Source of the DNA: Patescibacteria group bacterium
Lineage (GTDB): Bacteria; Patescibacteriota; Patescibacteriia; 2-01-FULL-39-33
Direction of reading: 5' to 3'
NCBI GenBank assembly: GCA_041662745.1
Contig: JBAZRV010000002.1
Span: 149,785 to 213,784, forward strand
DNA: 64,000 nucleotides
In this document: in pieces, positions 1-64,000 of the stretch
Numbering within the stretch: position 1 is the first letter of the stretch
Layout: the number at the start of each line of letters is the position of its first letter
The notes under the pieces: generated by a model
Database searches by the model: none
Told to the model about the DNA's origin: nothing
The model's input: the letters and a program-made list of their open reading frames with translations, nothing else
Made by a program: the position numbers and the translations under genes

Positions 1-503
1 ACATAGCCCAACTGAGGCCGTTTTTTTATTTCTTCCAGCAGTTCGGCGGATAACGGATTATTGCCGATAATCAATACGTGGTTGGCGATTTGCGGCGATT
101 TGATTAAACCGTAGAATATTTTACGCCAACCAAATAAGAGAATAAAAGTTACAACCAAATCAATTATCAAGACCCTCTGCGGTTTAATTGAGGGGAAAAG
201 TGGTGCGAGGAAATAAAATAAAAGGACAGCGATAATGCCGTTGATGATTATGGCTCGGCCGTAATTAGTCAAAAGCGAAAAATTATTGTAACTGATTTTA
301 AGTTCGTAAAAATCACTGATATAAAAAACCAATAGCCAAGCCATAAAGATAAATAAAAACGCTCCAGCATGGGTCGGCCAGTTTTCTGATGTGGTATTGC
401 CCCAGTAACGCAAGACCAATGTTAAATAAAGCGCCAGATAAAGGCAGCCAATGTCGCCCAAAAACAAGAAGAATTTTTTGGTTTTTAGTATAAAACCAGT
501 CAT
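1..503 (-). CDS. Polyprenyl glycosylphosphotransferase (bacterial sugar transferase), N-terminal part. The gene continues past the window start.
   Basis: Manual minus-strand translation from ATG at 503-501 gives MTGFILKTKKFFLFLGDIGCLYLALYLTLVLRYW...LIIGNNPLSAELLEEIKKRPQLGY. This is a TM-rich N-terminus followed by a Rossmann-like start, typical of the WbaP/exopolysaccharide priming transferase family. It is absent from the ORF track because it is truncated by the window edge. Confidence 0.5.
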   Translation of the reverse strand, partial: MTGFILKTKKFFLFLGDIGCLYLALYLTLVLRYWGNTTSENWPTHAGAFLFIFMAWLLVFYISDFYELKISYNNFSLLTNYGRAIIINGIIAVLLFYFLAPLFPSIKPQRVLIIDLVVTFILLFGWRKIFYGLIKSPQIANHVLIIGNNPLSAELLEEIKKRPQLGY

Positions 504-611
504 AGGATTAATCAATTAACGAACTATTTATACCATATTTAGGAAGAAAAAACAAGTTTTATCTTAATTTAATTTGTGTTATAATGAAACAGGGTCAAAT
601 GCCCGCTTTTT

Positions 612-1043
612 ATGTTAAAGACGTTAAAGGAAAAAATTTACCTGTTGCCGTTATTCAAGCGATCATTATTCAGGCAATTCATTAAGTTCTGCTTGGTTGG
701 CACATCCAATTTCTTTGTTGATTTGGGCGTATATTGGCTGATGACTCGTTTGTTCGGCCTTCATTATCTTATTGCTTCGGTTATTTCTTTTTCCGTAGCC
801 GTTACTTGGAGTTTTGAATTTAACCGTAAATGGACTTTCCGCCATCATAACAATAATCTAAAGCGACAGTACGTTAAATTTTTTATTGCCAATATCGTAA
901 GCTTATCATTGAACTTGAGCCTTTTAAGCTTATTAATTGAATTAGCGCATGTCCCCGATTTGTGGGCCAAGACCCTTTCCGCTCTTATCGTGGCTATTTT
1001 TAATTTCAGCCTAAACCGTTTTTGGACCTTTCGTCGCCAATAG
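612..1043 (+). CDS. GtrA-family membrane protein (polysaccharide synthesis/flippase-associated)
   Basis: 143 aa with four predicted TM segments. FIKFCLVGTSNFFVDLGVYWLMTRLFGLHYLIASVISF is typical of GtrA-like proteins. It sits next to glycosyltransferase genes. Confidence 0.65.
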   Translation: MLKTLKEKIYLLPLFKRSLFRQFIKFCLVGTSNFFVDLGVYWLMTRLFGLHYLIASVISFSVAVTWSFEFNRKWTFRHHNNNLKRQYVKFFIANIVSLSLNLSLLSLLIELAHVPDLWAKTLSALIVAIFNFSLNRFWTFRRQ

Positions 1044-1119
1044 CTTGTTTGGCAATAAGGAATTATGTTATAATTTAAGTGTTAAGTTTTAGACTTTAGA
1101 AATTTTAACCATCAAGCCT

Positions 1120-2160
1120 ATGCCAGTTAAGAAGGCGATATTTGATAAAAAAAATATTTTGGTCGTCGGAGGAGCCGGATTTGTCGGTTCCAATCTTTGC
1201 GATGAACTGGTCAAGACCGCCAAAGTTATCTGTCTTGATAATTTTATTACCGGCGATCAGTCCAATATCGCCCATCTGTTAGCCAATCCTGATTTCAAGT
1301 TTATAAATCATGATATTATAAATCCGATTGAATTGGAAAGTCGTCCGGAATTAGCCGAGTTTAAAGTTGCTTTTCAGGGGGTGCAGGAAATTTATTTCTT
1401 GGCTTCGCCGACATCGCCCAAGGCTTATGTGGCACATCCGATAGAAACATTGTTAGTCAATTCAGTCGGCTTACGACACGCTTTGGATTTGGCGGTTAAG
1501 TACGAATCATCTATTTTATTCGCTTCGGCGCCGGCGGTTTATGGCGCCGGCACCGGTCCCATGCCGATCAAAGAGGATTATGTCGGTCCGGTTGATCAGT
1601 TCGGACCGCGCGCCTGTTATGCTGAGGCCAAGCGTTTTGGCGAGGCTTTAGTTAACAATTATCGTTTGACTCATAAGGTAAACACCAAGATAGCCAGGAT
1701 TTTCAATTGCTATGGTCCGCGTTTGAGCTTAACCGACGGCCGAATGATTCCAGAAATGATTTCTGCCGCTTACAGCGGAACGGCAATCACTGTTTATGGC
1801 CAGGAAAGCGAGTTTGCTTCTTACTTTTATATTACCGATTTAATCCGCGGATTGATGAAATTGATGGAAAGCGGGGAAAGCGGTCCGGTCAATATGGCAT
1901 CGGAATGGAAGATGGGCGTAACCGAAATCGCCAAAAAAATCATTGCCTTGACTAATTCTAAATCAGTGATTGAGTTTAAGGATCGTCCGGCTCATTTTGA
2001 AGCCCAGCCCCTGGCTAATATTTCTTTGGCTAAAGAAAAATTGGGTTGGTTCCCGATAATTTTAATGGATGAAGGCTTGCAAAAGACCATTGATTATTTA
2101 AGCGCGCAAAAGGGGATTAGGCGTCCGGAAACAACCCTCGGTTCCGGCCGGGCGATTTAG
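1120..2160 (+). CDS. NAD-dependent epimerase/dehydratase (UDP-glucuronate decarboxylase/UDP-xylose synthase-like)
   Basis: N-terminal Rossmann motif VVGGAGFVGSNLCDEL. Catalytic YxxxK region CYAEAKRFGE. 346 aa. Confidence 0.75.
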   Translation: MPVKKAIFDKKNILVVGGAGFVGSNLCDELVKTAKVICLDNFITGDQSNIAHLLANPDFKFINHDIINPIELESRPELAEFKVAFQGVQEIYFLASPTSPKAYVAHPIETLLVNSVGLRHALDLAVKYESSILFASAPAVYGAGTGPMPIKEDYVGPVDQFGPRACYAEAKRFGEALVNNYRLTHKVNTKIARIFNCYGPRLSLTDGRMIPEMISAAYSGTAITVYGQESEFASYFYITDLIRGLMKLMESGESGPVNMASEWKMGVTEIAKKIIALTNSKSVIEFKDRPAHFEAQPLANISLAKEKLGWFPIILMDEGLQKTIDYLSAQKGIRRPETTLGSGRAI

Positions 2161-2163
2161 CTT

Positions 2164-2826
2164 ATGAAATTGGCGATAATTATTCCGGCTTATAACGAAG
2201 CGGAAAAAATAAGCTCGGTGGTTTTCGGAGTTAGGGCCGCTCAGCCCGAATCTTTGATTGTGGTCGTTGATGACGGTTCTGTCGATGCGACGGCTGAACT
2301 GGCTGTTTCCGCCGGAGCGGAAGTGTTGAGACACAAAATCAACCGCGGCCAGGGAGCGGCGCTCAAAACCGGCATTGATTATGCTTTCCGCCGCCAGGTT
2401 GACGCGGCTGTTTTTTTTGATGCGGACGGGCAGATGGAACCGTCGGATATTAAATTATTGATTGATAGGCTGGCCGAGGGGTATGACGCGGTGCTGGGTT
2501 CCAGGAATTTGGGTCGCGCTCTGAATATGCCGCTAACTAAGAAAATAACCAAAAAATTAGCTCTGTATTTTACCCGTCTTACTACCGGCTTAAAGTTAAC
2601 CGATACGCATAACGGCTTTCAGGCCTGGACTGCCAAGTCTTTGCAGCAACTGAATTTGGGGCAGGATCGGCAGGCCTATGCCAGCGAGGTACTGCATGAA
2701 ATCAAACGCTTGAAGCTCAAATATTGCGAAGTGCCGGTAACCATTCATTACACCGATTATTCCATTAAAAAGGGACAAAGCATCTGGAACGCGTTTGGAA
2801 TCTTGTGGGATTTATTGATTAAATAA
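2164..2826 (+). CDS. Family 2 glycosyltransferase (dolichyl-phosphate sugar transferase-like)
   Basis: N-terminal IIIPAYNEAEKI and VVDDGSVD (DxD-type) motifs. 220 aa. Confidence 0.75.
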   Translation: MKLAIIIPAYNEAEKISSVVFGVRAAQPESLIVVVDDGSVDATAELAVSAGAEVLRHKINRGQGAALKTGIDYAFRRQVDAAVFFDADGQMEPSDIKLLIDRLAEGYDAVLGSRNLGRALNMPLTKKITKKLALYFTRLTTGLKLTDTHNGFQAWTAKSLQQLNLGQDRQAYASEVLHEIKRLKLKYCEVPVTIHYTDYSIKKGQSIWNAFGILWDLLIK

Positions 2827-2834
2827 TATTTTTT

Positions 2835-3284
2835 ATGTTTTTTCGCGAAAAGAGATTAAAAAAATGGGCAGAAAATAATGGTTATACTTTTAGAAGTAGT
2901 AAAGATGAAAAATTTAAAGGTTGCTATGCTTTTAACGCAAATGATATTAATATTACTGGCAATCGTAATGGTAAAAGTTTTGAAATTATCGAAAAAGTAA
3001 ATTTATCTTTTGGCGGTTTTGAAATAGAGAGCACATCTCGTGAAAATGAAATAAGAGTAAATAGTAAGAAAGTTTATCCTAAGCCAGAATCATGGTTACC
3101 TAATTTTTTTAATGACGGAGTATTGACTACTAAACAAATAGAAAACTTACTTGATGAGTATATAAAAAATGGTAAAATCGATTATAAAAAATATTTAACT
3201 GTACAACAAAAAGTAAGTTTGATTATTATATTACCCTTTTCAGCACTTATACTTTTTGAATTTATCAAGGTTATATTTTTTTAA
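2835..3284 (+). CDS. Hypothetical small protein in a very AT-rich ORF
   Basis: 149-aa ORF with markedly lower GC than its neighbours. It has a hydrophobic C-terminus and no recognisable motif. Confidence 0.3.
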   Translation: MFFREKRLKKWAENNGYTFRSSKDEKFKGCYAFNANDINITGNRNGKSFEIIEKVNLSFGGFEIESTSRENEIRVNSKKVYPKPESWLPNFFNDGVLTTKQIENLLDEYIKNGKIDYKKYLTVQQKVSLIIILPFSALILFEFIKVIFF

Positions 3285-3294
3285 TTAATTTTCT

Positions 3295-3630
3295 ATGCTA
3301 ATTCAAATCATTTTGCTGATTATCATTGCCGTCATTATTTTACGTTTGGTTGTTAAATACCGCGCCAAGGAAATGCCCGGCAAACAGTTCGCCGGCTGGC
3401 TGATTTTGTGGCTGTTGGCCGCCGTGGTTGTAATTTGGCCTCAGTTGACGGTGGATATCGCCAATCGCGTAGGTGTAGGCCGCGGTTCCGACCTGGTGGT
3501 TTATCTGGCTTTGGTGTTTTTATTTTACATTATCTCCCGTTTATTTTTACGCATTGAGAAATTGGAAAAAAACCTGACCAAAGTCGTCCGGGCCGAGGCC
3601 CTAAAAGAAAAAGATGATTCAAGCGAATAA
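3295..3630 (+). CDS. Small membrane protein (DUF2304-like), commonly paired with GT2 genes
   Basis: 111 aa with three TM helices (LIQIILLIIIAVIILRLVV...). Its position between two GT2 genes matches the usual DUF2304 context. Confidence 0.45.
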   Translation: MLIQIILLIIIAVIILRLVVKYRAKEMPGKQFAGWLILWLLAAVVVIWPQLTVDIANRVGVGRGSDLVVYLALVFLFYIISRLFLRIEKLEKNLTKVVRAEALKEKDDSSE

Positions 3631-4666
3631 AAAAATCGTCATCGGCATTGTTACTTATAACTCCCGCCACAAAATCGTTGATTGCCTTAATAGCGTCAAC
3701 CGGCAGAACTATCAGCGCGAATTGGTGCAAGTGGTGGTGGTGGATAATAACAGCCATGATTCAACCAAGGAATACTTGGCCGAAGCCTGGCCGCAAGTAA
3801 CGGTCATCGCTAATGATGAAAATCTCGGTTTTGCCACGGCCAATAATCAGATTTACGCTTGGGCCAAAGACCAAGCCGATTATTTGGTTTTGCTTAATGA
3901 CGATACGATTGTTGAGCCGAATTGGCTGATCCGATTGGCCAACGCCGCTTCCGGCGATGAGACGATTGCCGCCGCGCAATCTAAATTATTACTTTATCCG
4001 GAGAAGAATCTGATTAACAGTTTGGGCAATTCCATCCAATTTTTGGGTTTTGCTTTTTGCGATCATTATCGCGAGCCGGACAGCCATGCCACGACCGCTT
4101 TATTTGATTTGCCTTACGCCTCGGGCGCGGCTGTGCTTCTAAAGCTGTCGGCGCTTCAGGAAATCGGCTTGTTTGATGAGAAGCTATTTATGTATCACGA
4201 GGATGTTGATTTGGGTTGGCGTTTGCGTTTGCTGGGCTATCGCGCGGTTCTTGATCCGCTTTCCGTCGTCTATCATAAATACAATTATTCCAAGGCCAAG
4301 TATAAATTCTATTACATGGATCGCAATCGTTGGATTGTTTTATTGAAGAATTACCGCTTAGCGACTATTATTGTCTTGGCTCCAATGCTGCTGGTAATGG
4401 AGCTTGGCATTACGGCTTTTTCCATAAAAAATGACTGGTTTAAAGAAAAACTCAAGGGCTGGTCATGGTTGTTGAGTAATTTTGGTTATATTATGGGCGA
4501 GCGCCGTAAAATTCAAGATTTACGGCGAGTGTCCGATCGGGAGATTTTGAGTTTGTTTGTCGGCCCGATCACCAATCAAGAGGTGGAAAACAAGCTGTTA
4601 GCCTGGGTGGCAAACCCGCTCCTGGAAGTTTATTTTTTATTGGTTCGGCTGATTGTTTTTTGGTAA
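3614..4666 (+). CDS. Family 2 glycosyltransferase (rhamnosyltransferase-like)
   Basis: VIGIVTYNSRHKIVDCLNSV and VVVDNNSHD motifs. 350 aa. Confidence 0.7.
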   Translation: MIQANKKIVIGIVTYNSRHKIVDCLNSVNRQNYQRELVQVVVVDNNSHDSTKEYLAEAWPQVTVIANDENLGFATANNQIYAWAKDQADYLVLLNDDTIVEPNWLIRLANAASGDETIAAAQSKLLLYPEKNLINSLGNSIQFLGFAFCDHYREPDSHATTALFDLPYASGAAVLLKLSALQEIGLFDEKLFMYHEDVDLGWRLRLLGYRAVLDPLSVVYHKYNYSKAKYKFYYMDRNRWIVLLKNYRLATIIVLAPMLLVMELGITAFSIKNDWFKEKLKGWSWLLSNFGYIMGERRKIQDLRRVSDREILSLFVGPITNQEVENKLLAWVANPLLEVYFLLVRLIVFW

Positions 4667-4737
4667 AGGACTTGATTTTTTCTTAATTTTACATTATAAT
4701 TAAAAACACAAAATTCACTGCATTTAATAACAATGCG

Positions 4738-5532
4738 GTGATAAGGAAGGGGAAAAATATGGACCAAATTACACAGCCGATTAAGAGGATGGGCGGCGGC
4801 AGGATCGCCGTTTATATCGTTTTAATTTTGGCTCTGGCCTCTGTGGCTATCATTTCCATCGTGCGCGATCGTATTGTTAATTATCCGCAGAACTCGGTGT
4901 CTGTCACCGGGCAAGGCAAAGTGATTTACCAGCCGGACATCGCTATTGTTACTTTGGGCGTACAAATTGATAAGGTGGCCAAACCGGATGAGGCGCTGAA
5001 TCAATTAAATGATCGGATTGCTAAAATTGTTGCGGCGGTCAAGGCTTTAGGCATTGCGCCGGAGGATATTGTTACGCAGAGTTATTCGTTATACCCGCAA
5101 TACGATTATATCAATAATGCCAGCAATCTGTCCGGCTATAACGCCAATCAGCAGGTTACTGTCAAAGTGCGGGACATCAAAGTCAGTCCGGATAAGGTTA
5201 GCAGGGTGTTAGCCGAGGCCAGCAAGGCCGGCATTAATCAGGTCTTGGGAATTTCCTTTGATGTTTCCAATTTAGATGATCTTAAACAACAGGCCAGAAT
5301 TGAGGCTTTGAGCGATGCTAATAATAAGGCAATCAAGATGGCTTCGGCGGCTGAGGTGAAGTTGGGGCGGATTACCGGTTGGTGGGAGAATTACGTGCAG
5401 GGTCCGGGCCAAGGCGTTTCTTATTACGCCGATAAGGGTGGTTTGGGCGGCGGCGGTAGCGTGAGCGCTACAATTCCGACCGGCAGTTATGAGATTGTGG
5501 TGGAGATGAATGTAAATTACAAATTAAAATAA
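4738..5532 (+). CDS. SIMPL-domain (DUF541) secreted/membrane-anchored protein
   Basis: N-terminal TM anchor, then VSVTGQGKVIYQPDIAIVTLGVQ and a C-terminal glycine-rich tail. This pattern is typical of SIMPL/26-kDa periplasmic immunogenic proteins. Confidence 0.55.
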   Translation: MIRKGKNMDQITQPIKRMGGGRIAVYIVLILALASVAIISIVRDRIVNYPQNSVSVTGQGKVIYQPDIAIVTLGVQIDKVAKPDEALNQLNDRIAKIVAAVKALGIAPEDIVTQSYSLYPQYDYINNASNLSGYNANQQVTVKVRDIKVSPDKVSRVLAEASKAGINQVLGISFDVSNLDDLKQQARIEALSDANNKAIKMASAAEVKLGRITGWWENYVQGPGQGVSYYADKGGLGGGGSVSATIPTGSYEIVVEMNVNYKLK

Positions 5533-5640
5533 GAATTAAGATATTTTATTGCCATATTTGAGTGAAGCGAAGGGTTTGGCGGTTTTAACGGAACCGAGCG
5601 CCCTTCGCTTCATTACTCTATAATTCGGAATAACAAATAA

Positions 5641-5711
5641 GGGCCTATAGTCTAGTGGTACGACGCTACATTCGCATTGTAGAGGCGGCGGTTCGATTCC
5701 GCCTAGGTCCA
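5641..5711 (+). tRNA. tRNA-Ala (anticodon CGC)
   Basis: Cloverleaf folded by hand. Acceptor stem GGGCCTA/TAGGTCC with the diagnostic G3:U70 Ala identity pair. Anticodon stem CTACA/TGTAG, loop TTCGCAT, so anticodon CGC. T-arm GGCGG-TTCGATT-CCGCC. Discriminator A. No encoded CCA. Confidence 0.9.
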
Positions 5712-5716
5712 CATAT

Positions 5717-5793
5717 GGACATTTAGCTCAGTTGGTTAGAGCGTTCGATTCACATTCGAAAGGTCACAGGTTCGAATCCTGTAATGTCCACCA
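5717..5793 (+). tRNA. tRNA-Val (anticodon CAC), CCA encoded
   Basis: Acceptor GGACATT/AATGTCC. D-stem GCTC/GAGC. Anticodon stem TTCGA/TCGAA, loop TTCACAT, so anticodon CAC. T-arm ACAGG-TTCGAAT-CCTGT. Discriminator A, then CCA. Confidence 0.9.
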
Positions 5794-7248
5794 GTTCGGA
5801 AATGTCAAATTTTGTTGGTTATTTTGGCCGCCTTGGGCGACCAAATCATACGGAATTTTAAAGTCCAAAAGCAATTGGCGGTTTTGTAAAATGCGGTTCG
5901 ACCCGATATTTTTTAGAAATGCAGCCAGTTCCTTTTTCTCTGGGCTCTGCATTAGGATATTGGCTTGGTTGAGCGATAAAATAAACTCACGAGCCGGTTC
6001 GACCCAAGAAACGCCATTCTGTTCAAAATCTTGGATTTTCTCATTAAGTTCTAACTTTCGAGTTAGGATTTTTTGTTTTCTACTGGTATATTCTTCAGTC
6101 GTGATTGTCTCGCTTAAATAGACATCAAGCAGTTTTTCTAATCGCTGGTTAATATTTTCCAATTCGCTTTTAAGATTTTGAACAGTAATGATTGCCTCGC
6201 CCTTAGCCTGTTTTTCCTCTTTGTCTATCTCAAACAATATTTTCTCGGTTTCTTGAGTCGAAATAGAAACTTTTTGAAGATAATTTTTTATCTGATTTTC
6301 CAATTCTTCTTCGCGTAAAAAATGTTTTTCGAGGCAATTCTGCTTTTTCTTGGTACAACGATAATAATTATGGCCTTTCTGTGTCTCGGCCGTAATACTG
6401 CAACCGCAAGAACATTTCAGTAGTCCAACAAAGGGAAAATCATGCTTTTTAATCCTGCCTCGCTTCTTGCCTCTTTGTCGCATGACATTTTTTACTTCTT
6501 CAAAAAGTTTCTTAGAAATCAACGGCTCGTGAGTGCCCTCAAATACTTCTCCGTCATATTTCATTAGCCCAGTATAGAAAATGTTTTGCAAAAGCGTGAA
6601 GAAATAACTTGTCCTAACTCTTTTGCCGTGAAAGCCCGTCAAATGGTGTTCTTCGCAGAACCTCTCTAAATCGCCCAATGAATAATCCTCAGTGGCGTAG
6701 AGGTCAAATATCTGTCTAATTAGCGGGCCTTTAATAGGGTCGACATCTATACCTCTCGTTTTGGGATTATTCAAATAGCCAATCGGGGCAAGCGAAGGCC
6801 AAACGCCATTTCTAATCTTTTGCCTCATGCCTCGTTTTACATTTTCTCGCAAGTTGTCGATATAGTATTTGCTTTGGCCAAAAGCGATACTAAGCATGAA
6901 TAATCCTTGCGGAGTGGGCTCAAACCAAAAGGTGGGGAATTTGAGGGCTTTTATCGCTCCCTTATCAATCATATGGATTATCTTGCCACCATCAACGCTG
7001 TTTCTCGCCAATCTATCGGGGTGCCACGAAATAATACCACTTGCTTCGCCTTTTTCGATTCTGGCTAGCATTTCGCCGAATATTATTCGGCCTGGCTCTT
7101 TGGCAGTCTTGGCTTCCTGAAAGGAAGCGACAATTTCCAGTTTTTCTTTGGCGGCAAATTCTTTTAATTCAACTAATTGGGCTTCTATAGACAGTATCTG
7201 CCTATCTTCTTCCTCAGTACTCTTGCGAGCGTAAATAAAGTACTTCAT
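5764..7248 (-). CDS. Large serine recombinase (resolvase/invertase-type catalytic domain, recombinase domain, zinc ribbon and coiled coil)
   Basis: N-terminus YARKST (catalytic Ser) through SWHPDRLAR. A Cys-rich zinc-ribbon CSCGCS...YYRC. A long coiled-coil C-terminus. The reading frame runs through the 100-bp flank element into the tRNA-Val gene before reaching a stop, so the true C-terminus is uncertain. Confidence 0.85.
   Translation of the reverse strand: MKYFIYARKSTEEEDRQILSIEAQLVELKEFAAKEKLEIVASFQEAKTAKEPGRIIFGEMLARIEKGEASGIISWHPDRLARNSVDGGKIIHMIDKGAIKALKFPTFWFEPTPQGLFMLSIAFGQSKYYIDNLRENVKRGMRQKIRNGVWPSLAPIGYLNNPKTRGIDVDPIKGPLIRQIFDLYATEDYSLGDLERFCEEHHLTGFHGKRVRTSYFFTLLQNIFYTGLMKYDGEVFEGTHEPLISKKLFEEVKNVMRQRGKKRGRIKKHDFPFVGLLKCSCGCSITAETQKGHNYYRCTKKKQNCLEKHFLREEELENQIKNYLQKVSISTQETEKILFEIDKEEKQAKGEAIITVQNLKSELENINQRLEKLLDVYLSETITTEEYTSRKQKILTRKLELNEKIQDFEQNGVSWVEPAREFILSLNQANILMQSPEKKELAAFLKNIGSNRILQNRQLLLDFKIPYDLVAQGGQNNQQNLTFPNWWTLQDSNL
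5785..5886 (+). repeat. ~100-bp tRNA-3'-flank element (copy 1, forward): the CCACCA end of tRNA-Val plus about 95 bp
   Basis: Exact reverse-complement copy at 7307-7405. A related (~85% identical) element lies immediately 3' of tRNA-Lys at 46603-46690. Confidence 0.85.
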
Positions 7249-7306
7249 GATGAGATTAATTAATGATTAATAATTTAGAATTTAAAAATTTTCTTTTACC
7301 CTAATT

Positions 7307-7405
7307 CAAAACCGCCAATTGCTTTTGGACTTTAAAATTCCGTATGATTTGGTCGCCCAAGGCGGCCAAAATAACCAACAAAATTTGACATTTCCGAACT
7401 GGTGG
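7307..7405 (-). repeat. Inverted exact copy of the 100-bp tRNA-3'-flank element (copy 2), including an inverted CCACCA
   Basis: The reverse complement of 7307-7405 equals 5785-5886. Translation of both copies yields identical peptide strings in the ORF track (…HQFGNVKFCWLFWPPWATKSYGILKSKSNWRF). Confidence 0.85.
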
Positions 7406-7494
7406 AGGATAATGGACATAGCTCGAACGCATTTTCGGGCCGTCGCAGACGGCACTGATTTTCCCCCAAAAATTAAGCCCGAATTCTGAACTTT
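7400..7494 (-). repeat. Inverted exact copy of the terminal ~95 bp of AT-rich repeat-family copy A
   Basis: The reverse complement of 7400-7494 equals 8385-8479. Both copies carry the hairpin GCCGTCTGCGACGGC. The MRSSYVHYPPP peptide appears in two different ORFs of the track. Confidence 0.85.
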
Positions 7495-7598
7495 CAAGAC
7501 TGCCAATGAGCCAGAAAAAATATCGGGTCGAACCGCATTTTGGGTAAAAGAAAATTTTTAAATTCATTATTAACATAATTAATTAACTCATAAATAAT

Positions 7599-8264
7599 AT
7601 GAACCAAAAAACTTTAAACATTATTTTTGGAATCGTCATCGTTATTTTAGTTGTGGCTGTAGCCTATTTTGCTTTTGGTAAAAAAGCTGAACAGTTAAGT
7701 GATCAAAATGAAAACATTAATGTTCCTTTGGTGGACAACAATCAAAATTTACCAACAGCCGAACAGAATCAGAATGTTAATGAGCCAGCAGTGGCCGTGA
7801 ATACAAACCAGCCAGTGGTAAATCCCACTCCACCTACAAATCCGATGGCTGACTGGAAATCATACAATAGTAGCAGTTTTAGTATAAAGTATCCTACTTA
7901 TTTATCGCAAAAAGCCAAAGAAGATGAAGTTAAATCGCCAGTAACTTCGATAGTATCTTTTCAGGGTACTGCACCTCAAAGCAATTACGGTTCTCTGCTT
8001 TCAATTGAACAAATGGTCAATCAAGGCGGATTAACTTTAACTGATTGGACTAATGAAATAATTTCTCAATCAAAATGGATTAAGCAAGGTTCGGTAAAAA
8101 TATCCGGTCAAACTGCTTATATCCTGGTTTTACCAGAAACTGATGCTGGTGCGCGTTACTTTTTCTTGAGTAAAGACGGCCGAACAATGTTTGTTATGAC
8201 AATACAGCATTTTGATCAAACAACAATTGATTCAATTATTTCCTCATTCTTATTGAAAAAATAA
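7599..8264 (+). CDS. Hypothetical membrane-anchored/secreted protein with a Q/N/P-rich linker (cargo between the nested inverted repeats)
   Basis: N-terminal TM segment IIFGIVIVILVVAVAYFAF, a low-complexity N/Q-rich segment, and a C-terminal globular part. No recognisable family. Confidence 0.45.
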   Translation: MNQKTLNIIFGIVIVILVVAVAYFAFGKKAEQLSDQNENINVPLVDNNQNLPTAEQNQNVNEPAVAVNTNQPVVNPTPPTNPMADWKSYNSSSFSIKYPTYLSQKAKEDEVKSPVTSIVSFQGTAPQSNYGSLLSIEQMVNQGGLTLTDWTNEIISQSKWIKQGSVKISGQTAYILVLPETDAGARYFFLSKDGRTMFVMTIQHFDQTTIDSIISSFLLKK

Positions 8265-8281
8265 TATTCTGATTAAGAATT

Positions 8282-8479
8282 AAAAGAATTTGCCGCCAAA
8301 TCAATAAATTTTCAAACTCTGAATTATTTGAAAATTTATTGAGATGATTTTTAGTAAAAAATCATTGAAAAACTGGAAATTGTCAAAGTTCAGAATTCGG
8401 GCTTAATTTTTGGGGGAAAATCAGTGCCGTCTGCGACGGCCCGAAAATGCGTTCGAGCTATGTCCATTATCCTCCACCA
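8282..8479 (+). repeat. AT-rich non-coding repeat family, copy A (~200 bp), ending in CCACCA
   Basis: It shares AAAAGAATTTGCCGCCAAATC…CATTGAAAAACTGGAAATTG…hairpin…AAAATGCGTTCGAGCTAT with copies at 48447-48645 and 49256-49375. Confidence 0.75.
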
Positions 8480-8488
8480 ATATATCTT

Positions 8489-9238
8489 ATGATTATGCCA
8501 AATATTTTATGGTCAATTTCGGCCGTAGCTGTTGTCAGCCTGCTGTCGTTCTCCGGAGCGCTCAGCTTGTTTCTTAACGAAAAGTGGCTGAACAAAGCTT
8601 TGATTTATTTTGTCTCCTTCGCGGCCGGTTCCATGATCGGCGCGTCCTTTTTCCATTTATTGCCCGAAGCCTTAGAAACAATTCCTTCATTAGAGGTTTT
8701 TATCGCCGTTTTAGTCGGTTTCTCGCTTTTCTTCGTCTTGGAAAGATTCTTGCGTTGGCATCATTGCCATAATGGGAAATGCGAAACTCATAATCATTTG
8801 GGCTGGCTGAATTTGATCGGCGACGGTTTTCACAATGCGATTGACGGCATGGTCATCTTTGCCTCCTTTTTGGGCGGTCCGGTTTTGGGCATACCGGTTA
8901 CTTTATCCATAATCCTTCATGAAATTCCGCAGGAATTGGGAGATTTCGGGGTTTTACTATATTCCGGATTTACCAAAAAGAAGGCTTTATTTTATAATTT
9001 GTTTTCCGCCTGCATGGCCTTTGTCGGCGTGTTGCTAGGTTGGATGTTTTATCAACAAAGCGAACTGGTTTCCGCTTTACTTCTGCCTTTTGCCGCCGGC
9101 GGTTTTATTTATATCGCTTCCTCGGATTTGATTCCCGAATTGCATAAGGATAGGAATTTGACCCGCGCTGTTTTATCTTATATTTTGTTTGTTTCGGCTT
9201 TAGTTTTCATGTATTTTATGAAAGTGTGGTTTGAATAG
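8489..9238 (+). CDS. ZIP-family metal (zinc) transporter, ZupT-like
   Basis: The HEIPQELGDFGVLL signature and multiple TM helices. The track ORF starts at 8447 inside the repeat. The ATG at 8489 (MIMPNILWS) is the more plausible start. Confidence 0.8.
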   Translation: MIMPNILWSISAVAVVSLLSFSGALSLFLNEKWLNKALIYFVSFAAGSMIGASFFHLLPEALETIPSLEVFIAVLVGFSLFFVLERFLRWHHCHNGKCETHNHLGWLNLIGDGFHNAIDGMVIFASFLGGPVLGIPVTLSIILHEIPQELGDFGVLLYSGFTKKKALFYNLFSACMAFVGVLLGWMFYQQSELVSALLLPFAAGGFIYIASSDLIPELHKDRNLTRAVLSYILFVSALVFMYFMKVWFE

Positions 9239-9303
9239 ATTAGCTGTTAATTATTTCTTTCCGCCTGTCGGCAGGGTTAGCGTTAAAATATTATCTGGAA
9301 ATT

Positions 9304-10377
9304 ATGAAAAAAATCATATATCTAATCGTTTTTCTGTCAGCGTTTTGGCCGGCTTTGGCATTAGCTCAGTATTCGCCTGTCGGCGATAATCAGAATATTT
9401 ATTATTATTCCGCCACTTGCCCGCATTGTCTTAATGTCCACGAATTTTTTGATCAGTATGATATTTTAAAAAAATATAACATCATAGAGAAAGAGGTGTC
9501 GCAGAATCCCAAAAACGCCAAGGAGTTTTATGATTTATGCGTGGCTAAGAGCGTGCCGCCCGAGGATATTGGCGTACCTTACTTGCATTTTGAGGGTCAG
9601 TGCCTGTCCGGCGATCAGCCGATCATTGATTTTTTTAAAGCTAAATTGGGACTGATGGAGGAAAGCCAGCCGCCGAACGGCGGTCCGGCAACAGGCAAGA
9701 CAGATAACGGCTTGACGATCGGGGCGGTAACCGTGGCGGCTTTGGCCGATTCCATCAACCCTTGCGCCTTCTCGGTTATGATTTTCCTAATGTTGTCGCT
9801 TTTGGCTATCGGCGCTAAGAAGAGAATGCTTAAGATCGGCATCACTTATATTATTACTGTCTATATCGTTTACTTGGCGGCCGGATTGGGTTTGCTGGCA
9901 ACCTTTCAATGGCTTAGCGTCATTAGCAAATATATTTTATGGCTGGCGGCCGGACTGGCGATTATTGCCGGACTAATTAACATTAAAGACTTTTTTTGGT
10001 ATGGCCAGGGGATTACTCTGGCTATTCCCGAAGATAAGAAGCCGCTATTGGAAAAATATATCAAGCACGCCTCACTGCCGGCGGCAATTGTTTTGGGGTT
10101 TTTAGTCGCCCTGTTTGAACTGCCTTGCACCGGCGGATTTTATTTGGCTATTCTGGCCTTGTTGGCTCAAGAAATGACTTATTGGAGCGGGGTGGCTTAT
10201 TTGCTGTTTTATAATATTGTTTTTGTGGCGCCGTTATTTATTATTTTAGCCATTGTGTATAAAGGCGTATCGCCGCAACAGTTGGAGAATTGGCGTACGG
10301 CCAAACGCAAATGGCTACGGCTGTTGATGGGATTAGTGTTAGTTGTGTTGGGTTTGAGTTTGATATTTCTATTTTAA
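9304..10377 (+). CDS. Thioredoxin-like domain fused to a CcdA/DsbD-type disulfide-transporter membrane domain
   Basis: N-terminal signal peptide and a CPHC thioredoxin motif (SATCPHCLNVHEFF). C-terminal 6-TM domain with the conserved cysteines of the CcdA/DsbD family (NPCAFSV… and ELPCTGGFY). Confidence 0.7.
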   Translation: MKKIIYLIVFLSAFWPALALAQYSPVGDNQNIYYYSATCPHCLNVHEFFDQYDILKKYNIIEKEVSQNPKNAKEFYDLCVAKSVPPEDIGVPYLHFEGQCLSGDQPIIDFFKAKLGLMEESQPPNGGPATGKTDNGLTIGAVTVAALADSINPCAFSVMIFLMLSLLAIGAKKRMLKIGITYIITVYIVYLAAGLGLLATFQWLSVISKYILWLAAGLAIIAGLINIKDFFWYGQGITLAIPEDKKPLLEKYIKHASLPAAIVLGFLVALFELPCTGGFYLAILALLAQEMTYWSGVAYLLFYNIVFVAPLFIILAIVYKGVSPQQLENWRTAKRKWLRLLMGLVLVVLGLSLIFLF

Positions 10378-10473
10378 AATTCTTTTTGATAAATATTGCC
10401 CACCTTAGTATTGGTTAAGGTGGGTTTATTTTGTTTAAAATTAGGTATTATTTATTGATTGTGGATAAACCCC

Positions 10474-10502
10474 TTGACAAAATATTAATATCGTGAGATA
10501 AT
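10474..10502 (+). promoter_or_regulatory. Sigma-70-like promoter upstream of the DGR target operon
   Basis: TTGACA at 10474-10479, a 17-bp spacer, and GATAAT at 10497-10502. A hairpin-containing 5' UTR and RBS GGAGA follow. Confidence 0.5.
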
Positions 10503-10586
10503 CTATGCAGTACGTTACATCTGGCAGGCCTTAGGCCGGAGAATAGTTCTCCGGTAGGAGGTAAGCCGCAACATGGGAGAAAGACC

Positions 10587-11273
10587 ATGAAAAAGAAGAG
10601 TGAGTTCTTGAGTGCCCTGGGTGTTATGTGGGAGATTTGGAAATCGCTGACGGACGAAATTTTGTCTTTAGGCGGCGATGACGAGGCGATTTGCCTTATT
10701 AAGGCGAATAATGATCTGCGAAGGCAAATGGCCGAATTGGTAATGGCTAAAGCGCGTGACATCAAAGACGCCGCCAAGCAAATCGTCTCGCCGTATCTGA
10801 CGTCTGTCCATGACCTCGTCATTGACTTCAGTCAGGATCTCGGGCAGATGATTGCCGCCGGCAAGTATGACTGGACCAACTCCGACATTACCGCCGAGCA
10901 TTTTCCTCTTAATGGAGCGGGTAAGCGGAAGGTCCGAGTCGAGTTGCTTCACTTCAATCAGTATTTCAAAAATGGCGATGAAGTGATTGCCAAACTGAAA
11001 GAAGTCAATAAGTGGCTGGCCCAGCAAGGAGCGAACTATCGCTATCGTTTCTCTCGCATTGAAGAGTTTTTGGCTTTGGGCGTGGTCCAACCCGGTCTGC
11101 AACGGCAATTTCCCATTGCCGCTCTGGGCTCAATTTGGCACCGTGCCGGCCTCCGCGACTTCGCTTACCTCTACGGGTTTGGTGCGGAGCGCGACCTGCG
11201 CCTGCGCTGTCTTGAGTTTGACTTCGGCGGCCCTTGGCGGTTCGCTGTTGTCCGCGAGCATGCCTGCCGGTAG
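10587..11273 (+). CDS. DGR target (variable) protein 1. The C-terminal ~41 codons form variable repeat VR1. The C-terminus ends …WRFAVVREHACR, reminiscent of C-type-lectin-fold DGR targets.
   Basis: Its C-terminal 123 bp match the template repeat, with substitutions only at TR adenines. It is paralogous to the downstream gene over the C-terminal ~130 aa and differs at the N-terminus. Confidence 0.8.
   Translation: MKKKSEFLSALGVMWEIWKSLTDEILSLGGDDEAICLIKANNDLRRQMAELVMAKARDIKDAAKQIVSPYLTSVHDLVIDFSQDLGQMIAAGKYDWTNSDITAEHFPLNGAGKRKVRVELLHFNQYFKNGDEVIAKLKEVNKWLAQQGANYRYRFSRIEEFLALGVVQPGLQRQFPIAALGSIWHRAGLRDFAYLYGFGAERDLRLRCLEFDFGGPWRFAVVREHACR
11133..11255 (+). repeat. DGR variable repeat VR1
   Basis: Aligned by eye to TR (12216-12339). 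About 22 mismatches, all at positions where TR has A (e.g. TR AAC codons correspond to VR CTC, TTT, GGC and so on). Three further non-A mismatches lie only in the last ~12 bp. Confidence 0.85.
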
Positions 11274-11284
11274 GCAGGCATGTT
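11257..11284 (+). other. IMH-like GC-rich segment and hairpin (CATGCCTGCC-GGTA-GGCAGGCATG) downstream of VR1. Probable DGR target-recognition/cruciform element.
   Basis: A perfect 10-bp stem with a 4-nt loop immediately 3' of VR1. The same ~60 bp (GTTGTCCGCGAGCATGCCTGCCGGTAGGCAGGCATGTTACCTTGATTCCTTGAACCTTGAC) follows VR2. It is absent after TR. Confidence 0.75.
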
Positions 11285-11333
11285 ACCTTGATTCCTTGAA
11301 CCTTGACACCAAAATCGGAAAAAGGAGGACATC

Positions 11334-11945
11334 ATGAGAACTGTAAGTAAAACCGGAAACAAAAAAGTCAGAACTGGAACTATCTCCGCCATCACTGGCG
11401 CGATAATCTGCCAAGGCGGAAAAGCCAAGGACTTGACTGCGATTGTCAGAAATGATGAATTGCTCAAACAATTGGCCACGACCATTATCGAACTGTCCAA
11501 AAAGATCATTCAAGTCATTGTTGACTGCACCATGTCGCTCGGCGATATGATCGACGCCGGCAAGTATGACTGGGTGAACTCGAACATCAACGCCAACAAC
11601 TTCCCGATCAGCAGGAAGGGTAAGAAGGTGGTCAGCATTGAACTCTGGCATCCCAACAGGTATTTTAATAACGGCGATGAAGTGATTGCCGAGCTGAAAA
11701 AAACTAAACCCGGCTATCGTTTTACTCAGATTGAAGAACTCCTGGCCTTAGGCGCGGTCCGACCCGATCTGCAACGGCAATTTCCCATTGCCGCTCTGGG
11801 CTCAATTTGGCACCCTGCCGGCGACCGCGACTTCGCTTTCCTCGACAGGCATGATGCGGAGCGCAACCTGTTCCTGGACTATCTTGAGCGTGACTTCAGC
11901 GACCGTTGGCGCTTTGCGGTTGTCCGCGAGCATGCCTGCCGGTAG
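11334..11945 (+). CDS. DGR target (variable) protein 2 (paralog of target 1). The C-terminal portion is VR2.
   Basis: The conserved segment GDMIDAGKYDW…WRFAVVREHACR is shared with target 1. Its C-terminal 122 bp match TR with A-specific differences only. Confidence 0.8.
   Translation: MRTVSKTGNKKVRTGTISAITGAIICQGGKAKDLTAIVRNDELLKQLATTIIELSKKIIQVIVDCTMSLGDMIDAGKYDWVNSNINANNFPISRKGKKVVSIELWHPNRYFNNGDEVIAELKKTKPGYRFTQIEELLALGAVRPDLQRQFPIAALGSIWHPAGDRDFAFLDRHDAERNLFLDYLERDFSDRWRFAVVREHACR
11805..11926 (+). repeat. DGR variable repeat VR2
   Basis: It differs from TR at about 17 positions, all TR adenines. The 3' end (TTGGCGCTTTGCGGTTGTCCGC) is identical to TR. Confidence 0.85.
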
Positions 11946-11956
11946 GCAGGCATGTT
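11929..11956 (+). other. IMH-like segment and hairpin downstream of VR2 (second copy)
   Basis: Identical to the 11257-11284 element. Confidence 0.75.
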
Positions 11957-11991
11957 ACCTTGATTCCTTGAACCTTGACCCCTTGAATTTT

Positions 11992-12030
11992 CCGCGCGAT
12001 GACCATAGTTATCGCGCGGCTTTTATTTTA
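11992..12030 (+). terminator. Rho-independent terminator after the target operon
   Basis: Stem CCGCGCGAT / ATCGCGCGG with a 10-nt loop, followed by TTTTATTTT. Confidence 0.6.
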
Positions 12031-12215
12031 TCTAATTTTTTACTATAATAGAGCCAAGGGTTAATACTCCCGCGGCCACGGTTTCGGGATACCCGCAAAA
12101 TAAACAAGATTGCTCGGCGTCTGATGTTGGCGGGTTTAAAGACCCCGAATAAAATACAGCCGGAAGATACGGCCTGGCTGTTCAACCGGCAGTGGCTACA
12201 GATGGCGTCAGACGA

Positions 12216-12339
12216 ATTTTGGCACCATGCCGGCAACCGCAACTTCGCTTACCTCAACAGGAATGATGCGAAGCGCAACCTGAACCTGAACTATCTTGAG
12301 AATGACTTCAACGACAATTGGCGCTTTGCGGTTGTCCGC
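12216..12339 (+). repeat. DGR template repeat (TR)
   Basis: Adenine-rich (Asn-codon-rich if translated: …AGNRNFAYLNRNDAKRNLNLNYLENDFNDNWRFAVV). It matches VR1 and VR2 except at A positions. It is followed by divergent sequence (TATCAATTTTG) instead of the IMH plus hairpin. A -10-like TATAAT sits at 12044-12049 upstream. Confidence 0.85.
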
Positions 12340-12772
12340 TATCAATTTTGTTTTCCGTCCTCGCTGTTGGCGGGGATGTTTTTTCCAAACCGATTTTCCA
12401 CGCATAGGCCAACCGTCCGATTTCCTCAATTTTAAGCGCCAAATCGCGGAATTTATTATCATTAAATAGCTTCATTTCCCAGCACAGCCGCAAATAAAAT
12501 TTCAGCAGATCGATTTTTTTTATTGATTTTATTGCCGGTTTTAATTTTTTGTCTTTCGGCAGATATTGGGCGGTGGCCAGTATTTCCAATAGTTCCAGAA
12601 ATATCTGATCCAGGCGGATGCCCAAGGTAAAGCGAGATGTTTTGGGAAAATTTTTTAACCAATCATGCCAAAGTTTGTAGGCAGCGATGGTTTTGCCCAG
12701 AACCAGTAAATTTCCCGTCGGGGGGGGGGATTTAAAGGATGAATTATGAGAAATAAGATCAGATTGAGTCAT
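12308..12772 (-). CDS. Avd-like accessory variability determinant (four-helix-bundle, 23S rRNA-IVS protein family)
   Basis: AAYKLWHDWLKNFPKTSRFTLGIRLDQIFLELLEILATAQ…LALKIEEIGRLAYAWKIGLE resembles the DGR Avd/IVS four-helix-bundle family. It is encoded on the opposite strand to RT. Its 3' end overlaps TR by ~30 bp and its 5' end overlaps the RT start by 27 bp. Confidence 0.6.
   Translation of the reverse strand: MTQSDLISHNSSFKSPPPTGNLLVLGKTIAAYKLWHDWLKNFPKTSRFTLGIRLDQIFLELLEILATAQYLPKDKKLKPAIKSIKKIDLLKFYLRLCWEMKLFNDNKFRDLALKIEEIGRLAYAWKIGLEKTSPPTARTENKIDSGQPQSANCR
12720..12729. repeat. Homopolymeric G10 (C10 on the minus strand) tract
   Basis: CGGGGGGGGGGA at 12719-12730. It encodes PPP in the avd N-terminus and lies 17-26 bp upstream of the RT start codon, adjacent to its RBS AAAGGA. 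Confidence 0.8.
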
Positions 12773-13804
12773 AGTTTTGACGAGATTATTTGTCTTGATA
12801 ATTTATTGGCGGCCTGGCGGGAATTCGTCCGTGGCAAAAGAGACAAGAAAGACGTGCAAGAATTCCAGTGGCAACTGATGGATAATCTTACAGTGCTTCA
12901 TTGGAATTTGGCAAGCGGCGATTATTGCCATGGCGGCTATCAGGCCTTTAAGATTTGTGATCCCAAATCGCGGCAAATCCATAAGGCGTCGGTTCGGGAC
13001 AGATTAGTCCATCATGCGATTTATCGGATTTTGTATCCGTTCTTTGATCGGACTTTCATCGCCGATTCTTATTCCTGCCGGCTGGGCAAGGGCACGCATA
13101 GGGCCTTGGCTCGGTTCAGTGAATTCGCTTACTCCGCCAGTCGGAACAATACCCGCACTTGCTGGGTTTTGAAGGGCGATATCAGGAAGTTTTTTGCCAA
13201 CATTAATCATGGGATATTGAAAGAGATTTTGGCCGAGTATATTCTAGATAAAAAGATTTTGGGGTTATTGGATGAAGTGATTGACAGCTTTCACTGTGTT
13301 AATGATAACCTGGATTCCTGCTTTCGCAGGAATGACAAGGGGAAGGATGAGGATGTCAGTGGTAGTAGAGGTCTGCCATTAGGCAATCTGACTTCGCAAC
13401 TTTTAGTTAATATTTACATGAATAGATTCGATCAATTTGTTAAGCATAAATTACAAGTCAAGTATTATATCCGCTATGCTGATGATTTCGTGATAATATC
13501 TAATGACAAAGGAGATCTAATTCGATTATTGGAGTTGATTAGCAATTATTTGAAACAAGAACTGAAATTGGAGCTTCATGATGATAAAATTTCCATTCGC
13601 ACTCTTAGTTCAAGCATTGATTTCTTGGGCTGGATTAATTTTCCCCGTCATCGTGTTTTACGGACAAAAACTAAAAGGAGGATGTTTAGGAGATTGCGGG
13701 ATAATTTTAGGTCAGAAGCGGTTAATTCGTATATCGGCCTGCTAAGTCATGGCAATGCTTATGGATTGCAAAAAAAGATTGCTAAATTAGCTGATTTTTG
13801 TTAG
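12746..13804 (+). CDS. DGR reverse transcriptase
   Basis: N-terminal FDEIICLDNLLAAWREFVRGKR. SVRDRLVHHAIYRIL. A catalytic IRYADDFVII (YADD) motif. RGLPLGNLTSQLLVNIYMN. 352 aa, typical of DGR RTs. Located adjacent to TR and avd. Confidence 0.9.
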   Translation: MRNKIRLSHSFDEIICLDNLLAAWREFVRGKRDKKDVQEFQWQLMDNLTVLHWNLASGDYCHGGYQAFKICDPKSRQIHKASVRDRLVHHAIYRILYPFFDRTFIADSYSCRLGKGTHRALARFSEFAYSASRNNTRTCWVLKGDIRKFFANINHGILKEILAEYILDKKILGLLDEVIDSFHCVNDNLDSCFRRNDKGKDEDVSGSRGLPLGNLTSQLLVNIYMNRFDQFVKHKLQVKYYIRYADDFVIISNDKGDLIRLLELISNYLKQELKLELHDDKISIRTLSSSIDFLGWINFPRHRVLRTKTKRRMFRRLRDNFRSEAVNSYIGLLSHGNAYGLQKKIAKLADFC

Positions 13805-13834
13805 GATACCAGTATAATTTATGCGCAGAATCTT

Positions 13835-14572
13835 ATGTCTTTTTTGGATAAAATTCTAAAATCCTCCGGCAATACCTTATACTATCCCGGCTGTCTGACC
13901 AAATACGTAGCCAAGGATATTTTTGATAATTACAAAAAACTGCTGGAAATGTGCGGCGAGGATTTTATCATTTTGCCGGACAAGGAAGTTTGTTGCGGTT
14001 CGCCGGCCATTAATGCCGGCTTTAAGGCTGAGGCCAAATCTTTAGTCGGGAAAAATCTAGAATTATTCAAACAGTATAATATCAAAAAAATCATTACCGG
14101 CTGTCCGGCCTGCTATCGCGTGTTCAGCCATGAATATCCCAAAATTCTATCAGATTCTTGGGGTATTGAGGTGGAACACATGACCACCTATCTGCTGGAA
14201 AAGTTAAAGTCCGGCAAACTTAAATTGCCAGAAGTTAAAATCAAAGCCGCCTATCACGATCCCTGCCATTTGGGCCGGCATAGCCGGATTTATGAGGAAC
14301 CGCGAGAGTTGCTCAGGGCCATAGGCGTAGACTTGCAAGAAATGGCGTTGAACCGCGAATATGCTTTCTGTTGCGGCGCGGGCGGGGGGGTGCAATCCAA
14401 TCATAAGGAGTTGGCGGAAAAGATCGCCACCGAGAGGGTGAGCCAAGCCGTGGCTACGACCGCCGAATACCTGGTAACGCCTTGTCCCATGTGCGCTTAT
14501 AATTTGCGCAATGGTACGGGCGATAAGATTAAAGTCGTGGAATTTTCGGAAGCGCTATTGGGTAAAATATAA
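13835..14572 (+). CDS. Cysteine-rich (CCG-domain) Fe-S oxidoreductase subunit, LutA/GlcF-C-terminal/HdrB-like
   Basis: Two CCG-type cysteine clusters (YYPGC…CCGSPAINAGF…TGCPACY and PCH…FCCGAGGG…PCPMC). Confidence 0.65.
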   Translation: MSFLDKILKSSGNTLYYPGCLTKYVAKDIFDNYKKLLEMCGEDFIILPDKEVCCGSPAINAGFKAEAKSLVGKNLELFKQYNIKKIITGCPACYRVFSHEYPKILSDSWGIEVEHMTTYLLEKLKSGKLKLPEVKIKAAYHDPCHLGRHSRIYEEPRELLRAIGVDLQEMALNREYAFCCGAGGGVQSNHKELAEKIATERVSQAVATTAEYLVTPCPMCAYNLRNGTGDKIKVVEFSEALLGKI

Positions 14573-14574
14573 TT

Positions 14575-15726
14575 ATGAATCGTGATTTTGTTTACAATTA
14601 TCTTAGCAAGCGAGTTGCCGCCTTAAACCGCGAAGATCAGGAAAAGCTGCGCGATGAGATTTTTGAATTGAAAAAAAAGGCGGCAGCCAGGTTACCCGAG
14701 TTGGTGGAAAAGGCTAAAAATAAATTGGAGCAAGCCGGCGCCAAAGTTTATGTAGTCAAAGATAATGCCGCCGCCACGGAGCTGATTAAAGAATTAGCCG
14801 GTTCCAGTTTGGCGGTTAAAAGCAAATCCAACACCTTGGATAAATTGGGATTAAAAGGAATTTTAGGGGATAAATTGACTGAAACGGATTTGGGCGCCTA
14901 TATCGTCAGCCAAATCGGCGGCGACTCGGATCACCCGGTTTTGCCGGCCATTGATTTGTCAGCCGAAGAAATCGTTGCCAAATTCAAAGAACGGGGAATT
15001 GATCTGCCGGCCAAGCCCAAGGAATTGGTGGATAAATTAAAAAAAATCATTAAGGAAAAGATTTTATCCGCTGAAGTCGGATTGACCGGCGCTAACGCCG
15101 TTACCGCCGACGGGCAAATCATGCTGCTGGAGAACGAAGGCAATATTTCATTGGTCACTCGTTTACCCGGGTTGCATATTGCCGTCGCCAAGGTGGAAAA
15201 AGTCGTTGCTTCTTACGAGGATGCGATTAAAATCGCCAAGGCCGCCGCCGTTTGGGGGACCGGCCAGAGTTGGACGTCTTACGTGTCTTTTATCGGCGGA
15301 CCGTCGCAAACCGCAGATATTGAGAATGAGTTGGTTACTGGAGTGCAGGGAGCGCAGAAGTTAATCCTGATTTTAATTGAAGGACAATCCTATCAAAAAA
15401 TTGGCACGGAGTTGGAGAGTATGCTATACTGTATACATTGCGGAGCTTGTTATAATCTTTGCCCGTCCTGGAATCTGACCTTGACCATGCCTAAAGTCAG
15501 CAGTGATCAGACCAATTTTACTTGCACTCTGTGTCAGAATTGCACCCTTAATTGCCCGGCCAGGATAGATTGGCAGAATATTACCAGGATTTATCGTGAG
15601 AAATTTACCGCCGAAGGCAAGATTAGCGCAGTTAATGCCAAAATGCTTAAGAATTTAAGGCAATATGGCAACCCTTTCGGCGAAGTTTCAGAGGGCGTCG
15701 CGCCGGATGAATTATTTTGCTGTTAA
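14575..15726 (+). CDS. LUD-domain protein with a C-terminal 4Fe-4S ferredoxin-type domain (LutB-like)
   Basis: CIHCGACYNLCP and CTLCQNCTLNCP ferredoxin motifs, with an N-terminal LUD/DUF162-like region. Adjacent to the LutA-like gene. Confidence 0.6.
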   Translation: MNRDFVYNYLSKRVAALNREDQEKLRDEIFELKKKAAARLPELVEKAKNKLEQAGAKVYVVKDNAAATELIKELAGSSLAVKSKSNTLDKLGLKGILGDKLTETDLGAYIVSQIGGDSDHPVLPAIDLSAEEIVAKFKERGIDLPAKPKELVDKLKKIIKEKILSAEVGLTGANAVTADGQIMLLENEGNISLVTRLPGLHIAVAKVEKVVASYEDAIKIAKAAAVWGTGQSWTSYVSFIGGPSQTADIENELVTGVQGAQKLILILIEGQSYQKIGTELESMLYCIHCGACYNLCPSWNLTLTMPKVSSDQTNFTCTLCQNCTLNCPARIDWQNITRIYREKFTAEGKISAVNAKMLKNLRQYGNPFGEVSEGVAPDELFCC

Positions 15727-15765
15727 AATAGATAAATAAATTCACCCTGTTAAATAATTCGCCTA

Positions 15766-15783
15766 GGCGAATTAAAAATCTAT
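15766..15783. promoter_or_regulatory. Perfect 18-bp palindrome AATTCGCCTAGGCGAATT in the promoter region. Candidate operator.
   Basis: Located between 14-bp inverted repeats (ACCCTGTTAAATAA at 15749 and TTATTTAACAGGGT at 15857). A TATAAT-like element lies at about 15795, upstream of the 15877 gene. Confidence 0.35.
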
Positions 15784-15876
15784 TGTTATAATAAGCAGAT
15801 GGGATACGGGTGAAATCTCAATAAAATTACTTCTTAACTCAATTTTAATTAATTTTTATTTAACAGGGTAAACAAT

Positions 15877-16800
15877 ATGAAGAAAATTATTTCTAAAATT
15901 TCCGATTGGTGCAAGAATGTTTGCGCCAAACGCGAGGGGCAAAGCAATTTCAAGCGCGGTTTGATAATCGGTTTGGCCGTTGCTTTGGTTATTGTCATTA
16001 TTTTGGCGTTAGTTTTATGGCTATCCGGCGTGTGGGGCGGAGGAAAAGACGATTCCCAACCGGCTAATCCTATTGCTGAGGCCAAGGTAATCGTTTTGAC
16101 TTCCACGCATTGCGGCAACAAGTGCTGGGATACCAGTTTGTTTATTGACGCTTTAAAGAGCCGAAGCATCAAGATTACCGACGTAGAAACCCTTAAGGTT
16201 GATGGTTGGTGGCCCTGGAGCAAAGGCAAGGCTTTAGCCAAAAAATTGCAAGTAACCAAAGTTCCGACCGTGGTGGTGGAAACTGATTTCAGCAAGAATC
16301 CTGATTTAGCGGCTTTTTTCAGCAGCACTCTGGGTAATACTGTTGATAATCAATTTGTTTTGACTAAGATCTTGGCGCCTTACTATGATTTGGCTCTCAA
16401 TAAGCTTAAGGGAGAGATTTTGGTTACTTATTTGACTGATGAATCTTGCAAAACCTGCTATGATGTCAAAACCCATGTAACGGCTTTGGAGAATCTTGGC
16501 GTGCCGACCAGCCGATCAAAAACCGTGGATGTTTCTTCGTCTGCCGGCAAGGCCTTGGTTGATAAGTATAAGATCACCAAAGTCCCGACCATTTTAATCA
16601 GCGGGGAAGTCAGCGAGTACCTGGTGTTTACCCAAGCTTGGGCCGATGTGGGAATTGTTGCTGATGATGGCACTTACATTTTTACCAATCTTGACTTGAT
16701 GGGTGATTATAAGGATCTGACCACGGGCAAGGAAATTAAAGCGGATGCCACTAAGGCTTCCGGCTCGGCTGCCGCTCCAATCACGGCAACTACCAAATAG
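15877..16800 (+). CDS. Hypothetical membrane-anchored protein with CxxxC/CxxC pairs
   Basis: N-terminal TM (LIIGLAVALVIVIILALVLWL), CGNKC and CKTC pairs, and an Ala/Thr-rich C-terminal tail. No confident family assignment. Confidence 0.4.
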   Translation: MKKIISKISDWCKNVCAKREGQSNFKRGLIIGLAVALVIVIILALVLWLSGVWGGGKDDSQPANPIAEAKVIVLTSTHCGNKCWDTSLFIDALKSRSIKITDVETLKVDGWWPWSKGKALAKKLQVTKVPTVVVETDFSKNPDLAAFFSSTLGNTVDNQFVLTKILAPYYDLALNKLKGEILVTYLTDESCKTCYDVKTHVTALENLGVPTSRSKTVDVSSSAGKALVDKYKITKVPTILISGEVSEYLVFTQAWADVGIVADDGTYIFTNLDLMGDYKDLTTGKEIKADATKASGSAAAPITATTK

Positions 16801-16813
16801 TTAAAAAAGTTTT

Positions 16814-16844
16814 CAACCCTGCCTCGGCAGGGTTGATTTTTTTT
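16814..16844 (+). terminator. Rho-independent terminator
   Basis: CAACCCTGC-CTCG-GCAGGGTTG followed by ATTTTTTTT. Confidence 0.7.
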
Positions 16845-16875
16845 GGCTAAAGTGTTATATTTTAATCATCTGATT

Positions 16876-17565
16876 ATGAATTTATATATTGTCGCCACGC
16901 CACTGGGCAACTTAAAAGATATTACTCTGCGGGCTTTAGAGACACTTAAGTCCGTACCTTTGATTGCCTGCGAAGACACTCGCGTTTCCGGCAAGCTTTT
17001 GGCGGCTTACGATATTAAAACCAAGACCATTTCCTATCATCAGCACAGTTCGGCCGGCAAGGTTGATTTTTTGTTGGATAAGTTGGCTGAAGCGGGGGAG
17101 ATGGCGGTTATTACCGACGCCGGCACGCCGGGCATTTCCGATCCCGGCAATTTGTTAGTGGAAGCGGCGGTCAAGAGATTCGGCGACAAGTGCCGCATCA
17201 TTCCCATTCCCGGTCCGTCGGCTATTATTGCCCTTCTATCCATCTCCGGGCTGCCGACCGACCGATTTGTATTTTTAGGTTTTTTGCCCCATAAAAAAGG
17301 CAAAGAAACAGCATTAAAAAAAATAATCAATAGCGAGGAAACTGTCATTTTTTACGAATCAACCCACCGCATTATCAAATCCCTGGAGAAATTAAATGAG
17401 CTGATGGCGTTGGGAGGGGAAAGCGACAGGCGAATCGTCGTAGGCCGGGAGCTGACGAAAAAATTTGAAACCGTTTATCGCGGCAATATTAAACAAATTT
17501 TAGATCAATTGAGATCCGATACCGCTAAAGGCGAGTTCGTCGCAGTGGTGGAGGGAAAAAAATAA
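16876..17565 (+). CDS. rsmI: 16S rRNA (cytidine1402-2'-O)-methyltransferase RsmI
   Basis: LYIVATPLGNLKDITLRALETLK…IACEDTR, of the tetrapyrrole-methylase family. The likely start is MNLY at 16876. The track ORF starts at 16843. Confidence 0.8.
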   Translation: MNLYIVATPLGNLKDITLRALETLKSVPLIACEDTRVSGKLLAAYDIKTKTISYHQHSSAGKVDFLLDKLAEAGEMAVITDAGTPGISDPGNLLVEAAVKRFGDKCRIIPIPGPSAIIALLSISGLPTDRFVFLGFLPHKKGKETALKKIINSEETVIFYESTHRIIKSLEKLNELMALGGESDRRIVVGRELTKKFETVYRGNIKQILDQLRSDTAKGEFVAVVEGKK

Positions 17566-17566
17566 T

Positions 17567-19069
17567 ATGTCCAAGTTTTATATCACAACGCCAATCTATT
17601 ATTCCAACGCTGAACCGCATATCGGTTCGGCTTATCCGACGGTTGCCGCCGATGTTTTGGCTCGCTATCACCGTTTGCGCGGCGAAGAAGTTTATTATCT
17701 GACTGGCGTAGACGAGCACGGCCAGAAAATGTCCGATTCGGCCGCGGCCGCAAACAAATCGCCTCAGGAATTTTGCGATGCTATGGCGGCTAAATGGCAA
17801 TTCGCCTGGGATGCGCTTGATATTTCCAATGATGATTTTATCCGGACCACTTCCGATCGCCACAAAGACGGGGTTAGCAAATTGTTATTAAAATTAAGGG
17901 AGGCCGAGGCGATTTACGAAGGGAAATATGAGGGTTATTATTGCAAGGGTTGCGAGGCTTTTGTGACGGAAAAGGACTTGGTTGACGGCAATTGTCCGGT
18001 GCATCAAAGCAAGCCGGAACTGATTGAAGAAAAGAATTATTTTTTTAATTTAAGGAAATACTTGCCGGCAGTGGAACGGTTGATTGATACTGATCAAATC
18101 AGGATTCTGCCTGCCAGCAAAAAGAAAGAAGTGCTGGGCCTGTTTAAGCAGGAATTATCCGACTTTTCCATTTCCCGCCAGAATCTCAAGTGGGGCATAC
18201 CTCTGCCTTGGGATCCGACGCAGGTTGCTTATGTTTGGGCTGACGCCTTAAGCAATTATATTAACGCCCTGGGATACGGCTCCAGCGACGAGTCCAAGTT
18301 AGACAAGTTTTGGCCGGTTGATGTTCATGTCATCGGCAAGGATATTATTAAGTTTCATTGCATTTTCTGGCCGGCAATGCTTTTGGCCGCCGAAATCCAA
18401 CCGCCTCAGGTTGTTTTTGCCCATGGATTTTTTACGGTTGACGGGCAGAAAATGGGTAAATCCCTGGGTAATATTATTGATCCGTTAGAGCTGATTAAAG
18501 GCTTTGGCGCCGATGCCGTCAGATATTTGTTGTTGTCTCAATTCCCGTTTGGGCAGGATGGCGATATCAAAGCGGACAAGTTCGTTACTCAATATAATTC
18601 CGATTTAGCCAACGGCATAGGCAATTTCGCCTCTCGCGTCACGGCAATGGCGGAAAAGTATTTTACCGGCTTAGTGCTCGGCCGTGACAGTGAATTAAAG
18701 GCGGCAACGGAAAATATTATCGGGCAGTATAATCAAGCCATGAGCGATTTTTTGCCCGATAACGGCATTGAAGCGGTCAAGGCCCTGGTGGCCCTGGGCG
18801 ACGCTTACGTAGAAAAAAACAAGCCCTGGGAATTGGCCAAGACTGATATTAAAAGATTAGAAGAAGTGATTTATAATTTGTTGGAATTATTGCGCCATGT
18901 CGGAGTCCTGCTCTGGCCGATTATGCCGGAAACGGCGGAAAAGATATTGGCAGCTTTGGGACAAGGCGATTTCTTCGGCCAAGATTATAAAACCTTGACC
19001 GTGTGGGGACTACTGGAACCTCAAAGCAAAGTGGAAAAAATCGCCGGCTTGTTTCCTCGCATCCAATAA
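17567..19069 (+). CDS. metG: Methionine--tRNA ligase
   Basis: HIGS motif (AEPHIGSAYPTV). Zinc knuckle CKGCEAFV…CPVH. KMSKS-like QKMGKSLGN. Confidence 0.95.
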   Translation: MSKFYITTPIYYSNAEPHIGSAYPTVAADVLARYHRLRGEEVYYLTGVDEHGQKMSDSAAAANKSPQEFCDAMAAKWQFAWDALDISNDDFIRTTSDRHKDGVSKLLLKLREAEAIYEGKYEGYYCKGCEAFVTEKDLVDGNCPVHQSKPELIEEKNYFFNLRKYLPAVERLIDTDQIRILPASKKKEVLGLFKQELSDFSISRQNLKWGIPLPWDPTQVAYVWADALSNYINALGYGSSDESKLDKFWPVDVHVIGKDIIKFHCIFWPAMLLAAEIQPPQVVFAHGFFTVDGQKMGKSLGNIIDPLELIKGFGADAVRYLLLSQFPFGQDGDIKADKFVTQYNSDLANGIGNFASRVTAMAEKYFTGLVLGRDSELKAATENIIGQYNQAMSDFLPDNGIEAVKALVALGDAYVEKNKPWELAKTDIKRLEEVIYNLLELLRHVGVLLWPIMPETAEKILAALGQGDFFGQDYKTLTVWGLLEPQSKVEKIAGLFPRIQ

Positions 19070-19155
19070 TATTTAACTATAAGCTTTTGGCTGTTTGCTT
19101 ATTATTCCACTCACTGTTTCCATAAGCTATATGCCATAAGCCATAAGCTATTCTT

Positions 19156-19677
19156 ATGATTTTCACGCTTGCCGATGTCATTTTAATCATTATTATTTTG
19201 ATTTTCGTGATGTGGGGCTTTGTCATGGGCCTGATACGCACGATTGGCGCTTTAGTCGGCATGATTTTTGGCACTTGGGTGGCCGGCCGTTATTTTATGC
19301 CGGTAGCCGATTGGCTGACGCCGGTATTGATGGGCCATGCCATTGCCGCCAAGATTATCGCTTTTTTGTTTGTTTTTGCCGCAGTGAATCGCTTAACAGT
19401 TTTACTGTTTTACCTGATTGATCGCGGCTTCAAGTTGATTTCCATCATTCCCTTTTTGGGGTCATTGAATCGTCTCGGCGGCGCGCTTTTGGGGTTGGTT
19501 GAAGGCGTTTTGACTTCCGGCATTATCATCTTCGTTTTAGCCAAAATTGCTCCCGATATTTCTTTGATTAAGGACTCTCTGGCTAACTCGCAAGTAGCGT
19601 ACTGGCTGGTTTTGTCGGCTACTTGGCTGACTAAGCTTCTGCCTGAAGCGTTTAATAGAATCCAGTCAATATTTTAA
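19156..19677 (+). CDS. CvpA-family membrane protein
   Basis: Four TM helices. N-terminal ILIIIILIFVMWGFVMGLIRTIGALVG is typical of CvpA. Upstream, three short direct CCATAAGC repeats lie at 19120-19150. Confidence 0.65.
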   Translation: MIFTLADVILIIIILIFVMWGFVMGLIRTIGALVGMIFGTWVAGRYFMPVADWLTPVLMGHAIAAKIIAFLFVFAAVNRLTVLLFYLIDRGFKLISIIPFLGSLNRLGGALLGLVEGVLTSGIIIFVLAKIAPDISLIKDSLANSQVAYWLVLSATWLTKLLPEAFNRIQSIF

Positions 19678-19680
19678 GGT

Positions 19681-20556
19681 ATGTTGGTAGATTCCCATTG
19701 CCATTTGAATTTTATTTCTTTTAGAGATGACGCCACCGCGGTGGCGGCTGATTTTTTGTCATCCAATTACGCCTTGTTGAACGTAGGGGCGCAATATTCC
19801 ACTTCCGAACGGGCGATCAAGCTGGCAGAAAAATTCCCGCGCGGGGTTTATGCCGTAATCGGCTTGCATCCGCTTCATTTAATGGAGGCGGGAGAAGAAA
19901 CTGTTATTATTGACGGCAAACCGCAGACTTTTAAGACTGCGCTAGAAGATTTTGATGCTGATAAGTATCGCCAGTTAGCCCGGTCTTCCAAGAAGATTGT
20001 GGCTTTCGGCGAAACCGGATTGGATTATTTTTATTTCGGTAAATTTTCCACGGCAGAAATCGCGTCATTAAAAATAAAGCAGGAGCAGGCCTTTCGCGGC
20101 TTTATCGCCTTGGCTGAAGAGTTTAATCTGCCGTTAGTTATCCATACTCGGGGATCGGTTGCCGATCCGACTGACGCTTACGATGATATTTTGCGTATTC
20201 TGCGAGATGAAATCGGTTCCGGCAGAAAGGTTCAGGGGGTGGTGCATTGTTTCGGCGGCAATAGTGAACAAGCCAAGGAATTCCTGCAACTGGGTTTATA
20301 TTTGGGTTTTACCGGTATCATAACATTCAAAAAAAAATCCGAGGAAGCGCAACAAATCGTCCGGGAGACCCCGCTTGAGAGGATTTTGGTTGAAACCGAT
20401 GCGCCCTTTTTGTCGCCGGAGCCGTATCGCGGAGCCAGGAATATTCCGCAGTACGTGGAATTTGTAGCTAAAAAAGTCGCGCAACTTAAAGATTTGCCGT
20501 ATGGCGAGGTGGCCGAAGCCACGACCCGAAACGCCAAAAAATTATTCGGCATTTGA
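19681..20556 (+). CDS. TatD-family metal-dependent hydrolase
   Basis: N-terminal VDSHCHL, internal GETGLDY, and HTR… motifs. Confidence 0.85.
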   Translation: MLVDSHCHLNFISFRDDATAVAADFLSSNYALLNVGAQYSTSERAIKLAEKFPRGVYAVIGLHPLHLMEAGEETVIIDGKPQTFKTALEDFDADKYRQLARSSKKIVAFGETGLDYFYFGKFSTAEIASLKIKQEQAFRGFIALAEEFNLPLVIHTRGSVADPTDAYDDILRILRDEIGSGRKVQGVVHCFGGNSEQAKEFLQLGLYLGFTGIITFKKKSEEAQQIVRETPLERILVETDAPFLSPEPYRGARNIPQYVEFVAKKVAQLKDLPYGEVAEATTRNAKKLFGI

Positions 20557-22352
20557 CGTTTATGATTATTTATTTAATCCTATCGCTTGCTTGGCTGCTT
20601 ATTTCAACCTATTTTGCCGGTAGAATTATTTTGCGAATCCTTCCCGTTAACCGGCAATTGGCTACGATATTGGGAATTTTTTTCAGTTTAGCCGTTTTGT
20701 CGCTGATCGCTAATATTTTTACGGCTTGGCTGGCCTTAGCCGATATTTTTATTATCAGCGCTTTTGCTGTTTCTTTGCTTTTGTTGGTCGGCTTATATCT
20801 TTATTATGCTAGACTGCCCGTATTGGACACCGCTATGCGAGCGGGCGGTGAACCGTTTTTGCCCTCTTATTTCAGCTACGCCGCTATTTTATTCGTTTTG
20901 GCTATCATTGGCGGTTATTTTGTTTCTGCCGGCATTAGCGGTGGCGCCTTAACGAGCCCCTGGCAGGTTATTAATCCGTTGTTTTTGGCTGTCGTTTTTG
21001 TTTGTTCTTTGGCCGTCCTGTATTTATCGCAGAGCCGTCTGCCTTTGGCGGCGGCGTTATTTTCCGTCCTGGTCTTTTCCTTGTTGATCCATTCTTATTT
21101 GCTGGTTTATCCCAATGGTTTCGGCGGCGATCGTTTTCGCCATCTCGGGTCGGAATACCGCTTATTGTCGGGATTGGAATATCAGCCAACGCTATTGGCC
21201 AGGGATGTGTGGTATGTCAACGTCGGCGGAATAAAAATTCCCCAGGCTTTGGTTGATCCGGCCAAGTTGTCTTATGGCGCTCAGTGGTCGCTGGAAGTCG
21301 TTGTCTCCAAAATAACTTCAATTGACGTGTTCCAACTCAATCGCTTTCTTTTGCCGCTTTTTTGGTCTTTATTTTTGCCGTTGATTATTTTTGTCAGCGC
21401 TTTATTGCTATATCCCAATCGGCAATTCGCTTTGCTGTCCGCCGTTTTAAGTTCCGGTTTTTATTTATGGCAATATTACGGCGGGCAGGGCTTGCCGGCG
21501 ACTTGGGGCTTGCTTAACTTCGCTTTCGGCGCCATGTTTTGGCTGGCTTACTTGAGGCGTCCAAACGGCAAAACGCCCCTTCTGGCCATGATTTTTACGG
21601 CGCTTAATTATTTTAATTATTCTTTGGCCTTTATTTTGCTGTTAATTTTCGGTGCTTTGTCCTTGGCCGCCCAAAAACGCGGTTGGTTGCCGGTTGTGGC
21701 CTTGTTGGCGCTGGCAGGACTGGTGGCCTTGGATTTTGTTTCCAGCCGGCAAATCAGTTTTCAGTTGGGTAATTTATACCAAGCTTGGACCGCCGGCAAT
21801 TTGTGGTACTTCAATTCCGGCTTAAGACTGTGGCCGCAGTGGGGCCTGGCGCCTAAGATTTTTGATTTGCTTGTGGCCGCCGTTTTTATTTTTATTTATT
21901 TGATTTCCCTGGTTGTTGCCTGGCAACGCAATGATCCGGCCTGGCGTTTGATTTCTTATTTTTCCTTGGTTGTCCTAGGCGCTTATTTCATTAGCTGGGG
22001 ATTCCTGACCGGTGAACATTTATTGGCGCGCCGTTTAACGCTTTTTGCGGTTTTCCCCATTCTTTTATTATTTTGCCAGTTGCTTAGCTCGGTTATTAGA
22101 AAAAGGCGTCAAGCGGAATTGGCCGTAGTTGTTTTGGCTTTGCTGATCGTTGCCAATTATTATTCCGGCCCCGTTATGGATCTGACGGTAACTGATGCCG
22201 ATTGGCAGAAAGCTCAGGCCGTCTGGCAAGAAATAAAATCCTTGCCGGAAAAGCCGTGTGTTAAAGAGCCTTTGCCGGTAATCTTGGCCTTAGAGGCTGT
22301 TTCCGCCAAGGAATTCCAAGAAACAACAAATAATATTATTTGCGACAAATAA
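20553..22352 (+). CDS. Large polytopic integral membrane protein (possibly ArnT/PMT-like glycosyltransferase)
   Basis: 599 aa with more than 12 predicted TM helices. No catalytic motif recognised. Confidence 0.45.
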   Translation: MTFMIIYLILSLAWLLISTYFAGRIILRILPVNRQLATILGIFFSLAVLSLIANIFTAWLALADIFIISAFAVSLLLLVGLYLYYARLPVLDTAMRAGGEPFLPSYFSYAAILFVLAIIGGYFVSAGISGGALTSPWQVINPLFLAVVFVCSLAVLYLSQSRLPLAAALFSVLVFSLLIHSYLLVYPNGFGGDRFRHLGSEYRLLSGLEYQPTLLARDVWYVNVGGIKIPQALVDPAKLSYGAQWSLEVVVSKITSIDVFQLNRFLLPLFWSLFLPLIIFVSALLLYPNRQFALLSAVLSSGFYLWQYYGGQGLPATWGLLNFAFGAMFWLAYLRRPNGKTPLLAMIFTALNYFNYSLAFILLLIFGALSLAAQKRGWLPVVALLALAGLVALDFVSSRQISFQLGNLYQAWTAGNLWYFNSGLRLWPQWGLAPKIFDLLVAAVFIFIYLISLVVAWQRNDPAWRLISYFSLVVLGAYFISWGFLTGEHLLARRLTLFAVFPILLLFCQLLSSVIRKRRQAELAVVVLALLIVANYYSGPVMDLTVTDADWQKAQAVWQEIKSLPEKPCVKEPLPVILALEAVSAKEFQETTNNIICDK

Positions 22353-22390
22353 ATCATCAGTTTGTTACTTTTAATTCATAATCAAATCAT

Positions 22391-22798
22391 ATGGACTGCA
22401 TCTTTTGTAAAATCATTGCCGGAGAAATTCCCTCGGCCAAAGTTTACGAGGACGATAATTTTTTGGCTTTTCTGGATATCGCCCCGGTCAATCCGGGACA
22501 TACTTTGATTATTCCCAAGACCCACCGCGAAACATTGCTGGACCTGCCGGCCGCTGATGCTTGTCGGCTTTTGGGCTTAGTGCAAAAGATTGCGCCGGCG
22601 GTTTTGTCGGCGACCGGAACCAAGGCCTTCAATTTGATGCTTAATAACGGTCCGGCGTCGGGCCAAGTTGTCGGTCATGCGCATTTTCATATCGTGCCTC
22701 GGTTTGAAGGCGACGGCTTGAAACTTTGGCCGGGCCGGGAAGATGAGCCGGGCCGGCAACAGGAATTAGCGGAAAAAATTAAAACGCAAATAAGTTAA
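22391..22798 (+). CDS. HIT-family (histidine triad) hydrolase
   Basis: CIFCKII…, and GHAHFHIVPR (HxHxHxx) motif. Confidence 0.85.
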   Translation: MDCIFCKIIAGEIPSAKVYEDDNFLAFLDIAPVNPGHTLIIPKTHRETLLDLPAADACRLLGLVQKIAPAVLSATGTKAFNLMLNNGPASGQVVGHAHFHIVPRFEGDGLKLWPGREDEPGRQQELAEKIKTQIS

Positions 22799-22810
22799 GA
22801 CAAAAGAAAA

Positions 22811-22835
22811 AAGACGGATTAATTTCCGTCTTTTG
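22811..22835 (+). terminator. Rho-independent terminator
   Basis: AGACGGA-TTAATT-TCCGTCT followed by TTT. Confidence 0.7.
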
Positions 22836-22904
22836 AGTTAAAAAAAGAAAGCCCGCACAATGTCGTACAGGATTTACTGTAGAAATTGTGCGGGTTATTG
22901 TTTA

Positions 22905-23165
22905 TGCTTTTACGCCAGCAAACCATACTTCTTTGCCATTATACTCTCCGACATTAAGGTTGACAACCATACCGCGAAATGGATTGTTAGTGTCTACCTT
23001 AAGAAATCTTTCGCCGTTAATTCTTAGCCCGAAGTAGGCGCTACGATACCAGTCATCTCCTCCTTTCCAAAGCAGAGCGTCAGATAATTTTCACGAGCGG
23101 AATAAAAAATGTGGCCATGATTTTCAGCGGTCGCGACTTTTACGCCATTTTTCTAGAAAAGTGGC
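22905..23165 (-). pseudogene. Gene remnant (frameshifted fragments of a beta-rich protein)
   Basis: Minus-strand translation gives fragments such as INGERFLKVDTNNPFRGMVVNLNVGEYNGKEVWFAGVKA* and …GVKVATAENHGHIF…, interrupted by stops. A 400-bp stretch has no intact ORF. Confidence 0.25.
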
Positions 23166-23317
23166 AGAAAGAAAAGTATTAGATTATAACCTGGATTCCT
23201 GGTCAAGCCAGGAATGACAAAAATAACAGAGATCCAGGATAATTTGATTACAAATTTCCGGGATGACAAATAGAAAAGAAAAACACCATCCTATTCGGGA
23301 CGGTGTTTAGTTGTTCT

Positions 23318-23749
23318 TTATTTTGGCTCTTCGGTTTCGGTCTGGGTTTCCTGCAGGCATTCCAGCGCATTGAGCAACGACGATGAGCCGTTGATTTTGT
23401 CAACTACGCAGACAATGCCGTATTGGTATAGCTGCTCATCGTCAAAAAAGTAACTGTAATTGCGCCAAGTCAGGGCGATTACCGGCGGCAGGGTCAGGCC
23501 TTGTTCCCGCCATTTTGCCAGGAGTTTCAAACCGCTCAAGGCTCCCGGGCCATTGCTCAGTTCATCTAATGGCATTTCGGGTTCAATAACGATGGCATCA
23601 AAGCCATCCCTGGCTAATATCTCTCCGGCTTTTTCCAGTTCGGTTCGGGACATATCGCTGGCGTGTACGATGTAACCGGCATCATTAAGCTCTCGCTTCA
23701 GCGCCGATCGGGCTTCATTGTCAAATTCTATCAAAAGCAACCTGTTCAT
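23318..23749 (-). CDS. Stand-alone response-regulator receiver (CheY-like) domain protein
   Basis: MNRLLLIEFD…DAIVIEPEMP pattern (D…D…K receiver topology). 143 aa. Confidence 0.65.
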   Translation of the reverse strand: MNRLLLIEFDNEARSALKRELNDAGYIVHASDMSRTELEKAGEILARDGFDAIVIEPEMPLDELSNGPGALSGLKLLAKWREQGLTLPPVIALTWRNYSYFFDDEQLYQYGIVCVVDKINGSSSLLNALECLQETQTETEEPK

Positions 23750-23787
23750 AGTGTTTTCCCTTATCGGTTTAAGATCATTGACCTGTT

Positions 23788-24363
23788 TTAAAACGATTGG
23801 CCTCTTTTGAAGCGTGGAATTCTACGGTCGTAGGGAAGGGGGATGATCGGTATGCCGGCCGCTTCAAGCATAATCTTACTGACGCGGTGCTTTTCCGCCC
23901 AAGTCGCCTGATAGCCGGGGTCGCCGAGCGAGTCCCAGTCCTGATCAATATAAATTGCAGCGATGCCGCTTCCGACAATCACTTTGGCGCATTCGGAACA
24001 GGGCAGGCCGTTGGTAAAAAGATGGCAACCCCGCAAAGATCGGCCGAGGCGGGCGGCGGTGCAAATAGCGTTAACTTCAGCATGAATAATCCAAAGGTAT
24101 TTTTCCGGGCGTTCCAGCATGGCCGGAGTAATATTTACACCGCGAGGAAAAAGATTGCAACCGACAGAAACTATCCTTTTTTTAATATCAGCCGGAAAAA
24201 GACATCTGCTAAAATTAAAATCAGGCTGGAGTATGACTGCCCCGATATGCGTATTCGGGTCATTGCTGTTAGCCGCGCATAAATACATGGTATCCATGAT
24301 AAAATCAATTCCCGTTTCAGACATTTTTCTTTTCCGCTCTTCTAACCCCGCTGATTGCAACAT
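23788..24363 (-). CDS. dCMP/cytidine deaminase-family zinc enzyme (ComEB-like)
   Basis: HAEVNAI…PCSECAKVI zinc-binding signature. Confidence 0.8.
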   Translation of the reverse strand: MLQSAGLEERKRKMSETGIDFIMDTMYLCAANSNDPNTHIGAVILQPDFNFSRCLFPADIKKRIVSVGCNLFPRGVNITPAMLERPEKYLWIIHAEVNAICTAARLGRSLRGCHLFTNGLPCSECAKVIVGSGIAAIYIDQDWDSLGDPGYQATWAEKHRVSKIMLEAAGIPIIPLPYDRRIPRFKRGQSF

Positions 24364-24493
24364 CTGTGTTTCTCCCTTTTGATCAGTTTTTTGCTGTTTT
24401 AAGGTTCCTTGATCATCCTATGATAACTCAAAAACCGCCGTTTGTCAAGAGTGGCGGTTTATTCTATGTTTTTATGGATTTTTATTAGACTTA

Positions 24494-25822
24494 CTATTGG
24501 ATGGCCAGTTTATAAATGCCTGCCTGTTCGTCGGCCGGGCTACTGAAATAAAGATTGTTGCCGGCGCGATCAAGTTGGATAAAATTAGCGGGAGCCTCAG
24601 CTATTGTGATAATATTGCGCAATTCGCGGTTATCCAGTTCAATGACCTTTAATTGTCCTTCGGTGGCGAAAAAAATGTAACGTCCGGTCGGATGCCAAGC
24701 GGCGGCGGTAACGGGCTGGCCCAGCCGGGTAATCAGTTCGGGCTCGTCCTTGGCGCTGTTATAAATGGCTAATTCAAAATCGTTATAGATCAGGGCGGAA
24801 TCATCGGCCAGGAAATCAAAGGATTTGGCTTTCAGGCTGGCGGTTTTGGCTTTACCGGCCAAATCAATTACTCGCAACTCGCCACTGAGCCGGTTGAAAA
24901 GATATAAGCGATTGCCTTTGATCGTCTCAATTCGGCAGGCGTCGCAATTTATAGTTGTTATGACGTTGGTGTCGGCGTTAACCGGGGTGCCTCGGCTTAG
25001 AACGGAATTTCTGAAGGTATAAAGATTCTGCCCGTCAAAGTAGAAATCGGCAGTAATGTTTTTTAATATTTGTTTGGCGGTTAAATTGGAAACGTCAATT
25101 TGCCATAAACCAGCTTTGTCGTTGGCATAAAGCGTATCGGAATTTTTGTCCCATTTAACGGCCGAATAACTTTTTATCGGCAATTTATCGTATTTTTTTA
25201 AAAAAGCGTCTATAAGGAAATAGGTCTTAGCGTTGCTTTTTACGCCTTCGGCGATCAGATAACGCCCGGTCGGGGAGTAACTGGTTAATTTAACTTCATT
25301 GTAGTCGGTGATTTGGGCGATTATCTCCAGTGAGCCGCCGGACAATTCTCCGAACAATCCCGAATTGACGTCAATAATGCCGATTGATCCGTCCATTTGG
25401 CTGAAGGCGGCAATATTTTTATCGGGTGAAATGAGCCAGGAAGAAGCGCTGGTGGTGGTGTTTAATTTTTCCGCCACGGACTTTTTCCAGAGGATTATTT
25501 TTTCGGCGAAAGTGGTATTGTTTTCCGTAATCGGCAGTTTTTTCTGCCAATCCAAATAACCCTCTTTAGCCAGTTTTATTTCATAATCGCCGGGCATCAA
25601 ATATTGGATTTTGGCCGGCGTTTGCCTGCTTTGCGCTTGGCCGTTAAGGTAGATGCCGGCGCCACGAGGGACAGAGGTGATGCGCAGGATGCCAGTTTTC
25701 TGTACTCGGCCCTTGCTGAAATTATAACGATAACCGGCCGTATAAGCGATAATCAGTGGTGTAACAACCAGGAAAATTATGATGAAGGAAATGTAGGTTA
25801 GGCGACGGTATAATAAGGTCAT
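24494..25822 (-). CDS. Membrane-anchored PEGA-domain protein with a beta-propeller (TolB-like)
   Basis: TM helix, then a PEGA-like segment (RITSVPRGAGIYLNGQAQSRQTPAKIQYLMPGDYEIKLAKEGY), then repeated propeller blades. The track ORF extends to 25999. The start at MTLLYRR (25822) is more plausible and abuts the murA stop. Confidence 0.5.
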   Translation of the reverse strand: MTLLYRRLTYISFIIIFLVVTPLIIAYTAGYRYNFSKGRVQKTGILRITSVPRGAGIYLNGQAQSRQTPAKIQYLMPGDYEIKLAKEGYLDWQKKLPITENNTTFAEKIILWKKSVAEKLNTTTSASSWLISPDKNIAAFSQMDGSIGIIDVNSGLFGELSGGSLEIIAQITDYNEVKLTSYSPTGRYLIAEGVKSNAKTYFLIDAFLKKYDKLPIKSYSAVKWDKNSDTLYANDKAGLWQIDVSNLTAKQILKNITADFYFDGQNLYTFRNSVLSRGTPVNADTNVITTINCDACRIETIKGNRLYLFNRLSGELRVIDLAGKAKTASLKAKSFDFLADDSALIYNDFELAIYNSAKDEPELITRLGQPVTAAAWHPTGRYIFFATEGQLKVIELDNRELRNIITIAEAPANFIQLDRAGNNLYFSSPADEQAGIYKLAIQ

Positions 25823-25823
25823 A

Positions 25824-27077
25824 CTACTCTTTAACTTTTTCAATTTTGGCTCCCAAGGCCCGCAAGCGTCCGATGGGGTTTTGATATCCTCGTTCAATTT
25901 GGTAGATGTTGTCAATCGTAGTCTTGCCTTGGGCGGCCAAACCGGCCAACACCAAGGCCATGCCGGCGCGCAAATCCGGCGATTCCAGTTTTTTGCCATG
26001 CAAAGTCGTCGGCCCGGAAACGATCACTCGGTGCGGATCGCACATAATGATATTGGCTCCCATGGCATTAAGCTTGTCGGTATAAAACAGCCGGCCTTCA
26101 TAAATAATCTCATGGATTAAAGCCAAACCCTCGGCCTGGGTCATTAAGACGGTAAAGGGCGCTTGCAGATCAGTGGGAAAACCGGGGTATTCATGAGTGC
26201 GTAATTCTATCGCTTTTAATTTGTTGCGTTTCGTTTTGACATAGTTTTCTCCAACTTCCAATTTGGCCCCGGCTTTTTTCAGTATGGCCAAAACCACTTC
26301 CAAGTGTTTGGGTTCGCAATCGGCGACGGTAATTTCACTGCCGGTTAAAAGCCCCATAATGATGAAAGTTCCCGCTTCAATGCGATCGGGGATTAATCGG
26401 CATTTGCCGCCGCTTAATTTTTCTACGCCTTCAATTGTAATGACGGGCGTGCCGGCGCCGGTGATTTTGGCGCCACAGGAATTAAGATAATCGGCCAAAG
26501 CCGGAATCTCCGGTTCCATGGCCGCATTGATTATTTGCGTAGCGCCTTCGGCTAAGGTCGCGGTCATCATTAGGGATTCCGTAGCGGTAACGGCCACCCA
26601 AGGCATGACGATTTTAGCGCCGATTAATTTTTTGGCGTGTAAGGTATAGTGGTTTTCATTCTCCTCAATCTTTGCTCCCAGCGCTTTGAAGCCCGCCAAA
26701 AACATATCAATCGGACGTTTGCCGATGACACAGCCCCCGGGATGAGCCATGGTAACTTGGCCGAAACGCGCCAAAAGCGGTCCGGCCAACATCACTGAGG
26801 ATCTGAGGCGTTTGACCAGTTCGGCTGACGGTTCTGATTTATTGACGTCTGACGGATCAATCAATACGCGTCCCTCGCTTCGTTCAACCTTGGCGCCGAT
26901 ATCTTCAAGAAGTTCCAGCATGTGCGATACGTCTTCAATCGCCGGCACATTGCTGATCTCGCAGGGCTCGGAAGAGAGAATGCTGGCCGCCAAGATTTTA
27001 CCTACTTGATTTTTGGCGCCGGTGACGCTAATTTCGCCGGACAGTTTATGCCCGCCTTCAATAATATATCTTTCCAT
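25824..27077 (-). CDS. murA: UDP-N-acetylglucosamine 1-carboxyvinyltransferase
   Basis: MERYIIEGGHKLSGEISVTGAKNQ N-terminus. Active-site Cys region …GGCVIGKRPIDMF. 417 aa. Confidence 0.9.
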   Translation of the reverse strand: MERYIIEGGHKLSGEISVTGAKNQVGKILAASILSSEPCEISNVPAIEDVSHMLELLEDIGAKVERSEGRVLIDPSDVNKSEPSAELVKRLRSSVMLAGPLLARFGQVTMAHPGGCVIGKRPIDMFLAGFKALGAKIEENENHYTLHAKKLIGAKIVMPWVAVTATESLMMTATLAEGATQIINAAMEPEIPALADYLNSCGAKITGAGTPVITIEGVEKLSGGKCRLIPDRIEAGTFIIMGLLTGSEITVADCEPKHLEVVLAILKKAGAKLEVGENYVKTKRNKLKAIELRTHEYPGFPTDLQAPFTVLMTQAEGLALIHEIIYEGRLFYTDKLNAMGANIIMCDPHRVIVSGPTTLHGKKLESPDLRAGMALVLAGLAAQGKTTIDNIYQIERGYQNPIGRLRALGAKIEKVKE

Positions 27078-27212
27078 AAAATTAAGTGTTTATTGGTTTA
27101 AATATACCATTATTAAGCGTTTAAAGCAAATATTGCAGTTTAATCTTTTATTTTTTTTGTTTAAATTTAGATGTTATTTATTGTTCAGCTGATATTTCTG
27201 TGGATAAATGCA

Positions 27213-27241
27213 TTGACAAAATAATTAATGTATGATATAAT
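27213..27241 (+). promoter_or_regulatory. Sigma-70-like promoter upstream of the helicase gene
   Basis: TTGACA at 27213-27218, a 17-bp spacer, and TATAAT at 27236-27241. A ~200-nt leader with several hairpins follows. Confidence 0.5.
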
Positions 27242-27453
27242 TATATATTGAATTTATGTTTAATTTGAACGGTTTTTGACTGTTTTTAACCGGGTTTTAA
27301 ATGGTTGAATTAAGCCGGTTAAGGCCAGAGTCAACCGCTCAACTGAAAGTTAGCGGCGTACCTAAAAATTGAATATTTTCCGGAGAGGAAAACTTGACGA
27401 CCAAACGGTCGTTCTCTCCATTGTCGGAGAGAACTCAAGTTCCCTCATGATTA

Positions 27454-29688
27454 ATGGAGGATAGTATATTGGTTTCTTTAGTCAATCCATCAACCCTGCC
27501 GGTGTCCGCCCATGAAGAGCGAATTATTGATTCGGTTATGGGCAATCAGGTGACTATCATCACGGCCGAGACCGGGTCGGGTAAGACCACCTTAGTGCCG
27601 CCAATGTTTTGGCGGGCCGGATTCAGGGTGGCATGCACTCAGCCAAGACGTTTAGCCGCTCGCTCTATTGCGAGCCATACAGCGCAACAGGAGGGGTGCA
27701 TCTTCGGCGGACCAATCGGTTATCGCACCGGCTTTGAACGAAATTTTTCTGCCGAAACTCGGTTGCTGTACACCACCGACGGCACTGAGCTGGTTCGGGA
27801 GATTGTCTCGGACTGGCAACCCGAAATTTTGATTATTGACGAAGTCCATGAATGGGGCGTGGAGACCGAGGCCTTGGTGGCCTGGGCCAAAAAGCGCCTG
27901 AAGGAAGGAGCGAGCTTCCGCTTGATCGTCATGTCGGCGACACTGGAAGCCGAGCGTTTGTCGCAGTATTTTGACAATGCGCCGGTGATAAGTGTTGAGG
28001 GCAGGTTGTTTTCTGTGGAAGAAAGATCCATGAGTACCGGATCAGTTGAAGATGAAGTGGCCCAGGCAGTCGCCAAGGGCCGTAATATTCTGGTGTTTCA
28101 ACCCGGGAAAAAGGAGATTGTTGATTGCATTGATCGGTTGAAGGCGATGCAAGCGGAGGCGGTGATTTTACCGCTCCACGGCGATCTCTCGCCGGAAGAA
28201 CAAGATTTAGTATTTAGGGACTATGATCTGCCCAAGATTATCGTGGCGACCAACGTGGCTGAGACCTCGGTTACGGTTCCGGATATTGACTTGGTGATTG
28301 ACACGCAACTGGAAAAGCGTGTTGAAACCAAGGATGGCGTAGAAGGGCTTTATGTGTGTCGGATTTCCAAGGCACAAGCCAAGCAACGCATGGGACGAGC
28401 CGGCCGTTGTAAGGAGGGAACCTACATCAATTGCTACGGCGGCTGGGAAGGTCAGGAAGATTTCCCCAAAGCGGAAATTGAGCGGGTTCGTCTGGACCAG
28501 CTCATTCTCCGATTGGCCTGCCATGGCATTAAGGTCATGGAATTGGAGTTCTTCCATCAGCCCGATAGGGCGGCCATGGCCGAATCCTATCGGACCTTGC
28601 GGATCTTGGGCGCGGTAACGCTTGAGGGCGAGGCGACGTCGCTGGGTAAATTAATATCCCGGTGGCCGGTCTCGGTGAACTACGCCAAGACCCTGGTTTT
28701 GGCCAAGGAAGTCCGCCAATTGCCGGCTATGCGTCGCATCGTTGCCTGCTTGGAGGTAGGTGGAATCCAGTCGCGGATTAAAGACGGCTGGATGAAACTG
28801 CCTCCCTACATCGGAAGTTCCGATGCGGTCGCCCAGTATTATTGTTATCAATTGGCCGCCAAATTGCCGAAGAATCCGGAGGTGTTTGAGGAAAATGGCT
28901 TATCCTTAAAGCACTACCGGCGCGCTCAAGAGATAGAGCGCAAACTGCAATACCTGTCCGACGATAGGGGGCAGAACGAAGCCTCCGCCATTAACGATGA
29001 ACTGATGGCCGAACTTGTAGTGAGCGGCATGTTGGACAGACTCCATATGATTTCCGGTTATGGCCTCGGCGGCTCCAAGGTCAGCGATGGCCGGAAAGAC
29101 GCATCGCTTTCTTACGGATTTGAACAGCGACAGCTGAGCAACCGTTCGGTTGTCTCAAATTTGTTGCCCGGCCAGTTAGTGATCGGGGAACCGATTGACA
29201 TTACCATCAAAGGGAGATACGGCTTTTCCAAAGTGCTAAAACTCCTGACGATGGCGACGTCGGTTCTGGATCCCAGAATCGTTGTGCGGCACGCTCCGCA
29301 CTGTGCCGTTCTCCGGCGTTACGATTGGCGGTGGTGTTCGTCCGAGGAAAGCTTGTCATGCTCGCTGTCCTTGAGCTTGGAAGGCGCTCATTTCGAGCTG
29401 CCTGACAACAAAGAGTATATGGGTTTTGACGAGCTCAAGGCGCTGGTCGGTTCGGGCGATGTGACCGAGGCCGAATTTGAAGAGATCTGCTACTCTGTTG
29501 CTCGGAGAATTACTGAACCAGGGGAAGCCAAAGGGCTGCCTCAGGAAATTCTGAGTAAGATTAAGTTGCGCAGCAGATCGACGGTTGAGTTAACCGCAAA
29601 TCGTTCGCGGTATGGTGTGTCGGCGCAGTCGTCGGCTCCAAGCGCCTTTGGCACCGGTTTGGCCGGCTTGCTAAAGCCGCTTGAATAG
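27454..29688 (+). CDS. DEAH-box ATP-dependent helicase (HrpA/HrpB-like)
   Basis: Walker A TAETGSGKTT. DEVHEW (DEAH). SATLEA. Helicase C motifs (…VATNVAETSVTVPDI…QRMGRAGR). A long C-terminal extension. GC content is visibly higher than the flanking genes. Confidence 0.8.
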   Translation: MEDSILVSLVNPSTLPVSAHEERIIDSVMGNQVTIITAETGSGKTTLVPPMFWRAGFRVACTQPRRLAARSIASHTAQQEGCIFGGPIGYRTGFERNFSAETRLLYTTDGTELVREIVSDWQPEILIIDEVHEWGVETEALVAWAKKRLKEGASFRLIVMSATLEAERLSQYFDNAPVISVEGRLFSVEERSMSTGSVEDEVAQAVAKGRNILVFQPGKKEIVDCIDRLKAMQAEAVILPLHGDLSPEEQDLVFRDYDLPKIIVATNVAETSVTVPDIDLVIDTQLEKRVETKDGVEGLYVCRISKAQAKQRMGRAGRCKEGTYINCYGGWEGQEDFPKAEIERVRLDQLILRLACHGIKVMELEFFHQPDRAAMAESYRTLRILGAVTLEGEATSLGKLISRWPVSVNYAKTLVLAKEVRQLPAMRRIVACLEVGGIQSRIKDGWMKLPPYIGSSDAVAQYYCYQLAAKLPKNPEVFEENGLSLKHYRRAQEIERKLQYLSDDRGQNEASAINDELMAELVVSGMLDRLHMISGYGLGGSKVSDGRKDASLSYGFEQRQLSNRSVVSNLLPGQLVIGEPIDITIKGRYGFSKVLKLLTMATSVLDPRIVVRHAPHCAVLRRYDWRWCSSEESLSCSLSLSLEGAHFELPDNKEYMGFDELKALVGSGDVTEAEFEEICYSVARRITEPGEAKGLPQEILSKIKLRSRSTVELTANRSRYGVSAQSSAPSAFGTGLAGLLKPLE

Positions 29689-29702
29689 CAAACAGTACTT
29701 TC

Positions 29703-29745
29703 GCGAGGCCTGGGAACTTTCCCCGGCCTCTTTTATTTTGGTAAA
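29703..29745 (+). terminator. Rho-independent terminator
   Basis: GAGGCCTGGGAACTTTCCCCGGCCTC followed by TTTTATTTT. Confidence 0.55.
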
Positions 29746-29789
29746 ATTAGATTGAATTTAATTGGGTATAGCGGTTTTTAACTACCCCC

Positions 29790-29817
29790 TTGACATTTTT
29801 CGTCTATTTGCTATAAT
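29790..29817 (+). promoter_or_regulatory. Sigma-70-like promoter of the rplJ-rplL operon
   Basis: TTGACA at 29790-29795, a 16-bp spacer, and TATAAT at 29812-29817. Confidence 0.6.
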
Positions 29818-29824
29818 TAGAACA

Positions 29825-29977
29825 TATTCCGCAGAAAGTGGGCGGGGGAGATACAAAACCCCACTAAGTCCTGCCGAGGAGCTTGGCCTATTTTGGCTGT
29901 TTGTTGCTGCGGAAACGCAGTTTTTTTGTTGTTTTATTTGATTATTGTGTCTTGATTATTGATTATTATTTATATAT
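29825..29977 (+). promoter_or_regulatory. Ribosomal protein L10 (rplJ) leader, an autoregulatory structured 5' UTR
   Basis: A GC-rich structured ~150-nt leader between the promoter and rplJ. Its position and length match the conserved L10 leader. Confidence 0.45.
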
Positions 29978-30481
29978 ATGCCAAAAACCAAATCACAAAA
30001 AGCGGTTATTTTGCAGAACTTGGAAGACAAGTTGGCCAAAATGAAAGCCGCCGTTATGTTTAACTTTTCCGGCATTGAAGTCAAGGAACTTAACAAGTTA
30101 CGCGAAAAATGCCGCGAGGAAGGCATTGATTACTTGGTAGCCAAGAAAACCTTATTGAAAAAGGCTTTAAATGAACAAAAATTAAAAGAAGTGGCAGAAA
30201 AAGATTTCTCGGGCGAGATCGCTACTTTATTCTCCTACGAGGATGAGGTTGCGCCGGCTAGAATCTTGGCCGCTTTTGCCAAAGATCAGGATAAAATCCA
30301 GTTTGCCGGTGGTATTTTTGAGGGCCAGTATATTGACGCCGTTAAGGTTAGGGAGCTGTCTCTGATTCCTTCCCGTCAGGTTTTATTGGGCAAGCTTGTC
30401 GGCTGTATCGCTAATCCGCTGTCCGGCATCGCCCGCGTTTTGAACGCCATTAAGGAGAGCAAAGAAAAAGAAGCTGTTTAA
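29978..30481 (+). CDS. rplJ: 50S ribosomal protein L10
   Basis: 167 aa. MPKTKSQKAVILQNLEDKLAKMKAAVMFNFSGIEVKELNKLREKCRE…. Confidence 0.9.
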   Translation: MPKTKSQKAVILQNLEDKLAKMKAAVMFNFSGIEVKELNKLREKCREEGIDYLVAKKTLLKKALNEQKLKEVAEKDFSGEIATLFSYEDEVAPARILAAFAKDQDKIQFAGGIFEGQYIDAVKVRELSLIPSRQVLLGKLVGCIANPLSGIARVLNAIKESKEKEAV

Positions 30482-30509
30482 TTGTCAATAATAAACTAAT
30501 ATAAATCAT

Positions 30510-30902
30510 ATGTCTGAAGAAAAAAACATCGTCGTTCCCGAGAAGTTCAAAACCCTCGTTGAACAGATTGAAAAGTTATCCGTTATTGACTTGGCCGAAT
30601 TAGTCAAAGTTTTAGAAGAGAAGTTCGGCGTTTCCGCTGCCGCTCCGGTCATGATGGCCGCCGCCGGTGCCGCTCCCGCCGCCGAGGAGAAAGACAGCTT
30701 TGATGTTGAATTGACCGCCGCCGGCGTTCAGAAGATCAACGTTATCAAGGTTGTTCGCACTATCACCAGCTTGGGCTTGAAAGAGGCCAAGGACTTGGTT
30801 GACGGCGCTCCGAAGATGGTTAAGGAAGGCGCAAAAAAGGAAGAAGCCGAAAAGATTAAGAAAGAATTGGAAGAAGCCGGCGCTACCGTTACTTTGAAAT
30901 AA
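30510..30902 (+). CDS. rplL: 50S ribosomal protein L7/L12
   Basis: 130 aa with an Ala-rich hinge. The C-terminal domain [28 protein letters not shown]. Confidence 0.9.
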
Positions 30903-30914
30903 GAATCTCTTGTT

Positions 30915-30950
30915 AAAAAACACACTCAGTCAAATGAGTGTGTTTTTTGT
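30915..30950 (+). terminator. Rho-independent terminator after rplL
   Basis: AACACACTC-AGTCAAAT-GAGTGTGTT followed by TTTTG. Confidence 0.7.
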
Positions 30951-30992
30951 TTGCGTATATTTTTTGTCGTTTTTGGCTCAGGAACATAGGAT

Positions 30993-33215
30993 TTAGAAGT
31001 CCCAATCAATCTGGTAAATTTTGCCGTCAAACAACACCCAGAATTTTTTGTCTTTGGCTGAACCGACAAAGGAGGCGCCGGTCGTGATGAACGGTCCGGT
31101 ATACTGGCGTTTTAAAATGTTTTTATCGTCTAAGATTACTAATCGTCCGACGGTCGCATCCAATAAATATTGCCAAGCGCCATCTTTGGCTGACTGGCTG
31201 ATGGTGGAGGAGGCGATGGGCGGCTCCAGGGTCAAGGATTTCAAATCCAGCTTAATATTAAAGTAATCTTTGCTTGGCTTGAATTTTACGGCTGACATGT
31301 TGGATAATGTCAGCTTGTAAATTGAATTATCGCCGTTAACGACAGCCAGGGTTTTATCATCAATCGCCGTCAGCTTCTTGGCGTTAGAAATAGTGGAAGT
31401 GGCCGTGGTCCATTGCCAGGTGGCGGAGTCCAAACGATAAAATTTGGCGTCGCTATTGTTGAATACCCAAAAGTATTTGCCGGTTTTGGCCAAGCCGGCA
31501 ATATCAGCCGAAGAATTGCTGAGTTTTAAATCAATTACCGGTTTTAAGTCGGTCAGATTGGTTTCTTTTCCTAAGGCGCGTCGGACGTCGTCAATTTTTT
31601 GTTTTAGGTCATTTATCGTGGCTTGGTTTGACCGTTTGACGGGGATTGTTTTCAGCAGTTCTTCAGCTTGAGCCAGGGAGGCGTAGGCGCCTTTTTCGTC
31701 ATTAAAGATATTTTGCGCCTCGGCGTTATCCACCAAGCCCTGTATTTGATTGCCGATTTTGCCGATCGGCGAAGTTTGAGGCGAGTTTAATTCCGAGGAT
31801 CTGCCAATCCAGACTACGCTTTGGCTGAAAATTAATAATAAGACCAGGGCGGCGATAAGCGATCCTTTTTGCCAGATATTCAAACTAAGGAAGTTTTTGA
31901 TCAAGTCGTTGATTCGCCCGTTGATTTTTTGCGCCAACCAGCCCGAACTGAATCTTTCTTGCCAGTTAAGCAATGATTTGGGACGCGGTTGCTCTATCGC
32001 GTCTTGCGCCACTTCGCTTTGCATCGGTTCCGGCGCCGACATGAATTCGTCAGTCGTCAATTCTTCGTTCAGTATTTCTTCTTGGGTCGGCCGTTTTGAT
32101 TCTATATTATTGATGATGCGCTTGGCCTTGGCGGCGCGTCCGGCGATGATTTTATTGGCTAATAAGTTATAGCCGGCATGAAGCTTTCTTCCCAGCCAGA
32201 CCAGGGTAACATTGAGCCCGCGTCCCAGCCAGACCAGGCTGATTTTAAGATACTTGAAAAGCAAAACGAAAAATTTCTGCCAGGCCGGCATCAGCGACGG
32301 CGTCAAGTATTGTTCGGTTCGCACCTGGGTGATAAGCAGGCGATCCAGCGATGATTGGGTTTTGCCTTCCGCCGGAGATGTTTGTCCCGGTCCGGCCGGC
32401 CGGGGGTTGTCAACCCGCATTCTGTCAAACTGATAAGGCTGTTTTGCCGGAGTTGTGGCCGCAGTTTCGGTTGCCGTTGCTCCCGCTTCGGTTGTGACGG
32501 CGCTAACGGGCGAGATCGGTTGGAAGTCGGCGGATTTAAGCAGAACCGAGTAGTAATTGGATTTTAACGGTTGGGAATGAAGAGTCGCCTCTAATTTCTT
32601 TAGGCCTTCCTCGGCCGGCGCCAAAGCCAGCATTTCACCCAGGTCGTTTTGCGACAGGAGCGACAGGAATTCATTGTTGCACACCATGAGCGTATCGCGT
32701 TCCGTGATTTCACCGGAGATGATATTGGAGAAAACCTTTTCCGGTTCCGGTTTGGGCCGTTCTTCGCCCGTGTCCAAGATGTTTATAATCAATAAACCGC
32801 CGTTTTTCTTTTGGCGGAAAAATAGCGCTTGGGAACGGCCGGTATGGCTAAGGAAAATCTTATTGCCCAGGGACAAGCCCATGACAAGCCGCAAATTCCT
32901 CAAATCAATCGGGTAGATTGATTCGCTCACGGCCGTACTGATGCGGCGGTTGGCCCTGGTTAAGGCCTCTTCAAAGCGCCGTTCCGGTTTTTTATCGTCA
33001 AAAGGGGGCAGGTAATATTCGGTTTTAAGGTCGCCGATGGCGTCCAGCACCCGGTCAATGAAAATATCGTTTAAATTGTAAATTTCCACAATACCAAAAA
33101 TCACGCCCAGCCGGTTAATCAGGGTTTTCTCCGGCTTGACAACAAAAGCGCTGCCGATGATGTTAGCATCGGCTTCCATAGCCAATCGGGCCGTTGTTAG
33201 GTTTTTTCCTTCCAT
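30993..33215 (-). CDS. Large hypothetical membrane protein (740 aa)
   Basis: A central TM pair, an N-terminal cytoplasmic domain, and a C-terminal beta-rich extracellular region. No confident family. Confidence 0.45.
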   Translation of the reverse strand: MEGKNLTTARLAMEADANIIGSAFVVKPEKTLINRLGVIFGIVEIYNLNDIFIDRVLDAIGDLKTEYYLPPFDDKKPERRFEEALTRANRRISTAVSESIYPIDLRNLRLVMGLSLGNKIFLSHTGRSQALFFRQKKNGGLLIINILDTGEERPKPEPEKVFSNIISGEITERDTLMVCNNEFLSLLSQNDLGEMLALAPAEEGLKKLEATLHSQPLKSNYYSVLLKSADFQPISPVSAVTTEAGATATETAATTPAKQPYQFDRMRVDNPRPAGPGQTSPAEGKTQSSLDRLLITQVRTEQYLTPSLMPAWQKFFVLLFKYLKISLVWLGRGLNVTLVWLGRKLHAGYNLLANKIIAGRAAKAKRIINNIESKRPTQEEILNEELTTDEFMSAPEPMQSEVAQDAIEQPRPKSLLNWQERFSSGWLAQKINGRINDLIKNFLSLNIWQKGSLIAALVLLLIFSQSVVWIGRSSELNSPQTSPIGKIGNQIQGLVDNAEAQNIFNDEKGAYASLAQAEELLKTIPVKRSNQATINDLKQKIDDVRRALGKETNLTDLKPVIDLKLSNSSADIAGLAKTGKYFWVFNNSDAKFYRLDSATWQWTTATSTISNAKKLTAIDDKTLAVVNGDNSIYKLTLSNMSAVKFKPSKDYFNIKLDLKSLTLEPPIASSTISQSAKDGAWQYLLDATVGRLVILDDKNILKRQYTGPFITTGASFVGSAKDKKFWVLFDGKIYQIDWDF

Positions 33216-33318
33216 TTAGGCGAGAAAATTCAGAATTTTCTTAATTTTAGCCCTTTACATTATGATAGTAATATTATACAATATATGTATCTTAATATCA
33301 AGCTATGAGACCAGTTTT

Positions 33319-33912
33319 ATGTTAGAAAAACTATTCGGTTCCAAAACCAGGGTCCTCCTGCTCAAGCTTTTCCTGAATAATCCCAACCAACCGTATTTTG
33401 TCCGCGAGTTGGCGCGTAATTTGGATTCCCATCTTAATGCTATTCGGCGCGAGTTGGAGAACTTGCAGGATTTGCAGATTATTAATTGTTTTGATAAGGC
33501 GGAGAAGGTGGAAGGTCAGGCCAATGACAATCGCAAATATTACCAGCTCAATCCGGATTTTCCGTTTATTGAAGAATTGCGTTCCGTGCTGGTCAAATCG
33601 CACTTATTGATGGAGCGGGCGTTAATAGGCAAAGTGGAGAAATTGGGAAACATAGATTTATTCTTATTATCCGGATTGTTTGTCGGCCGTGATGACGCTC
33701 CGGCCGATATGCTGATTGTCGGCGGCGCCAACCGCGCCAAGCTGGCTCGGCTGGTGGCGGCGTTTGAGCGCGAAGTTGGCCGTACCATTAATTACACCGT
33801 ATTGAGCAAAAGCGATTATGCTTATCGGCGCGCTTTAGCTGATCGTTTTCTGTTTGATTTACTGGAAAACAAAAACATCATTCTAATTGACCATTTTCAT
33901 AAGGGGGAATAG
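33319..33912 (+). CDS. Putative winged-helix transcriptional regulator
   Basis: N-terminal TRVLLLKLFLNNPNQPYFVRELARNLDSHLNAIRRELENL is HTH-like. The likely start is MLEK at 33319. The track ORF starts at 33262. Confidence 0.4.
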   Translation: MLEKLFGSKTRVLLLKLFLNNPNQPYFVRELARNLDSHLNAIRRELENLQDLQIINCFDKAEKVEGQANDNRKYYQLNPDFPFIEELRSVLVKSHLLMERALIGKVEKLGNIDLFLLSGLFVGRDDAPADMLIVGGANRAKLARLVAAFEREVGRTINYTVLSKSDYAYRRALADRFLFDLLENKNIILIDHFHKGE

Positions 33913-33960
33913 GGCGAAAATGGCAGAGTCCAGTTGAAATGCCAATTATAAATAATTTTT

Positions 33961-35361
33961 ATGCTTAGAAAATTATTTTTCATTTTGCCAACCGCTTTTT
34001 TGATTTTCCTGGCTTTTTCGGTTTTGCCGGTGGCGGCCGCGGCCGCTGATCCGGTTAAGCCCGAGGTCAGGATTTTTAATTGGCGCGGAACCTTGCAGAA
34101 AAGCTTTACGGTATTTGGCGACGGTTACGCCAGCAGCATTGATTTGGCGGCGGCCAAAGGCGGCAAGGAAGAGCCGATTATCATCGTGTCAGCCGGCGGC
34201 GGCAATCAGCCGTTAGTGGAGGAATACGGGGTTGACGGCATCAAGCGCTATGAGTTTTTGGCTTATGCCGAAACATTCCGCGGCGGAGTCTATGTGTCGG
34301 CCGCGGACTTGGATGCCGACGGCCAAATAGAAGTCGTTACCGGCGCCGGCTATACCGGCGGTCCCCATGTCCGGGTGTGGCGAGGCGATCAGCCGCTGTA
34401 TTCTTTTTTCCCTTTTGACAGCAAAGATCGCAAGGGTGTCAAAGTGCTGGCGGCCGATTTGGGGCATGACAACCAATCGGAAATATTGGCTTTCAGCAAT
34501 TATAATTCTCCGGCTGAGTTGCTGTTTTTGGGCAATGACGGCCATCAGATCAAAAGTTTCAAACCCGATTGGCTGACTGATTATTTTTCCGGACTTAACG
34601 CCGTGGTGGGCGATTTTAACGGCGACGGCGTTAAAGAGATTGCCGTAGCCGGCGGTTCGGGCAACCCGGCCGAGGTGTATATTCTGGGCCAGGATAATAA
34701 AATAATTTCCACTATCACTATCGGCGACGCCAATTACCATGGCGGGTTTAATTTGGCGGCCGGCGATGTTAACGGCGACGGCCGAGACGAATTGGTTGTG
34801 GGATTAAGTTTTAGCGGCAGCGATTGGGTGAGTGTTTATGATTCTTCCGGCAAGCGTCTGAGTGATTTTATGGCTTACGGCTGGGACGGGTTTGATCGGG
34901 GAGTGAAAGTGGCCATGACCGACACCAACAACGACGGCTTGGCGGAAATTATCACTGTGCCGGAACGCATTGGTGAACTCAAGAGCCGTTCTTACAAATT
35001 CATTACTGTCAATTTGGCTGATCAGTTGTTGACTTATTGGCAGGACGGCAAATGGCTGGGCGATTTTCTGGTGTCTACGGGCAAAGCCAGCACGCCGACT
35101 CCGACGGGGGAGTATAACATCTATTTGAAGCGCCCCAAAGTTACTATGAGCTGGTATTATGGGCCGGCTAATCCCTGGAATTACTTCTTGCCCAACGTGC
35201 CTTGGGTTGCGTCGTTTAAGGGGCCTTATACCATTCACGGCACCTATTGGCATAATAATTTCGGCCATCCCATGAGCCATGGCTGTGTCAATATGAAAAC
35301 GCCCGAAGCCAAGATTATTTATGATTGGGTGGACATCGGCACACCGGTGATTATTTATTAG
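33961..35361 (+). CDS. L,D-transpeptidase (YkuD domain) fused to an FG-GAP/VCBS repeat beta-propeller
   Basis: C-terminal catalytic HGTYWHNNFGHPMSHGCVNM. N-terminal repeated DxDGDG motifs (DADGQIE, DFNGDGVKE, DVNGDGRDE, DTNNDGLAE). Signal peptide. Confidence 0.75.
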   Translation: MLRKLFFILPTAFLIFLAFSVLPVAAAAADPVKPEVRIFNWRGTLQKSFTVFGDGYASSIDLAAAKGGKEEPIIIVSAGGGNQPLVEEYGVDGIKRYEFLAYAETFRGGVYVSAADLDADGQIEVVTGAGYTGGPHVRVWRGDQPLYSFFPFDSKDRKGVKVLAADLGHDNQSEILAFSNYNSPAELLFLGNDGHQIKSFKPDWLTDYFSGLNAVVGDFNGDGVKEIAVAGGSGNPAEVYILGQDNKIISTITIGDANYHGGFNLAAGDVNGDGRDELVVGLSFSGSDWVSVYDSSGKRLSDFMAYGWDGFDRGVKVAMTDTNNDGLAEIITVPERIGELKSRSYKFITVNLADQLLTYWQDGKWLGDFLVSTGKASTPTPTGEYNIYLKRPKVTMSWYYGPANPWNYFLPNVPWVASFKGPYTIHGTYWHNNFGHPMSHGCVNMKTPEAKIIYDWVDIGTPVIIY

Positions 35362-35390
35362 GCGAAGAATAATAGTTCGTAAAATAGCTA

Positions 35391-35699
35391 ATGTTTGCTT
35401 ATTATATGTTTAAAGAAAACTCGCAACAATTTGAACGACCCGCGTCTCCCGAGACAGAAAATATCATATCTTTTGAAGAATTGTATGATTTTATAGAAGC
35501 TCAAGGAGAAATTCACGGTTCTATAAAATCCTACGACGCGCCTATGCTTAGAAAAATCATTGAAAGAGTTAGACATGGCCACAGACCCATTGAATTTGTT
35601 ACCAATACCATGGGCATTAGAGACACTGTGCAAAGATTACTGCCTGATGATCCCGTGTATTTAAAATATACGAAAGGAAGTAAAGCTAAAAAAAATTAA
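35391..35699 (+). CDS. Hypothetical small protein
   Basis: 102-aa ORF with no recognisable family. Confidence 0.3.
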   Translation: MFAYYMFKENSQQFERPASPETENIISFEELYDFIEAQGEIHGSIKSYDAPMLRKIIERVRHGHRPIEFVTNTMGIRDTVQRLLPDDPVYLKYTKGSKAKKN

Positions 35700-35789
35700 T
35701 TAAATCTTATAATACTGAATATGCGGTTTGGAGCACCCCACCTGAATTTGTCTCACAAAACCTTAGATTTGATAAGGTGTTTGGCAGAG

Positions 35790-35935
35790 TTTTTACAGAA
35801 CGGGCTGCGGCTTCGCCTCGTTCTGCTTGCCGCTACCTGCCTGCCGGCAGACGTGATATCGCAGAGATCGGTATATACATAATGTCGCTAACCCCTTGCG
35901 GGCTTATCGCCACTCCGCATATACCGCAGCCTTGT
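35790..35935 (+). other. GC-rich structured non-coding block (candidate small RNA or cis-regulatory RNA, unidentified)
   Basis: A 380-bp ORF-free gap. The central ~150 nt is much more GC-rich than its surroundings. Hand-found nested long-range helices: GGCTGCGG (35806) with CCGCAGCC (35923), CGGTATATAC (35870) with GCATATACCG (35914), and CAGAACG/CGTTCTG. Strand uncertain. Confidence 0.25.
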
Positions 35936-36080
35936 CAGGAATAAAATTAATTTTTATAAAATAGGAATTGGTTCAATGTAATTTATTGATAAAATTTTTG
36001 AGTATCGTGAAAAATTTCGGAAACTGAGATATGACGCATTTGTCGCAGATCTGCAAAGCGTTAAGACAAACATAATAATT

Positions 36081-36803
36081 ATGTCTATTGATAAAATAAA
36101 ATTAGGCGATAATGAGTATCTGGTGGTGGATTTAACCCAACCGCTGCCCTTAAACGCCGAGGTTTATCCCGGCGATCCAAAACCGGAGCGGAGACTGTTT
36201 AGCGATATAGACAAAACCGGGTGGCATCATTATATTCATGTTATCGGGGATCATGTTTTCCAGCCGCATGTTGACGGGCCGAATCACCAAAATCCTCAAC
36301 TGAAAAGCCAGGGAGTGGAAACTTTTGGTATTGATTTTTGTTTTAATGATGCGTTTTTAATGGATTTATCCACTTCATCGGAAAGCCAAACCGTCAGAAG
36401 CATAAATTATCTGTTAGAAGTAAAGAAAAAACACCTTAAACCTTTTGTAGAATTATTTTCGCAAAAAAGCGCTGTTTTAATAAGAACTGGCTATGATAAG
36501 TGGCTGGAAGCGAATAACCCTCACCAGCCGGAAAATCTGCCTTATTTAAGTAAGGAAGCTGCCGAATTCATTGCCTCTTTTCCCAACATCAAAGTCGTAG
36601 GAATAGATTCGTTATCTGTAGACCCTGCCAAAAGTCATGTGGCCCACCAAGAATTAAAACGCGTAATGATCGTTGAATCGTTGGTTCATCTTAATGAAAT
36701 CCCTCAAGAACATAGATTGAATTTCAGCTTGCAAACCTCGCCCATTAAAATAATCGGCGCGACAGGCGGTCCCGTTGTGGTTTATGCTTTTATTAAAAGT
36801 TAA
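36081..36803 (+). CDS. Putative cyclase-family protein (kynurenine formamidase-like fold)
   Basis: N-terminal DLTQPLPLNAEVYPGDPKPE… resembles the cyclase family (PF04199-like). The His motif is degenerate (HVIGDHVFQPHVDGPNH). Low certainty. Confidence 0.4.
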   Translation: MSIDKIKLGDNEYLVVDLTQPLPLNAEVYPGDPKPERRLFSDIDKTGWHHYIHVIGDHVFQPHVDGPNHQNPQLKSQGVETFGIDFCFNDAFLMDLSTSSESQTVRSINYLLEVKKKHLKPFVELFSQKSAVLIRTGYDKWLEANNPHQPENLPYLSKEAAEFIASFPNIKVVGIDSLSVDPAKSHVAHQELKRVMIVESLVHLNEIPQEHRLNFSLQTSPIKIIGATGGPVVVYAFIKS

Positions 36804-36818
36804 AATTACTAGAACCAT

Positions 36819-37205
36819 ATGTCGTTAGAAAAAAGCAAACTAATTAACCAGTTGATTTATTGGGCGCCCAGGGTTTTGGGGCTGGTGTTTGTCGGTTTTC
36901 TGGCCCTGTTTTCTCTTGACGTTTTTTCCCTGGGTTTGGGTTTTTGGCAAACGGCGCTCGGCCTGCTAATGCATAACATTCCCGCCTTGATCCTTTTGGC
37001 GATCATTATCGTTTCTTGGAAATACGAGATAGTCGGCGGGATTGTTTTTGTTTTGTTCGGGCTGGCGTATATTGCCATGGTGCTCAACAATCCTTTTGAG
37101 TGGTATATGCTGGCCTGGCTGGCAGAGATTTCCGGAGTGGCGTTTTTGGTGGGGATCCTGTTTCTGATTAATTGGCGCCGAAGAAAGAAACAAGATCATT
37201 CATAA
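36819..37205 (+). CDS. Small 4-TM membrane protein, hypothetical
   Basis: 128 aa with four hydrophobic helices and a basic C-terminus RRRKKQDHS. Confidence 0.4.
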   Translation: MSLEKSKLINQLIYWAPRVLGLVFVGFLALFSLDVFSLGLGFWQTALGLLMHNIPALILLAIIIVSWKYEIVGGIVFVLFGLAYIAMVLNNPFEWYMLAWLAEISGVAFLVGILFLINWRRRKKQDHS

Positions 37206-37216
37206 TAAAATCAATT

Positions 37217-37630
37217 ATGTTGCTTATTATCAATACAACTCCGGCCGATCATTTTGAATTATTATTGGCGCGCAACCGCGATGACTTCAAGCGCAAAAAA
37301 GTGACGGGCAAATTCCATCATTCGGAAAAATTGGTGCCGGCTATCGCTTCATATTTAACGGCCAACAAGCTTGCCTGGGATAAATTGCGGGGCATCGGCG
37401 TAGTCGTCGGGCCCGGCGGGTTTACGTCGGTGCGCATCGGCGTGGCCGTGGCCAACGCTTTGGCCTTCGGTCGCAATCTGCCCATTGCCGGCATTAAGGC
37501 TGACGAGTTTGCTTCGGCGGGGGAGCTGGTGGCTAAGATACAGGAACGGCTTAAGGGGGTTAAACCGTCGCAAATCGTGTTGCCGTATTATGATCGCGAG
37601 CCCAATATAACCAAGGCGAAGATAAAATAA
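37217..37630 (+). CDS. Truncated TsaB-like protein (N-terminal Kae1/YeaZ-fold only)
   Basis: GIGVVVGPGGFTSVRIGVAVANALAFGRNLPIAGI matches the TsaB/YeaZ N-terminal domain. Only ~137 aa from MLLIINTT. The track ORF starts earlier at 37172. Confidence 0.55.
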   Translation: MLLIINTTPADHFELLLARNRDDFKRKKVTGKFHHSEKLVPAIASYLTANKLAWDKLRGIGVVVGPGGFTSVRIGVAVANALAFGRNLPIAGIKADEFASAGELVAKIQERLKGVKPSQIVLPYYDREPNITKAKIK

Positions 37631-37868
37631 TCAGCCGATTGTGGATAAGTTTTTCGGTTGATTTTCATTAAGCAAAAAAGTTATCCACCGTTTGAAAAAT
37701 ATTAAAAAATCTTAGTTAAAAATAGCCAAAATTGGCTATTTTTTTATTATATAAAAATGTTGAATTATGGTTGCTTGGTGGTGCTAAGTGGTGTATAATT
37801 ATATCAGAGTGGTGAAATGTGGTGAAATATAAGCCGCAAAAGCCACAACCTTGAGAGAATCCTTATTT

Positions 37869-38297
37869 ATGTTTATCGGCCAATACAATCATAACTTGGA
37901 TGATAAGGGGCGCGTTGCCGTGCCCGCGAAGTTTCGTCCCGAACTCAAGAAAGCCGTGGTAACCAAGGGCTTGGACAGCTGTTTATTCTTGTATCCGCAG
38001 AAGGAATGGCAGAAGATGGCCGAAGGCATTGCTGATTTGCCCATAGATAAATCCGGCAACCGCGCTTTTTCCCGTTCCATGCTGGCCGGCGCGGTGGAAG
38101 TGGAGTTTGATAAGCAGGGCAGGATAATTTTGCCTGACTATCTGCGCCGTTTTGCCGGCTTGAGCAAGAATGTCGTTATCGCCGGTTTGTATAACCGTTT
38201 GGAAATCTGGGATGAAGCCAAGTGGAACGGTTACCAGGCCGAAACGGAAAAGAATTACAACGAAATCGCCGAGGCCTTGCACGATCTTAAGCCATAA
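37869..38297 (+). CDS. mraZ: Transcriptional regulator MraZ
   Basis: MFIGQYNHNLDDKGRVAVPAKFR and a second DKQGRIILP repeat. Heads the dcw cluster. A promoter-like TATAAT lies at about 37795. Confidence 0.85.
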   Translation: MFIGQYNHNLDDKGRVAVPAKFRPELKKAVVTKGLDSCLFLYPQKEWQKMAEGIADLPIDKSGNRAFSRSMLAGAVEVEFDKQGRIILPDYLRRFAGLSKNVVIAGLYNRLEIWDEAKWNGYQAETEKNYNEIAEALHDLKP

Positions 38298-38340
38298 TTT
38301 ATTTTCAACTTTGACTTTATAGACTTTAAAAGTAACAGCC

Positions 38341-39228
38341 ATGCCCTCCATTCATGAACCGGTCTTGCTTAAGGAAGTCTTGCGCTATCTTAATCCTCAA
38401 CCGGGCGACAATTTCATTGATTGCACCTTCGGCGGCGGCGGGCACTCCCTGGCGATTTTGGAACTGGTCAAGCCTGAGGGCAAGGTGCTGGGGATTGACT
38501 GGGATGCTGAAGCGATTCAAGACAGCGCCAACAATAATCTTATCCTGGTTAACGATAATTACCGCAACTTAAAAAAGATAATCGGCGGACTTCCGGATTT
38601 CGGGCCGATTAACGGCATCTTGCTGGATTTGGGCCTTTCTTCCGATCAGCTGGCCGCTGACGAACGCGGTTTCAGCTTCCAGTCAACGGGCGCGCTGGAC
38701 TTGCGCTTTAACCAAGCAACCGGCCAAAGCGCCGCCGAGCTGATTAATGCTTCAAACGAAGCGGAGCTGATCAAGATTTTTACCGATTACGGCGAAGAAC
38801 CGCTGGCCAAGCCGATTGCGCGCGCGATAATCGCCGCGCGTCAGCAGGGCCGGAAAATAGAAACGGCGGAGGAATTGGCTGAAATAGTCTCCGATATTTA
38901 TCAGAAGAAGTTCAAGACGCCGTCCAGGAAGCATCCGGCTACGAGAGTTTTTCAGGCCTTGCGCATAGCGGTCAATGATGAATTCGGCAATATCGCCACC
39001 ACCCTGCCTCAAGCCATTGATCTGTTAGCGCCGGGCGGACGATTGGCGGTTATCTCTTTCCACTCCGGCGAAGATCGGTTAGTCAAAAGATTCTTTAAGG
39101 ACATGGCCGGCAGCGAAGCGCCTCGGATAAAACTCATCACCAAGAAGCCGGTAGAAGCCGGAGCCGAAGAAACGGCCGCCAATCCGCGCAGCCGTTCCGC
39201 CAAACTAAGAGTCATAGAAAAAAATTAA
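38341..39228 (+). CDS. rsmH: 16S rRNA (cytosine1402-N4)-methyltransferase RsmH
   Basis: HEPVLLKEVLRYL…DCTFGGGGHS SAM-binding motif. Confidence 0.9.
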   Translation: MPSIHEPVLLKEVLRYLNPQPGDNFIDCTFGGGGHSLAILELVKPEGKVLGIDWDAEAIQDSANNNLILVNDNYRNLKKIIGGLPDFGPINGILLDLGLSSDQLAADERGFSFQSTGALDLRFNQATGQSAAELINASNEAELIKIFTDYGEEPLAKPIARAIIAARQQGRKIETAEELAEIVSDIYQKKFKTPSRKHPATRVFQALRIAVNDEFGNIATTLPQAIDLLAPGGRLAVISFHSGEDRLVKRFFKDMAGSEAPRIKLITKKPVEAGAEETAANPRSRSAKLRVIEKN

Positions 39229-39245
39229 TTATAAAATATAATCCT

Positions 39246-39620
39246 ATGTGCAAATTTTGGAAAAAAGAAAAATGCAATCATCATTTCCAGGAGCTTAAAA
39301 CCAAAATTAGCTGGCGTTTGCAGGTTTGGAACGGTCTGACCAAAAGACGCTCATTAATAGGAATAGGCATCGTAGTCGCCGTTTTGGGTATTGTTTATCT
39401 GACCCAAACCAATCTGACCGCCACCATCGGTTATCAAATTAAGGATTTGGAAAACGGCATCGCCAAACTGCAATCGGAAAACGGCCGCTTGACCATTAAT
39501 TATCTGAAATTGCAGTCCATGGATCAGATCACCGCTTCCGCCGCCGATCTCAATCTGATTCCGGCCGGCAGTCCGGAAATCGTCATGATAAGAACTTCTA
39601 ACCAGATAGCTAAGCGTTAG
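39246..39620 (+). CDS. FtsL-like cell-division protein (septum formation initiator)
   Basis: A small bitopic protein with one TM and a coiled coil (LENGIAKLQSENGRLTINYLKLQ). Positioned between rsmH and ftsI. Confidence 0.45.
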   Translation: MCKFWKKEKCNHHFQELKTKISWRLQVWNGLTKRRSLIGIGIVVAVLGIVYLTQTNLTATIGYQIKDLENGIAKLQSENGRLTINYLKLQSMDQITASAADLNLIPAGSPEIVMIRTSNQIAKR

Positions 39621-39642
39621 CCCGTTACGGTATCCGACGGAT

Positions 39643-41499
39643 ATGACAGTTTATCAACGACCCAAAACCAAAGTTTCTGACAACCGCGGACGTATTACCG
39701 TACTGTCGGTTGTTTTTTTAATTATCGGCGCCATACTGATCGGCAGGTTGTTTGATGTGCAAATCCTGCGCGGTGCTTTTTATGCCGCGCTCGCCGCCGA
39801 TCAGCATGAAATTTATAAAAAATTATTTCCCGAACGCGGTTCCATTTTGGTGCAAGAAAAAGCCGGCGATAAGACCGTTTCCTATCCCTTAGTCACTAAT
39901 CGTACGATGCATGTCGTTTACGCCATACCCAAAGAAATAGTTGATGCCACCACGACGGCGGAAAAGTTGCTTGAAGTCTTGGGTTTGAGCGAAGAAGATC
40001 GGCAAGCAGCCGAAGATTTGGCCGAACGCCTGCGCGGCAACGCCACCTCCACTGATTTTTTGGAGCTGGACAAGTATGCCGGGCAAACGATCAGGGATGC
40101 GACCAAGAGCGAACTGATTAATGTTTTTAACCAAAAAGAGAAATCGTATTTTTTGGTGCGAGAGCGTTTGGAAGACAGCGCCTTTGAAATATTGAAGGGA
40201 CTACAGCTTAAGGGTGTCGGTTTCAATGATAAGAGCTATCGTTTTTATACGGAAAAATCCCTGGGCGGGCAGTTATTCGGCTTCTTGGGTTATGACGGAA
40301 ACGATCGCAGCGGCAAATACGGTTTAGAAGGATATTATGATCAGTTGCTGGCCGGCCGAGCCGGTGAAATTTTTTCCGAACAGGACGTTCTGGGCAATGT
40401 CATCGCTTTGGGCAAGAATTATCTAAAGGAAAAGGTGGATGGCGCCAATCTGGTTTTGACCATTAACCGCCCTCTGCAATACCAAGCTTGCCAGTCATTG
40501 AAAAAATCTTTGGATCAGCATAAATCAAAAAGTGGCTCGGTTATCGTGATGGAGCCGTCCAGCGGAAAGATTTTAGCCATGTGCAGTTTTCCCGATTATG
40601 ATCCGAATGAATACAATAAAGTTGAAGACGCCTCGGTGTATAACGTTAAAGCAATCAACGACGCTTACGAACCCGGCTCTATTTTTAAGGCCGTTACCAT
40701 GGCCGCAGCCATTGATTCCGGCGCCGTTCTGCCGTCAACAACCTATACGGACACGGGCGTAGTGGATTATACCGATTACAAAATCAGGAATTTTGAAAAT
40801 AAATCATACGGCCTGTCCACCATGACTAACGTTTTGGAGTATTCCATCAATACCGGCGTGATCTTCGCCATGCGTCAGATGACAACCAAGGTTTTCACCC
40901 AATATGTCAAAACTTTCGGTTTCGGCGATTTTACCGGCATTGATCTGTTTAAAGAAACTACCGGCAACATTTCCAACTTGAGCCGCAAGGGGGAAATCAA
41001 TACGGCCACGGCCACTTTCGGCCAAGGCATCAGCGTGACGCCCATTCAGATGCTTACCGCTTTTTCAGCCATCATAAACGGCGGCAAGCTGATGAAGCCG
41101 TATGTGGTGGATCAGATAATCATTGACGGCCAAATCAAACAAATCCAACCGCAAGAAATCAAACAAGTGATTTCGCCCAAAACCTCGCTTCTGATGAAGG
41201 GCATGCTGGTGTCGGTGGTGGAAAACGGCCACGCCAAGAAAGCGCAGATTCCCGGTTGGCGCGTAGGCGGAAAAACCGGTACGGCGCAAGTGCCGGATAT
41301 GCGCGGCGGGTATAAATCGGATGACAGCATTATCGGTTCGTTTGTCGGCTTTGCGCCGTTTGAAAATCCGCGCCTGGCTGTTTTTGTCCGCGTGGACGAG
41401 CCGATTGAAGGCCGGCTGGGCGAGACGGTGGCGGCGCCGGTTTTCACGGAGGTTGCCAAATTCGCTCTGGAGTATTATAATGTACCACACGACAAGTAG
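39643..41499 (+). CDS. ftsI: Penicillin-binding protein 2 / FtsI-type peptidoglycan D,D-transpeptidase
   Basis: N-terminal TM. SxxK (SIFK), SxN (SIN), and KTGT motifs (GGKTGTAQ). Confidence 0.85.
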   Translation: MTVYQRPKTKVSDNRGRITVLSVVFLIIGAILIGRLFDVQILRGAFYAALAADQHEIYKKLFPERGSILVQEKAGDKTVSYPLVTNRTMHVVYAIPKEIVDATTTAEKLLEVLGLSEEDRQAAEDLAERLRGNATSTDFLELDKYAGQTIRDATKSELINVFNQKEKSYFLVRERLEDSAFEILKGLQLKGVGFNDKSYRFYTEKSLGGQLFGFLGYDGNDRSGKYGLEGYYDQLLAGRAGEIFSEQDVLGNVIALGKNYLKEKVDGANLVLTINRPLQYQACQSLKKSLDQHKSKSGSVIVMEPSSGKILAMCSFPDYDPNEYNKVEDASVYNVKAINDAYEPGSIFKAVTMAAAIDSGAVLPSTTYTDTGVVDYTDYKIRNFENKSYGLSTMTNVLEYSINTGVIFAMRQMTTKVFTQYVKTFGFGDFTGIDLFKETTGNISNLSRKGEINTATATFGQGISVTPIQMLTAFSAIINGGKLMKPYVVDQIIIDGQIKQIQPQEIKQVISPKTSLLMKGMLVSVVENGHAKKAQIPGWRVGGKTGTAQVPDMRGGYKSDDSIIGSFVGFAPFENPRLAVFVRVDEPIEGRLGETVAAPVFTEVAKFALEYYNVPHDK

Positions 41500-41569
41500 G
41501 CCCTGAAGCCTCGCCCGCAGCCCCTAATAAGTGTTGATTCAAAGCTAAGTTACAGCTACTGCTTAAATT

Positions 41570-42856
41570 ATGAAATCATTTTTGAAAAAAATTTTACAAA
41601 AAATATTATTTGTTTTGGCGCAAGCCGTTTTGAACAAATACGAGCCGAAAGTTATCGGCGTAACCGGTTCCATCGGCAAGTCTTCAACCAAAGAAGCGAT
41701 TTTTACCGTGCTCAAAGACAAATTCCGCGTCCGGCAAAATATCAAGAATTATAATAATGAAATCGGTTTGCCGCTGACGATTTTGGGCGAATTGTCGCCG
41801 GGCGGCAGTTTGTCGGGCTGGTTAAAGCTGTTTTTCAATGCTGTAAAATTATGGGTGATTGACGATAAAACCTACCCCGAGGTATTGATTTTGGAAATGG
41901 GAGTTGATCGGCCCGGCGATATGGCTTATTTGGTCAAGCTGGCAAAACCGGATATCGGCGTCATTACCAATATCGGTCCGGTGCATTTGGAGTATTTTAA
42001 AACCATAGAAAATATCGCGCAGGAAAAGGGGATATTGGTGGAGCGGTTGCGCGCCGGAGGTTGGGGGGTTTTGAATGCCGATAACGAGTACACGGCCAAA
42101 TTGAAAAACAATGTCAAAGGCAGATTTTTGACCTACGGTTTCAACTCTGAAGCGTCAGTACGGGCCCATGATGTTACCCTGTTAAGCCAAAAAAATGATT
42201 TGCAGGGCGTTAGCTTCAAACTGTCTTACGATGGCAAGGTGGTGCCGGTGTTTTTGCCCGAGGTTTTGGGCGAACATTTGATTTATGGCGCTTTGGCCGC
42301 CGTCTCGGTAGGCATAATCATGAATTTGAACCTGGTGGAAATAACCGAGGCATTGCAAGGCTTTCGGGCGCCGTCCGGACGGATGCGGCTGATTGAGGGC
42401 GTTAGGGATTCGCTTATTATTGACGATACTTATAACGCCAGCCCCGAACCGACGGTTGCGGCGGTCCAGGTGCTTAGCAAGTTGCCGGCTAACGGAAGAA
42501 AAATCGCGGTACTGGGCGATATGCTGGAGTTGGGTGATTTTGAAGACAAAGGCCATCGCTTAGTCGGCCGGACTGTGGCGCAAGAGGGGATTGATCTGTT
42601 GGTTGCGGTGGGCGATCGCGCCAAAATCATCGCTGAGGCGGCGGTGGAAGCCGGATTTGATAAAAAACATGTGGTCAGGTTTGTTGACAGCGAAGAAGCG
42701 GGCGAGTATCTGTTAAAAGAACTTAATGCCGGCGATTTGGTCTTGATTAAGGGCTCGCAAGGCATGCGTATGGAAAAAGCGGTCAAGATAATCTTAGCTG
42801 ACTTGTCTTTGGCTAAAGAATTATTGGTCCGGCAGGATGACAGTTGGTTGAAATAA
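41570..42856 (+). CDS. murF: UDP-N-acetylmuramoyl-tripeptide--D-alanyl-D-alanine ligase (Mur ligase family; MurF most likely)
   Basis: P-loop VIGVTGSIGKSSTKE. Mur ligase middle and C-terminal domains. Dcw context after ftsI. Confidence 0.75.
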   Translation: MKSFLKKILQKILFVLAQAVLNKYEPKVIGVTGSIGKSSTKEAIFTVLKDKFRVRQNIKNYNNEIGLPLTILGELSPGGSLSGWLKLFFNAVKLWVIDDKTYPEVLILEMGVDRPGDMAYLVKLAKPDIGVITNIGPVHLEYFKTIENIAQEKGILVERLRAGGWGVLNADNEYTAKLKNNVKGRFLTYGFNSEASVRAHDVTLLSQKNDLQGVSFKLSYDGKVVPVFLPEVLGEHLIYGALAAVSVGIIMNLNLVEITEALQGFRAPSGRMRLIEGVRDSLIIDDTYNASPEPTVAAVQVLSKLPANGRKIAVLGDMLELGDFEDKGHRLVGRTVAQEGIDLLVAVGDRAKIIAEAAVEAGFDKKHVVRFVDSEEAGEYLLKELNAGDLVLIKGSQGMRMEKAVKIILADLSLAKELLVRQDDSWLK

Positions 42857-42902
42857 TTCAGACGCATGCAAAGCGCCGGAATAATACGGCTAATAGAAAA
42901 TT

Positions 42903-43676
42903 ATGAGGAATTTAACACGTGCACCAATTGATTTTATTAAACTGGAAAGTTCAGAGATGCCGTTTAACCCGAAACTGAATATTTTTAATGAAAGAGGTTT
43001 TGGCACGATACCGGAAGATGAACCCGATTCTGATTCAGTCGTGAGGCTTTTGCCTGGTTGGGATAGGGATCGGGATAATTATTTTGAATTGGCAGATCTC
43101 AAGGACAATCTTAGCGAAGCTCAGAAGGTTTTCCAACAATTAAGGGATGATTACCATATCAGGATTATTCCGTTTAAGTTTGCAATCGGCAAAGACAGTG
43201 AGGGTAAATTGGCCGCTTATGTTATCGCTAAAAAAGCGGAAGGCATTAACCTGGATTCCTTGAGCAAGGAGGACCTTTCCCCTATAGAAGCGGAAACTTT
43301 AAGGCAAGACTTGATAGAAACATGGTCGGGATTAATTGATTATTATTTTGACTGCCTATCTTCTGATCAAGAATTATTTTGGGATGTTTTTCCGGCCAAA
43401 CAATACGTCTATGGGCGTGTGGGCAAAGAAGAAGAAAAACACCCCTATATGATTGATATTGAAATTCGCATTACTAGGGGGCAACAGTATTTGTTCCGGC
43501 TGGCGTTAAGCTGTTTGGCTGAGGACCCTGAAGCAATTGGGGACAGTTTAAGTATGGATTTAAGCCCGATAAAGGAAAAGCTCAAGTTAAAAATTTCTGA
43601 ATTTCTGAAGCAGCCTAATCTGGTGGCGGATGCGAGTTTGAAGAATAATATGCGGGATTATTTGAATGCGTTATAA
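42903..43676 (+). CDS. Hypothetical protein
   Basis: 257 aa, acidic, with no family recognised. It contains the recurrent 14-mer TAACCTGGATTCCT at 43246. Confidence 0.4.
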   Translation: MRNLTRAPIDFIKLESSEMPFNPKLNIFNERGFGTIPEDEPDSDSVVRLLPGWDRDRDNYFELADLKDNLSEAQKVFQQLRDDYHIRIIPFKFAIGKDSEGKLAAYVIAKKAEGINLDSLSKEDLSPIEAETLRQDLIETWSGLIDYYFDCLSSDQELFWDVFPAKQYVYGRVGKEEEKHPYMIDIEIRITRGQQYLFRLALSCLAEDPEAIGDSLSMDLSPIKEKLKLKISEFLKQPNLVADASLKNNMRDYLNAL

Positions 43677-43849
43677 AAGCTATGCGAATTGCCATAATAC
43701 CCTGCAGTTTAAAGCGAAAGTTTATCGGAGTTTACCGCTGTTGACAAAATATTTTCAGTATGGTAATATGAGCTGTCAGTCAGCCGTCCATTAAAACCAA
43801 TTAACATAAACGATGTAAAAAGACCGGGCTAAGCTCAAGGAGGCAAATA

Positions 43850-44296
43850 ATGCCTGAAAAACAAGTAATACCTAAACAAACCATTTTTGATTTGATGGAT
43901 TTGCAGGATCTTTCTGGTTGGCATTTAGTCAGATGTTATGAAGTCCTTGGCAATATTGGCGAACCTTCATCATGCTTGGCATGCGATTTTGATTCTCGGG
44001 GATTTTATAATGATCCGATTTTGGCTTCAATCGCCAGTTATGGCATCGGCTGGTGGGGCGGCGATGGGGTTGTCAGGGAGGTCCTTGTTTTGACTCAAGA
44101 TGACCGGAAGGGCTTTATTCCGAATACTGCAAACCTTGTGTGGTTCCATAGGAAGAGTCCTGTTTTCTGCAGTTGTCCCGCCTTGATAGAAATTTATTCA
44201 GAGGAAAAGATATCGCGATTGCGCGATCATCTAATGAAGCATGATTACCTTAAATGTAAACTAACACCACGGGAGAAAGAGTTGTTGGACTTGTAG
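43850..44296 (+). CDS. Hypothetical protein
   Basis: 148 aa, Cys-containing (CLACDF…CSCP). A promoter-like TTGACA…TGGTAATAT lies upstream at about 43742. No family recognised. Confidence 0.35.
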   Translation: MPEKQVIPKQTIFDLMDLQDLSGWHLVRCYEVLGNIGEPSSCLACDFDSRGFYNDPILASIASYGIGWWGGDGVVREVLVLTQDDRKGFIPNTANLVWFHRKSPVFCSCPALIEIYSEEKISRLRDHLMKHDYLKCKLTPREKELLDL

Positions 44297-44388
44297 GGAT
44301 AATTATTATCCGATATGTTGTACATTAAAACGCCTCTCGGGCAAGCCGTGAAGCGTTTTTTATTTGATTTGCTGCGTTGTTTTTCTGT

Positions 44389-44685
44389 TTATTTGCCCAG
44401 GCCCGGGATATTGAGTCCGCCCATTTGCGACATCTTATTGGCCATGACGCGCTGGACTTTTTTGACGGCATCATTAACCGCTTCTTTGACGGCTGATTCT
44501 AACTTGGCTTTGTCGCCGACGATTTCCTGGTCAATAACGACAGCTTTGACTTCCTGATTGCCATCCATGGAAATTTTCACTTTGCCCCAGCCACCTTGGC
44601 CTTCAATCGTTTCTTCGGCCAAGGCTTTTTTAATGGTATTGGCTTGATTCTTTAAATCTTGAATCGCTTTGATTTTTGAGAACAT
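44389..44685 (-). CDS. ybaB: Nucleoid-associated protein YbaB/EbfC
   Basis: MFSKIKAIQDLKNQANTIKKALAEE…GGWGKVKISMDGNQEVKAVVIDQEIV. The start at MFSK (44685) is preferred over 44706. Confidence 0.8.
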   Translation of the reverse strand: MFSKIKAIQDLKNQANTIKKALAEETIEGQGGWGKVKISMDGNQEVKAVVIDQEIVGDKAKLESAVKEAVNDAVKKVQRVMANKMSQMGGLNIPGLGK

Positions 44686-44790
44686 ATAGTTTTGATTAAG
44701 AGTCAAAAGCCATTAAAGTCAAGGGTTTTAAATTTATCGGATCCGCCTGTCGGAACAGGCCTTTGACTTTGCAGGCTTTCTGGCCGGTTA

Positions 44791-46170
44791 TTAATTATAG
44801 CTTCTGTCTAAATTTTTAAATGATACGGTATTGCCTTCAAAATAAAGGTGCACCAGACCGGTGGGGCCGTTTCTGTGTTTGGCGACATGGATTTCCGCCG
44901 AATGCTTTTCTTCTTCGGTTAAGGAATTAACATCAAAATTCCTGTCGGAGGCCTTGCGGTAAATAAACATAACCACATCGGCATCCTGCTCAATGGAACC
45001 GGATTCGCGCAGGTGGGACAGCTTGGGGATGGCCGGCTTGTTCATTTCCACAGCGCGGGACAGCTGGGAGAGCGCCAGGACGGGAATGTTAAGTTCGCGC
45101 GCCAAACCTTTAAGGGCGCGGGAGATTTCGGCGATTTCCTGTACGCGGCTTTCCGATGATTGGCGGCTGCCCGAACCTTCCATTAGTTGCAAATAATCCA
45201 AAATAATCAAGTCCAGTCCGTGTTCAATCTGCAGGCGTCGCGCCTTGGTGCGGAGTTCCATGACATTGGTGTTGGCAAAGTCGTCAATAAAAATATTGCT
45301 TTCCGACAGCTCGCTCATGGCGTGGCCGATGCGGGGAAAATCTTCGCCGGCTTCGGACAGGCGTCCGGTGCGCATTTTCCACATATCCACTCCCGCCTCA
45401 CCAGAAATCAAACGATCAACTAATTGTTCCTTGGACATTTCCAGCGAGAAGATGCCTACGGATTTTTTGTGGCGGATGGCGGCGTTGCGGGCGATATCCA
45501 GGGCTAAAGCGGTTTTGCCGACTGAGGGGCGGGCGGCCAAGATGACTAAATCGGATCTCTGCAACCCTCCCAGGACATTATCCATTTCAGTAAAGCCGGT
45601 GGGCAAGCCGCGCAGTTTGCCTTTCTCGCGATGCAATTCGTCAATGCGATCAAAGGCGCCGGTCAGAACGTCCTTGATGTGAGTGAATTTTTCTTTTAAG
45701 AATTTTTGCGATACCGCAAAAACCGATTGCTCGGATTTATCCAGGATTTCATTGACTTCCTTGTCTTCCTGATAGCCCAAATCCAAAATATTGGAAGCGG
45801 CGGCAATCAATCGGCGCAGGGTGGCTTTTTTCTGGATAATCTGCGCATAAGATACGACATGCGCCGCTGAAGGCACTTGGTTGGTCAGGGTAACCAGATA
45901 ACTGCGTCCGCCGACCAGATCGATTTTTCCCAATTCGTTCAGCCGGGAGCTTAAGCCCAAGATGTCAATCGGATCTTTACGCTCAAACAATTCCAGGATA
46001 ACCGAATAAATAATGCCGTGCGCCGTCTGATAAAAATCCTCGGCGGTGATGATGTCGGCGATTTTGATGATGGCATCCTTGTCAATCAATAAAGCGCCCA
46101 GAAGCGATTGTTCGGCTTCCAGGTTTTGCGGCGGCAGTTTGCGCAAGGAATTGTCTGACATATTCGTCAC
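44791..46170 (-). CDS. dnaB: Replicative DNA helicase DnaB
   Basis: N-terminal LPPQNLEAEQSLLGALL. Walker A ILAARPSVGKTALAL. RecA-like C-terminal domain. Confidence 0.9.
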   Translation of the reverse strand: MTNMSDNSLRKLPPQNLEAEQSLLGALLIDKDAIIKIADIITAEDFYQTAHGIIYSVILELFERKDPIDILGLSSRLNELGKIDLVGGRSYLVTLTNQVPSAAHVVSYAQIIQKKATLRRLIAAASNILDLGYQEDKEVNEILDKSEQSVFAVSQKFLKEKFTHIKDVLTGAFDRIDELHREKGKLRGLPTGFTEMDNVLGGLQRSDLVILAARPSVGKTALALDIARNAAIRHKKSVGIFSLEMSKEQLVDRLISGEAGVDMWKMRTGRLSEAGEDFPRIGHAMSELSESNIFIDDFANTNVMELRTKARRLQIEHGLDLIILDYLQLMEGSGSRQSSESRVQEIAEISRALKGLARELNIPVLALSQLSRAVEMNKPAIPKLSHLRESGSIEQDADVVMFIYRKASDRNFDVNSLTEEEKHSAEIHVAKHRNGPTGLVHLYFEGNTVSFKNLDRSYN

Positions 46171-46413
46171 CTTTTAGGGTATTCAAGTCCCTTACATTTT
46201 ACCTTAATTGTCCCGCCTTGGCAAACCACCGGTTTTAGAGAGTTTTGGACAGTTTATGCACACGCCAAAGGGTATAACTTTATCGGATTGGGGGCTTGTT
46301 TTTTTTGTATGCCGGTAAACCCCGTACGGCGTTCGGACTTGGGGCTTCATTGGCGCAGGGTTTATTGTTTTGTCAAGAGCAATGTTTACTTTGATTTATT
46401 TCTCTATGGGTAC

Positions 46414-46442
46414 TTGCCAAAAGAAAAATTTTACTGTATAAT
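46414..46442 (+). promoter_or_regulatory. Sigma-70-like promoter upstream of tRNA-Lys
   Basis: TTGCCA at 46414-46419, a 17-bp spacer, and TATAAT at 46437-46442. Confidence 0.5.
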
Positions 46443-46512
46443 ATTAAATAGTTTCATAAAATGTCTTAATTTGCGTTTGGGACAAGCAAAACAATTGAAT
46501 GTCAAATATTAC

Positions 46513-46588
46513 GCGCCTATAGCTCAGTCGGTAGAGCAACAGCCTTTTAAGCTGATGGTCGCTGGTTCGAGTCCAGCTGGGCGCACCA
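46513..46588 (+). tRNA. tRNA-Lys (anticodon UUU), CCA encoded
   Basis: Acceptor GCGCCTA/TGGGCGC. D-arm AGCTCAGTCGGTAGAGC. Anticodon loop CTTTTAA. T-arm GCTGG-TTCGAGT-CCAGC. Discriminator A, then CCA. Confidence 0.9.
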
Positions 46589-46602
46589 GAAAGGAATAGT
46601 CA

Positions 46603-46690
46603 AATTTTTCCGCTTCCCGTCGCCGATTTCGGCGACCAAATCATACGGAATTTCATAATCAAAATGCAATTGGCGGTTTTGTCTGAATAT
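46603..46690 (+). repeat. Divergent copy (~85% identical) of the 100-bp tRNA-3'-flank element
   Basis: GCGACCAAATCATACGGAATTT…CAATTGGCGGTTTTG is shared with 5835-5886. It contains the perfect hairpin GTCGCCGATTTCGGCGAC. Confidence 0.75.
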
Positions 46691-46883
46691 TAATTCAGGT
46701 AAAAGAAAATTTTTATGTTTATTTGACTGCAGAAATTATCATGATTTCTGTTTTTTTGTTCTATTTTGGTGCATATGATTGACATTTTGGTTGATATTTG
46801 CTAAAATTTGGTATTCCCAATGTGAGGGATGTTCTTTGAAATGCCTAGTGCTATCAGCATAACTCAAACGAAAGGAGAGTTTT

Positions 46884-48371
46884 ATGCGTATTGCAGCGAT
46901 TTCCGTTGGTTTGCAAGGGCATGGGCATAACCTCGCCTTTGCTCCAAACGCCATTGTTACAGTGGCAGCCGCTGTTCAGCGGGTTTTTGGAGATAAAGTC
47001 CAGATACGTGTTTTCGACGAAGTTTTGTTTGGTCACGATCAGCTCAAAGAGCTATTGAGTGTGTTTACTCCGAATGTTCTTTTTGTGAGTGTTCCGGTAA
47101 CTGGTTATTATTATTCAGCACTGGACATTTACAATTGGGCAAAAGAGCATGCCATTCCAGTGTTGACTGGAGGGTACCACTTTAATATTCCAGACGTCGA
47201 TTACCATGGGAATCAAGTTTATCCTGGAGTAATCGCCCGTCTAGCCACAGAGCGAGAAGTGTTTGTCTGCTATGCTGACGGGGAATCAACAGCAGTCGGA
47301 TTTGTTGAACACCTCTTTAATCCTAATCATCGCAAGCTCGCTTCAGTTCCAAATCTCTGTTATGTAGAGGCGGGTCAGCTCATTGTCACGCCACGGCAAG
47401 AAAATACCCTTGGTACGCAAGCATACCCAAATTTGCCACTGGAGTCGTTCGATCCCCGTGCTTATTGGGGCTCGCTATCAAAGAGTGATGTCCATGCCAG
47501 CGGAAAGGACTTAATTGGTAACGTTCCAATTGGACGTACAATCGTCGGAGCCAAGATTGTGGAGGGGTGCACTTATCGCCGAGTGAGGTTGAGCCAAGGA
47601 AAGGAAGCATGCTCTTACTGCACATTGACTAGCCCCTGCCACGCGTCCTCAGGTCAGAGTTTTTGGCGTATTACTCAAGAAATGTATGACTATGTCGAGA
47701 GTATATCTTGGTCTGGAGATCAGGGAGTTCGTTGCTATCAAATTGGAGATGATATGGGTAGCGATATCCCTCTCATTAAATCAATTTGGGAATCGCGACC
47801 ACCATGGGCTAACGAGGTTCCTCTCGGTCATCGTGTATATGCTTGGCATGTTCTTGGAGAAGACCAAGCAAGAATGCTATACGACATTGGTGTTCGATGG
47901 ATTTATCTCGGTGGCGATGGGAAAAGGGGGTTTACGAACGAGTGGTCGGTAAGACATCCACTTGTTCGGACTCTGGAGAATTGCCGTAAGCACGGCCTAC
48001 GAGCAAGCATTGGCTTTGTTCTCGGTCAACGAAATCAGGATTGGCATGATATTGAGAAATGGTCCAAATTCAGTCAGCGATTGGCCGCAGAATATGGGGA
48101 TTCTCTCATTATCGTCGACGGCTGGGTGAATGTGCTTGCTCCTGGTTCTCCGGATTGGGCGGTTTTGTGTCAGTATGAACCAAGTTTTGGGAATACGGAT
48201 TGCCCTGATTTGGAGAAGGCCCGCATGGTTTTCTGGCAACAGTGCACAAAACTCTGCGATCATCAGAACCCCGAAGATATCCGTCGGTTGCTGTATGAAT
48301 GGGTGCCACAGTTTGAAAACGACATGAATAGGCATCCTGGCGTCCAGCGTAGTTTCATGTTGCGACCGTAA
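46884..48371 (+). CDS. Hypothetical protein with an N-terminal B12-binding-like Rossmann domain. Possibly radical SAM-related but with a non-canonical Cys motif.
   Basis: The N-terminal …VLFVSVPVTGYYYSALDIYNWAKEHAIPVLTGGYHFN pattern resembles B12-binding domains of B12-dependent radical SAM enzymes. The cysteine cluster is CTYRRVRLSQGKEACSYC (Cx14CxxC), not CxxxCxxC. Codon usage and GC differ from neighbouring genes. Confidence 0.4.
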   Translation: MRIAAISVGLQGHGHNLAFAPNAIVTVAAAVQRVFGDKVQIRVFDEVLFGHDQLKELLSVFTPNVLFVSVPVTGYYYSALDIYNWAKEHAIPVLTGGYHFNIPDVDYHGNQVYPGVIARLATEREVFVCYADGESTAVGFVEHLFNPNHRKLASVPNLCYVEAGQLIVTPRQENTLGTQAYPNLPLESFDPRAYWGSLSKSDVHASGKDLIGNVPIGRTIVGAKIVEGCTYRRVRLSQGKEACSYCTLTSPCHASSGQSFWRITQEMYDYVESISWSGDQGVRCYQIGDDMGSDIPLIKSIWESRPPWANEVPLGHRVYAWHVLGEDQARMLYDIGVRWIYLGGDGKRGFTNEWSVRHPLVRTLENCRKHGLRASIGFVLGQRNQDWHDIEKWSKFSQRLAAEYGDSLIIVDGWVNVLAPGSPDWAVLCQYEPSFGNTDCPDLEKARMVFWQQCTKLCDHQNPEDIRRLLYEWVPQFENDMNRHPGVQRSFMLRP

Positions 48372-48446
48372 CGGGAAGTGTTTTTATTTAGTGGTGTTGT
48401 GCCTCGCATGACACCACTTTTCTTTTTTATTAATTTTTCAAAGAGC

Positions 48447-48645
48447 TAAAAAAATTTGCCGCCAAATCCAGTAAATTTTTCAATAAATCAGCTCTTGAAA
48501 AATTTACTGAAATGAGTTATGATTAACTCATTGAAAAACTGGAAATTGCCGTAAATCAGAATTAGGATTGGGTTTCGTCGGGAGGAAAATCTGCGTCCGC
48601 CGTTGGCGGACAGCCAAAATGCGTTCGAGCTATCTTTAAGATACA
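48447..48645 (+). repeat. AT-rich non-coding repeat family, copy B. It ends in a copy of the tRNA-Lys 3' end.
   Basis: AAAAAAATTTGCCGCCAAATCC…CATTGAAAAACTGGAAATTGCC…GTCCGCCGTTGGCGGAC hairpin…AAAATGCGTTCGAGCTAT, followed by the 20-bp direct repeat. Confidence 0.75.
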
Positions 48646-48684
48646 GCACCAGAAAGGAATAGTCATTCTTTACAATAAAAGGAG

Positions 48685-49128
48685 ATGGTCATGGCTCAAA
48701 TTAAGGTGATAGCTTTTGATGTTTACGGAACCATTCTCTGTTCTGATGACCATGAAAATATTTTGCCGCCACGGTCGGGTTTTACGGAATTCATTTTGCA
48801 TGCTAAGGATTTGAGAATTAAAACCGTTACCAGCTCTGATTCCGATTTGACTAACATGCAATTGGATTTAGCCGCCACCTTTAACGGCGTAGCACCTTTT
48901 GGTTTAGAAATATTTGACGGTTTTTTCAGGCTTGCCATGTACCCCAAGGTTTACCAACAGATTTTGCGATTTTTTGGCATTAAAGATGAGGAATTATTGG
49001 TAATCGGCGATGATTATGCTAAGGATTTATCGCAGGCGCCTTTGCAGGCCCATAAAATCTTAGTTCCGAACTATAAGATTGTCGCCGATGGATTTAGTTT
49101 TTCTCAAGTAGTTATTTCCGACCTTTAA
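48685..49128 (+). CDS. Small HAD-superfamily hydrolase (haloacid-dehalogenase-like motif I DxYGT)
   Basis: IAFDVYGTIL (motif I) and VIGDDYAKDL (motif IV). Only 147 aa. Confidence 0.55.
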   Translation: MVMAQIKVIAFDVYGTILCSDDHENILPPRSGFTEFILHAKDLRIKTVTSSDSDLTNMQLDLAATFNGVAPFGLEIFDGFFRLAMYPKVYQQILRFFGIKDEELLVIGDDYAKDLSQAPLQAHKILVPNYKIVADGFSFSQVVISDL

Positions 49129-49255
49129 CATTCGCCCTCACAAAGCGGATGTTTTTTTGTTATTGATCTTTGACACAACAACCAAGGAAAGGGAAAAGCC
49201 ATGAAAACTATCGCTATCATGCGGGGCTTTTCTTTTTCTTAAATTTTCAAAAGTT

Positions 49256-49375
49256 AAAAGAATTTGCCGCCAAACCCAATAAATTTTTCAAAAGATAGCC
49301 CTATCAGGATTGGATTTCGTCGGGAAGAAAATCTGTGTTCGCTTGTAGCGGACAGCCAAAATGCGTATTTTAAAA
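49256..49375 (+). repeat. AT-rich non-coding repeat family, copy C (internally deleted variant)
   Basis: AAAAGAATTTGCCGCCAAACCCAATAAATTTTTCAAAAG…CAGGATTGGATTTCGTCGGGAAGAAAATCTG…GCGGACAGCCAAAATGCG. It lacks the central ~65 bp present in copies A and B. Confidence 0.7.
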
Positions 49376-49402
49376 CTCCAACCGGAAACAGTTGGAGTTT
49401 TT
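49374..49402. terminator. Bidirectional rho-independent terminator
   Basis: AACTCCAAC-CGGAAACAG-TTGGAG, flanked by a T-run on the plus strand and by TTTTAAAA on the minus strand. Located between the convergent HAD and deacetylase genes. Confidence 0.65.
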
Positions 49403-49403
49403 C

Positions 49404-50096
49404 TTAATGTACTTCAATGCCGCAAGGCAGTTTCACTCCCGGTTGCAACAGTTCGTTGACGGTGGCAAAAGTGAATCCGCGTTCTTTCAAGCCCTGAATT
49501 ATTTTCGGCAGGGCTTCGGCGGCGTTGCTATGGATGTCATGAAACAGTATGATATCGTTCGGTCTGGCCAAGGTTACGATTTGTTGCGTCAGCCTGGAGG
49601 CGGGATAACCGCGCCAATCATTTGAAGCCAATGTCCAAGTAATCATCTGTAACCCCAGCCGTTTCGCCAGCCGGTCAATTCGCGCATTATGGCTGCCATA
49701 AGGAGGCCTGATGAATCGCACTGCCGTTTTATCGCCGATAATTTTTTGCGCTCCGGCCATCTGTCCCAGCACTTTCTCGTCGCCAAGGGAAGTTAGCCGG
49801 CGATGAGATAGCGTATGGTTGCCGATCTCGTGACCAGCCTCAATTTCCTGCTTGATCAGCTCTTCGTGTTTTCGGGCTTCCAAACCGATGACAAAAAAAG
49901 TCGCCCGAATCTGGTATTGTTTGAGGGTTGCCAGTATCAGCGGCGTTATTTTGGCGTTAGGCCCGTCATCAAAAGTCAAAGCGATCAATTTAATTTTCGG
50001 CTGGCTGGCCGAAACTGCCGAGGAGACAGAAGGGATGGTCGGCGCAGAAACATGAAAAACCAAGCAAAGGACCGCGGCAATCAGTGAAAGGCTCAT
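49404..50096 (-). CDS. Polysaccharide deacetylase (NodB-homology, CE4)
   Basis: Signal peptide. TFDDGP motif (LTFDDGPNAKITP). RPPYG and HDIH motifs. Confidence 0.8.
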   Translation of the reverse strand: MSLSLIAAVLCLVFHVSAPTIPSVSSAVSASQPKIKLIALTFDDGPNAKITPLILATLKQYQIRATFFVIGLEARKHEELIKQEIEAGHEIGNHTLSHRRLTSLGDEKVLGQMAGAQKIIGDKTAVRFIRPPYGSHNARIDRLAKRLGLQMITWTLASNDWRGYPASRLTQQIVTLARPNDIILFHDIHSNAAEALPKIIQGLKERGFTFATVNELLQPGVKLPCGIEVH

Positions 50097-50241
50097 TTTT
50101 TTCTCCTTAGTTGTTTAAACCGGATAAAAAGAACTTGTTGATAATTGATTATAGCATTGATTGGGGATAATGTCAAACGGCAAAGCCAATAATCATTTGT
50201 ATTTTCTTGCATGTTTGATGTAAAATGAAGACATTAAAAAT

Positions 50242-51354
50242 ATGCCCAAAATCGCTTTAATCCACGATCATTTGGTGCAGGACGGGGGCGCTGAGCAAGT
50301 ATTGAAGGTGCTTAAGGAAATGTTTCCTGAAGCGCCGATATTCACTATTGTCGCGGACAAAACCAAGACTAACGGTTATTTTGCAAATAAGGAAATAAAG
50401 ACTTCCTTTTTGCAATCGTTTCCTTGGGGCGTGAAAAAATACCAGTGGTATCTGCCATTTATGCCCGCCGCCATTGAAAGCCATGATCTGCGCGGTTATG
50501 ATCTGGTGATCTCCTCGGCCTCATCCTTTGCCAAGGGAGTTATTACGCATCCGGGCACGACCCATATCTGTTATTGCCATACGCCGACGCGCTATTTGTG
50601 GCATGACACCCAGAATTATCTGGATGAACTTAAAGTCATTGCGCCGATTAAGAAATTCTTGCCTTTGACCTTGCGTCAGTTGCGTACTTGGGATCGTTTG
50701 GCCGTTAATCGCGTGGATTATTTCATCGCCAATTCACAAACCGTGGCCGGCAGAATCAAAAAATATTATCAGCGCAACAGCCAGGTGATTTATCCGCCAG
50801 TGGATATGGCGCAGTTCGCGATCTCCGACAGACCGAAAAAATATTTTTTGGCCGGCGGACGCTTGGTGCCTTACAAAAGATTTGATTTGGCGGTGTTGGC
50901 TTTTTCTCGCCTGGGCATACCGCTTAAAATTTTTGGCTTGGGACCGGAGTTGAGGCGCTTAAAATCGTTAGCTAAGCCGAATGTGGAATTTTTAGGCAAA
51001 GTAAATGATGAAGCCAAGGGCGAGCTGTATGCCAATTGTTTAGCTTATCTTAATCCGCAAGAAGAGGATTTTGGCATTACGGCGATTGAAGCCATGGCTT
51101 CGGGTCGGCCGGTCATTGCCTATAATCGGGGCGGCGCCACCGAAACTATTGAGCCCGGTTTGAGCGGAGAATTCTTTGACGAACAGATTTGGGAGGATCT
51201 GGCCGATATGGTAATCCGTTTTCAGCCGGAGAAATACGACCCCTTGGCTATCCGTCGCCATGCCGAGCGTTTTTCTACCGAAAGATTCAAAAAGCAGATG
51301 GGGGAATTAATCAGCGCCGTAACGGACAAAGAATTTAAGACCCATGATTTATGA
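50242..51354 (+). CDS. Family 4 glycosyltransferase
   Basis: GT-B fold with a C-terminal E…FGITAIEAMASGRPVIA motif. Confidence 0.75.
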   Translation: MPKIALIHDHLVQDGGAEQVLKVLKEMFPEAPIFTIVADKTKTNGYFANKEIKTSFLQSFPWGVKKYQWYLPFMPAAIESHDLRGYDLVISSASSFAKGVITHPGTTHICYCHTPTRYLWHDTQNYLDELKVIAPIKKFLPLTLRQLRTWDRLAVNRVDYFIANSQTVAGRIKKYYQRNSQVIYPPVDMAQFAISDRPKKYFLAGGRLVPYKRFDLAVLAFSRLGIPLKIFGLGPELRRLKSLAKPNVEFLGKVNDEAKGELYANCLAYLNPQEEDFGITAIEAMASGRPVIAYNRGGATETIEPGLSGEFFDEQIWEDLADMVIRFQPEKYDPLAIRRHAERFSTERFKKQMGELISAVTDKEFKTHDL

Positions 51355-52445
51355 AGATAATCTTTGACGGCCGTTGCCTGTTGGACGCGAAATATTCCGG
51401 TGTTTCCTGGTATGCCCATAATTTGTCGCAACGTTTGCGCTCGGCGGGTAATCGCCACAATTGGCTGTTATTTGCCAATTCAGCCAAGCCGGCGGACTTG
51501 TCGGATTTGGGTTATCAGACAAAGATTTTTCATTACCCCAATAAATTATTGAATCTGTCTTTGGGTTTTACCGGTCAGCCGCAATTGGATAAGCTGTGCG
51601 GCGGAGCGGAAGCGTTCTTTGCTCCGAATCTTAATTTTATTTCCGTTTCCGCTTCCTGCCGATTGATTGTCGCCGTCCACGATTTGTCTTTTTTGGTTTA
51701 TCCGGAGTTTTTTACGTTACGACAGCAATGGTGGCATAAGCTGATTCTGGCTTCAGGAGTATTGAATCGCGCCGATGCCATTATAGCCGATAGCGAAAAT
51801 ACCAAGCAGGATTTGATTGATCTGTTGGCTGTGCCGGCCGAAAAGATTAAAACCGTTTATTTGGGGGCGGGGGAGGAGTACCGACAAGAAATTCCGGCTG
51901 AGGAATTAAAGGCGATAAAAGAAAAATATAATTTACCGGATAAATTTTTGCTGTTTGTTTCTTCGCTGGAACCGCGGAAGAATTTGGCTGGTGTTTTAAG
52001 GGGTTTAGATAAATTGCCCGAAAGCCGATTGGTTATTGCCGGCGCCGGCGGCTGGAAAAATCAGCAAGAACTAAAGGCGATTAAAAGCAATGAAAGGATA
52101 AAAATGATCGGTTATGTGCCGGAAGCGGATAAGCCGGCCTTATACCGGCTGGCGCGCGCCTTGGTTTACCCGTCATTTTATGAAGGATTCGGCTTGCCTA
52201 TTTTGGAGGCCATGGCCTCAGGTTGTCCGGTCATTGCCGGCAATAACTCATCACAGGGCGAGGTTTTGGCTGATTGCGGCCTACTGGTTGATCCTTATGA
52301 TCTAAACAGCATCGCCGAAGCCATGTCGGAATTGTGGCGGGATAATGGATTGGGCGCAGAATTTTCCAGTCGCGGTCGCGAGCGAGCCAAGATGTTTAAT
52401 TGGGATAAAACAGCGGAAGAGACATTAAAAAACATCGTTGCTTAA
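51351..52445 (+). CDS. Family 4 glycosyltransferase
   Basis: EGFGLPILEAMASGCPVIA motif. It overlaps the upstream GT4 gene by 4 bp (operon). Confidence 0.75.
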   Translation: MKIIFDGRCLLDAKYSGVSWYAHNLSQRLRSAGNRHNWLLFANSAKPADLSDLGYQTKIFHYPNKLLNLSLGFTGQPQLDKLCGGAEAFFAPNLNFISVSASCRLIVAVHDLSFLVYPEFFTLRQQWWHKLILASGVLNRADAIIADSENTKQDLIDLLAVPAEKIKTVYLGAGEEYRQEIPAEELKAIKEKYNLPDKFLLFVSSLEPRKNLAGVLRGLDKLPESRLVIAGAGGWKNQQELKAIKSNERIKMIGYVPEADKPALYRLARALVYPSFYEGFGLPILEAMASGCPVIAGNNSSQGEVLADCGLLVDPYDLNSIAEAMSELWRDNGLGAEFSSRGRERAKMFNWDKTAEETLKNIVA

Positions 52446-52545
52446 TGTTTAACCGATCGCCTCACGCAAATATATAAAATAAAAACACCCGCCCGAGCAG
52501 AAGGCCCAGGCGGGGAGTAAAGTACTGTTTTTACGGGTGCCGGTG

Positions 52546-52875
52546 TTAGCGCCGATTCGGCGTATCACCCTGAACGCGGATTTTCCAGATGTCTCTCGGC
52601 GGATACGAGTAGACATCAACTTTGGCGGGGTTGCCACCTGCATTGAATGCTCGGCAACTGAATGCGTAGCAGGCGAACCCCCGGTCATCTGCCTGCCATC
52701 CTTGGTCCTCAATTTCCGGGGAAATAAAGCCGTATCCCCGAAGAATATGCTTGGCTTTTTCTTCGTCGTTGTACTGCCCCCCTGTGAGGTAGCAGCTCAG
52801 GATGACGGCGCTCACAATCAGCGCAAGGCAAAGACAAATAGCATTCCAATTTGGTTTATCATGCATCTCTTGCAT
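52546..52875 (-). CDS. Hypothetical small secreted/membrane protein in a GC-rich insert
   Basis: 109 aa with an N-terminal hydrophobic segment. Its GC is clearly higher than the flanking GT4 genes. A terminator-like hairpin (CCCGCC…GGCGGG followed by a T-run on the minus strand) lies at 52470-52530. Confidence 0.3.
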   Translation of the reverse strand: MQEMHDKPNWNAICLCLALIVSAVILSCYLTGGQYNDEEKAKHILRGYGFISPEIEDQGWQADDRGFACYAFSCRAFNAGGNPAKVDVYSYPPRDIWKIRVQGDTPNRR

Positions 52876-53264
52876 CTCTTGTTTTCCTCTCTGTTTCTGG
52901 CATCGTTTCTGGTATCGCTCGCGTCTTCGCCATAGGAAGCGAAAACAATCTCGTGTCGAGGCTGTTGTAAGGAAGGGATTTCTTCCACAGCCTCGTTGAT
53001 TGCTTCGCGCAGATCATGGCGAACCTTTTGACGTTTCAAGCGCGTCGAAAATTTTCCGTAATCACCAAGGTCAAAATGCCTATGCGAGGGTACGTTTTCG
53101 CCGTCACGTTTGCCTTTCAGGATTTTGCGACGACCGCCGGGCAGACGAATCGTAAGCCGTTTCCGCCTTGGCGGTTTCTGGTGCCCCAGATCCGGCACTT
53201 CTGGCGGAGCCGCCATAAGTTCGCACCAAAGATCCCACCAGCTTTCCTTGGTTTCTAAAGGCAT
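52818..53264 (-). CDS. Hypothetical basic protein in a GC-rich insert (overlaps the downstream ORF by 58 bp in another frame)
   Basis: 148 aa, Arg/Lys-rich (PRRKRLTIRLPGGRRKILKGKRDGE). It could be one frameshifted gene together with 52546-52875. Confidence 0.3.
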   Translation of the reverse strand: MPLETKESWWDLWCELMAAPPEVPDLGHQKPPRRKRLTIRLPGGRRKILKGKRDGENVPSHRHFDLGDYGKFSTRLKRQKVRHDLREAINEAVEEIPSLQQPRHEIVFASYGEDASDTRNDARNREENKRCKRCMINQIGMLFVFALR

Positions 53265-53447
53265 TACATACTCCTTAAGTTGTTAATGTCCACGCCTATC
53301 TCCAAAAAATTACAAAAACTACATTATATAATTATAGCACACCTAAAATATTTTGTCAAGTACTTTATCCACAAGCATGGTTTATTATATACAAAATGTC
53401 TAAAATTAGGTAAAATATAATAGCCAATACAACAACTTAATAACAAT

Positions 53448-54569
53448 ATGAAAATATTAATAGACGCCCGCCTTTATGGCACCAAACATGCCGGTATCGG
53501 CCGTTATACTCAAGAGTTGATCAAGAATTTAGAAACCGCGGATAAGGAAAATCAATATGTCATCCTATTGCAACGGCAGAATTACGATGAATATCAGCCG
53601 CAGAATCCCAACTTCAAAAAATATCGCGCCGATTTTAAAGTCTACGGTTTTTTTGAACAGATTCTTCTGCCGTTTTTGATTTATTCCCACCGGCCGGATT
53701 TGGTTCATTTTCCCCATTTTAACGTGCCGTTGTTTTTCTTCGGCCGTTATATCGTGACTATCCATGATTTGATTGTCAGCCATTACCCGTCCAGCCGAGC
53801 TACCACGCTTCATCCGCTGATGTATAATTTCAAACTCTTAGCGTATCAATTGGTGATTTCCCGGGCGGCGAAACGCGCCGGAAAAATTATCGCCGTTTCC
53901 CGCTACACCAAAGATGATCTTGTGAGACTGCTGAAAATTCGGCCGGAAAAAATCGCGGTGATTTACGAGGGAACGGACTTACCGCGTTTGTCGCCGGTTT
54001 CTTGTCCGTTATTATTTGAGAGACTGGGCATCAAGCAGAATTTTTTGCTGTATGTCGGTTCGGCCTATCCGCATAAGAATTTAGAAAAACTGATTGAAGC
54101 GTTTGAAATTGTTTTAAGGCAACAAGCCGATTGGCAATTGGTTTTGGCCGGCAAAGAGAGTTTTTTCTATGAACGTTTAAGCGAGGGAATAAAAAAAGAG
54201 TTGAAAGGCAAGGTAATCTTGCCCGGCTATTTGACGGATGAAGAATTAGTCTGTTTATACGCTAAGGCGCGCCTGTATGTTTTTCCGTCGTTAATGGAAG
54301 GATTCGGCCTGCCGCCGCTGGAAGCCCAGAGTTACGGCTTGCCCGTGGTTTCAGCAAACTCCAGTTGCCTGCCGGAAATCTTGGCTGATTCGGCGGTTTA
54401 TTTTGATCCTAAAAATTCTCAAGACATGGCGGATAAGATCGTCTCGGTTTTGACTGACGCTGACCGGCGCAAGCAATTGGCTGACAAAGGCCAAGAAAAC
54501 AGCAAACGTTTTTCTTGGGAAAAGATGGCGAAGGAGGTTATTGGTTTGTATAATTCAATAATCGGATAG
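53448..54569 (+). CDS. Family 4 glycosyltransferase
   Basis: EGFGLPPLEAQSYGLPVVSAN motif. A perfect DnaA-box-like TTATCCACA sits at 53366 in its promoter region. Confidence 0.75.
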   Translation: MKILIDARLYGTKHAGIGRYTQELIKNLETADKENQYVILLQRQNYDEYQPQNPNFKKYRADFKVYGFFEQILLPFLIYSHRPDLVHFPHFNVPLFFFGRYIVTIHDLIVSHYPSSRATTLHPLMYNFKLLAYQLVISRAAKRAGKIIAVSRYTKDDLVRLLKIRPEKIAVIYEGTDLPRLSPVSCPLLFERLGIKQNFLLYVGSAYPHKNLEKLIEAFEIVLRQQADWQLVLAGKESFFYERLSEGIKKELKGKVILPGYLTDEELVCLYAKARLYVFPSLMEGFGLPPLEAQSYGLPVVSANSSCLPEILADSAVYFDPKNSQDMADKIVSVLTDADRRKQLADKGQENSKRFSWEKMAKEVIGLYNSIIG

Positions 54570-54690
54570 ATAAGTTATTTATTAAAACACCGGCAGTAAT
54601 TATCGGTCGCTAAGGTTATCCACACCCGGAGTTGTTTGACTTCGGGTGTTTGTGTTATAATATACTTAAACGTAAACAAAATTTATCAAG

Positions 54691-57615
54691 GTGGCAAAGA
54701 AAAAATCTTTAAACAAAGAAGGACTTGAGCCCAGGGTTTTTGATTTGGAGAATAAATCCAGTAAGGCAGTTCGAAAACCGCGCGTTTCCAGCCGCAAAAC
54801 GGCTGATATTTTGTTTGCCCAAAATGATACGGCCGAAAAATCAGCCGCTAAAACCGAGATAATCGTCAATCAATCGCCACCCAAAACTTTCAATCTGCAT
54901 ATTGCCGAGAATCAGCTGGATGTTTATCGCTCTCCTCATTTATTAAATTTGTCCAAGGCCGGCCGGATAGAAAAAAATAAGCCGGAACAGCACAGAGATT
55001 GGCCGGTCAAGGATATGCCGGCCGGAAAAATATTATCCCGGTTTAGGATTTTGGAATTTTTTGATTTTTCACAGAGTGAAATTTATCTGTATTTATTAAG
55101 AATCGCTCAGATTGTCAAGACTTTTTTCCTTATCTTATTTTCTCGCGCCAAATTGGAATCAAAATTACCCGCTCCGGCCGGAGCTAAGGCGGTCGGCGGA
55201 AACAAAGCGATTGATCGGCTGGCGGAAATATCTTTTGTTAATTTATTTTTATTTATCGCCAACCAATTTTATCGCGTTTATCTGGCGCTGTATAAATTTT
55301 TCTGGCTGATATATTTGTTTGCTCGGAAAGCCCGGTCTCGCCGCGATCAGGTGATTTATTTGCCCAAGCCCGGCGTTGAGCCGCAGAAGGCCGCGGTGAT
55401 TGACGGCTTGATTCAAGTCAATGAAGCGCCGACAATCGCAGAATTGATCAAGGAGTATTCGCCGCAAACCAAAATTCGGCCGTTGCCGACAGCGCCTTCA
55501 GCCAAAGAAATCCGGGAGAAATATCTGGAAACCAATCCCTTCCTGCGCCGAGGCGTAGTTCTGAATCCTCAGCCGCCGTCAGTCGGTTGGCCGAAGCGCC
55601 AGTTGGATTTATCTTTTTCTAATTTTGAATTTCATCGATCCCTGCTTCGGCCGGTCGCTGTTTTTTGCGGCATACTTTTGGCCCTGTTCGGCTCGATTAA
55701 AGCCATCACTTATTGGGATAGCGCTTTAAGCGTTAAGGGAGAGGTGATGGGCGTGGCCGAACAAGCGGTGGGCAATATGTCTAATGCCGGCGATAAACTG
55801 AAAGCCTTGGATTTCGCTTCGGCGCAACAAGATTTCCAATCGGCGCAACAAGATTTCCAATCGGCGCGATCGCAATTGGAGCGGCTCAAGTCATTTGTAA
55901 CTGTTTTGGCCGACATAACTCCAGCCGGCAATATTTATAAAAGCGGCAAGAACACGCTGGAAATGGGGGATCATCTGTCTGCCGCCGCTTTCGGGTTGCT
56001 GTCCGGCATTAATGATATTTCTTCTTCCACCGATCTGTCTTTATCCAGTCGGGTCAAAAGTTTTTCTTCGGCGGTCAAGCCGGCTGTAGCCGAATTAGCC
56101 GCCGCCGCTTCTAACGCCAAATCAATCAACCCGGCGCATTTGCCCGAGGGCGGCAAGGAGCAGTTTATAAAACTCAAAGACGCTTTGCCTCAAGCCGTCA
56201 GCGCCTTAAGCCAGCTTCAAGAAACTTTGGATTTTTCCGTCGCTGTTTTGGGCGATAACGAATTGCGCCGTTATTTGCTGGTTTTCCAGAATGACAATGA
56301 GTTGCGCGCCACCGGAGGATTTATGGGCAGTTACGCCCTGGTTGATTTTAAGGATGGCAAGATAGAAAAAATCACTATTCCGCAAGGTGGCACTTATGAC
56401 GTCAGAGCCGGCTTCAATAAGATACTGATTCCGCCCGAACCCTTGCGCTTGGTTGGCAGCCGCTGGGAATTCCAGGATGCCAATTGGTGGCCCGATTGGC
56501 CCACCTCGGCGACTAACGTCAAATGGTTTTATGAAAAGTCCGGCGGGCCGACCGTGGACGGCGTGATTGCCATTAACTCCGGCTGGCTCAAGGATCTGCT
56601 TCAGGTAACCGGGCCGATCGCTTTGCCGCAATACGGCAAAACGATTACCGCCGATAATTTTGAAGACGAATTGCAGCGCAGTATTGAATTGCAGGCGGCG
56701 GATAAATCCAAGCCCAAGAAGATCCTGTCGGAATTGGCGCCGAAAATCTTAGACAAGGTTTTTAATTTGCCGCCCAAAGACAATCTGCGTCTGGCCGAAG
56801 TCATCGCCGGCGCGCTCAAATCCCGCGCTATCCAGTTGTATTTCAGCAATAATGATTTGCAAAAATTCGCCCTCCGAAACGATTGGGCCGGGGCTTTGGC
56901 GACGCCCGCCCCCCACACTGATTATTTGAATGTCATCGCCACCAACATCGGCGGCGGCAAAACCGATGACTTGGTGCGCCAAAAGATATACCATCAAGCG
57001 GAAATCAAAGCTGACGGCTCGGTGATAGATCGGGTGGTTATCAGCCGTTATAACGCTTCTTCCATTGAGGATCCGCTAAGAAAAGCGGCCAATAATACTT
57101 ACTTGCGGGTTTATGTGCCTGCGGGCAGCGAGCTTTTGGGCGCTTACGGCTTTAAGGATTTTGCCAGTTCCGCTTATAAAGATTTGGATCAGGGCGCGAT
57201 TGAAAGTGGTTTGTTAGCGGGAGAAACGGGAGCCGTTGACAGCGTAGGGGGGACCAAGGTTTATCAGGAAAACAATTATACGGTGTTTGCCAATTGGACG
57301 GTAATCGGTCCGGGAGAAAGTCAAGAAGCGGTACTGGTTTACCGTCTGCCGTTTAAGGTTGGCAAGGACTTTAAGCCAAAAGGATTAATTATGTCAGCGG
57401 CTAATTTTTTCACTCCGGAAATAGCTCCTTATAATTTTGTTTTTCAGAAACAGTCCGGCCGTAGCAATGATCAGATTCAGAGCGTCGTTACTTATAGCGA
57501 TAATTTATCGCCGAAACTGATTTATCCCAAATCCGCCACCACAGAAAACAATAATGTTTACTCCCAAGCGTTGACTGATCAGGATCGTTATCTAAGCATC
57601 GCTTTTATAAAATAA
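54691..57615 (+). CDS. Large DUF4012-family membrane protein (974 aa)
   Basis: LVFQNDNELRATGGFMGSYALVDF resembles the DUF4012 signature (NAELRPTGGFIGS). N-terminal basic region and TM segments. Contains a 21-bp tandem repeat. Confidence 0.55.
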   Translation: MAKKKSLNKEGLEPRVFDLENKSSKAVRKPRVSSRKTADILFAQNDTAEKSAAKTEIIVNQSPPKTFNLHIAENQLDVYRSPHLLNLSKAGRIEKNKPEQHRDWPVKDMPAGKILSRFRILEFFDFSQSEIYLYLLRIAQIVKTFFLILFSRAKLESKLPAPAGAKAVGGNKAIDRLAEISFVNLFLFIANQFYRVYLALYKFFWLIYLFARKARSRRDQVIYLPKPGVEPQKAAVIDGLIQVNEAPTIAELIKEYSPQTKIRPLPTAPSAKEIREKYLETNPFLRRGVVLNPQPPSVGWPKRQLDLSFSNFEFHRSLLRPVAVFCGILLALFGSIKAITYWDSALSVKGEVMGVAEQAVGNMSNAGDKLKALDFASAQQDFQSAQQDFQSARSQLERLKSFVTVLADITPAGNIYKSGKNTLEMGDHLSAAAFGLLSGINDISSSTDLSLSSRVKSFSSAVKPAVAELAAAASNAKSINPAHLPEGGKEQFIKLKDALPQAVSALSQLQETLDFSVAVLGDNELRRYLLVFQNDNELRATGGFMGSYALVDFKDGKIEKITIPQGGTYDVRAGFNKILIPPEPLRLVGSRWEFQDANWWPDWPTSATNVKWFYEKSGGPTVDGVIAINSGWLKDLLQVTGPIALPQYGKTITADNFEDELQRSIELQAADKSKPKKILSELAPKILDKVFNLPPKDNLRLAEVIAGALKSRAIQLYFSNNDLQKFALRNDWAGALATPAPHTDYLNVIATNIGGGKTDDLVRQKIYHQAEIKADGSVIDRVVISRYNASSIEDPLRKAANNTYLRVYVPAGSELLGAYGFKDFASSAYKDLDQGAIESGLLAGETGAVDSVGGTKVYQENNYTVFANWTVIGPGESQEAVLVYRLPFKVGKDFKPKGLIMSAANFFTPEIAPYNFVFQKQSGRSNDQIQSVVTYSDNLSPKLIYPKSATTENNNVYSQALTDQDRYLSIAFIK
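55819..55868 (+). repeat. Tandem 21-bp repeat (TCGGCGCAACAAGATTTCCAA, two full copies plus a partial third) inside the DUF4012 gene
   Basis: Direct reading. It encodes SAQQDFQ-SAQQDFQ-SAR. Confidence 0.85.
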
Positions 57616-57630
57616 TTTATTTATCGGCTT

Positions 57631-59658
57631 ATGCCAGAACAAACCCCCAAAACCAAAGTCGGAGAAATAACCGCCAATCAGGAATTATCGGAAATGGAAA
57701 ATAACGAAAATAATAGCGGCACCGGGCCAAATGATATGGTTACAGCGATTGAAAATAAAAATCAGCCGCCGGCCAAATCAGCTAAACGCGGATTGTTCCA
57801 TTTGAGGCGCGGCAGTGCGGGCAGGCAAAAAGAAATTTCTCGCGATTTGGCGGAAGTCTATACTGATGACGACGGGGTCATACCGGATTTGACTCGATTG
57901 GAGTCCAATGAACGGCCTCTGTGGCAGACTATAGTTTATACCTTGATTGCGGTTCTGGCGGTATTGCTGGTTGGCGCCGCCGTTATTTATTTGATTCTCG
58001 CCAATCTTAACAGCGATACCTTTACCAACGAACGCATAACTTTTAAATTAGAACCGCCAATCTCCATTGTTTCCGGGCAAGAGGGGACTTACACGATAAT
58101 CATCGCTAATCGCGAACGGGTGAATCTTTATGATTTGGATATTGAATTGAAATATCCCGACACCTTTCAATTGGTTTCTTCCTCTCCGGTGGCAACCGGC
58201 GACAAGAGAAATATCTGGAATATTTCCGTTTTAAAAATCGGCGAAACGCAAAAAATAGAATTGCGCGGAAAAATCATCGCTCCCTTGGATTCCGTGCAAA
58301 CCGTTACCGGTGCCATGACCTTCAAGCCGGCCAATCTAAACGCCGAATTCAGTCAGAAATTCAATTTAGATATGGGTGTCAATGCCTCTACGATTATCCT
58401 GACTGTCTCCGGGCCGGATAAAACGCTGGCTAACCAGGGCATTTCCTACACCGTTGATTTGCGCAATGTCGGCACTGAAGTCTTAAATGATTTGGAGGTG
58501 GTAGCCGAATATCCGCCAGGGTTTGTCCTCTCCTCCACTACGCCCGCCGCCAAGGATGGCACTAATAATGTTTGGAGCGTAGCCAAGCTGGCCACTTCCA
58601 CCGATATGGCTACCAGCAGCGATCAGAAAATAATCATCGGCGGCAATTATTCGGGCATCGTTGATTCGGGCAATCAGGAATTTAAAGTCAAAGTCAATCT
58701 GAAAAATCAAAGCGAGTATATCTTGCAAAGCGAACAGTCGGCCGTTACCGCCGTGGTCAAGGATCAATTAAGTTTGAGCGTGATAGTCAACGGTTCGGGC
58801 GAGGATCAGCCGGTGTCTTTCGGCGATTTATTGGTATATACGATTAACTTTAAAAACACCGGCACCGAAGATTTGAAAAATGTGGAATTAACGGCCAAAG
58901 TGGACTCCCAGATTTTGGATTGGGCGACTTTAAGCAGTGATCACGAGGGCAAAGTTAACGAAGGCATAATTGTTTGGACCGGCAAGGAGCTGCCCAGCCT
59001 GTTGAATTTGCGTCCGGGCGAAGAGGGCGCCGTAACTTTTCAGTTAAGAGTCAAGGATTTGGCGGCTATCAGCTCCCTGGATGTGTCTAAGTTCAGTGTG
59101 GAAAGCTCGGCTCAAGCCAAAATTAAAAATGCTGACGGCGTTAATGCCATTAATTCAAAAATCATTACTAATTCCATTAATTCCGATTTGAGTTTAATTG
59201 CCGCGGCGCGTTATTACAATGAAGACAATCTGCCTCTTGGCTCCGGCCCGATCACTCCGCAAGCCGATGAGACTTCTTCTTACAATATCCGTTTATCCTT
59301 AACCAATAACTTGCACGATATCGGCAATATTGAAGTCAGCGCCATTTTGCCCAAGTTTGTCAATTGGGATGATAAGGAAAATCACAACACTGGTGACTTT
59401 TTATATAACTCTAAAACCAAAAAATTATCTTGGCGTATTTCTAAGTTGCCCAAATCAGTCAAAGACGCCGCCATTGATTTTAATGTATCAATCAAGCCGA
59501 CGACTGATGACATCGGCCGAGTGTTGATTTTGATTCCCGAATTCAAATTGACGGCTAAAGACCTGGAAACCGGCTCGGATATCTCCAAAACGATTAGAGC
59601 GGTTACCACCGCCTTCTCCGACCCCATCATGGGTAATTTATCAGGCATAGTGGAATAA
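57631..59658 (+). CDS. Hypothetical TM-anchored surface protein with DUF11/CARDB-like repeat domains
   Basis: A single TM (TIVYTLIAVLAVLLVGAAVIYLIL) and repeated segments resembling the 'conserved repeat domain' (…NVGTEVLNDLEVVAEYPPGF…, …NTGTEDLKNVELTAKVD…). Confidence 0.4.
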   Translation: MPEQTPKTKVGEITANQELSEMENNENNSGTGPNDMVTAIENKNQPPAKSAKRGLFHLRRGSAGRQKEISRDLAEVYTDDDGVIPDLTRLESNERPLWQTIVYTLIAVLAVLLVGAAVIYLILANLNSDTFTNERITFKLEPPISIVSGQEGTYTIIIANRERVNLYDLDIELKYPDTFQLVSSSPVATGDKRNIWNISVLKIGETQKIELRGKIIAPLDSVQTVTGAMTFKPANLNAEFSQKFNLDMGVNASTIILTVSGPDKTLANQGISYTVDLRNVGTEVLNDLEVVAEYPPGFVLSSTTPAAKDGTNNVWSVAKLATSTDMATSSDQKIIIGGNYSGIVDSGNQEFKVKVNLKNQSEYILQSEQSAVTAVVKDQLSLSVIVNGSGEDQPVSFGDLLVYTINFKNTGTEDLKNVELTAKVDSQILDWATLSSDHEGKVNEGIIVWTGKELPSLLNLRPGEEGAVTFQLRVKDLAAISSLDVSKFSVESSAQAKIKNADGVNAINSKIITNSINSDLSLIAAARYYNEDNLPLGSGPITPQADETSSYNIRLSLTNNLHDIGNIEVSAILPKFVNWDDKENHNTGDFLYNSKTKKLSWRISKLPKSVKDAAIDFNVSIKPTTDDIGRVLILIPEFKLTAKDLETGSDISKTIRAVTTAFSDPIMGNLSGIVE

Positions 59659-59834
59659 CCCCGCCATCGGACTGATTGCAAAAATCATCGTTACAATCAG
59701 TGATGAAATCAGGGACGAAATAATATATTTCTAATTTTTTCTCAATAGGCAACAGATATAAATAAGCGCCTCTGCATTCGTGACTTATTATTATATCAAA
59801 TAACCTAATATCAAATAACTTAAATTCCGTTAAG

Positions 59835-61028
59835 ATGGCCTTTAAACTGCTTAAAAAATCTAAGAAATCCCAAGCGCGATTAGGAAAATTAAAAACCGCC
59901 CACGGCATCATTAAGACGCCGTTTTTTATGCCGATTGCCACTAAGGGAGCGGTCAAGAATCTAACCGCCGCTGATGTTAAGGATCTTGGTTCGCCCATAT
60001 TATTATCCAACACCTATCATTTGTATTTGACGCCGGGCAGGGAAGTACTGTCTGCCGCCGGCGGTTTGCATAAATTTATGGATTGGCGCGGAGCCATCCT
60101 GACCGACTCCGGCGGTTTCCAAGTATTCTCACTGTCTAAAATCAGGAAAATCCTGCCTCAGGGCGTGGAGTTCCGTTCGCACTTGGACGGCAGCAAGCAC
60201 ATCTTAACGCCTAAATCAGTCTTGGATATTCAGAAAACTATCGGTTCGGACATTGCCATGATTTTGGATGTCTGTCCGCCGTCAACCGCCAAACACCAAG
60301 AGATCAAGGAAGCGGTTGAAATTACAACCAAATGGGCCAAGGAGGCGGCCAGAACGATTAAAAGCCGAAAGTCCAGAAGCAAAAACCAGGACAAGCAATT
60401 ATACTTTGCTATCGTCCAGGGTGGTGTCTATAGGGATTTGCGCGAGCAATCATTGCAAGACTTGGTTAAATTGGATTTTGACGGTTATGCGGTCGGCGGC
60501 TTGGCCGTGGGTGAAACCAACAAAGAAATGTATGAGGTATTGGATTATTTGGCGCCGCAATTGCCGGCCGGCAAGCCGAGATATTTAATGGGCGTGGGTA
60601 CGCCGGAAAACATTATTGAAGCGGTCAAAAAAGGAATAGACATGTTTGATTGCGTTATTCCGACCCGCGAAGCCCGGCATGGCCGGCTGTATGTTTGGCC
60701 CGACATGTCATTGCGAGAAGGATGTAATCATCCGACGAAGCAATCTCTTAAAAAATATCAGCGCGGCCTTCAAGATTGCTTCGCTTCGCTTCGCTTCGCT
60801 CGCAATGACGAATGGTATCAAACCATCAACATTACCAATTCCAAATACAAGCATGACTTTTCACCGATAAACGGCAGTAACCTGAAAAAATATTCCAAGG
60901 CCTATCTGCATCATCTGTTCAAAACCGGCGAACCCTTAGCTATGCGTTTAGCCACCCTCAATAATCTTGATTTTTATTTGCGATTAATGGAGGGCATCAG
61001 GCGACAAATCAAAAAGGGCAACTTATAA
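59835..61028 (+). CDS. tgt: Queuine tRNA-ribosyltransferase (Tgt) with an atypical C-terminal zinc subdomain
   Basis: HGIIKTPFFMPIATKGAVK, LSNTYHL, DSGGFQVFSL, and YSKAYLHHL motifs. The canonical CxCxxC is replaced (…INGSNLKKYSKAY), and a ~35-aa insertion carries Cys, His and a (GCTTC)4 repeat. Confidence 0.8.
   Translation: MAFKLLKKSKKSQARLGKLKTAHGIIKTPFFMPIATKGAVKNLTAADVKDLGSPILLSNTYHLYLTPGREVLSAAGGLHKFMDWRGAILTDSGGFQVFSLSKIRKILPQGVEFRSHLDGSKHILTPKSVLDIQKTIGSDIAMILDVCPPSTAKHQEIKEAVEITTKWAKEAARTIKSRKSRSKNQDKQLYFAIVQGGVYRDLREQSLQDLVKLDFDGYAVGGLAVGETNKEMYEVLDYLAPQLPAGKPRYLMGVGTPENIIEAVKKGIDMFDCVIPTREARHGRLYVWPDMSLREGCNHPTKQSLKKYQRGLQDCFASLRFARNDEWYQTINITNSKYKHDFSPINGSNLKKYSKAYLHHLFKTGEPLAMRLATLNNLDFYLRLMEGIRRQIKKGNL
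60778..60800 (+). repeat. (GCTTC)4 pentanucleotide microsatellite inside the tgt coding region
   Basis: GCTTCGCTTCGCTTCGCTTCGCT read directly. It encodes ASLRFAR. Confidence 0.85.
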
Positions 61029-61145
61029 AATGGAAGCTCTTGACAACAAGTCAAAAATCAAGTAGAATAAGCGCTTAGAAAGCACGTTAAAATAAAAAGT
61101 AATAGTACAACGGCCGATTCAACAGAAACGGCAGGGAGAACAACC

Positions 61146-62195
61146 ATGGAAGCTGACAGATTAGAAAAATTCAAGCATGTTTTGGAGCAAATGAAGGAAA
61201 ACCCATTAGTTGTGATTCTAACCCATCTTGATCCCGATTCCATGGCCTCCGCCGAAGCCATGAGATTTATTGCCAAGTCGGTTGGCATTGAGCAGATTAC
61301 CGTTCTTTATTGCGACGAGTCCACCGATGAGCAAAACGAGGCCATTATCAATAAGTTGGCTTTGGATCGGCGAATGCAGCCGATTGACAGTTGGGTTGAT
61401 TTTCCGGCTGGTAACAACTATGTTATGGTGGATGCCAATTCGCCTTCCGACAGCCGGCTTAAACACGCTAAAGATAAGTTGAAACTTACAATGGTTATTG
61501 ATCATCATCGCAATGACAAAATCAAAGAAACGGATGATGACTTTATTTGGCTGGAAAATTTCGGCGCCTGCGCCACCATGATGTGCGAACTCATTGCCGG
61601 TCTGGGCTTATTGAGTACCGCTAAGTTCAACGGCGATTTTAAGGATTTGCCCTTATTGCTTTCACTGGGTATCTACATGGATACCAAGGGTTTGATCAGC
61701 GCCGGCAGTAAGGATCGCGAAGCTTTTGCCGAAGTCGCCGGCCTGGCCAAAGAGGCGGACTTGCAGTTCTTCATTAATTATCAGATTTCCCAAACCTACA
61801 TGGAAGCGCTTAAATGCGCTTTAAACTCCATGTCTGTCCGGGGAATGAAGATAGTGGCTTATGCCGGAGAAGTAAGCTCCAAGGAAGCTACGGTTATTGC
61901 TCGGGTGGCGGATTTTTTTATTAGAATCAAGGGATTTTCTCTGGCCGTGGTCTGGGCGACGGTTGATGACAGCCAAATCATGGTTTCTGCCCGAGGTACT
62001 GATTTCGGCACGCCGCTTGATGAATTCATACGTTCCCGTTTCGGTTCCGGCGGCGCCAAGGTTTCCAAATGGGGCCTATGGGAAGGTGGCGTTCAATTGC
62101 CTTTTAACTTCGGATTCTTCCACTCCCCGATCAATAGAATGCAACGAATAGCAACGGCTCAGGCCTTAATCACCGGTCTGATTTTGGAAAATTGA
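61146..62195 (+). CDS. DHH-family phosphoesterase (NrnA-like oligoribonuclease/pAp phosphatase)
   Basis: DHH motifs: THLDPDSMASAEAM and VIDHHRND. A C-terminal DHHA1-like region (GGG…). Confidence 0.7.
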   Translation: MEADRLEKFKHVLEQMKENPLVVILTHLDPDSMASAEAMRFIAKSVGIEQITVLYCDESTDEQNEAIINKLALDRRMQPIDSWVDFPAGNNYVMVDANSPSDSRLKHAKDKLKLTMVIDHHRNDKIKETDDDFIWLENFGACATMMCELIAGLGLLSTAKFNGDFKDLPLLLSLGIYMDTKGLISAGSKDREAFAEVAGLAKEADLQFFINYQISQTYMEALKCALNSMSVRGMKIVAYAGEVSSKEATVIARVADFFIRIKGFSLAVVWATVDDSQIMVSARGTDFGTPLDEFIRSRFGSGGAKVSKWGLWEGGVQLPFNFGFFHSPINRMQRIATAQALITGLILEN

Positions 62196-62395
62196 AAATT
62201 GATGGCAAATTATTGGAGATGTTTGGCACTTTTTACCCCGGATTTCTATCCGGGTTTTATTTTTTTATGGTTTAATCGGCTATTATTGAGCGGGTTTTGC
62301 CGGGATAAAAATTTATGCTATAATGATGTCAAAAGTTGTTTCTTTTTATCGCCGATAGACGGAGGTGATTTTATTAGAATAATGACCAAAAACTT

Positions 62396-63724
62396 ATGGA
62401 CCCCTTGATCAACGATAATCAAACGGCAGACAAGCCCTCGCGCTGGTCTTTTTTGCGTCAACCTTTGGCTTTATGGCTGGCGGTTGTTTTGATTTTTATC
62501 AGTTTCATCATCGGCGCGGCGGTTGGCGGTCGAGGCAATATCGTATCCGATACTAAAGTGATCAAGGGGGCGGACACTCAATTGATGATGGCTGAAGCGA
62601 AAGCTGCGGAATCGGCCGGCCTTACTGCGGGCAATACCGCTACGTCAACGTTGCCCGCTTACCTTAAGAAAGATGTTGATTTCCAATTATACTGGGATAC
62701 TTTAGGAATTATCCATGGCAAGTATTATGCTCAAGATATTCCCGATACCAAATTGTTTTACGGTTCGTTGCAGGGCATGGTGGCAGCTTTGGGCGATCCT
62801 TATTCCGTTTTTCTTACTCCCTCCGATGCTCAGCAGTTCCAAGAGGACCTTAATGGCACCTTTGAAGGCATTGGCGCGGAAATCGCCGTTAAGAACAGCC
62901 AGCTCATCATTGTTTCTCCTTTGGATGATTCGCCGGCCATGAAAGCCGGCTTGAAGCCCAAGGATTGGATTTTAAAAATTAATGGCACTTCCACCGAAGG
63001 CATGAGTTCCCAGCAAGCCGTCAATTTAATCCGCGGTAAAGCCGGAACTAAAGTCAATTTGACGATTTATCGCGAGGGCTGGACCGAAGCGCAGGTAATT
63101 GAAATCACTCGGGCGCCCATTGTGGTTAAAAGCTTGACTTTGGAATATTTGGCCGGCGGCGCCATTGCCCATATTAAGGTTAGACAGTTTAATGGCGATA
63201 CTATGCCGCTTTTTGACAGCGCTATTTCCAATATTTTATCCAGGCCCGGTCTTAAGGGAATTATTTTGGATTTGCGCAACAATCCCGGGGGTTATTTGGA
63301 ATCGGCCGTAGAGATGGCCGGCGAATGGAACGGTGACGGGATTGTGGTCTCGGAAAAAAATCGCGATGGCGTTAAGACGGATCATCGCGCTTATGCTCAG
63401 CCGCGCTTAACTGATTATAAAACCATTGTTTTGGTTGACGGCGGCAGCGCTTCCGCTTCAGAAATAGTTTCCGGCGCCCTAAAAGACTGGGGCAAGGCCA
63501 CATTAGTCGGAATGAAAACTTTCGGCAAGGGTTCGGTGCAGGATTTGACTGATTTGCCCGACGGCAGCCAAATCAAGCTGACTATTGCCAAGTGGTTTAC
63601 TCCCAATGGCATATCCATTGACGAACAGGGGATTGAGCCGGATGTCAAAGTGGATTTAACTGAAGAAGACTATAATAACGACCGCGATCCCCAATTGGTT
63701 AAAGCGCTAGAACTGTTAAAATAA
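62396..63724 (+). CDS. Carboxy-terminal processing (S41, tail-specific) protease with a PDZ domain
   Basis: N-terminal TM. PDZ segment (GIGAEIAVKNSQLIIVSPLDDSPAMKAGLKPKDWILKING). Catalytic Ser/Lys region (…GGSASASEIVSGAL…KTFGKGSVQ). Confidence 0.85.
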   Translation: MDPLINDNQTADKPSRWSFLRQPLALWLAVVLIFISFIIGAAVGGRGNIVSDTKVIKGADTQLMMAEAKAAESAGLTAGNTATSTLPAYLKKDVDFQLYWDTLGIIHGKYYAQDIPDTKLFYGSLQGMVAALGDPYSVFLTPSDAQQFQEDLNGTFEGIGAEIAVKNSQLIIVSPLDDSPAMKAGLKPKDWILKINGTSTEGMSSQQAVNLIRGKAGTKVNLTIYREGWTEAQVIEITRAPIVVKSLTLEYLAGGAIAHIKVRQFNGDTMPLFDSAISNILSRPGLKGIILDLRNNPGGYLESAVEMAGEWNGDGIVVSEKNRDGVKTDHRAYAQPRLTDYKTIVLVDGGSASASEIVSGALKDWGKATLVGMKTFGKGSVQDLTDLPDGSQIKLTIAKWFTPNGISIDEQGIEPDVKVDLTEEDYNNDRDPQLVKALELLK

Positions 63725-63829
63725 CCGTGAATTTATCAATCAGCGGTATTATCTATTCTTATTATCTATTCTTGCCATTCCAATCATAGCGGAGAAACAT
63801 CTTTGCTGGTCGCAATGGCATAAGACATT

Positions 63830-64000
63830 ATGAAGATTGTTTACTTGGAAAATTCCAAAGCCCACAAGCGAGGCGACATTAAGGATGTGGCCGAGGGTTA
63901 CGCGCGCAATTTTTTGATCCCGCAAGGCGTGGCAGCGCCGGCCACAGCGGAAAATCTGGCTAAAATCAAACAAGAAACTGAAAAGAAGGCCAAAACTCAA
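63830..64000 (+). CDS. rplI: 50S ribosomal protein L9 (5' part; continues beyond the window)
   Basis: MKIVYLENSKAHKRGDIKDVAEGYARNFLIPQGVAAPATAENLAKIKQ. Confidence 0.8.
   Translation, partial: MKIVYLENSKAHKRGDIKDVAEGYARNFLIPQGVAAPATAENLAKIKQETEKKAKTQ

Follow-up and report, generated by a model that had tools for sequence, protein, structure and literature searches.

Positions 5787-8479 of the window, as we call the whole stretch of 64,000 nt that was analyzed, probably represent a single integrated copy of a compact 2.7 kb mobile element, which is inserted by a large serine recombinase (LSR) at the 3' ends of tRNA genes. This assignment is based on sequence comparison. The element harbors a complete copy of its own attachment site attP in inverted orientation, and this copy is located between the divergently transcribed genes for the LSR and for a cargo protein. 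We found no published description of this layout with an inverted internal attP, that of a very large family, in the literature.

Attachment sites and inverted repeats at the tRNA-Val gene

The target gene encodes tRNA-Val(cac) and is located on the plus strand (5717-5793; ARAGORN, and Rfam with 76.7 bits). Its last 7 nt, TCCACCA (5787-5793), form the core that is common to all three junctions and was defined by the overlap of the repeat pairs. The left junction J1 is attL and reads tRNA-Val-TCCACCA-A'. Core and A' arm on this side (5787-5886, plus strand) constitute the left arm of pair 1, an inverted repeat of 100 nt with its right arm at 7307-7406. The right junction J3 is attR and reads Y-TCCACCA-Z, with Z being the flank of a ZIP transporter gene that starts at 8495, 16 nt beyond attR. 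Here, the Y arm and the core (8385-8479, plus strand) constitute the right arm of pair 2, an inverted repeat of 95 nt with its left arm at 7400-7494. The internal junction J2 (7307-7494, minus strand) comprises the right arm of pair 1 and the left arm of pair 2, which overlap. It reads Y-TCCACCA-A' on the minus strand, and here the left arm of J3 meets the right arm of J1 at the 7 nt core.

Exact-match and repeat scans of the window revealed 0 mismatches in either pair, and perfect inverted repeats of 95-100 nt cannot have a chance origin in 64 kb. An earlier sequence-only reading had already described two perfect pairs. Its boundaries for pair 2 were exactly those found here, whereas it had placed pair 1 at 5785-5886/7307-7405 instead of 5787-5886/7307-7406. 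It had also taken 7307-7494 for an attP-like joint, as borne out by the order Y-core-A', and was right that integration by serine recombinases does not give inverted repeats of 100 bp. Both perfect pairs result from the inversion of the internal attP, since attL and attP share the A arm, and attP and attR share the Y arm; they are not an attL/attR pair. Five further, shorter inverted pieces, absent from the earlier reading, are parts of the recombinase gene that are copied into the cargo half. Four are exact matches of 27 nt (5888-5914/7515-7541), 24 nt (7147-7170/8277-8300), 24 nt in the promoter region (7278-7301/7542-7565), and 18 nt (7129-7146/8367-8384), and the repeat scan revealed a fifth of 20 nt with 1 mismatch (7092-7111/7495-7514).

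The left half-sites match the shift of the zinc-ribbon-domain motif between attP and attB of serine integrases, in which this motif is 5 bp closer to the center in attB than in attP (PMC3783163). Measured from the arm edge, the tRNA T-loop starts at -17 and the TTCG box of Y at -22; this difference of 5 bp, with the Y box further from the core, was found in 25 of 31 loci. The right half-sites (A' and Z) showed no mirror-image TTCG box, so the att sites are not the quasi-palindromes typical of LSRs. A conserved motif in A' is better explained as a -35 hexamer. The core common to the three junctions comprises 3-10 nt in most loci, with tRNA positions 71-73 as the part in common. Crossover maps to about these positions, and the tRNA thus receives a new CCA end from the element.

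The recombinase gene and the cargo segment

The LSR gene (5764-7248, minus strand) encodes a protein of 494 aa that was identified by Pfam, PDB alignment and homologues. As the earlier reading had stated, it is located between the arms of pair 1. Pfam assigned the domains PF00239 Resolvase (residues 4-150, E=4.4e-21), PF07508 Recombinase (172-259, E=7e-11) and PF13408 Zn_ribbon_recom (272-324, E=2e-8). The motif YARKS(10)T with the catalytic Ser10 is intact, it aligns with the catalytic region of PDB entries 3GUV and 3G13, and R8 and S10 are invariant in 26 homologues. Altogether, 7,884 LSR homologues were found, and the clade occurs mainly in Patescibacteria. Residues ~325-440 look heptad-like by eye. 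In LSRs, a coiled-coil motif inserted in the zinc-ribbon domain controls directionality.

On the minus strand, the attL-side repeat (5787-5886) codes for the last ~31 codons of the LSR, and the C-terminal tail crosses the core into the antisense strand of the tRNA. The earlier reading had noticed that the recombinase ORF runs through its own repeat into the tRNA; the C-terminal alignment showed this for the window and also family-wide. The 3' region of the gene further contains the 27 nt piece B (5888-5914, plus strand), which harbors a GGTTCGA box and encodes a conserved IGSN; its inverted copy is at 7515-7541. Copies of B match the gene of their own locus at 26.1/28, compared to 21.8/28 for other loci. 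Nucleotides +78 to +156 of the LSR gene (7092-7170, minus strand) comprise r2 (7147-7170), r3 (7129-7146), pal (7112-7128) and r1 (7092-7111); r1, r2 and r3 are found again, in inverted orientation, at the two ends of the cargo segment. The element pal is a 17 nt hairpin, GCTTCCTTTCAGGAAGC, inside the LSR gene, and its stem shows compensatory synonymous changes between loci. The upstream/promoter region of the LSR gene (7249-7306, minus strand) contains the piece P (7278-7301), which is copied in inverted orientation upstream of the cargo gene (24 nt exact at 7542-7565, 34 nt at 88%).

The cargo segment starts with a scaffold (7495-7565, plus strand) of r1* (7495-7514), B* (7515-7541) and P* (7542-7565), which repeat nucleotides +137 to +156, +1334 to +1360 and -53 to -30 of the recombinase gene in sense orientation. 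Their order and positions are kept in 16-18 other loci. According to ORF and Pfam analyses, the cargo gene (7599-8264, plus strand) encodes a protein of 221 aa that carries a membrane anchor at its N-terminus and resembles PsbP only weakly (PsbP_2, E=8e-4, below the cut-off). An unrelated gene occupies the same slot in the closest relative of the element. The scaffold at the end of the segment (8277-8384, plus strand) consists of r2* (8277-8300), a hairpin-forming insert of 66 nt (8301-8366) and r3* (8367-8384), which abuts the Y arm.

A sigma-70-like promoter (7385-7413, plus strand; 11/12 match) spans the core of J2 and faces the cargo gene. Its -35 TTGACA lies in the A arm and its -10 GATAAT in the Y arm, with a spacer of 17 nt, and it exists solely where both arms are joined. 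In most loci of the at-least-59% subfamily it occurs at the same position, and it is absent from attL. The Y arm further contains a terminator-like hairpin, GCCGTCGCAGACGGC, with a T-rich tail (7439-7462, plus strand), which has a mirror copy (8440-8417, minus strand). Both copies point into the cargo segment (2 found, 0.7 expected). The distance of J2 is 5 nt to the LSR copy of the promoter piece and 47 nt to the cargo copy.

The same arrangement at other tRNA genes

The sequence-only reading had suggested a mini-island family that targets tRNA genes, and also a search for further copies of the repeats. We found the same layout, with locus-specific sequence, in 54 distinct loci with arms of 61-177 nt around an LSR gene; 35 of them have perfect arms, and the recombinases are down to 46% identical. 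In this family, the downstream arm extends at its outer end into the final 5-7 nt of a convergent tRNA gene, which bears out that suggestion. The tRNA targets are of more than 12 kinds, including Val, Lys, Leu, Arg, Gln, Phe, Ser, Pro, Glu, Asn, Tyr and Ala. The outer Y pair is also present in 21 loci, around variable cargo of 685-4,054 bp, and the relation of attL, attP and attR at the three junctions holds in 21 loci. The inverted attP is the only feature common to all subfamilies, including those with different small scaffold pieces. Two more distant members (L050 and L079) have kept it and lack the promoter duplication.

Almost all substitutions between loci appear in both arms, and we concluded that the arms evolve in concert. 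Between the window and locus L005, 4/5 and 5/5 substitutions are mirrored in both arms, and between L009 and L020, 36/37 and 18/18. The earlier reading had taken the perfect identity as a sign of duplication or gene conversion; the mirrored substitutions support ongoing homogenization. The arms may be held identical by gene conversion or by copying during mobilization. Gene conversion over pieces of 20-30 nt such as B* is, however, hard to square with RecA-type recombination.

The window contains a second locus of the family, which lacks a recombinase gene and is a direct-orientation cassette array at a tRNA-Lys gene (46513-49366, plus strand). Its first cassette reads tRNA-GCACCA-A'(46589-46681)-P*-ORF495-r2*-r3*-Y(48552-48645)-GCACCA and is continued by A'(14 nt)-HAD ORF147-r2*-truncated Y (49303-49366). 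The layout of these cassettes is A'-P*-gene-r2*r3*-Y, without an LSR. An integron, which has the tyrosine recombinase IntI, an attI site and promoterless cassettes with attC hairpins at their ends, was considered and rejected, as the recombinase is of the serine type and the tRNA-Lys cassettes have their own promoter copy and end in Y-core, not in attC. The likeness of the tRNA-Lys cassettes to integrons is limited to the array logic.

A simple LSR unit with a single A and a single Y arm in direct orientation was found at locus L048. The two halves of the composite element are reciprocal recombinants at P* of the LSR unit and the LSR-less cassette types. Since just 1 simple LSR unit was found compared to >50 composites, the composite looks like the functional form.

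Origin and mobility of the element

The element may have arisen, or may be organized, as an LSR unit joined head-to-head with a single-gene cassette, and this fusion could have occurred by exchange at the shared promoter. Since every internal repeat is inverted, deletion between direct repeats would be unable to remove the LSR or the cargo gene, and the joined arms would make a promoter that faces the cargo. A relative of 92% identity is located at a different tRNA-Val gene with unrelated flanks, and its unrelated cargo gene is exchanged exactly between P* and r2*. Neither neighbor-gene look-ups nor an exact-pattern metagenome scan revealed an empty site with tRNA-Val joined to the ZIP flank, and no junction of an excised circle or a tandem (r3*-Y-core-A'-B) was present in any locus retrieved; the case for mobility is therefore a comparative one.

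Some observations do not fit easily with an LSR-inserted element of head-to-head origin. One is the lack of a mirror TTCG box in the right half-sites. Moreover, a head-to-head origin leaves the inverted attP of L050 and L079, which have no promoter duplication, unexplained. A circle of the whole element would carry two identical attP copies, so two integration isomers are expected and one is seen. For the single isomer we can only invoke selection for stability and for expression of the cargo gene from the junction promoter.

Alternative explanations

The inverted internal attP might also be mechanistically required for a new mobility cycle of a serine recombinase, with either a single-stranded dumbbell or a directionality device acting in cis. 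We regard this as possible but not likely. If true, either version would account for the conservation of the site throughout the family, for the single orientation and for the fact that all repeated pieces co-vary like helices.

As an accessory site comparable to res sites II/III of Tn3, the internal attP would bind an LSR dimer and act in cis. It could serve as operator for the two divergent promoters and/or as substitute for a directionality factor in attL x attR excision, a factor for which the 2.7 kb element has no room. In the serine resolvases of Tn3/gamma-delta, copies of accessory sites serve directionality and autoregulation. The conservation of the inverted attP in all subfamilies despite differing scaffold pieces would fit this role, as would the closeness of J2 to both promoter copies and the minimal elements, in which no conserved ORF besides the LSR was seen. 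On the other hand, the idea is entirely inferential, with no excision products in the loci examined; protein binding needs about 50 bp and not 190 bp of perfect identity, and the inverted site is missing from the simple unit L048. An accessory site is in our view unlikely.

We consider it more doubtful still that the element moves or enters competent cells as single-stranded DNA and folds into a dumbbell. A stem of ~190 bp (A':A* and Y:rcY) would then represent the double-stranded attP, and the loops would contain the LSR template strand and the cargo, as known in principle from integron attC or CTX-phage attP, with a serine recombinase instead. All repeated pieces are indeed inverted relative to their partners, the partners co-vary between loci like helices, and the hairpin in the LSR gene shows compensatory synonymous changes. 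The base of this hairpin coincides exactly with the attachment point of the Y arm in the cargo module. The plus strand is the template for the LSR mRNA, pairing of P with P* would render the promoter double-stranded, and the orientation is the same in all cases seen. However, serine recombinases cleave all four strands, and to our knowledge no single-strand exchange is known for them; their action on the stem would result in chromosome breaks capped by hairpins. Among the mismatches of imperfect arms, G:T is not biased toward either strand (21 versus 22, and 24 other), and the small pieces can pair solely as pseudoknots relative to the long stem. The stem is not needed for integration, since the simple cassettes and the simple LSR unit sit at tRNA genes without an inverted partner.

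The sequence-only reading had favored an invertible or shufflon-like switch, in which the LSR or host recombination flips the segments between the A and/or Y arms and varies expression. Each segment is bracketed by long perfect inverted repeats, a serine recombinase is encoded between them, and JGI annotates some homologues as 'DNA invertase Pin-like'. We nevertheless consider a switch very improbable. The LSR segment was flipped in 0 of 54 loci and the cargo segment in 0 of the 21 loci with the outer pair, and three assemblies of the window locus agree on the same isomer. After a single flip, the small internal repeats would be in direct orientation and invite deletion. Since the arms are identical and each segment has its own promoter, flipping alters no protein and no link between promoter and gene. 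A Hin/Gin/Cin/Pin-type invertase was rejected as well: a small recombinase of ~190 aa with a C-terminal helix-turn-helix is expected, whereas the enzyme found has 494 aa with Recombinase and Zn-ribbon domains. We concluded that the repeats are not an on/off inversion switch.

Even less probable are two adjacent independent transposons, an LSR transposon bounded by A and a non-autonomous cargo element bounded by Y. Both halves end in perfect inverted repeats and adjoin at the 7 nt they share, and in the close relatives L080 and L083 the A arms are identical while the Y regions are 74% alike. The halves always occur together, however, with constant order and orientation, and the arms are exact halves of one attP, the left part of which mimics the tRNA with a 5-bp shift. 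A DDE transposon or MITE was rejected, as Pfam found no DDE-type transposase domain, no solo A-bounded or Y-bounded copies were among 84 loci, and insertions are at tRNA 3' ends.

An assembly artefact (a collapsed duplicate or chimeric fold-back join), which the earlier reading had named as refuting its proposal, is already effectively refuted: although the source is a metagenome-assembled genome and graph assemblers may create or 'clean' perfect repeats and so exaggerate their perfection, an ENA MEGAHIT contig (100% identity over 11,943 nt) and a JGI contig (100% over 2,925 nt) show the same sequence and arrangement, the 54 loci with locus-specific sequence come from SPAdes, MEGAHIT, IDBA-type and long-read assemblies plus the complete genome CP174360.1, and some arms differ by 1-7 mismatches, which shows that assemblers do not collapse them in every case.

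Comparison with known systems

Like the elements of phiC31, Bxb1 and A118/LI integrase, the element in the window combines a three-domain LSR with a short common core and hybrid attL and attR flanks, and the left half-sites of attP and attB share a motif displaced by 5 bp. Unlike in phiC31, Bxb1 and A118, insertion occurs at the very 3' end of many different tRNAs, and the core co-varies with the tRNA; each attP arm is conserved over ~90 nt, and a full inverted attP is kept inside the integrated element. Furthermore, the element measures just 2.7 kb, has a single cargo gene and lacks a recognizable directionality factor, and its right half-sites are not mirror images.

Hin/Gin/Pin systems and shufflons likewise have inverted repeats that bracket a segment beside or containing a recombinase gene, of the serine type in Hin/Gin/Pin. 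They use invertases of ~190 aa or, in the shufflon, a tyrosine recombinase, their sites have 26-34 bp, and both orientations coexist and switch the expressed gene. None of these traits holds for the element in the window.

Closer parallels exist to SCC elements (SCCmec or enterococcal cassette chromosome, CcrAB/CcrC), in which an LSR inserts at the 3' end of a housekeeping gene that is regenerated, and tandem arrays include recombinase-less cassettes, as in the tRNA-Lys array. SCC differs by targeting rlmH, by its size of tens of kb, by short imperfect terminal inverted repeats, and by having no internal inverted attP, and the LSR described here belongs to a different clade than the Ccr enzymes. 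Tycheposons and their cargo-only satellites in Prochlorococcus are also small cargo-shuttling elements at tRNA genes that accumulate as tandem islands in streamlined genomes; tyrosine recombinases serve 910 of 937 of them, and LSRs a minority (bioRxiv 10.1101/2020.12.28.424599). They differ by direct partial-tRNA repeats at their flanks, and an inverted internal attachment site and a recombinase-derived scaffold are not described for them (same source).

J2 resembles a res site by its position between divergent genes, and Pjunc of IS911 by a promoter that is made from joined ends. The res site of Tn3/gamma-delta is a serine-recombinase site between divergent genes and belongs to a resolution system, and Pjunc is assembled solely on joining of the two element ends in the circle of a DDE transposon. 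Unlike in Tn3 res and IS911, the joined-end configuration described here is a permanent part of the integrated copy and is directed toward the cargo gene.

Anatomy of the Element at tRNA-Val

The element at tRNA-Val(cac) (5787-8479) contains the two pairs of inverted repeats that the sequence-only reading had described, and an exact-match scan confirmed both as exact over 100 nt (5787-5886/7307-7406) and 95 nt (7400-7494/8385-8479). [quoted passage not shown] These are J1 (5787-93, plus strand, tRNA-Val-core-A'), J2 (7400-06, minus strand, Y-core-A') and J3 (8473-79, plus strand, Y-core-Z), where A' and Y are the arms around the core and Z is the flank of a ZIP transporter gene, which starts 16 nt past J3. 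By their sequence, J1 and J3 correspond in form to attL and attR, and J2 to the attP that these two would regenerate; it is present but inverted, between the genes for the large serine recombinase (LSR) and the cargo protein. The internal inverted attP accounts for both repeat pairs, because arm A' is common to attL and attP, and arm Y to attP and attR.

The cargo half also carries inverted copies of small pieces of the LSR gene and its upstream region, referred to as the scaffold. The copies of r2 (LSR nt +78..101), r3 (+102..119), B (+1334..1360) and P (promoter region, -53..-30) are exact, and that of r1 (+137..156) has one mismatch. A search of Rfam with 5000-9500 (E ≤ 1) matched two tRNAs and nothing else; together with the tRNA search this ruled out that the Y arm is a known RNA, tRNA-like or tmRNA-like.

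The Recombinase Reads into the tRNA Gene

The 494-aa ORF on the minus strand (5764-7248) has Resolvase, Recombinase and Zn-ribbon domains and is thus an LSR. Its YARKS(10)T catalytic motif is intact. At E ≤ 0.001 the LSR has 7,884 homologues; many share 65-70% identity with it, and most come from Patescibacteria. A viral origin was rejected, since among 2.9 million viral contigs there were only 5 relatives, all weak.

The C-termini of the homologues have NLTFPxW[CW]..(D/E)SN in common, which is the reverse complement of CCA and of the T-loop GTTCGAATC. The LSR genes of the family therefore generally run into a convergent tRNA gene, so that reading of the ORF through its own repeat into the tRNA, as proposed for the window, is general among the homologues. 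The sequence of this highly conserved C-terminal peptide (NLTFPxW...DSN) seems to follow from signals in the DNA (CCA, the T-loop and a -35 hexamer), a warning for protein-based annotation.

Within the coding region, between r3 and r1, lies a 17-nt hairpin (pal, 7112-7128, LSR nt +120..+136). It occurs at the equivalent position in other loci, where the 6-bp stem is kept via compensatory synonymous changes (GCTTCC/GGAAGC, GCCTCG/CGAGGC, GCTTCG/CGAAGC, GCCTCT/AGAGGC), and its base is the exact attachment point of the Y arms in the cargo module. Conserved long-range inverted repeats were also seen within the LSR gene (5985-6012/6507-6534 in the window, 5174-5197/6323-6346 in locus L048, 5176-5192/6313-6329 in L093). 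One such pair lies just inside r1 and B, which are themselves the end-points of an internal deletion in the scaffold copy of r1-B.

The Inverted-Repeat Layout Is a Family Trait

We fetched 80 loci from one-genome-per-species contigs, together with contigs of close relatives. An inverted repeat of 61-177 nt flanks the LSR in 54 distinct loci and is perfect in 35; its downstream arm ends 5-7 nt inside the tRNA 3' end, and more than 12 tRNA specificities are represented. An assembly artefact had been considered in the sequence-only reading. The layout recurs in SPAdes, MEGAHIT, IDBA-type and long-read assemblies and in one complete genome, and the element region of the window is matched at 100% identity by an ENA MEGAHIT contig over 11.9 kb and by a JGI contig over 2.9 kb. 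We concluded that the layout is a family trait, neither a local accident nor an artefact.

The Y flank of the upstream arm is repeated in inverted orientation further upstream in 21 loci (69-199 nt, mostly perfect), enclosing 685-4,054 bp of cargo. Two more distant members, L050 and L079, keep the inverted attP and lack the small scaffold pieces, so the inverted attP itself is probably functional.

Instead of a tRNA, the LSR of L012, L014 and L053 runs into the Y-like flank of a different subfamily, which suggests insertion beside, or recombination with, a resident element of that subfamily. L007 is located after rplS, with no tRNA. Homologous elements are also held by MAGs labelled Gammaproteobacteria or Planctomycetia (L008, L042, L045, L049, L053, L054, L058, L078, L082); the sequence context looks Patescibacteria-like, and these labels may reflect mis-binning or mislabelling in TPA assemblies.

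Cargo and Mobility

The closest relative of the window element (LSR 92% identical in amino acids) is located at tRNA-Val(gac) in a different genome with unrelated flanks. Both arms and the scaffold are 94% identical, and an unrelated 153-aa gene lies exactly between the copies of P and r2. Elsewhere the cargo slot holds an FAD oxidoreductase, a NUDIX hydrolase, a NirK-like multicopper oxidase, XRE regulators or surface proteins. In an Ignavibacteriota contig of 1.8 Mb (L062, 1494-4832) the Y pair encloses enolase, crcB and a further two host-like genes; the element may have captured housekeeping genes, or a chromosomal segment may have been enclosed. Outside the element, the window has a 267-nt direct repeat (11041-11307 and 11713-11979, 86.5% identity, about 670 nt apart), probably two paralogous small genes.

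Attachment Sites

The Y flank contains a TTCG(R) box whose first T is 22 nt from the arm edge, and the tRNA T-loop TTCRA is at 17 nt. In 25 of 31 loci the two distances within a locus differ by exactly 5 bp. Rutherford et al. (PMC3783163) found that attB has the motif for the zinc-ribbon domain 5 bp nearer to the crossover than attP does, and by this rule Y acts as a P-type half-site and the tRNA as a B-type one. The three junctions share 3-10 nt in most loci, and the CCA-aligned common part corresponds to tRNA positions 71-73, so the crossover maps immediately ahead of the CCA end. Native tRNA genes without CCA receive it from the element. The right-hand half-sites do not mirror the left-hand ones, and here the family departs from canonical LSR sites, whose half-sites are typically quasi-palindromic. 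Neither the JGI metagenome scan nor look-ups with the exact ZIP and SIMPL neighbour proteins returned an empty site (the joint of tRNA-Val and ZIP), and the junction of a circle or tandem composite (r3 copy-Y-core-A'-B) was absent from every locus fetched.

Expression Signals

A sigma-70-like promoter (7385-7413, plus strand, 11/12) spans the J2 core and is directed at the cargo. Its TTGACA (7385-90) lies in the inverted A arm and its GATAAT (7408-13), after a 17-nt spacer, in the reverse complement of Y, so that it is formed only where the A and Y arms are joined. Most loci of the ≥59% subfamily have an equivalent promoter at the matching position, with the -35 near -21 and the -10 near +2. 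J2 of 16 loci besides that of the window has the promoter, and attL lacks it (0 of 38 loci score ≥9). The NLTFP peptide is conserved because AAT TTG ACA TTT CC includes the -35 hexamer TTGACA.

In a circularised simple unit the junction promoter would read into the LSR gene, resembling the junction promoters of IS911-type circles; in the composite of LSR half and cargo half it is permanent and aimed at the cargo. Both Y arms carry a terminator-like GC hairpin with a T-tract directed into the cargo segment (7439-7462, plus strand; 8440-8417, minus strand). One of these lies about 26 nt downstream of the promoter's -10 and could be an attenuator or delimit an RNA of about 40 nt.

The Element Is Not an Inversion Switch

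The LSR points towards the tRNA in every locus, and in every locus with both repeat pairs the r1-B-P copies adjoin the inner Y arm and the r2-r3 copies the outer one. A flipped LSR or cargo segment was not found across the loci surveyed, and flipping would alter no protein and no promoter-gene connection. The element is not an inversion switch, and the invertible, shufflon-like module proposed earlier was not upheld. The short homologue P0015 was rejected as an isomer inverted between B and its copy, since in its contig (L093) the LSR 3' end is swapped for another subfamily's sequence. A circle bearing two equivalent copies of attP, in the manner of the yeast 2-micron plasmid, is unlikely, since integration would then yield two isomers equally often.

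Simple Relatives and a Model of the Composite

The only simple form found (L048 4805-6500; SCSN01000016.1) is an LSR unit with single A and Y, all in direct orientation, in the order attR-side Y, copies of r1, B and P, LSR, attL; it adjoins a tRNA 3'-half fragment, which in turn lies beside an intact tRNA-Arg. The window itself has a tandem array of two LSR-less cassettes of the same family at tRNA-Lys(ttt) (46513-49366), also all direct. It reads tRNA, GCACCA, A', P copy, ORF495, r2 and r3 copies, Y, GCACCA, A' (truncated to 14 nt), HAD ORF, r2 copy, truncated Y. ORF495 has no Pfam match, and the second cassette encodes a HAD-like protein of 147 aa. The A' arm of the array is similar to that of L004, an element specific for tRNA-Lys; the recombinase of L004 does not occur in the window.

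The composite consists of the halves A'-P copy-LSR-inverted A and reverse-complemented Y-r1-B-P copies-cargo-r2-r3 copies-Y. In the order of their pieces these correspond to exact reciprocal recombinants of the LSR unit and the cassette, with P, the promoter they share, as the point of exchange. The same layout can be described as a tandem of LSR unit and cassette in which a junction segment of about 265 bp between divergent promoters is inverted. Neither a simple inverted dimer nor one site-specific event explains the scrambled order of the small pieces; no single event fits.

Since all repeats of the composite are inverted, none can mediate deletion. A single flip of the LSR segment would give rise to direct repeats, and a deletion with the two P copies as its end-points would leave a simple cassette exactly as at tRNA-Lys. 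Survivorship, through loss by flip and deletion, would account for the single isomer. A bolder reading, which we regard as unlikely, is that the inverted attP serves as a cis-acting accessory site in place of a directionality factor.

Concerted Evolution of the Arms

The arms differ strongly between loci, yet nearly all substitutions occur in both arms of a locus. Mirrored substitutions amounted to 36/37 (A) and 18/18 (Y) between L009 and L020, 21/22 and 14/14 between two copies within one genome, and 4/5 and 5/5 between the window and its 92% relative. This supports ongoing homogenisation, in line with the duplication or gene conversion suggested from the perfect identity in the window. The B copy matched the gene of its own locus at 26.1/28, compared to 21.8/28 for genes of other loci. 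A dumbbell of folded single-strand DNA with attP as stem is another bolder, and unlikely, reading. A test for wobble bias among mismatches of imperfect arms gave 21 and 22 G:T per strand and 24 others, showing no bias. The unbiased mismatches are consistent with arms that were initially identical or periodically homogenised and then decayed. No diverged syntenic pair of orthologous insertions, bearing on in-situ gene conversion versus regeneration at transposition, was present among 84 loci.

Implications and Comparison with Known Systems

The genomes of Patescibacteria (CPR) are tiny, and few mobile elements have been recognised in them. If the elements behave as proposed, these bacteria would carry thousands of 2-5-kb recombinase shuttles for single accessory genes, which insert their cargo at tRNA genes and leave behind arrays of cassettes, a simple route of gene flux for cargo such as NirK-like copper oxidase, NUDIX, HAD and FAD enzymes and surface proteins. 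They would also offer thousands of natural LSR/attP/attB triplets with a core tracking the tRNA 3' end, of use for integrase engineering. To our knowledge, the current serine-integrase model does not predict an integrated element with a permanently kept, intact inverted attP and about 190 bp held identical by concerted evolution. Such an element would suggest a function in regulation or mechanism that has so far gone unnoticed.

Full-text searches of an open-access corpus returned no account of the family or its architecture, an absence that does not prove novelty. In its mode of action the element resembles a serine-integrase island, and in its array-building SCC elements and tycheposon satellites. 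It differs from these in target, size, long conserved arms and the recombinase-derived scaffold, and chiefly in its retained inverted attP.

Follow-up and report, generated by a model that had tools for sequence, protein, structure and literature searches.

In Tn4451 and Tn4453, a large serine recombinase (TnpX) moves a small element whose targets are GA dinucleotides, and the joined ends of their circle junctions, like those of IS circles, form a promoter with the -35 box in one end and the -10 box in the other. Some large serine recombinases, such as TnpX and Ccr, operate without a directionality factor. The Hin/Gin/Cin systems have small serine invertases (~190 aa, with a C-terminal helix-turn-helix), ~26-bp sites, and a Fis-bound enhancer. 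In phage-type serine integrases, the distal motif of the attP half-site lies 5 bp further out than that of attB, with the zinc-ribbon-domain motif at positions 16-24 in attP versus 11-19 in attB (PMC3783163). Tycheposons of Prochlorococcus are small cargo elements at tRNA genes with modular cargo, tandem arrays, and integrase-less relatives; they mostly use tyrosine recombinases, a large serine recombinase being found in a minority (27/937), and many carry replication genes (bioRxiv 10.1101/2020.12.28.424599).

We analyzed a 64,000-nt stretch of Patescibacteria DNA (the window) in which a repeat family is represented by copies A, B, and C and an inverted part-copy. Each repeat is most probably the attP-type outer end, or P arm, of a small mobile cassette that is moved by a large serine recombinase, int, into the 3' ends of tRNA genes. 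The features of the two loci concerned are listed in Table 1.

Two tRNA loci with repeat copies

All three copies and the inverted part-copy described in an earlier note were recovered from the sequence, by repeat search and by alignment, with slightly corrected coordinates. The end of copy A at 8479 was retained, with homology beginning at 8277 instead of 8282; for copy B the start at 48447 held, and the end moved from 48645 to 48651 to take in the terminal GCACCA (48646-48651). Copy C is present, with its limits shifted from 49256-49375 to 49253-49366 and an internal deletion of ~68 nt, close to the ~65 bp first given. It retains box half 1 and stops after AAAATGCGT, so that its half-site and core are lost. 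The inverted part-copy had been placed correctly, the true homology covering exactly 7400-7494, and repeat search of the window found inverted arms at 7400-7505 and 8374-8479 (106 nt, 95% complementary).

The repeat family is far beyond chance. In the window, AATTTGCCGCCAAA occurs four times exactly and ten times with up to two mismatches (2.5 expected), and GAAAAACTKGAAATTG occurs three times (0.28 expected); copy A matches a copy in another genome with 90% identity over 196 nt (BLASTN, E = 3e-73). The copies, three to four in 64 kb, are confined to two tRNA loci, and their ends resemble the tRNA genes as had been noticed: TCCACCA of copy A (8473-8479) equals the end of tRNA-Val (5787-5793), and GCACCA at the end of copy B, together with the adjoining GAAAGGAATAGTCA (20 nt, 48646-48665), equals 46583-46602 at tRNA-Lys.

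Table 1. Positions of repeat copies, attachment-site parts, and genes at the tRNA-Val and tRNA-Lys loci of the window
Feature	Position	Strand	Details	Basis
tRNA-Val(cac), putative attB-type half-site (B arm)	5717-5793	+	T-loop GTTCGA 5770-5775; core TCCACCA 5787-5793	ARAGORN, Rfam
int, predicted large serine recombinase gene	5764-7248	-	494 aa	Pfam, ORF list
b' arm, then a'	5794-5914	+	P'-type half-site and ~100 nt; 27-nt a' 5888-5914	Inverted repeats
37-nt box inside int	7129-7165	-	int nt 84-120, peptide EFAAKEKLEIV	Exact matches
Site 2, putative complete attP-type site, inverted, between int and cargo gene	7307-7541	+	b 7307-7399; core TGGTGGA 7400-7406; P-arm reverse complement 7407-7494; int(138-157)-like 20-mer 7495-7514; int(1335-1361) 7515-7541	Inverted repeats
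Predicted sigma-70-like promoter	7385-7413	+	TTGACA-17-GATAAT	Promoter scan, 11/12 matches
Cargo gene of Val element	7599-8264	+	221 aa, weak PsbP-like match	ORF list, Pfam
Copy A, putative distal P arm (attR side) of Val element	8277-8479	+	Box half 1 8277-8300; two-hairpin insert 8301-8366; box half 2 8367-8384; then P body with GC hairpin GCCGTC-TGC-GACGGC; half-site GTTCGA 8451-8456; core TCCACCA 8473-8479	Repeat search, alignment
B' flank with host ZIP transporter gene	8480-9238	+	ZIP gene 8495-9238	Pfam Zip
tRNA-Lys(ttt), putative B arm of second locus	46513-46588	+	Core GCAC(CA) 46583-46588	ARAGORN, Rfam
Lys-type b' arm and int-type leader	46589-46730	+	No int gene behind	BLASTN, repeats
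Cargo gene of Lys cassette 1	46884-48371	+	495 aa, no Pfam family	ORF list, Pfam
Copy B, putative P arm of Lys cassette 1	48447-48651	+	Box split by two-hairpin insert; hairpin GTCCGCC-GTT-GGCGGAC; GTTCGA 48623-48628; core GCACCA 48646-48651	Repeat search, alignment
Lys cassette 2	48652-49128	+	b' stub, then HAD-like hydrolase gene	Direct repeat, Pfam
Copy C, putative decayed P arm of Lys cassette 2	49253-49366	+		Alignment, repeat search

At the Val locus, the int product contains Resolvase (PF00239), Recombinase (PF07508), and Zn_ribbon_recom (PF13408) domains, all above the curated Pfam cutoffs, and this predicted set of resolvase catalytic, recombinase, and zinc beta-ribbon domains is the architecture of a large serine recombinase. 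The catalytic domain alone matches solved structures by sequence, and 7884 homologues, source-labelled Patescibacteria, were detected. The 3' end of int overlaps tRNA-Val, its last nine codons and stop being antisense to the tRNA (tail ...NWW TLQDSNL, then stop). The b' arm repeats the 3' coding end of int in reverse complement and pairs with 7307-7406 (100 nt, 100%), and a' pairs with 7515-7541 (27 nt, 100%). The inverted part-copy is a component of site 2, and the site 2 block also occurs upstream of int in the related loci L001, L004, and L006 and about 50 others. The cargo leader (7542-7598) resembles the int leader as an inverted repeat, and the ZIP transporter gene begins 15 nt past the core, with its 247-aa product called on the ENA contig. 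The earlier note mentioned neither the recombinase, the inverted second attachment site, nor the origin of the repeat start in int; the overlap of int with tRNA-Val and the fourth exact copy of the box, inside int, were likewise absent from it.

The promoter predicted at site 2 has its -35 box in b and its -10 box in the P arm and therefore spans the core, and it is directed toward the cargo gene. Its position and 17-nt spacer are kept in 21 of the 22 non-Ser-type loci, never at the tRNA junction; among the related loci scanned, the tRNA-Ser-type subfamily lacks it. The open frames that cross site 2 differ in reading frame between loci, and thus no conserved small protein is encoded there.

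The Lys locus holds two cassettes without int. Its b' arm is 99% identical over 102 nt to the int 3' end of locus L004 from another genome, and b' together with the leader is 97% identical over 143 nt to the block upstream of int in that locus (BLASTN). The cargo gene of cassette 1 comes with a promoter-like site of its own (46779-46807), and a hairpin resembling a terminator follows at 48390-48418. Cassette 2 opens with a 14-nt b' stub, GAAAGGAATAGTCA (48652-48665), and its HAD-like hydrolase gene occupies 48685/48691-49128.

Attachment sites and a proposed mechanism

The last ~30 nt of the P arm form a recombinase half-site that copies the tRNA T-loop and acceptor, with GTTCGA 5 bp further from the crossover. 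In a base-by-base count at both window loci, GTTCGA precedes the core by 23 nt in P versus 18 nt in the tRNA; the same offset was found in the related loci counted, the census copies keep the core at this fixed offset after GTTCGA, and the half-site positions are invariant across copies. The shift is the 5-bp attP/attB shift of serine integrases. The tRNA-b', P-b', and P-B' junctions share 4-8 nt only (about 30 loci), with GCAC, CCAC, CCGC, GAGC, or CAGC as the core, and the core at the arm end corresponds to tRNA positions 71-74.

We propose that strand exchange takes place inside this 4-8-nt core. The b' arm would supply the CA that rebuilds CCA, so that the tRNA would stay intact, and the P arm would come to lie after integration at the far end of the cargo, beside the old downstream flank of the tRNA. 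Copy A would close the int-carrying Val element at its far end, copies B and C would do so for two cassettes without int, stacked behind tRNA-Lys, and the inverted part-copy would be a portion of another complete attP-type site, retained immediately upstream of int.

The beginning of the arm has a different character. Every P arm is headed by a 37-nt box identical to int nt 84-120, frequently interrupted by two hairpins. Within int, synonymous sites of the box are frozen across 75 genes, suggesting a nucleotide-level function. The two-hairpin insert always folds in this way although its sequence is wholly different between subfamilies, and it is missing in about half of the loci. The P-arm start also shares the layout of int nt 121-~185 (hairpin, spacer, hairpin, GAAATG), and the sequence of the site 2 block corresponds to an int 3' end with an internal deletion, circularly permuted. 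The attachment picture does not require the first ~40-110 nt of the arm, which we regard as int-derived and probably regulatory. Since serine-integrase attP sites require only about 50 bp, recombination alone fails to explain the conservation over ~100-200 nt, the 37-nt int box, and the hairpins. To our knowledge, neither a permanent inverted attP-type site upstream of int nor near-identical ~100-nt repeats around int have a precedent in classical serine-integrase elements, and the two together point to something more: inversion, gene conversion, or autoregulation.

The element family and alternative readings

The stereotyped element family appears, from the loci compared, to be very widespread in Patescibacteria (CPR bacteria), and no published description of it was found. 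About 160 related loci have a fixed layout of tRNA, core, int, core, cargo gene(s), and core, in which int is flanked by ~100-nt inverted repeats (97-100% identical in most loci) and the cargo gene(s) by P arms. A convergent tRNA gene lies at most 120 nt from the int 3' end, usually overlapping it, in 72 of 84 related loci, and the tRNAs beside int in this set represent 13 amino-acid identities. Of 55 loci, three were set aside as near-duplicates of L001 and three because their upstream sequence was too short; in 42 of the remaining 49, which were informative, the int-adjacent P has an inverted copy (at least 60 nt) at the far end of the cargo. The paired copies in these 42 loci are 0.9-8.6 kb apart, with identity mostly at least 91% and often 100%. 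The copies had been said to flank accessory genes, and diverse cargo was indeed seen in the related loci, including methyltransferases, three restriction-modification types, RmuC, transporters, and a protease.

A metagenome scan with the box and half-site returned at least 119 stretches, many of them int-less cassettes of the order tRNA-core-b'-cargo-P-core, the common form to which the tRNA-Lys locus of the window also belongs. Cassette arrays are short (1-3 cassettes), and b' stubs follow many cores of the metagenome copies. In 16 of 29 metagenome stretches, at least 5 nt of the tRNA end recur downstream of the half-site, in 14 of these at the expected core position. A complete element is present in the cultured Bacteroidota Schleiferia thermophila DSM 21410; no relative of the element was found in IMG/VR.

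Among int proteins whose first 470 residues are at least 99.6% identical, five different tRNA-antisense tails (RELNP, KESNP, KESNL, WDSNP, and RESNP) and one P-arm-antisense tail (ILKIVRTFF) occur, each right after ...WWC, indicating that movement was recent. In int cluster 3, the last ~12 residues before the core vary together with the tail. Neither an empty attB site nor an excised circle was recovered in exact-protein look-ups, so that we infer excision and integration from comparative data only. No recombination directionality factor was found, and minimal elements consist of int and unrelated cargo only.

Of the interpretations offered in the earlier note, the right ends of small tRNA-targeting integrative elements agree best with these observations: the outer boundary is conserved at the tRNA-shared core, and the elements appear to be int-driven, with int abutting the tRNA. 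Copies sought beyond the window are present in other genomes and metagenomes and hence are not confined to it, and their conserved boundaries set them apart from diverged promoter regions that lack them.

The position of int within ~100-nt inverted repeats of near identity, and of cargo within P arms, could also mean that the system is mainly a DNA-inversion switch, in which int flips the segments between inverted b and P arms as in Hin/Gin. We regard this as rather unlikely. It is consistent with the opposite orientation of the int module in loci L088, L029, and L065, with the many contigs that end inside a repeat, and with a nucleotide-level conserved element in the 5' part of the recombinase gene, like the hin/gin enhancer. 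However, orientation is uniform in the great majority of loci, int is predicted to be a large serine recombinase and not a small invertase, and inversion would not bring the same int to five or more different tRNAs, for which transposition or integration is needed. The co-change of ~12 residues with the tail in cluster 3 fits homologous exchange within the repeats better than core-specific inversion.

Alternatively, the repeats might be functionless wreckage, that is, decayed recombinase 5' fragments that insertions and deletions, nested at tRNA hot spots, left behind. The int-derived box and int-like layout of the arm start, the evident decay of copy C, the b' stubs after many cores, and the permuted, internally deleted int 3' end in the site 2 block argue for such an origin, which is nevertheless improbable: debris would lose register with the core, whereas half-site positions do not vary. 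About 50 int-bearing loci, with int proteins just 55-70% identical, and more than 100 metagenome stretches contain the same composite with unchanged boundaries, and P-arm pairs in one locus are often 100% identical.

The frozen box and the invariable folding of the insert, despite wholly different sequences among subfamilies, would suit small regulatory RNA genes, with a transcript from the repeat or the cargo 3' UTR acting on int mRNA via the box; some compensatory changes occur in two short GC hairpins of the P body, and a promoter-like site lies within copy B (48495-48523). We consider this reading, which the earlier note had also raised, very doubtful. The box has the same sense as the int mRNA, so that pairing with the mRNA would be impossible for a transcript of this strand. 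No Rfam match reached the gathering threshold, only noise appearing at E <= 1, and the RNAalifold consensus is weak (7 pairs, -3.96 kcal/mol). Neither copy A nor GC-rich inserts retain the copy B promoter, the hairpin insert is missing from about half of the loci, and a tRNA-derived core as sharp outer boundary is a mark of DNA recombination, not of RNA. The last option from that note, MITE-like nonautonomous transposons or self-inserting passengers, is extremely improbable: although the copies are short, noncoding, AT-rich, and repeated, form inverted pairs around cargo genes, and are commonly int-less, a single copy has neither its own terminal inverted repeats nor a flanking target-site duplication, the copies are not autonomous short inverted-repeat units dispersed across the genome with target duplications, each copy always forms one end of a larger unit that has an inverted P arm or a b' arm at the other, its distance and orientation to int or tRNA being fixed, and the 64 kb hold just three to four copies, all at two tRNA loci.

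Beyond the reading of the repeats as P arms of int-driven cassettes, we tentatively suggest, as possible rather than probable, that Patescibacteria and at least one cultured Bacteroidota (S. thermophila) may carry a tRNA-anchored serine-recombinase gene-cassette system, a functional counterpart of the integron. The P arm would be a portable site recognizing any tRNA via T-loop mimicry, int a module able to invert between copies of its own 3' end, and the 37-nt box with the optional hairpins a cis element (enhancer or regulator) coupling cassettes to the recombinase.

CPR bacteria have tiny genomes, and their acquisition of accessory genes is little understood. One recombinase family, with >7,800 detected homologues and an unvarying site architecture, appears to bring restriction-modification systems, methyltransferases, transporters, and other cargo to their tRNA genes. 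The attachment logic offers a testable rule for serine-integrase specificity toward a gene class instead of a single site: the P arm copies the universal T-loop at the 5-bp attP offset, with crossover at tRNA positions 71-74. As simple sequence markers, the arms can serve to delimit mobile DNA in CPR metagenome bins and can account for contig breaks beside tRNA genes, and the element in cultured S. thermophila DSM 21410 makes experiments possible.

Comparison with known systems

The elements share the three-domain recombinase architecture of phage-type large serine integrases (A118/LI, Bxb1, phiC31), as well as the very short crossover identity and the outward displacement of the distal attP motif. 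Unlike those integrases, they use the 3' ends of many different tRNA genes as targets, with the universal T-loop as the shared motif; their attP overlaps int at its 3' end, and an additional attP-type site is found in inverted orientation upstream of the gene. They span 2-10 kb, contain no phage genes, and have conserved arms of 100-200 nt; no directionality factor was seen. With Tn4451/Tn4453 they have in common a large serine recombinase as the probable mover of a small element and a predicted promoter across two joined ends. Here, the targets are tRNA genes, and the junction promoter faces the cargo, away from int, and is permanently present at site 2.

Like tycheposons, the elements are small, carry modular cargo, target tRNA genes, have a site-specific integrase, form tandem arrays, and have integrase-less relatives; the resemblance is functional, and tycheposons are not reported to have nested inverted repeats in this layout, a box derived from int, or an int gene overlapping the tRNA.

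Hin/Gin/Cin systems likewise have a recombinase gene inside a segment bracketed by inverted recombination sites and a nucleotide-level conserved element in its 5' coding part. Here, however, the repeats are ~100 nt long and the element moves between tRNA genes; int, with 494 aa and the domain set of large serine recombinases, does not correspond to a Hin/Gin-type switch. Integron cassettes with attC sites likewise carry one to a few genes of diverse cargo, each ending in a structured, partly palindromic recombination site, and are stacked beside an anchoring site, many without a recombinase of their own. Identity with integrons was rejected on account of the serine recombinase (versus the tyrosine recombinase IntI) and the tRNA gene as anchor (versus attI). 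Unlike integron cassettes, those described here bring their own leader or promoter and form short arrays of 1-3 cassettes.

Recombinase gene and repeat family in the window

The AT-rich repeat family described in the earlier note was recovered by a repeat search of the window as the direct repeats D6, D8, D16 and D20 and the inverted pair I1, and its short conserved words are much commoner in the window than in shuffled sequence. Four-way alignment, in which common blocks are visible, confirmed the internal deletion proposed for copy C, with a size of ~68 nt; this copy ends abruptly after AAAATGCGT. The proposed mimicry of tRNA 3' termini also stood. Copy A and tRNA-Val both terminate in TCCACCA, and in copy B GCACCA followed by GAAAGGAATAGTCA repeats 20 nt spanning the tRNA-Lys end and the DNA just beyond.

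The gene overlapping tRNA-Val, int, encodes a protein with Resolvase, Recombinase, and zinc-ribbon domains and thus specifies a large serine recombinase, the final codons of which are supplied by the antisense of the tRNA. Its 3' end is repeated in inverted orientation upstream of the gene (I2), joined there at the core (the few nucleotides common to the tRNA 3' end and the arms) to the inverted part-copy of the repeat, and a further segment of int is found again nearby (I8). Therefore a complete site, consisting of a P arm (the attP-type outer end), a core, and a b' arm (the int 3'-end repeat), lies directly upstream of int (site 2).

Within each locus the three junctions share only 4-8 nt (GCAC, CCAC, CCGC, GAGC, or CAGC), corresponding to tRNA positions 71-74, and their comparison indicates that the CA of CCA would come from the b' arm, after the core. 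At the Val and Lys loci of the window and at those related loci that were counted, GTTCGA lies 23 nt before the core in the P arm, compared with 18 nt for the T-loop GTTCGA in the tRNA. Rutherford et al. (PMC3783163) showed that one distal motif is recognised by serine integrases in both site types, 5 bp further out in attP (positions 16-24) than in attB (11-19). Crossover at the first two core bases would place GTTCGAAyC exactly at these positions in the two site types. Since the GTTCGA offset matches the 5-bp shift, we infer from this geometry that the mimicry is the expected look of an attP half-site in a tRNA-targeting serine integrase. The best-conserved part of 28 aligned arms is the 30 nt nearest the core.

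Features of the window and their positions
Feature	Position	Details
tRNA-Val(cac)	5717-5793	ARAGORN and Rfam
int	5764-7248	minus strand; 494 aa
int 3' end and inverted repeat (I2)	5787-5886; 7307-7406	100 nt beyond the tRNA; 100% identity
Further int segment and its repeat (I8)	5888-5914; 7515-7541	27 nt
Site 2	7307-7541	inverted attP-type site
Predicted junction promoter	7385-7413	sigma-70-like; TTGACA/GATAAT, 11/12, 17-nt spacer
Inverted pair I1	7400-7505; 8374-8479	106 nt, 95%
Copy A	8277-8479
Direct repeats D6	8275-8312; 48441-48478; 49249-49286
Direct repeats D16	8359-8400; 48525-48566
Direct repeats D20	8444-8479; 48616-48651
Repeats TGTGGATAAA...TTGACAAAATA...(TG)ATATAAT (D17, I4, I9)	10456-10502; 27199-27266; 53306-53377 (inverted)	DnaA-box-like 9-mer just upstream of a predicted strong sigma-70-type promoter
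Direct repeats D1, D2	11041-12344	130-270 nt, 82-87% identity, spacing 672 and 412 nt; probably encode repeated domains of one gene
DnaB-like helicase gene	44791-46170
tRNA-Lys(ttt)	46513-46588	ARAGORN and Rfam
Lys-type b' arm	46589-46682	follows tRNA-Lys; int-type leader present, int absent
Lys-cassette cargo gene	46884-48371	495 aa; no Pfam family; Cys-rich stretch CSYCTLTSPC
Copy B	48447-48651
Copy C	49253-49366	decayed
Direct repeats D8	48561-48624; 49303-49366
tRNA-Ala		ARAGORN and Rfam

Related loci, int-less cassettes, and movement

More than 7,800 homologues of int were found, mostly in Patescibacteria. The closest loci repeat the Val layout of the window in different genomic contexts: L001, with int 92% identical, adjoins tRNA-Val(gac) and carries a full repeat copy 90% identical to copy A, and L004, with int 72% identical, adjoins tRNA-Lys. 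A scan of species-representative genomes added 80 loci. Of 84 loci, 72 have a convergent tRNA where int ends, and these tRNAs cover 13 amino-acid identities. In nearly all loci ~100 nt of this 3' end are repeated in inverted orientation ahead of int, separated from the start codon by 35-60 nt; the two copies at a locus usually share 97-100% identity. Of 55 loci considered for the 90-125-nt sequence left of the upstream copy, three nearly duplicate L001 and three reach too short a way upstream; among the remaining 49 informative loci, 42 hold an inverted partner of this sequence, 60 nt or longer, at a distance of 0.9-8.6 kb and mostly with at least 91%, often 100%, identity. Because these three features recur across loci, the unit reads tRNA - core - [int in b arms] - core - [cargo in P arms] - core - old tRNA flank, and the repeat family is its P arm. 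The cargo is diverse and includes methyltransferases, the NgoPII, TdeIII, and CfrBI restriction systems, RmuC, a Na/Ca exchanger, subtilase, CobO, dihydroorotate dehydrogenase, and an ABC ATPase.

Several loci show individual arrangements. A complete element with a 5.2-kb cargo segment lies at tRNA-Ser(gct) of Schleiferia thermophila DSM 21410 (NZ_QPJS01000004.1, 4626-11524; L083), a cultured member of Bacteroidota, so the family is not limited to CPR; this element also offers an experimental handle. Upstream of int in L004 (9806-9831), two inverted cores 15 nt apart (TGGTGC TGTATTTTAAAGATA GCACCA) look like a cargo segment shrunk to two terminal stubs. In L014 (9799-11595) two tRNA-Ala genes in inverted orientation, the upstream one cgc and the downstream one tgc, enclose the int module, and an extra tRNA remnant lies beside int; this may reflect a chromosomal inversion or a double junction. 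In L006 (11462-11751), 15 nt of the tRNA-Tyr 3' end occur in duplicate at the int end, and ~190 nt of unrelated DNA separate this duplicate from the real tRNA-Tyr; another element that once used the site probably left it behind.

A wider census confirmed that the family extends beyond the window: at least 119 stretches of JGI metagenomes match the pattern running from the second half of a conserved box to the half-site (GAAAAACTKGAAATTG, 55-85 nt, AAATGCGTTCGA). Among the 80 of these matches that were examined, 18 have int at the standard place, and at least 25 lack int and are preceded, at 0.5-1.7 kb, by a co-directional tRNA, with a recognisable b' arm following about a dozen of these tRNAs. 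A repeat of the tRNA end, at least 5 nt long, was detected downstream of the half-site in 16 of 29 testable cases, 14 at the expected core position, and the others mostly have cores too short for the threshold. Many stretches carry a stub of another b' arm after the core, as copy B does, which indicates cassette stacking; another locus, L158, has three P ends in tandem. The Lys locus of the window runs from b' arm and leader through the 495-aa gene, copy B, a 14-nt b' stub, and a HAD-like gene to copy C, and its b' arm matches the 3' end of the L004 int at 99% identity. Because the census contains many tRNA-linked cassettes without int, this locus represents the common int-less form.

One 90% protein cluster contains int proteins that share at least 99.6% identity over 470 residues and have tails diverging directly after ...SLTFSWWC. 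Five tails are antisense to tRNA T arms (PRRELNPHERELIRF; PRKESNPHLKL...; PQKESNLHPGL...; PGWDSNPHGIYAKTF; and, with WWR, AWRESNPRPNA), and the sixth is antisense to a P arm (TILKIVRTFF...). Since near-identical proteins carry different tails, one recombinase lineage has been joined very recently to at least five tRNA genes and one P arm, the break falling at the core. In L088, and likewise in L029 and L065, int continues past the core, entering the P arm and reading on toward the cargo, which points the same way. A second cluster demonstrated the same tail switching, with the final ~12 residues before the core changing along with the tail; this suggests exchange within the repeats by homologous recombination.

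In the case of an inversion switch, the inverted repeats and alternative orientations are real, but orientation is nearly constant, the same int occurs at many tRNAs, and the second cluster points to homologous recombination inside the repeats, so we regard a switch as rather unlikely. That the repeats are purely relics is less probable still, being contradicted by their conserved register and within-locus identity. For the preferred tRNA-targeting unit, no empty site came to light when the SIMPL and ZIP proteins of the flanks were looked up by exact match; contigs showed the same arrangement or were too short to tell. A phage origin was rejected, as no int relatives were present in the viral contigs of IMG/VR and the cargo is not phage-like. 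Assemblies often break in or at the ~100-nt repeats around int (L007, L022, L031, L040, L088, and many 1.7-1.9-kb contigs), leaving int-only contigs of ~1.7-1.8 kb, which suggests several contexts or orientations within one sample.

Conserved box, hairpins, and junction promoter

Every distal P arm is headed by the 37-nt box GAATTTGCCGCCAAAGAAAAACTTGAAATTGTC, identical to nt 84-120 of int at the same locus. Roughly half of the loci have an insert that interrupts the box at 102|103; it always folds as two hairpins, with sequence unrelated between subfamilies. Where sequences share a residue, codon identity across 75 int genes reaches 0.90-0.97 at codons 28-40, compared with about 0.6 elsewhere; the box is therefore under nucleotide-level constraint inside int also. 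Four more islands of frozen synonymous sites in these genes (codons 244-250, 322-333, 412-418, and 442-451) point to further putative nucleotide-level elements. Nucleotides 121-137 and about 158-175 of int form hairpins with compensatory changes, and the P arm runs likewise from box through hairpin, spacer, and hairpin to GAAATG, so that it resembles a paralogue of the 5' part of int. At site 2 there are instead reverse complements of int 1335-1361 and 138-157.

The earlier note had offered an sRNA gene family or MITE-like passengers as alternatives, and neither fared well. The repeats have no meaningful Rfam match at gathering thresholds or E ≤ 1, RNAalifold on 28 P arms gave a weak consensus whose only hairpins are two short GC ones, and the box runs in the sense of the int mRNA, making an sRNA family improbable by a wide margin. 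A MITE is scarcely credible, as the copies have neither inverted ends nor target duplications of their own.

At the junction of b arm, core, and reverse-complement P arm of the unit, a promoter directed toward the cargo is predicted in 21 of 22 non-Ser-type loci, with the spacer fixed at 17 nt, and never at the tRNA junction. Other candidate functions were rejected. As a conserved promoter, the two-hairpin insert has a predicted site in copy B only; as a cargo terminator it is unlikely, since the cargo genes of copies B and C have terminator-like hairpins of their own that precede the box. A conserved small protein across site 2, a candidate directionality factor, had open frames in 49 of 53 loci, but these were different frames. 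Flipping of the 235-nt site-2 block between its two leader repeats was not supported, its orientation being constant in all loci. Translated-level homology of the P body to int residues 41-85 was weak outside the window subfamily, and the layout resemblance alone was retained; aligning the repeats with int at the DNA level, with cheap gaps, was uninformative.

Comparison with known systems

No description of the element family was found in the limited collection of literature searched. To our knowledge, none of the serine integrases, tycheposons, integron cassettes, TnpX elements, or Hin/Gin systems unites a serine recombinase, T-loop mimicry, int/tRNA overlap, and nested inverted attachment sites. 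Individual traits are nevertheless shared. The predicted junction promoter at site 2 is comparable to that of TnpX elements, and the bracketed int to the bracketed recombinase gene of Hin/Gin. Tycheposons and integron cassettes have a similar life style, and the int system would share both its chemistry and its site geometry with the serine integrases.

Follow-up and report, generated by a model that had tools for sequence, protein, structure and literature searches.

The 64-kb stretch of DNA analysed here (the window), from an uncultured Patescibacteria (CPR) bacterium, very probably carries a complete, chromosomal diversity-generating retroelement (DGR) with the layout TR-(avd)-RT ('B3'). 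It is held with equally high confidence that two adjoining genes, VP1 and VP2, presumed to encode binding proteins, are recoded at their 3' ends by this element. A complete DGR had been proposed in a sequence-only reading, and the proposal is supported: every element of it that was open to test was found, and the coordinates given for VP1, VP2, avd and RT agree with the ORF listing (Table 1). Membership of the DGR class is indicated by differences between the template repeat (TR) and the variable repeats (VR1 and VR2) that fall at TR adenines, by the motifs of the reverse transcriptase (RT), by Avd, by the placement of the adenines within codons, by an IMH-like segment, and by a hairpin next to each VR. 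The same layout and A-biased TR/VR pairs were found in the 19 related loci studied in detail.

Table 1. Features of the element and its target genes (positions in the window)
Feature	Position	Strand	Remarks
Promoter-like site upstream of VP1	10474-10502	+	TTGACA, 17 nt, TG-GATAAT; 11/12 consensus, extended -10
VP1	10587-11273	+	ORF, 228 aa; VR1 at 3' end
VR1	11134-11255	+	variable repeat of VP1; 122 nt, gapless against TR
GC-rich hairpin after VR1	11259-11282	+	10 bp and a G-T pair, 4-nt loop; contains VP1 stop codon
Three tandem CCTTGA repeats 3' of VP1	11286-11306	+	7-8 nt each
VP2	11334-11945	+	ORF, 203 aa; VR2 at 3' end
VR2	11806-11927	+	variable repeat of VP2; 122 nt, gapless against TR
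GC-rich hairpin after VR2	11931-11954	+	identical to VR1 hairpin; -18.2 kcal/mol, z -5.7
Four tandem CCTTGA repeats 3' of VP2	11958-11986	+	7-8 nt each
Intrinsic-terminator-like hairpin and T-run	11992-12029	+	12-pair stem, 8 GC pairs, then CTTTTATTTT
Structured RNA domain directly 5' of TR	12100-12218	+	covariation, covariance model
Long-range duplex	12105-12117 with 12338-12349	+	purine-rich 5' strand; 3' strand just 3' of TR
Helix P1	12118-12128 with 12204-12214	+	5' RNA domain
Helix P2	12132-12135 with 12142-12145	+	5' RNA domain
Helix P3	12159-12167 with 12182-12190	+	5' RNA domain
TR	12218-12339	+	122 nt; homology start arguably 12216
avd	12308-12772	-	154 aa, pI 9.7
Stem-loop and T6	12356-12384	+	17 nt after TR; terminator-like
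G10 homopolymer	12720-12729	.	C10 in avd sense, encodes PPP; inside avd 5' end
RT	12746-13804	+	352 aa; Pfam RVT_1 E 2.9e-27

Adenine Specificity of the Repeats

TR was compared with each VR by gapless computational alignment, and a hypergeometric P was calculated for mismatches landing on A. VR1 was found to differ from TR at 26 positions, 23 of which are TR adenines (P = 4e-15; A>G 12, A>T 6, and A>C 5), and all 15 mismatches of VR2 are at TR adenines (P = 5e-11). The sequence-only reading had come close to these counts with about 22 and about 17. It had also named the pattern that would speak against a DGR, mismatches spread equally over the four bases; this was looked for, and 38 of the 41 mismatches were at TR adenines instead. 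The three exceptions, correctly placed by that reading at the 3' end of VR1, are located at TR positions 12324, 12327, and 12330, within the last 16 nt and in the A-free 3' segment, and all are synonymous third-codon positions. Its bounds for TR (12216-12339) hold for the core; a start at 12216 takes in one more matching A as well as a non-A mismatch at 12217, where TR has T and both VRs have A.

The 31 adenines of TR are found at codon position 1 (12) or 2 (19) and never at position 3. In the VR frame TR contains seven AAC and three AAT codons, which bears out its description as rich in Asn codons. Every codon change at TR A sites changes the amino acid, and a stop is reachable from only one codon. 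The potential TR-encoded diversity is approximately 10^18 peptide variants.

Homing in the Past and Present

At non-A sites where the TRs of the window and two related loci (L003 and L007) differ, the VR was found to have the base of its own genome's TR in 108 of 116 cells. Four cells match the other genome instead, and each of them lies within the final 16 nt. This sequence pattern indicates TR-to-VR homing in the past. Since each set of VRs agrees with its own TR at positions that distinguish the closest relatives, transfer continued after the lineages split. Moreover, when a VR on another contig of one relative was compared with that genome's own TR, 22 of 23 mismatches were at A sites. The element is presumably still capable of homing at the present day.

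Intact ORFs for the RT, avd, and the two targets, an in-frame avd, and preserved catalytic and SQ motifs in the RT argue against the element being a relic in which homing has stopped and the VRs are a frozen record of past diversification. So do the complete lack of non-A mismatches over the 122 nt of VR2 and the VRs that follow their own TR at non-A sites differing from the closest relatives. A relic would be consistent with consensus VRs that show no variation among three Jorgensenbacteria or among four Kaiserbacteria assemblies, two related populations, and with the three non-A differences that separate VR1 from TR in the 3' recognition segment. Degenerate targets were also found in relatives, such as L002 4816-4943, where mismatches fall on all four bases and an indel is present, and the sole other assembly of the strain (L001) is identical to the window. 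Taken together, a relic is considered unlikely, and a functional DGR is the preferred reading. A metagenome scan using an invariant 21-mer 5' of the VRs recovered only a different, related locus (L008).

Reverse Transcriptase and Avd

The best PDB match of the RT is bRT of Bordetella phage BPP-1 (8ub7, E 5.9e-37). Its LGNLTSQ motif aligns with IGSLTSQ of bRT and its YADD with YMDD, in agreement with the YADD box and DGR-type motifs seen earlier, and on these motifs and this match the RT is placed in the DGR clade. More than 8000 relatives were found at E <= 1e-30, and the RT is approximately 60% identical to thousands of Patescibacteria RTs. The top NCBIfam model was group_II_RT_mat (139.6 bits), followed by weaker Drt and retron matches, as might be expected if the RT belonged to a group II intron, a retron, or a defence system and the repeats were a decayed fragment of some unrelated gene. 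This score is far under the cut-off of 300, the retron model reached 51.4 bits against a cut-off of 235, and NCBIfam returned no DGR-RT model, meaning that none competed in the scan. Among solved relatives, bRT is ahead of the best group II intron RT (E 4.5e-18) by 19 orders of magnitude. Rfam found no group II intron or retron RNA, Avd adjoins the RT, and the mismatches are adenine-specific. Judged from these features, such an origin is highly improbable and was rejected in favor of a DGR RT.

The Avd-like gene that had been recognized beside the RT passes the cut-off of Pfam bAvd (44.4 bits, E 2.7e-11, cut-off 40), and it matches NCBIfam DivGenRetAVD at 51.9 bits (E 7.5e-14), which does not reach the curated cut-off of 80. 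The gene runs convergently to TR, which is overlapped by its last 32 nt, and divergently from RT, with the first 27 nt of both genes overlapping.

Target Genes

VP1 and VP2 align over nearly their whole length with 48% identity in 209 columns, and identity counted from the alignment is approximately 18% in the first 60 columns and approximately 60% in the C-terminal part. The claim that their N-terminal halves are different was therefore overstated, as the two are full-length paralogues. Their nucleotide sequences have a common 270-nt stretch at 86% identity, yet the idea that the three repeats are ordinary paralogous sequence, altered by normal mutation or gene conversion, is barely credible and was rejected, since divergence would be expected over all four bases and mainly at third codon positions, whereas TR adenines account for 38 of the 41 differences, none of these 38 at a third position, and the A-rich copy is the non-coding one beside the RT.

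Neither VP1 nor VP2 gave a Pfam, NCBIfam, or PDB sequence match, and the FGE-sulfatase, DUF1566, and Mtd families were not encountered. No signal peptide or membrane segment was found in either protein and no hydrophobic segment in VP1 (maximum KD19 0.91). In lacking a Pfam match, signal peptide, and membrane segment they differ from TvpA of Treponema denticola and LdtA of Legionella, lipoproteins or surface proteins whose sequences bear an FGE-sulfatase-type signature. A resemblance of the target C-termini to the C-type lectin fold had been suggested, and structure prediction agrees with it. The C-terminal domain was predicted with high confidence (pLDDT 92), and it has C-type-lectin/FGE-fold proteins as structural neighbors, among them two DGR targets, TvpA and Mtd. 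In both VP1 and VP2 the VR is predicted to lie in the C-terminal part of a CLec/FGE-type fold. The target family has approximately 100 members with no known domain and no secretion signal. Based on its consensus match, the promoter-like site upstream of VP1 is the probable start of a VP1-VP2 transcript, which would end at the terminator-like hairpin 3' of VP2.

Elements Flanking the Variable Repeats

The last 21 nt of the repeat contain no A; TR and VR2 are identical there, and VR1 has its three changes. No additional copy of the TR 3' segment was found in the 64-kb window. Both an A-free, GC-rich 3' segment (IMH/IMH*-like) and a VR-specific GC-rich inverted repeat are present, with putative function. 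The inverted repeat forms a hairpin 4 nt downstream of VR1 and of VR2 and is absent 3' of TR. At VR1 this distance is counted from the end of VR1/TR homology, and the hairpin has a folding energy of -16.1 kcal/mol as DNA (z -5.5). As a separate observation, VR1 might serve less well as a target on account of the non-A changes in its IMH-like segment.

On the + strand of the window, CCTTGA clusters occur only after VP1 and VP2, and 8-nt tandem repeats of the CCCTTGA type 3' of target genes are conserved across relatives. These 8-nt repeats may mark the recipient site. More broadly, the A-free 3' end of the repeat combined with the VR flank (hairpin and CCTTGA repeats) would mark the VRs as recipients and TR as donor. 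By sequence inspection, neither a G-quadruplex, a rut site, nor a promoter fits the repeats at all loci. The proposal that every orphan VP gene with CTTGR repeats is a remote target gave mixed results: L050 is one (18 of 20 mismatches at A) and L028 is not.

The Template RNA

The domain directly 5' of TR is conserved across relatives and has compensatory changes in 25 of 27 pairs, and 95.5% of cells are paired compared to 35-44% in slid controls. Among held-out loci, its covariance model recognizes just those that share the architecture. No Rfam family was matched by the 5' domain or by the TR region, the latter even with hits up to E <= 10 allowed. The long-range duplex beats at least 97% of shuffles in 12 of 17 loci. 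Just after TR, a hairpin followed by a T-rich stretch was found in most of 15 folded related loci, although the stem sequences differ. An 'Avd-binding stem-loop' is among the elements of DGR RNAs (Handa et al., 2024, bioRxiv), and the stem-loop after TR is probably equivalent to it. The elements of that study were recognized here in the duplex and the post-TR hairpin, which by analogy would correspond to RNA elements of BPP-1. The spacer RNA of BPP-1 may have a permuted counterpart in the 5' domain.

A Homopolymer in avd

The G10 run is the sole G/C run of at least 8 in the window, and it precedes the RT start codon by 17-26 nt. A homopolymer of 6-15 nt was found in 18 of 19 related chromosomal loci. 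In 12 of 18 related loci the ATG of avd is not in the frame of the Avd core, whose ORF is still intact; at the window locus the two are in frame. From this, it is tentatively suggested that in chromosomal Patescibacteria DGRs the C6-C15 run in avd is a frameshift gate on their own mutagenesis, alongside the 5' RNA domain and the CCCTTGA repeats, though we hold this to be somewhat doubtful. Avd would be made only after slippage, and therefore homing would occur only after slippage. Candidate routes are DNA phase variation, transcriptional slippage, and +1 ribosomal slippage on CCC-C. The run length does not vary within either population (three Jorgensenbacteria and four Kaiserbacteria assemblies), and DNA-level phase variation is therefore without direct support. 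Full-text literature searches for a DGR homopolymer, frameshift, or phase variation returned nothing relevant.

Proposed Mechanism and Comparison With BPP-1

A mechanism can be modelled on the BPP-1 element. In a first step, a short non-coding + strand RNA would be made from the 5' domain (12100-12215), the 122-nt TR, the back-pairing strand, and the stem-loop with its U-tract, the transcript ends being those that these features suggest. The RT and the basic Avd would then copy TR into cDNA, misincorporating opposite template adenines. Finally, the cDNA would take the place of the homologous VR at the 3' end of each of the tandem paralogues VP1 and VP2, recoding up to 20 codons of the C-type-lectin-like domain (approximately 10^18 peptides per target).

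The BPP-1 DGR (mtd-avd-TR-brt) is similar in its adenine-specific TR-to-VR transfer, SQ-motif RT, Avd, VR at the C-terminus of a CLec-type fold, and GC-rich hairpin 3' of VR. Unlike BPP-1, the window element has avd between TR and RT in the opposite orientation and lacks a long TR-RT spacer RNA; its large structured RNA is 5' of TR rather than 3'. Moreover, it has two targets and a cellular host rather than a phage, and its targets lack both a signal peptide and a tail-fibre context.

Relation to Known DGRs of CPR Bacteria and Implications

DGRs of CPR/Patescibacteria were reportedly described by Paul and colleagues in 2017. The nearest known grouping comprises the B3-type CPR DGRs of Wu et al. 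2018 (PMC5758913) and DGR clade 2 in Roux et al. 2021 (PMC8144416). Catalogues of CPR bacteria already contain both the architecture and the RT clade (PMC5758913, PMC8144416), and 90% of CPR DGRs have the B3 architecture, TR-(avd)-RT (PMC5758913). The window element resembles these in gene order and strands, RT clade, multiple targets, chromosomal site, and small target proteins without known domains, and it differs in nothing essential. With more than 8000 related RTs, it is therefore another case of a known kind, and since CPR DGRs are already known to be abundant, its identification as a DGR changes little. In the accessible literature, no name was found for this genome's element or its target family, and no description of the avd homopolymer, the 8-nt repeats, or the 5' RNA domain.

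The element is a clean, complete reference case, with two adjoining targets, a perfectly A-specific VR2, and an in-frame avd, and it has close relatives in which TR-to-VR transfer is seen on an evolutionary time scale. The target family offers a possible way into the question of what is diversified inside CPR cells. If confirmed, the three clade-wide features (the homopolymer, the 8-nt repeats, and the 5' RNA domain) would bear on how cDNA finds and replaces VR and on how cells restrain a hypermutator.

Adenine-specific variation in the repeats

Repeat finding in the window revealed a three-copy family of ~127 nt, with copies at 11134, 11806, and 12218. In the gapless register, the template repeat (TR, 12218-12339) differs from the first variable repeat (VR1, 11134-11255) at 26 positions, 23 of which are TR adenines, and from the second (VR2, 11806-11927) at 15 positions, all of them TR adenines. 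Because TR holds 31 A in 122 nt, the hypergeometric P values for this placement are 4e-15 and 5e-11, respectively. The sequence-only reading had described a template with two copies that vary almost exclusively at adenines, and when repeat positions and mismatch pattern were recomputed in this register, that description was found to be right to within 1-2 bases. The three non-A changes of VR1 (at TR 12324, 12327, and 12330) are all synonymous and lie inside the A-free last 21 nt. No further copy of this A-free 3' segment was found elsewhere in the 64-kb window.

In the VR reading frame, 12 TR adenines fall at codon position 1, 19 at position 2, and none at position 3. TR contains seven AAC and three AAT codons, and its mutable codons number 20, with a stop reachable from one only (AAG). 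The peptide repertoire encoded by TR adenine mutagenesis was computed to be ~10^18, and none of the A-site codon changes in VR1 and VR2 is silent.

Reverse transcriptase, Avd, and target proteins

The reverse transcriptase (RT, 12746-13804, plus strand) matches Pfam RVT_1. Its best solved relative is the RT of the Bordetella phage BPP-1 diversity-generating retroelement (DGR) (8ub7; E 5.9e-37), while the best group II intron RT reaches only E 4.5e-18. Aligned with the phage enzyme, LGNLTSQ corresponds to IGSLTSQ and YADD to YMDD. The NCBIfam scan of the RT returned no DGR-RT model, and a group II model scored 139.6 bits, below its cut-off of 300. Avd (ORF 12308-12772, minus strand; pI 9.7) matches Pfam bAvd above the cut-off and NCBIfam DivGenRetAVD below it. 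The target proteins VP1 and VP2 are paralogues with 48% identity across almost their full length; neither has a hydrophobic segment, and no family match was found for them in Pfam, NCBIfam, or PDB sequences. The adenine pattern is genuine, and the reading of this locus as a DGR is supported.

Past homing and remote targets

The window was compared with its closest relatives, loci L003 and L007, the latter taken together with L002, which holds its remote target. At non-A sites where the TRs differ, the VR base equals the TR base of its own genome in 108 of 116 cells. Four cells carry the other genome's base, all within the last 16 nt of the repeat. TR-to-VR transfer therefore went on after these lineages split, and the 3' boundary of information transfer falls between 12318 and 12324. 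This pattern indicates TR-to-VR homing in the evolutionary past.

A Buchananbacteria relative (L002, 4272-5618) still has the two tandem targets at the syntenic position, where no TR, avd, or RT was found. A DGR lies on a different contig of the same MAG (L007, 6986-7112), and one VR of the pair differs from the TR of that DGR with 22 of 23 mismatches at A sites; the other VR of the pair has decayed. The pair exemplifies remote targeting plus target loss, and another MAG provided a second example of a remote target. Of the 46 species-representative loci with a VP homologue (L009-L054), ~30 lack an RT within 4 kb; therefore the VP family has many remote or non-diversified members.

A structured RNA domain 5' of TR

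Directly 5' of TR lies an RNA domain of three helices (see table). Compensatory changes were found in 25 of its 27 pairs across 19 loci, and 95.5% of cells were paired vs 35-44% with partners slid; the observed pairing values were reached by 0 of 500 shuffles. A covariance model trained on 18 loci detected the domain in held-out loci of the B3 type, i.e., with the gene order TR-(avd)-RT (L012, L018, L020, and L063-L070). The same model detected it in 0 of 24 other IMG/VR DGR loci (L071-L094), in which Avd, where detected, is on the same strand as RT. It gave no second match in the window, and Rfam gave no match for the 5' RNA domain/TR region.

Of the 15 loci folded, most show a stem-loop and a T-rich stretch just 3' of TR, with stem sequences that differ between loci. 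Moreover, a purine-rich strand ~100 nt 5' of TR pairs with a pyrimidine-rich stretch immediately 3' of TR. Both are reminiscent of elements reported for BPP-1, the 'Avd-binding stem-loop' and the upstream/downstream 'cPRT Stop' duplex, for which predictions also exist in 207 of 278 DGRs (10.1101/2023.10.23.563531). By analogy, the 5' domain may fill the scaffold role held by the 3' spacer RNA in BPP-1, and it was proposed to have shifted to the 5' side because avd takes up the 3' side.

The TR RNA is predicted to begin near 12055 and to end near 12384. The avd mRNA (minus) and the TR RNA (plus) converge at 12308-12384 and would be complementary over ~75 nt, a stretch that takes in the stem-loop together with the final 32 nt of TR. 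The conserved C-terminal EKTSPP of Avd is encoded opposite this stem-loop, so protein and RNA constraints coincide there.

Coordinates of features in the window
Feature	Position	Length	Identity	Context
Three-helix RNA domain	12118-12214	97 nt		Between upstream purine-rich strand and TR; covariation in 19 loci
G10 run	12720-12729			Inside first codons of avd, encoding PPP; 17-26 nt upstream of RT ATG
Inverted repeat pair	5787-5886 with 7307-7406	100 nt	100%	
Inverted repeat pair	5888-5914 with 7515-7541	27 nt	100%	
Inverted repeat pair	7400-7505 with 8374-8479	106 nt	95%	

Repeats downstream of the targets

The same hairpin (10 bp with a 4-nt loop) is found 4 nt downstream of both VR1 and VR2 and is absent 3' of TR. 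It is followed by CCTTGA units of 7-8 nt, three past VP1 and four past VP2, and on the plus strand of the window only these two sites have at least three YCTTGR within 45 nt. Within 100 nt 3' of VP homologues (n = 55), the CCTTGA-type motif shows an 8-fold enrichment. In 23 DGR-linked flanks, which take in three unrelated target families, the top enriched 5-mers are CCCTT (26-fold) and CCTTG (22-fold), and their copy-to-copy spacing peaks at 8 nt. No description of CCTTGA repeats 3' of DGR targets was found in the literature consulted. It was hypothesized that they mark the recipient site.

A homopolymer in avd

The G10 run is the only G/C run of at least 8 in the window. Among related chromosomal loci, 18 of 19 have a G run of 6-15 at this site, and among distinct IMG/VR loci that share the architecture, only one of six. 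In loci without the run, Avd begins at an ATG a few codons ahead of the conserved core. Counted from the ATG that lies upstream of the run, six loci (window included) have the core in frame, while it is off by one base in eight and by two in four; its ORF is open in every one of these loci, out-of-frame ones included. The out-of-frame lengths are constant across 3-4 independent assemblies in each of two populations, which argues against assembly error.

Four explanations of the homopolymer are possible: phase variation, slippage during transcription, +1 slippage of the ribosome on CCC-C, or a function within the RT 5' UTR. Run lengths unchanged among those assemblies give no support to rapid DNA switching.

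In a Kaiserbacteria locus (L059, 3501-3600), the called RT start lies upstream of a G10 run and the gene reads through it, with avd out of frame on the opposite strand at the same run. A change in run length would thus hit both genes oppositely.

Neighbouring regions

Nested inverted repeats, perfect in the first two pairs (see table), surround a large serine recombinase gene (5764-7248, minus strand; Resolvase/Recombinase/Zn_ribbon) at 5787-8479. The first arm abuts the 3' end of a tRNA-Val, and the last extends into the start of a ZIP transporter gene. The entire block is missing from the syntenic relative L002 and may represent either an integrated element or several invertible segments. 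Directly 3' of RT, both the window and L003 contain CCG-domain and LUD-domain/4Fe-4S genes of the lactate-utilisation type (13835-15726 in the window). These are missing at the L002 syntenic site, so their gain or loss may have accompanied that of the DGR cassette.

Place among known DGRs

VP2 is identical to a protein from a 'Patescibacteria group bacterium' MAG, and its ~100 homologues have Patescibacteria-lineage names only, wherever the source names an organism. Records titled 'uncultured Gammaproteobacteria bacterium' also contain the VP family (L010, L014, L016, L022, L025, L033, L037, L044, L047, L049, and L051), and in L014 and L022 the DGR cassette is present too. On an otherwise Patescibacteria-restricted family, these titles look as if they were placeholders or taxonomic mistakes.

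At E <= 1e-30, relatives of the RT number at least 8000, and many that are ~60% identical are found in Moran-, Jorgensen-, Kaiser-, Azam-, and Buchananbacteria. The B3 arrangement is seen in 90% of CPR DGRs (PMC5758913), and a Patescibacteria-restricted DGR clade was defined by Roux et al. (PMC8144416). The 19 related loci studied in detail share the layout of the window and have A-biased TR/VR pairs. Therefore the element belongs to an already known kind of CPR DGR, and within that clade it is ordinary, though very clean. Possible novelty is confined to three clade-wide features, namely the 5' RNA domain, the CCTTGA repeats, and the avd homopolymer.
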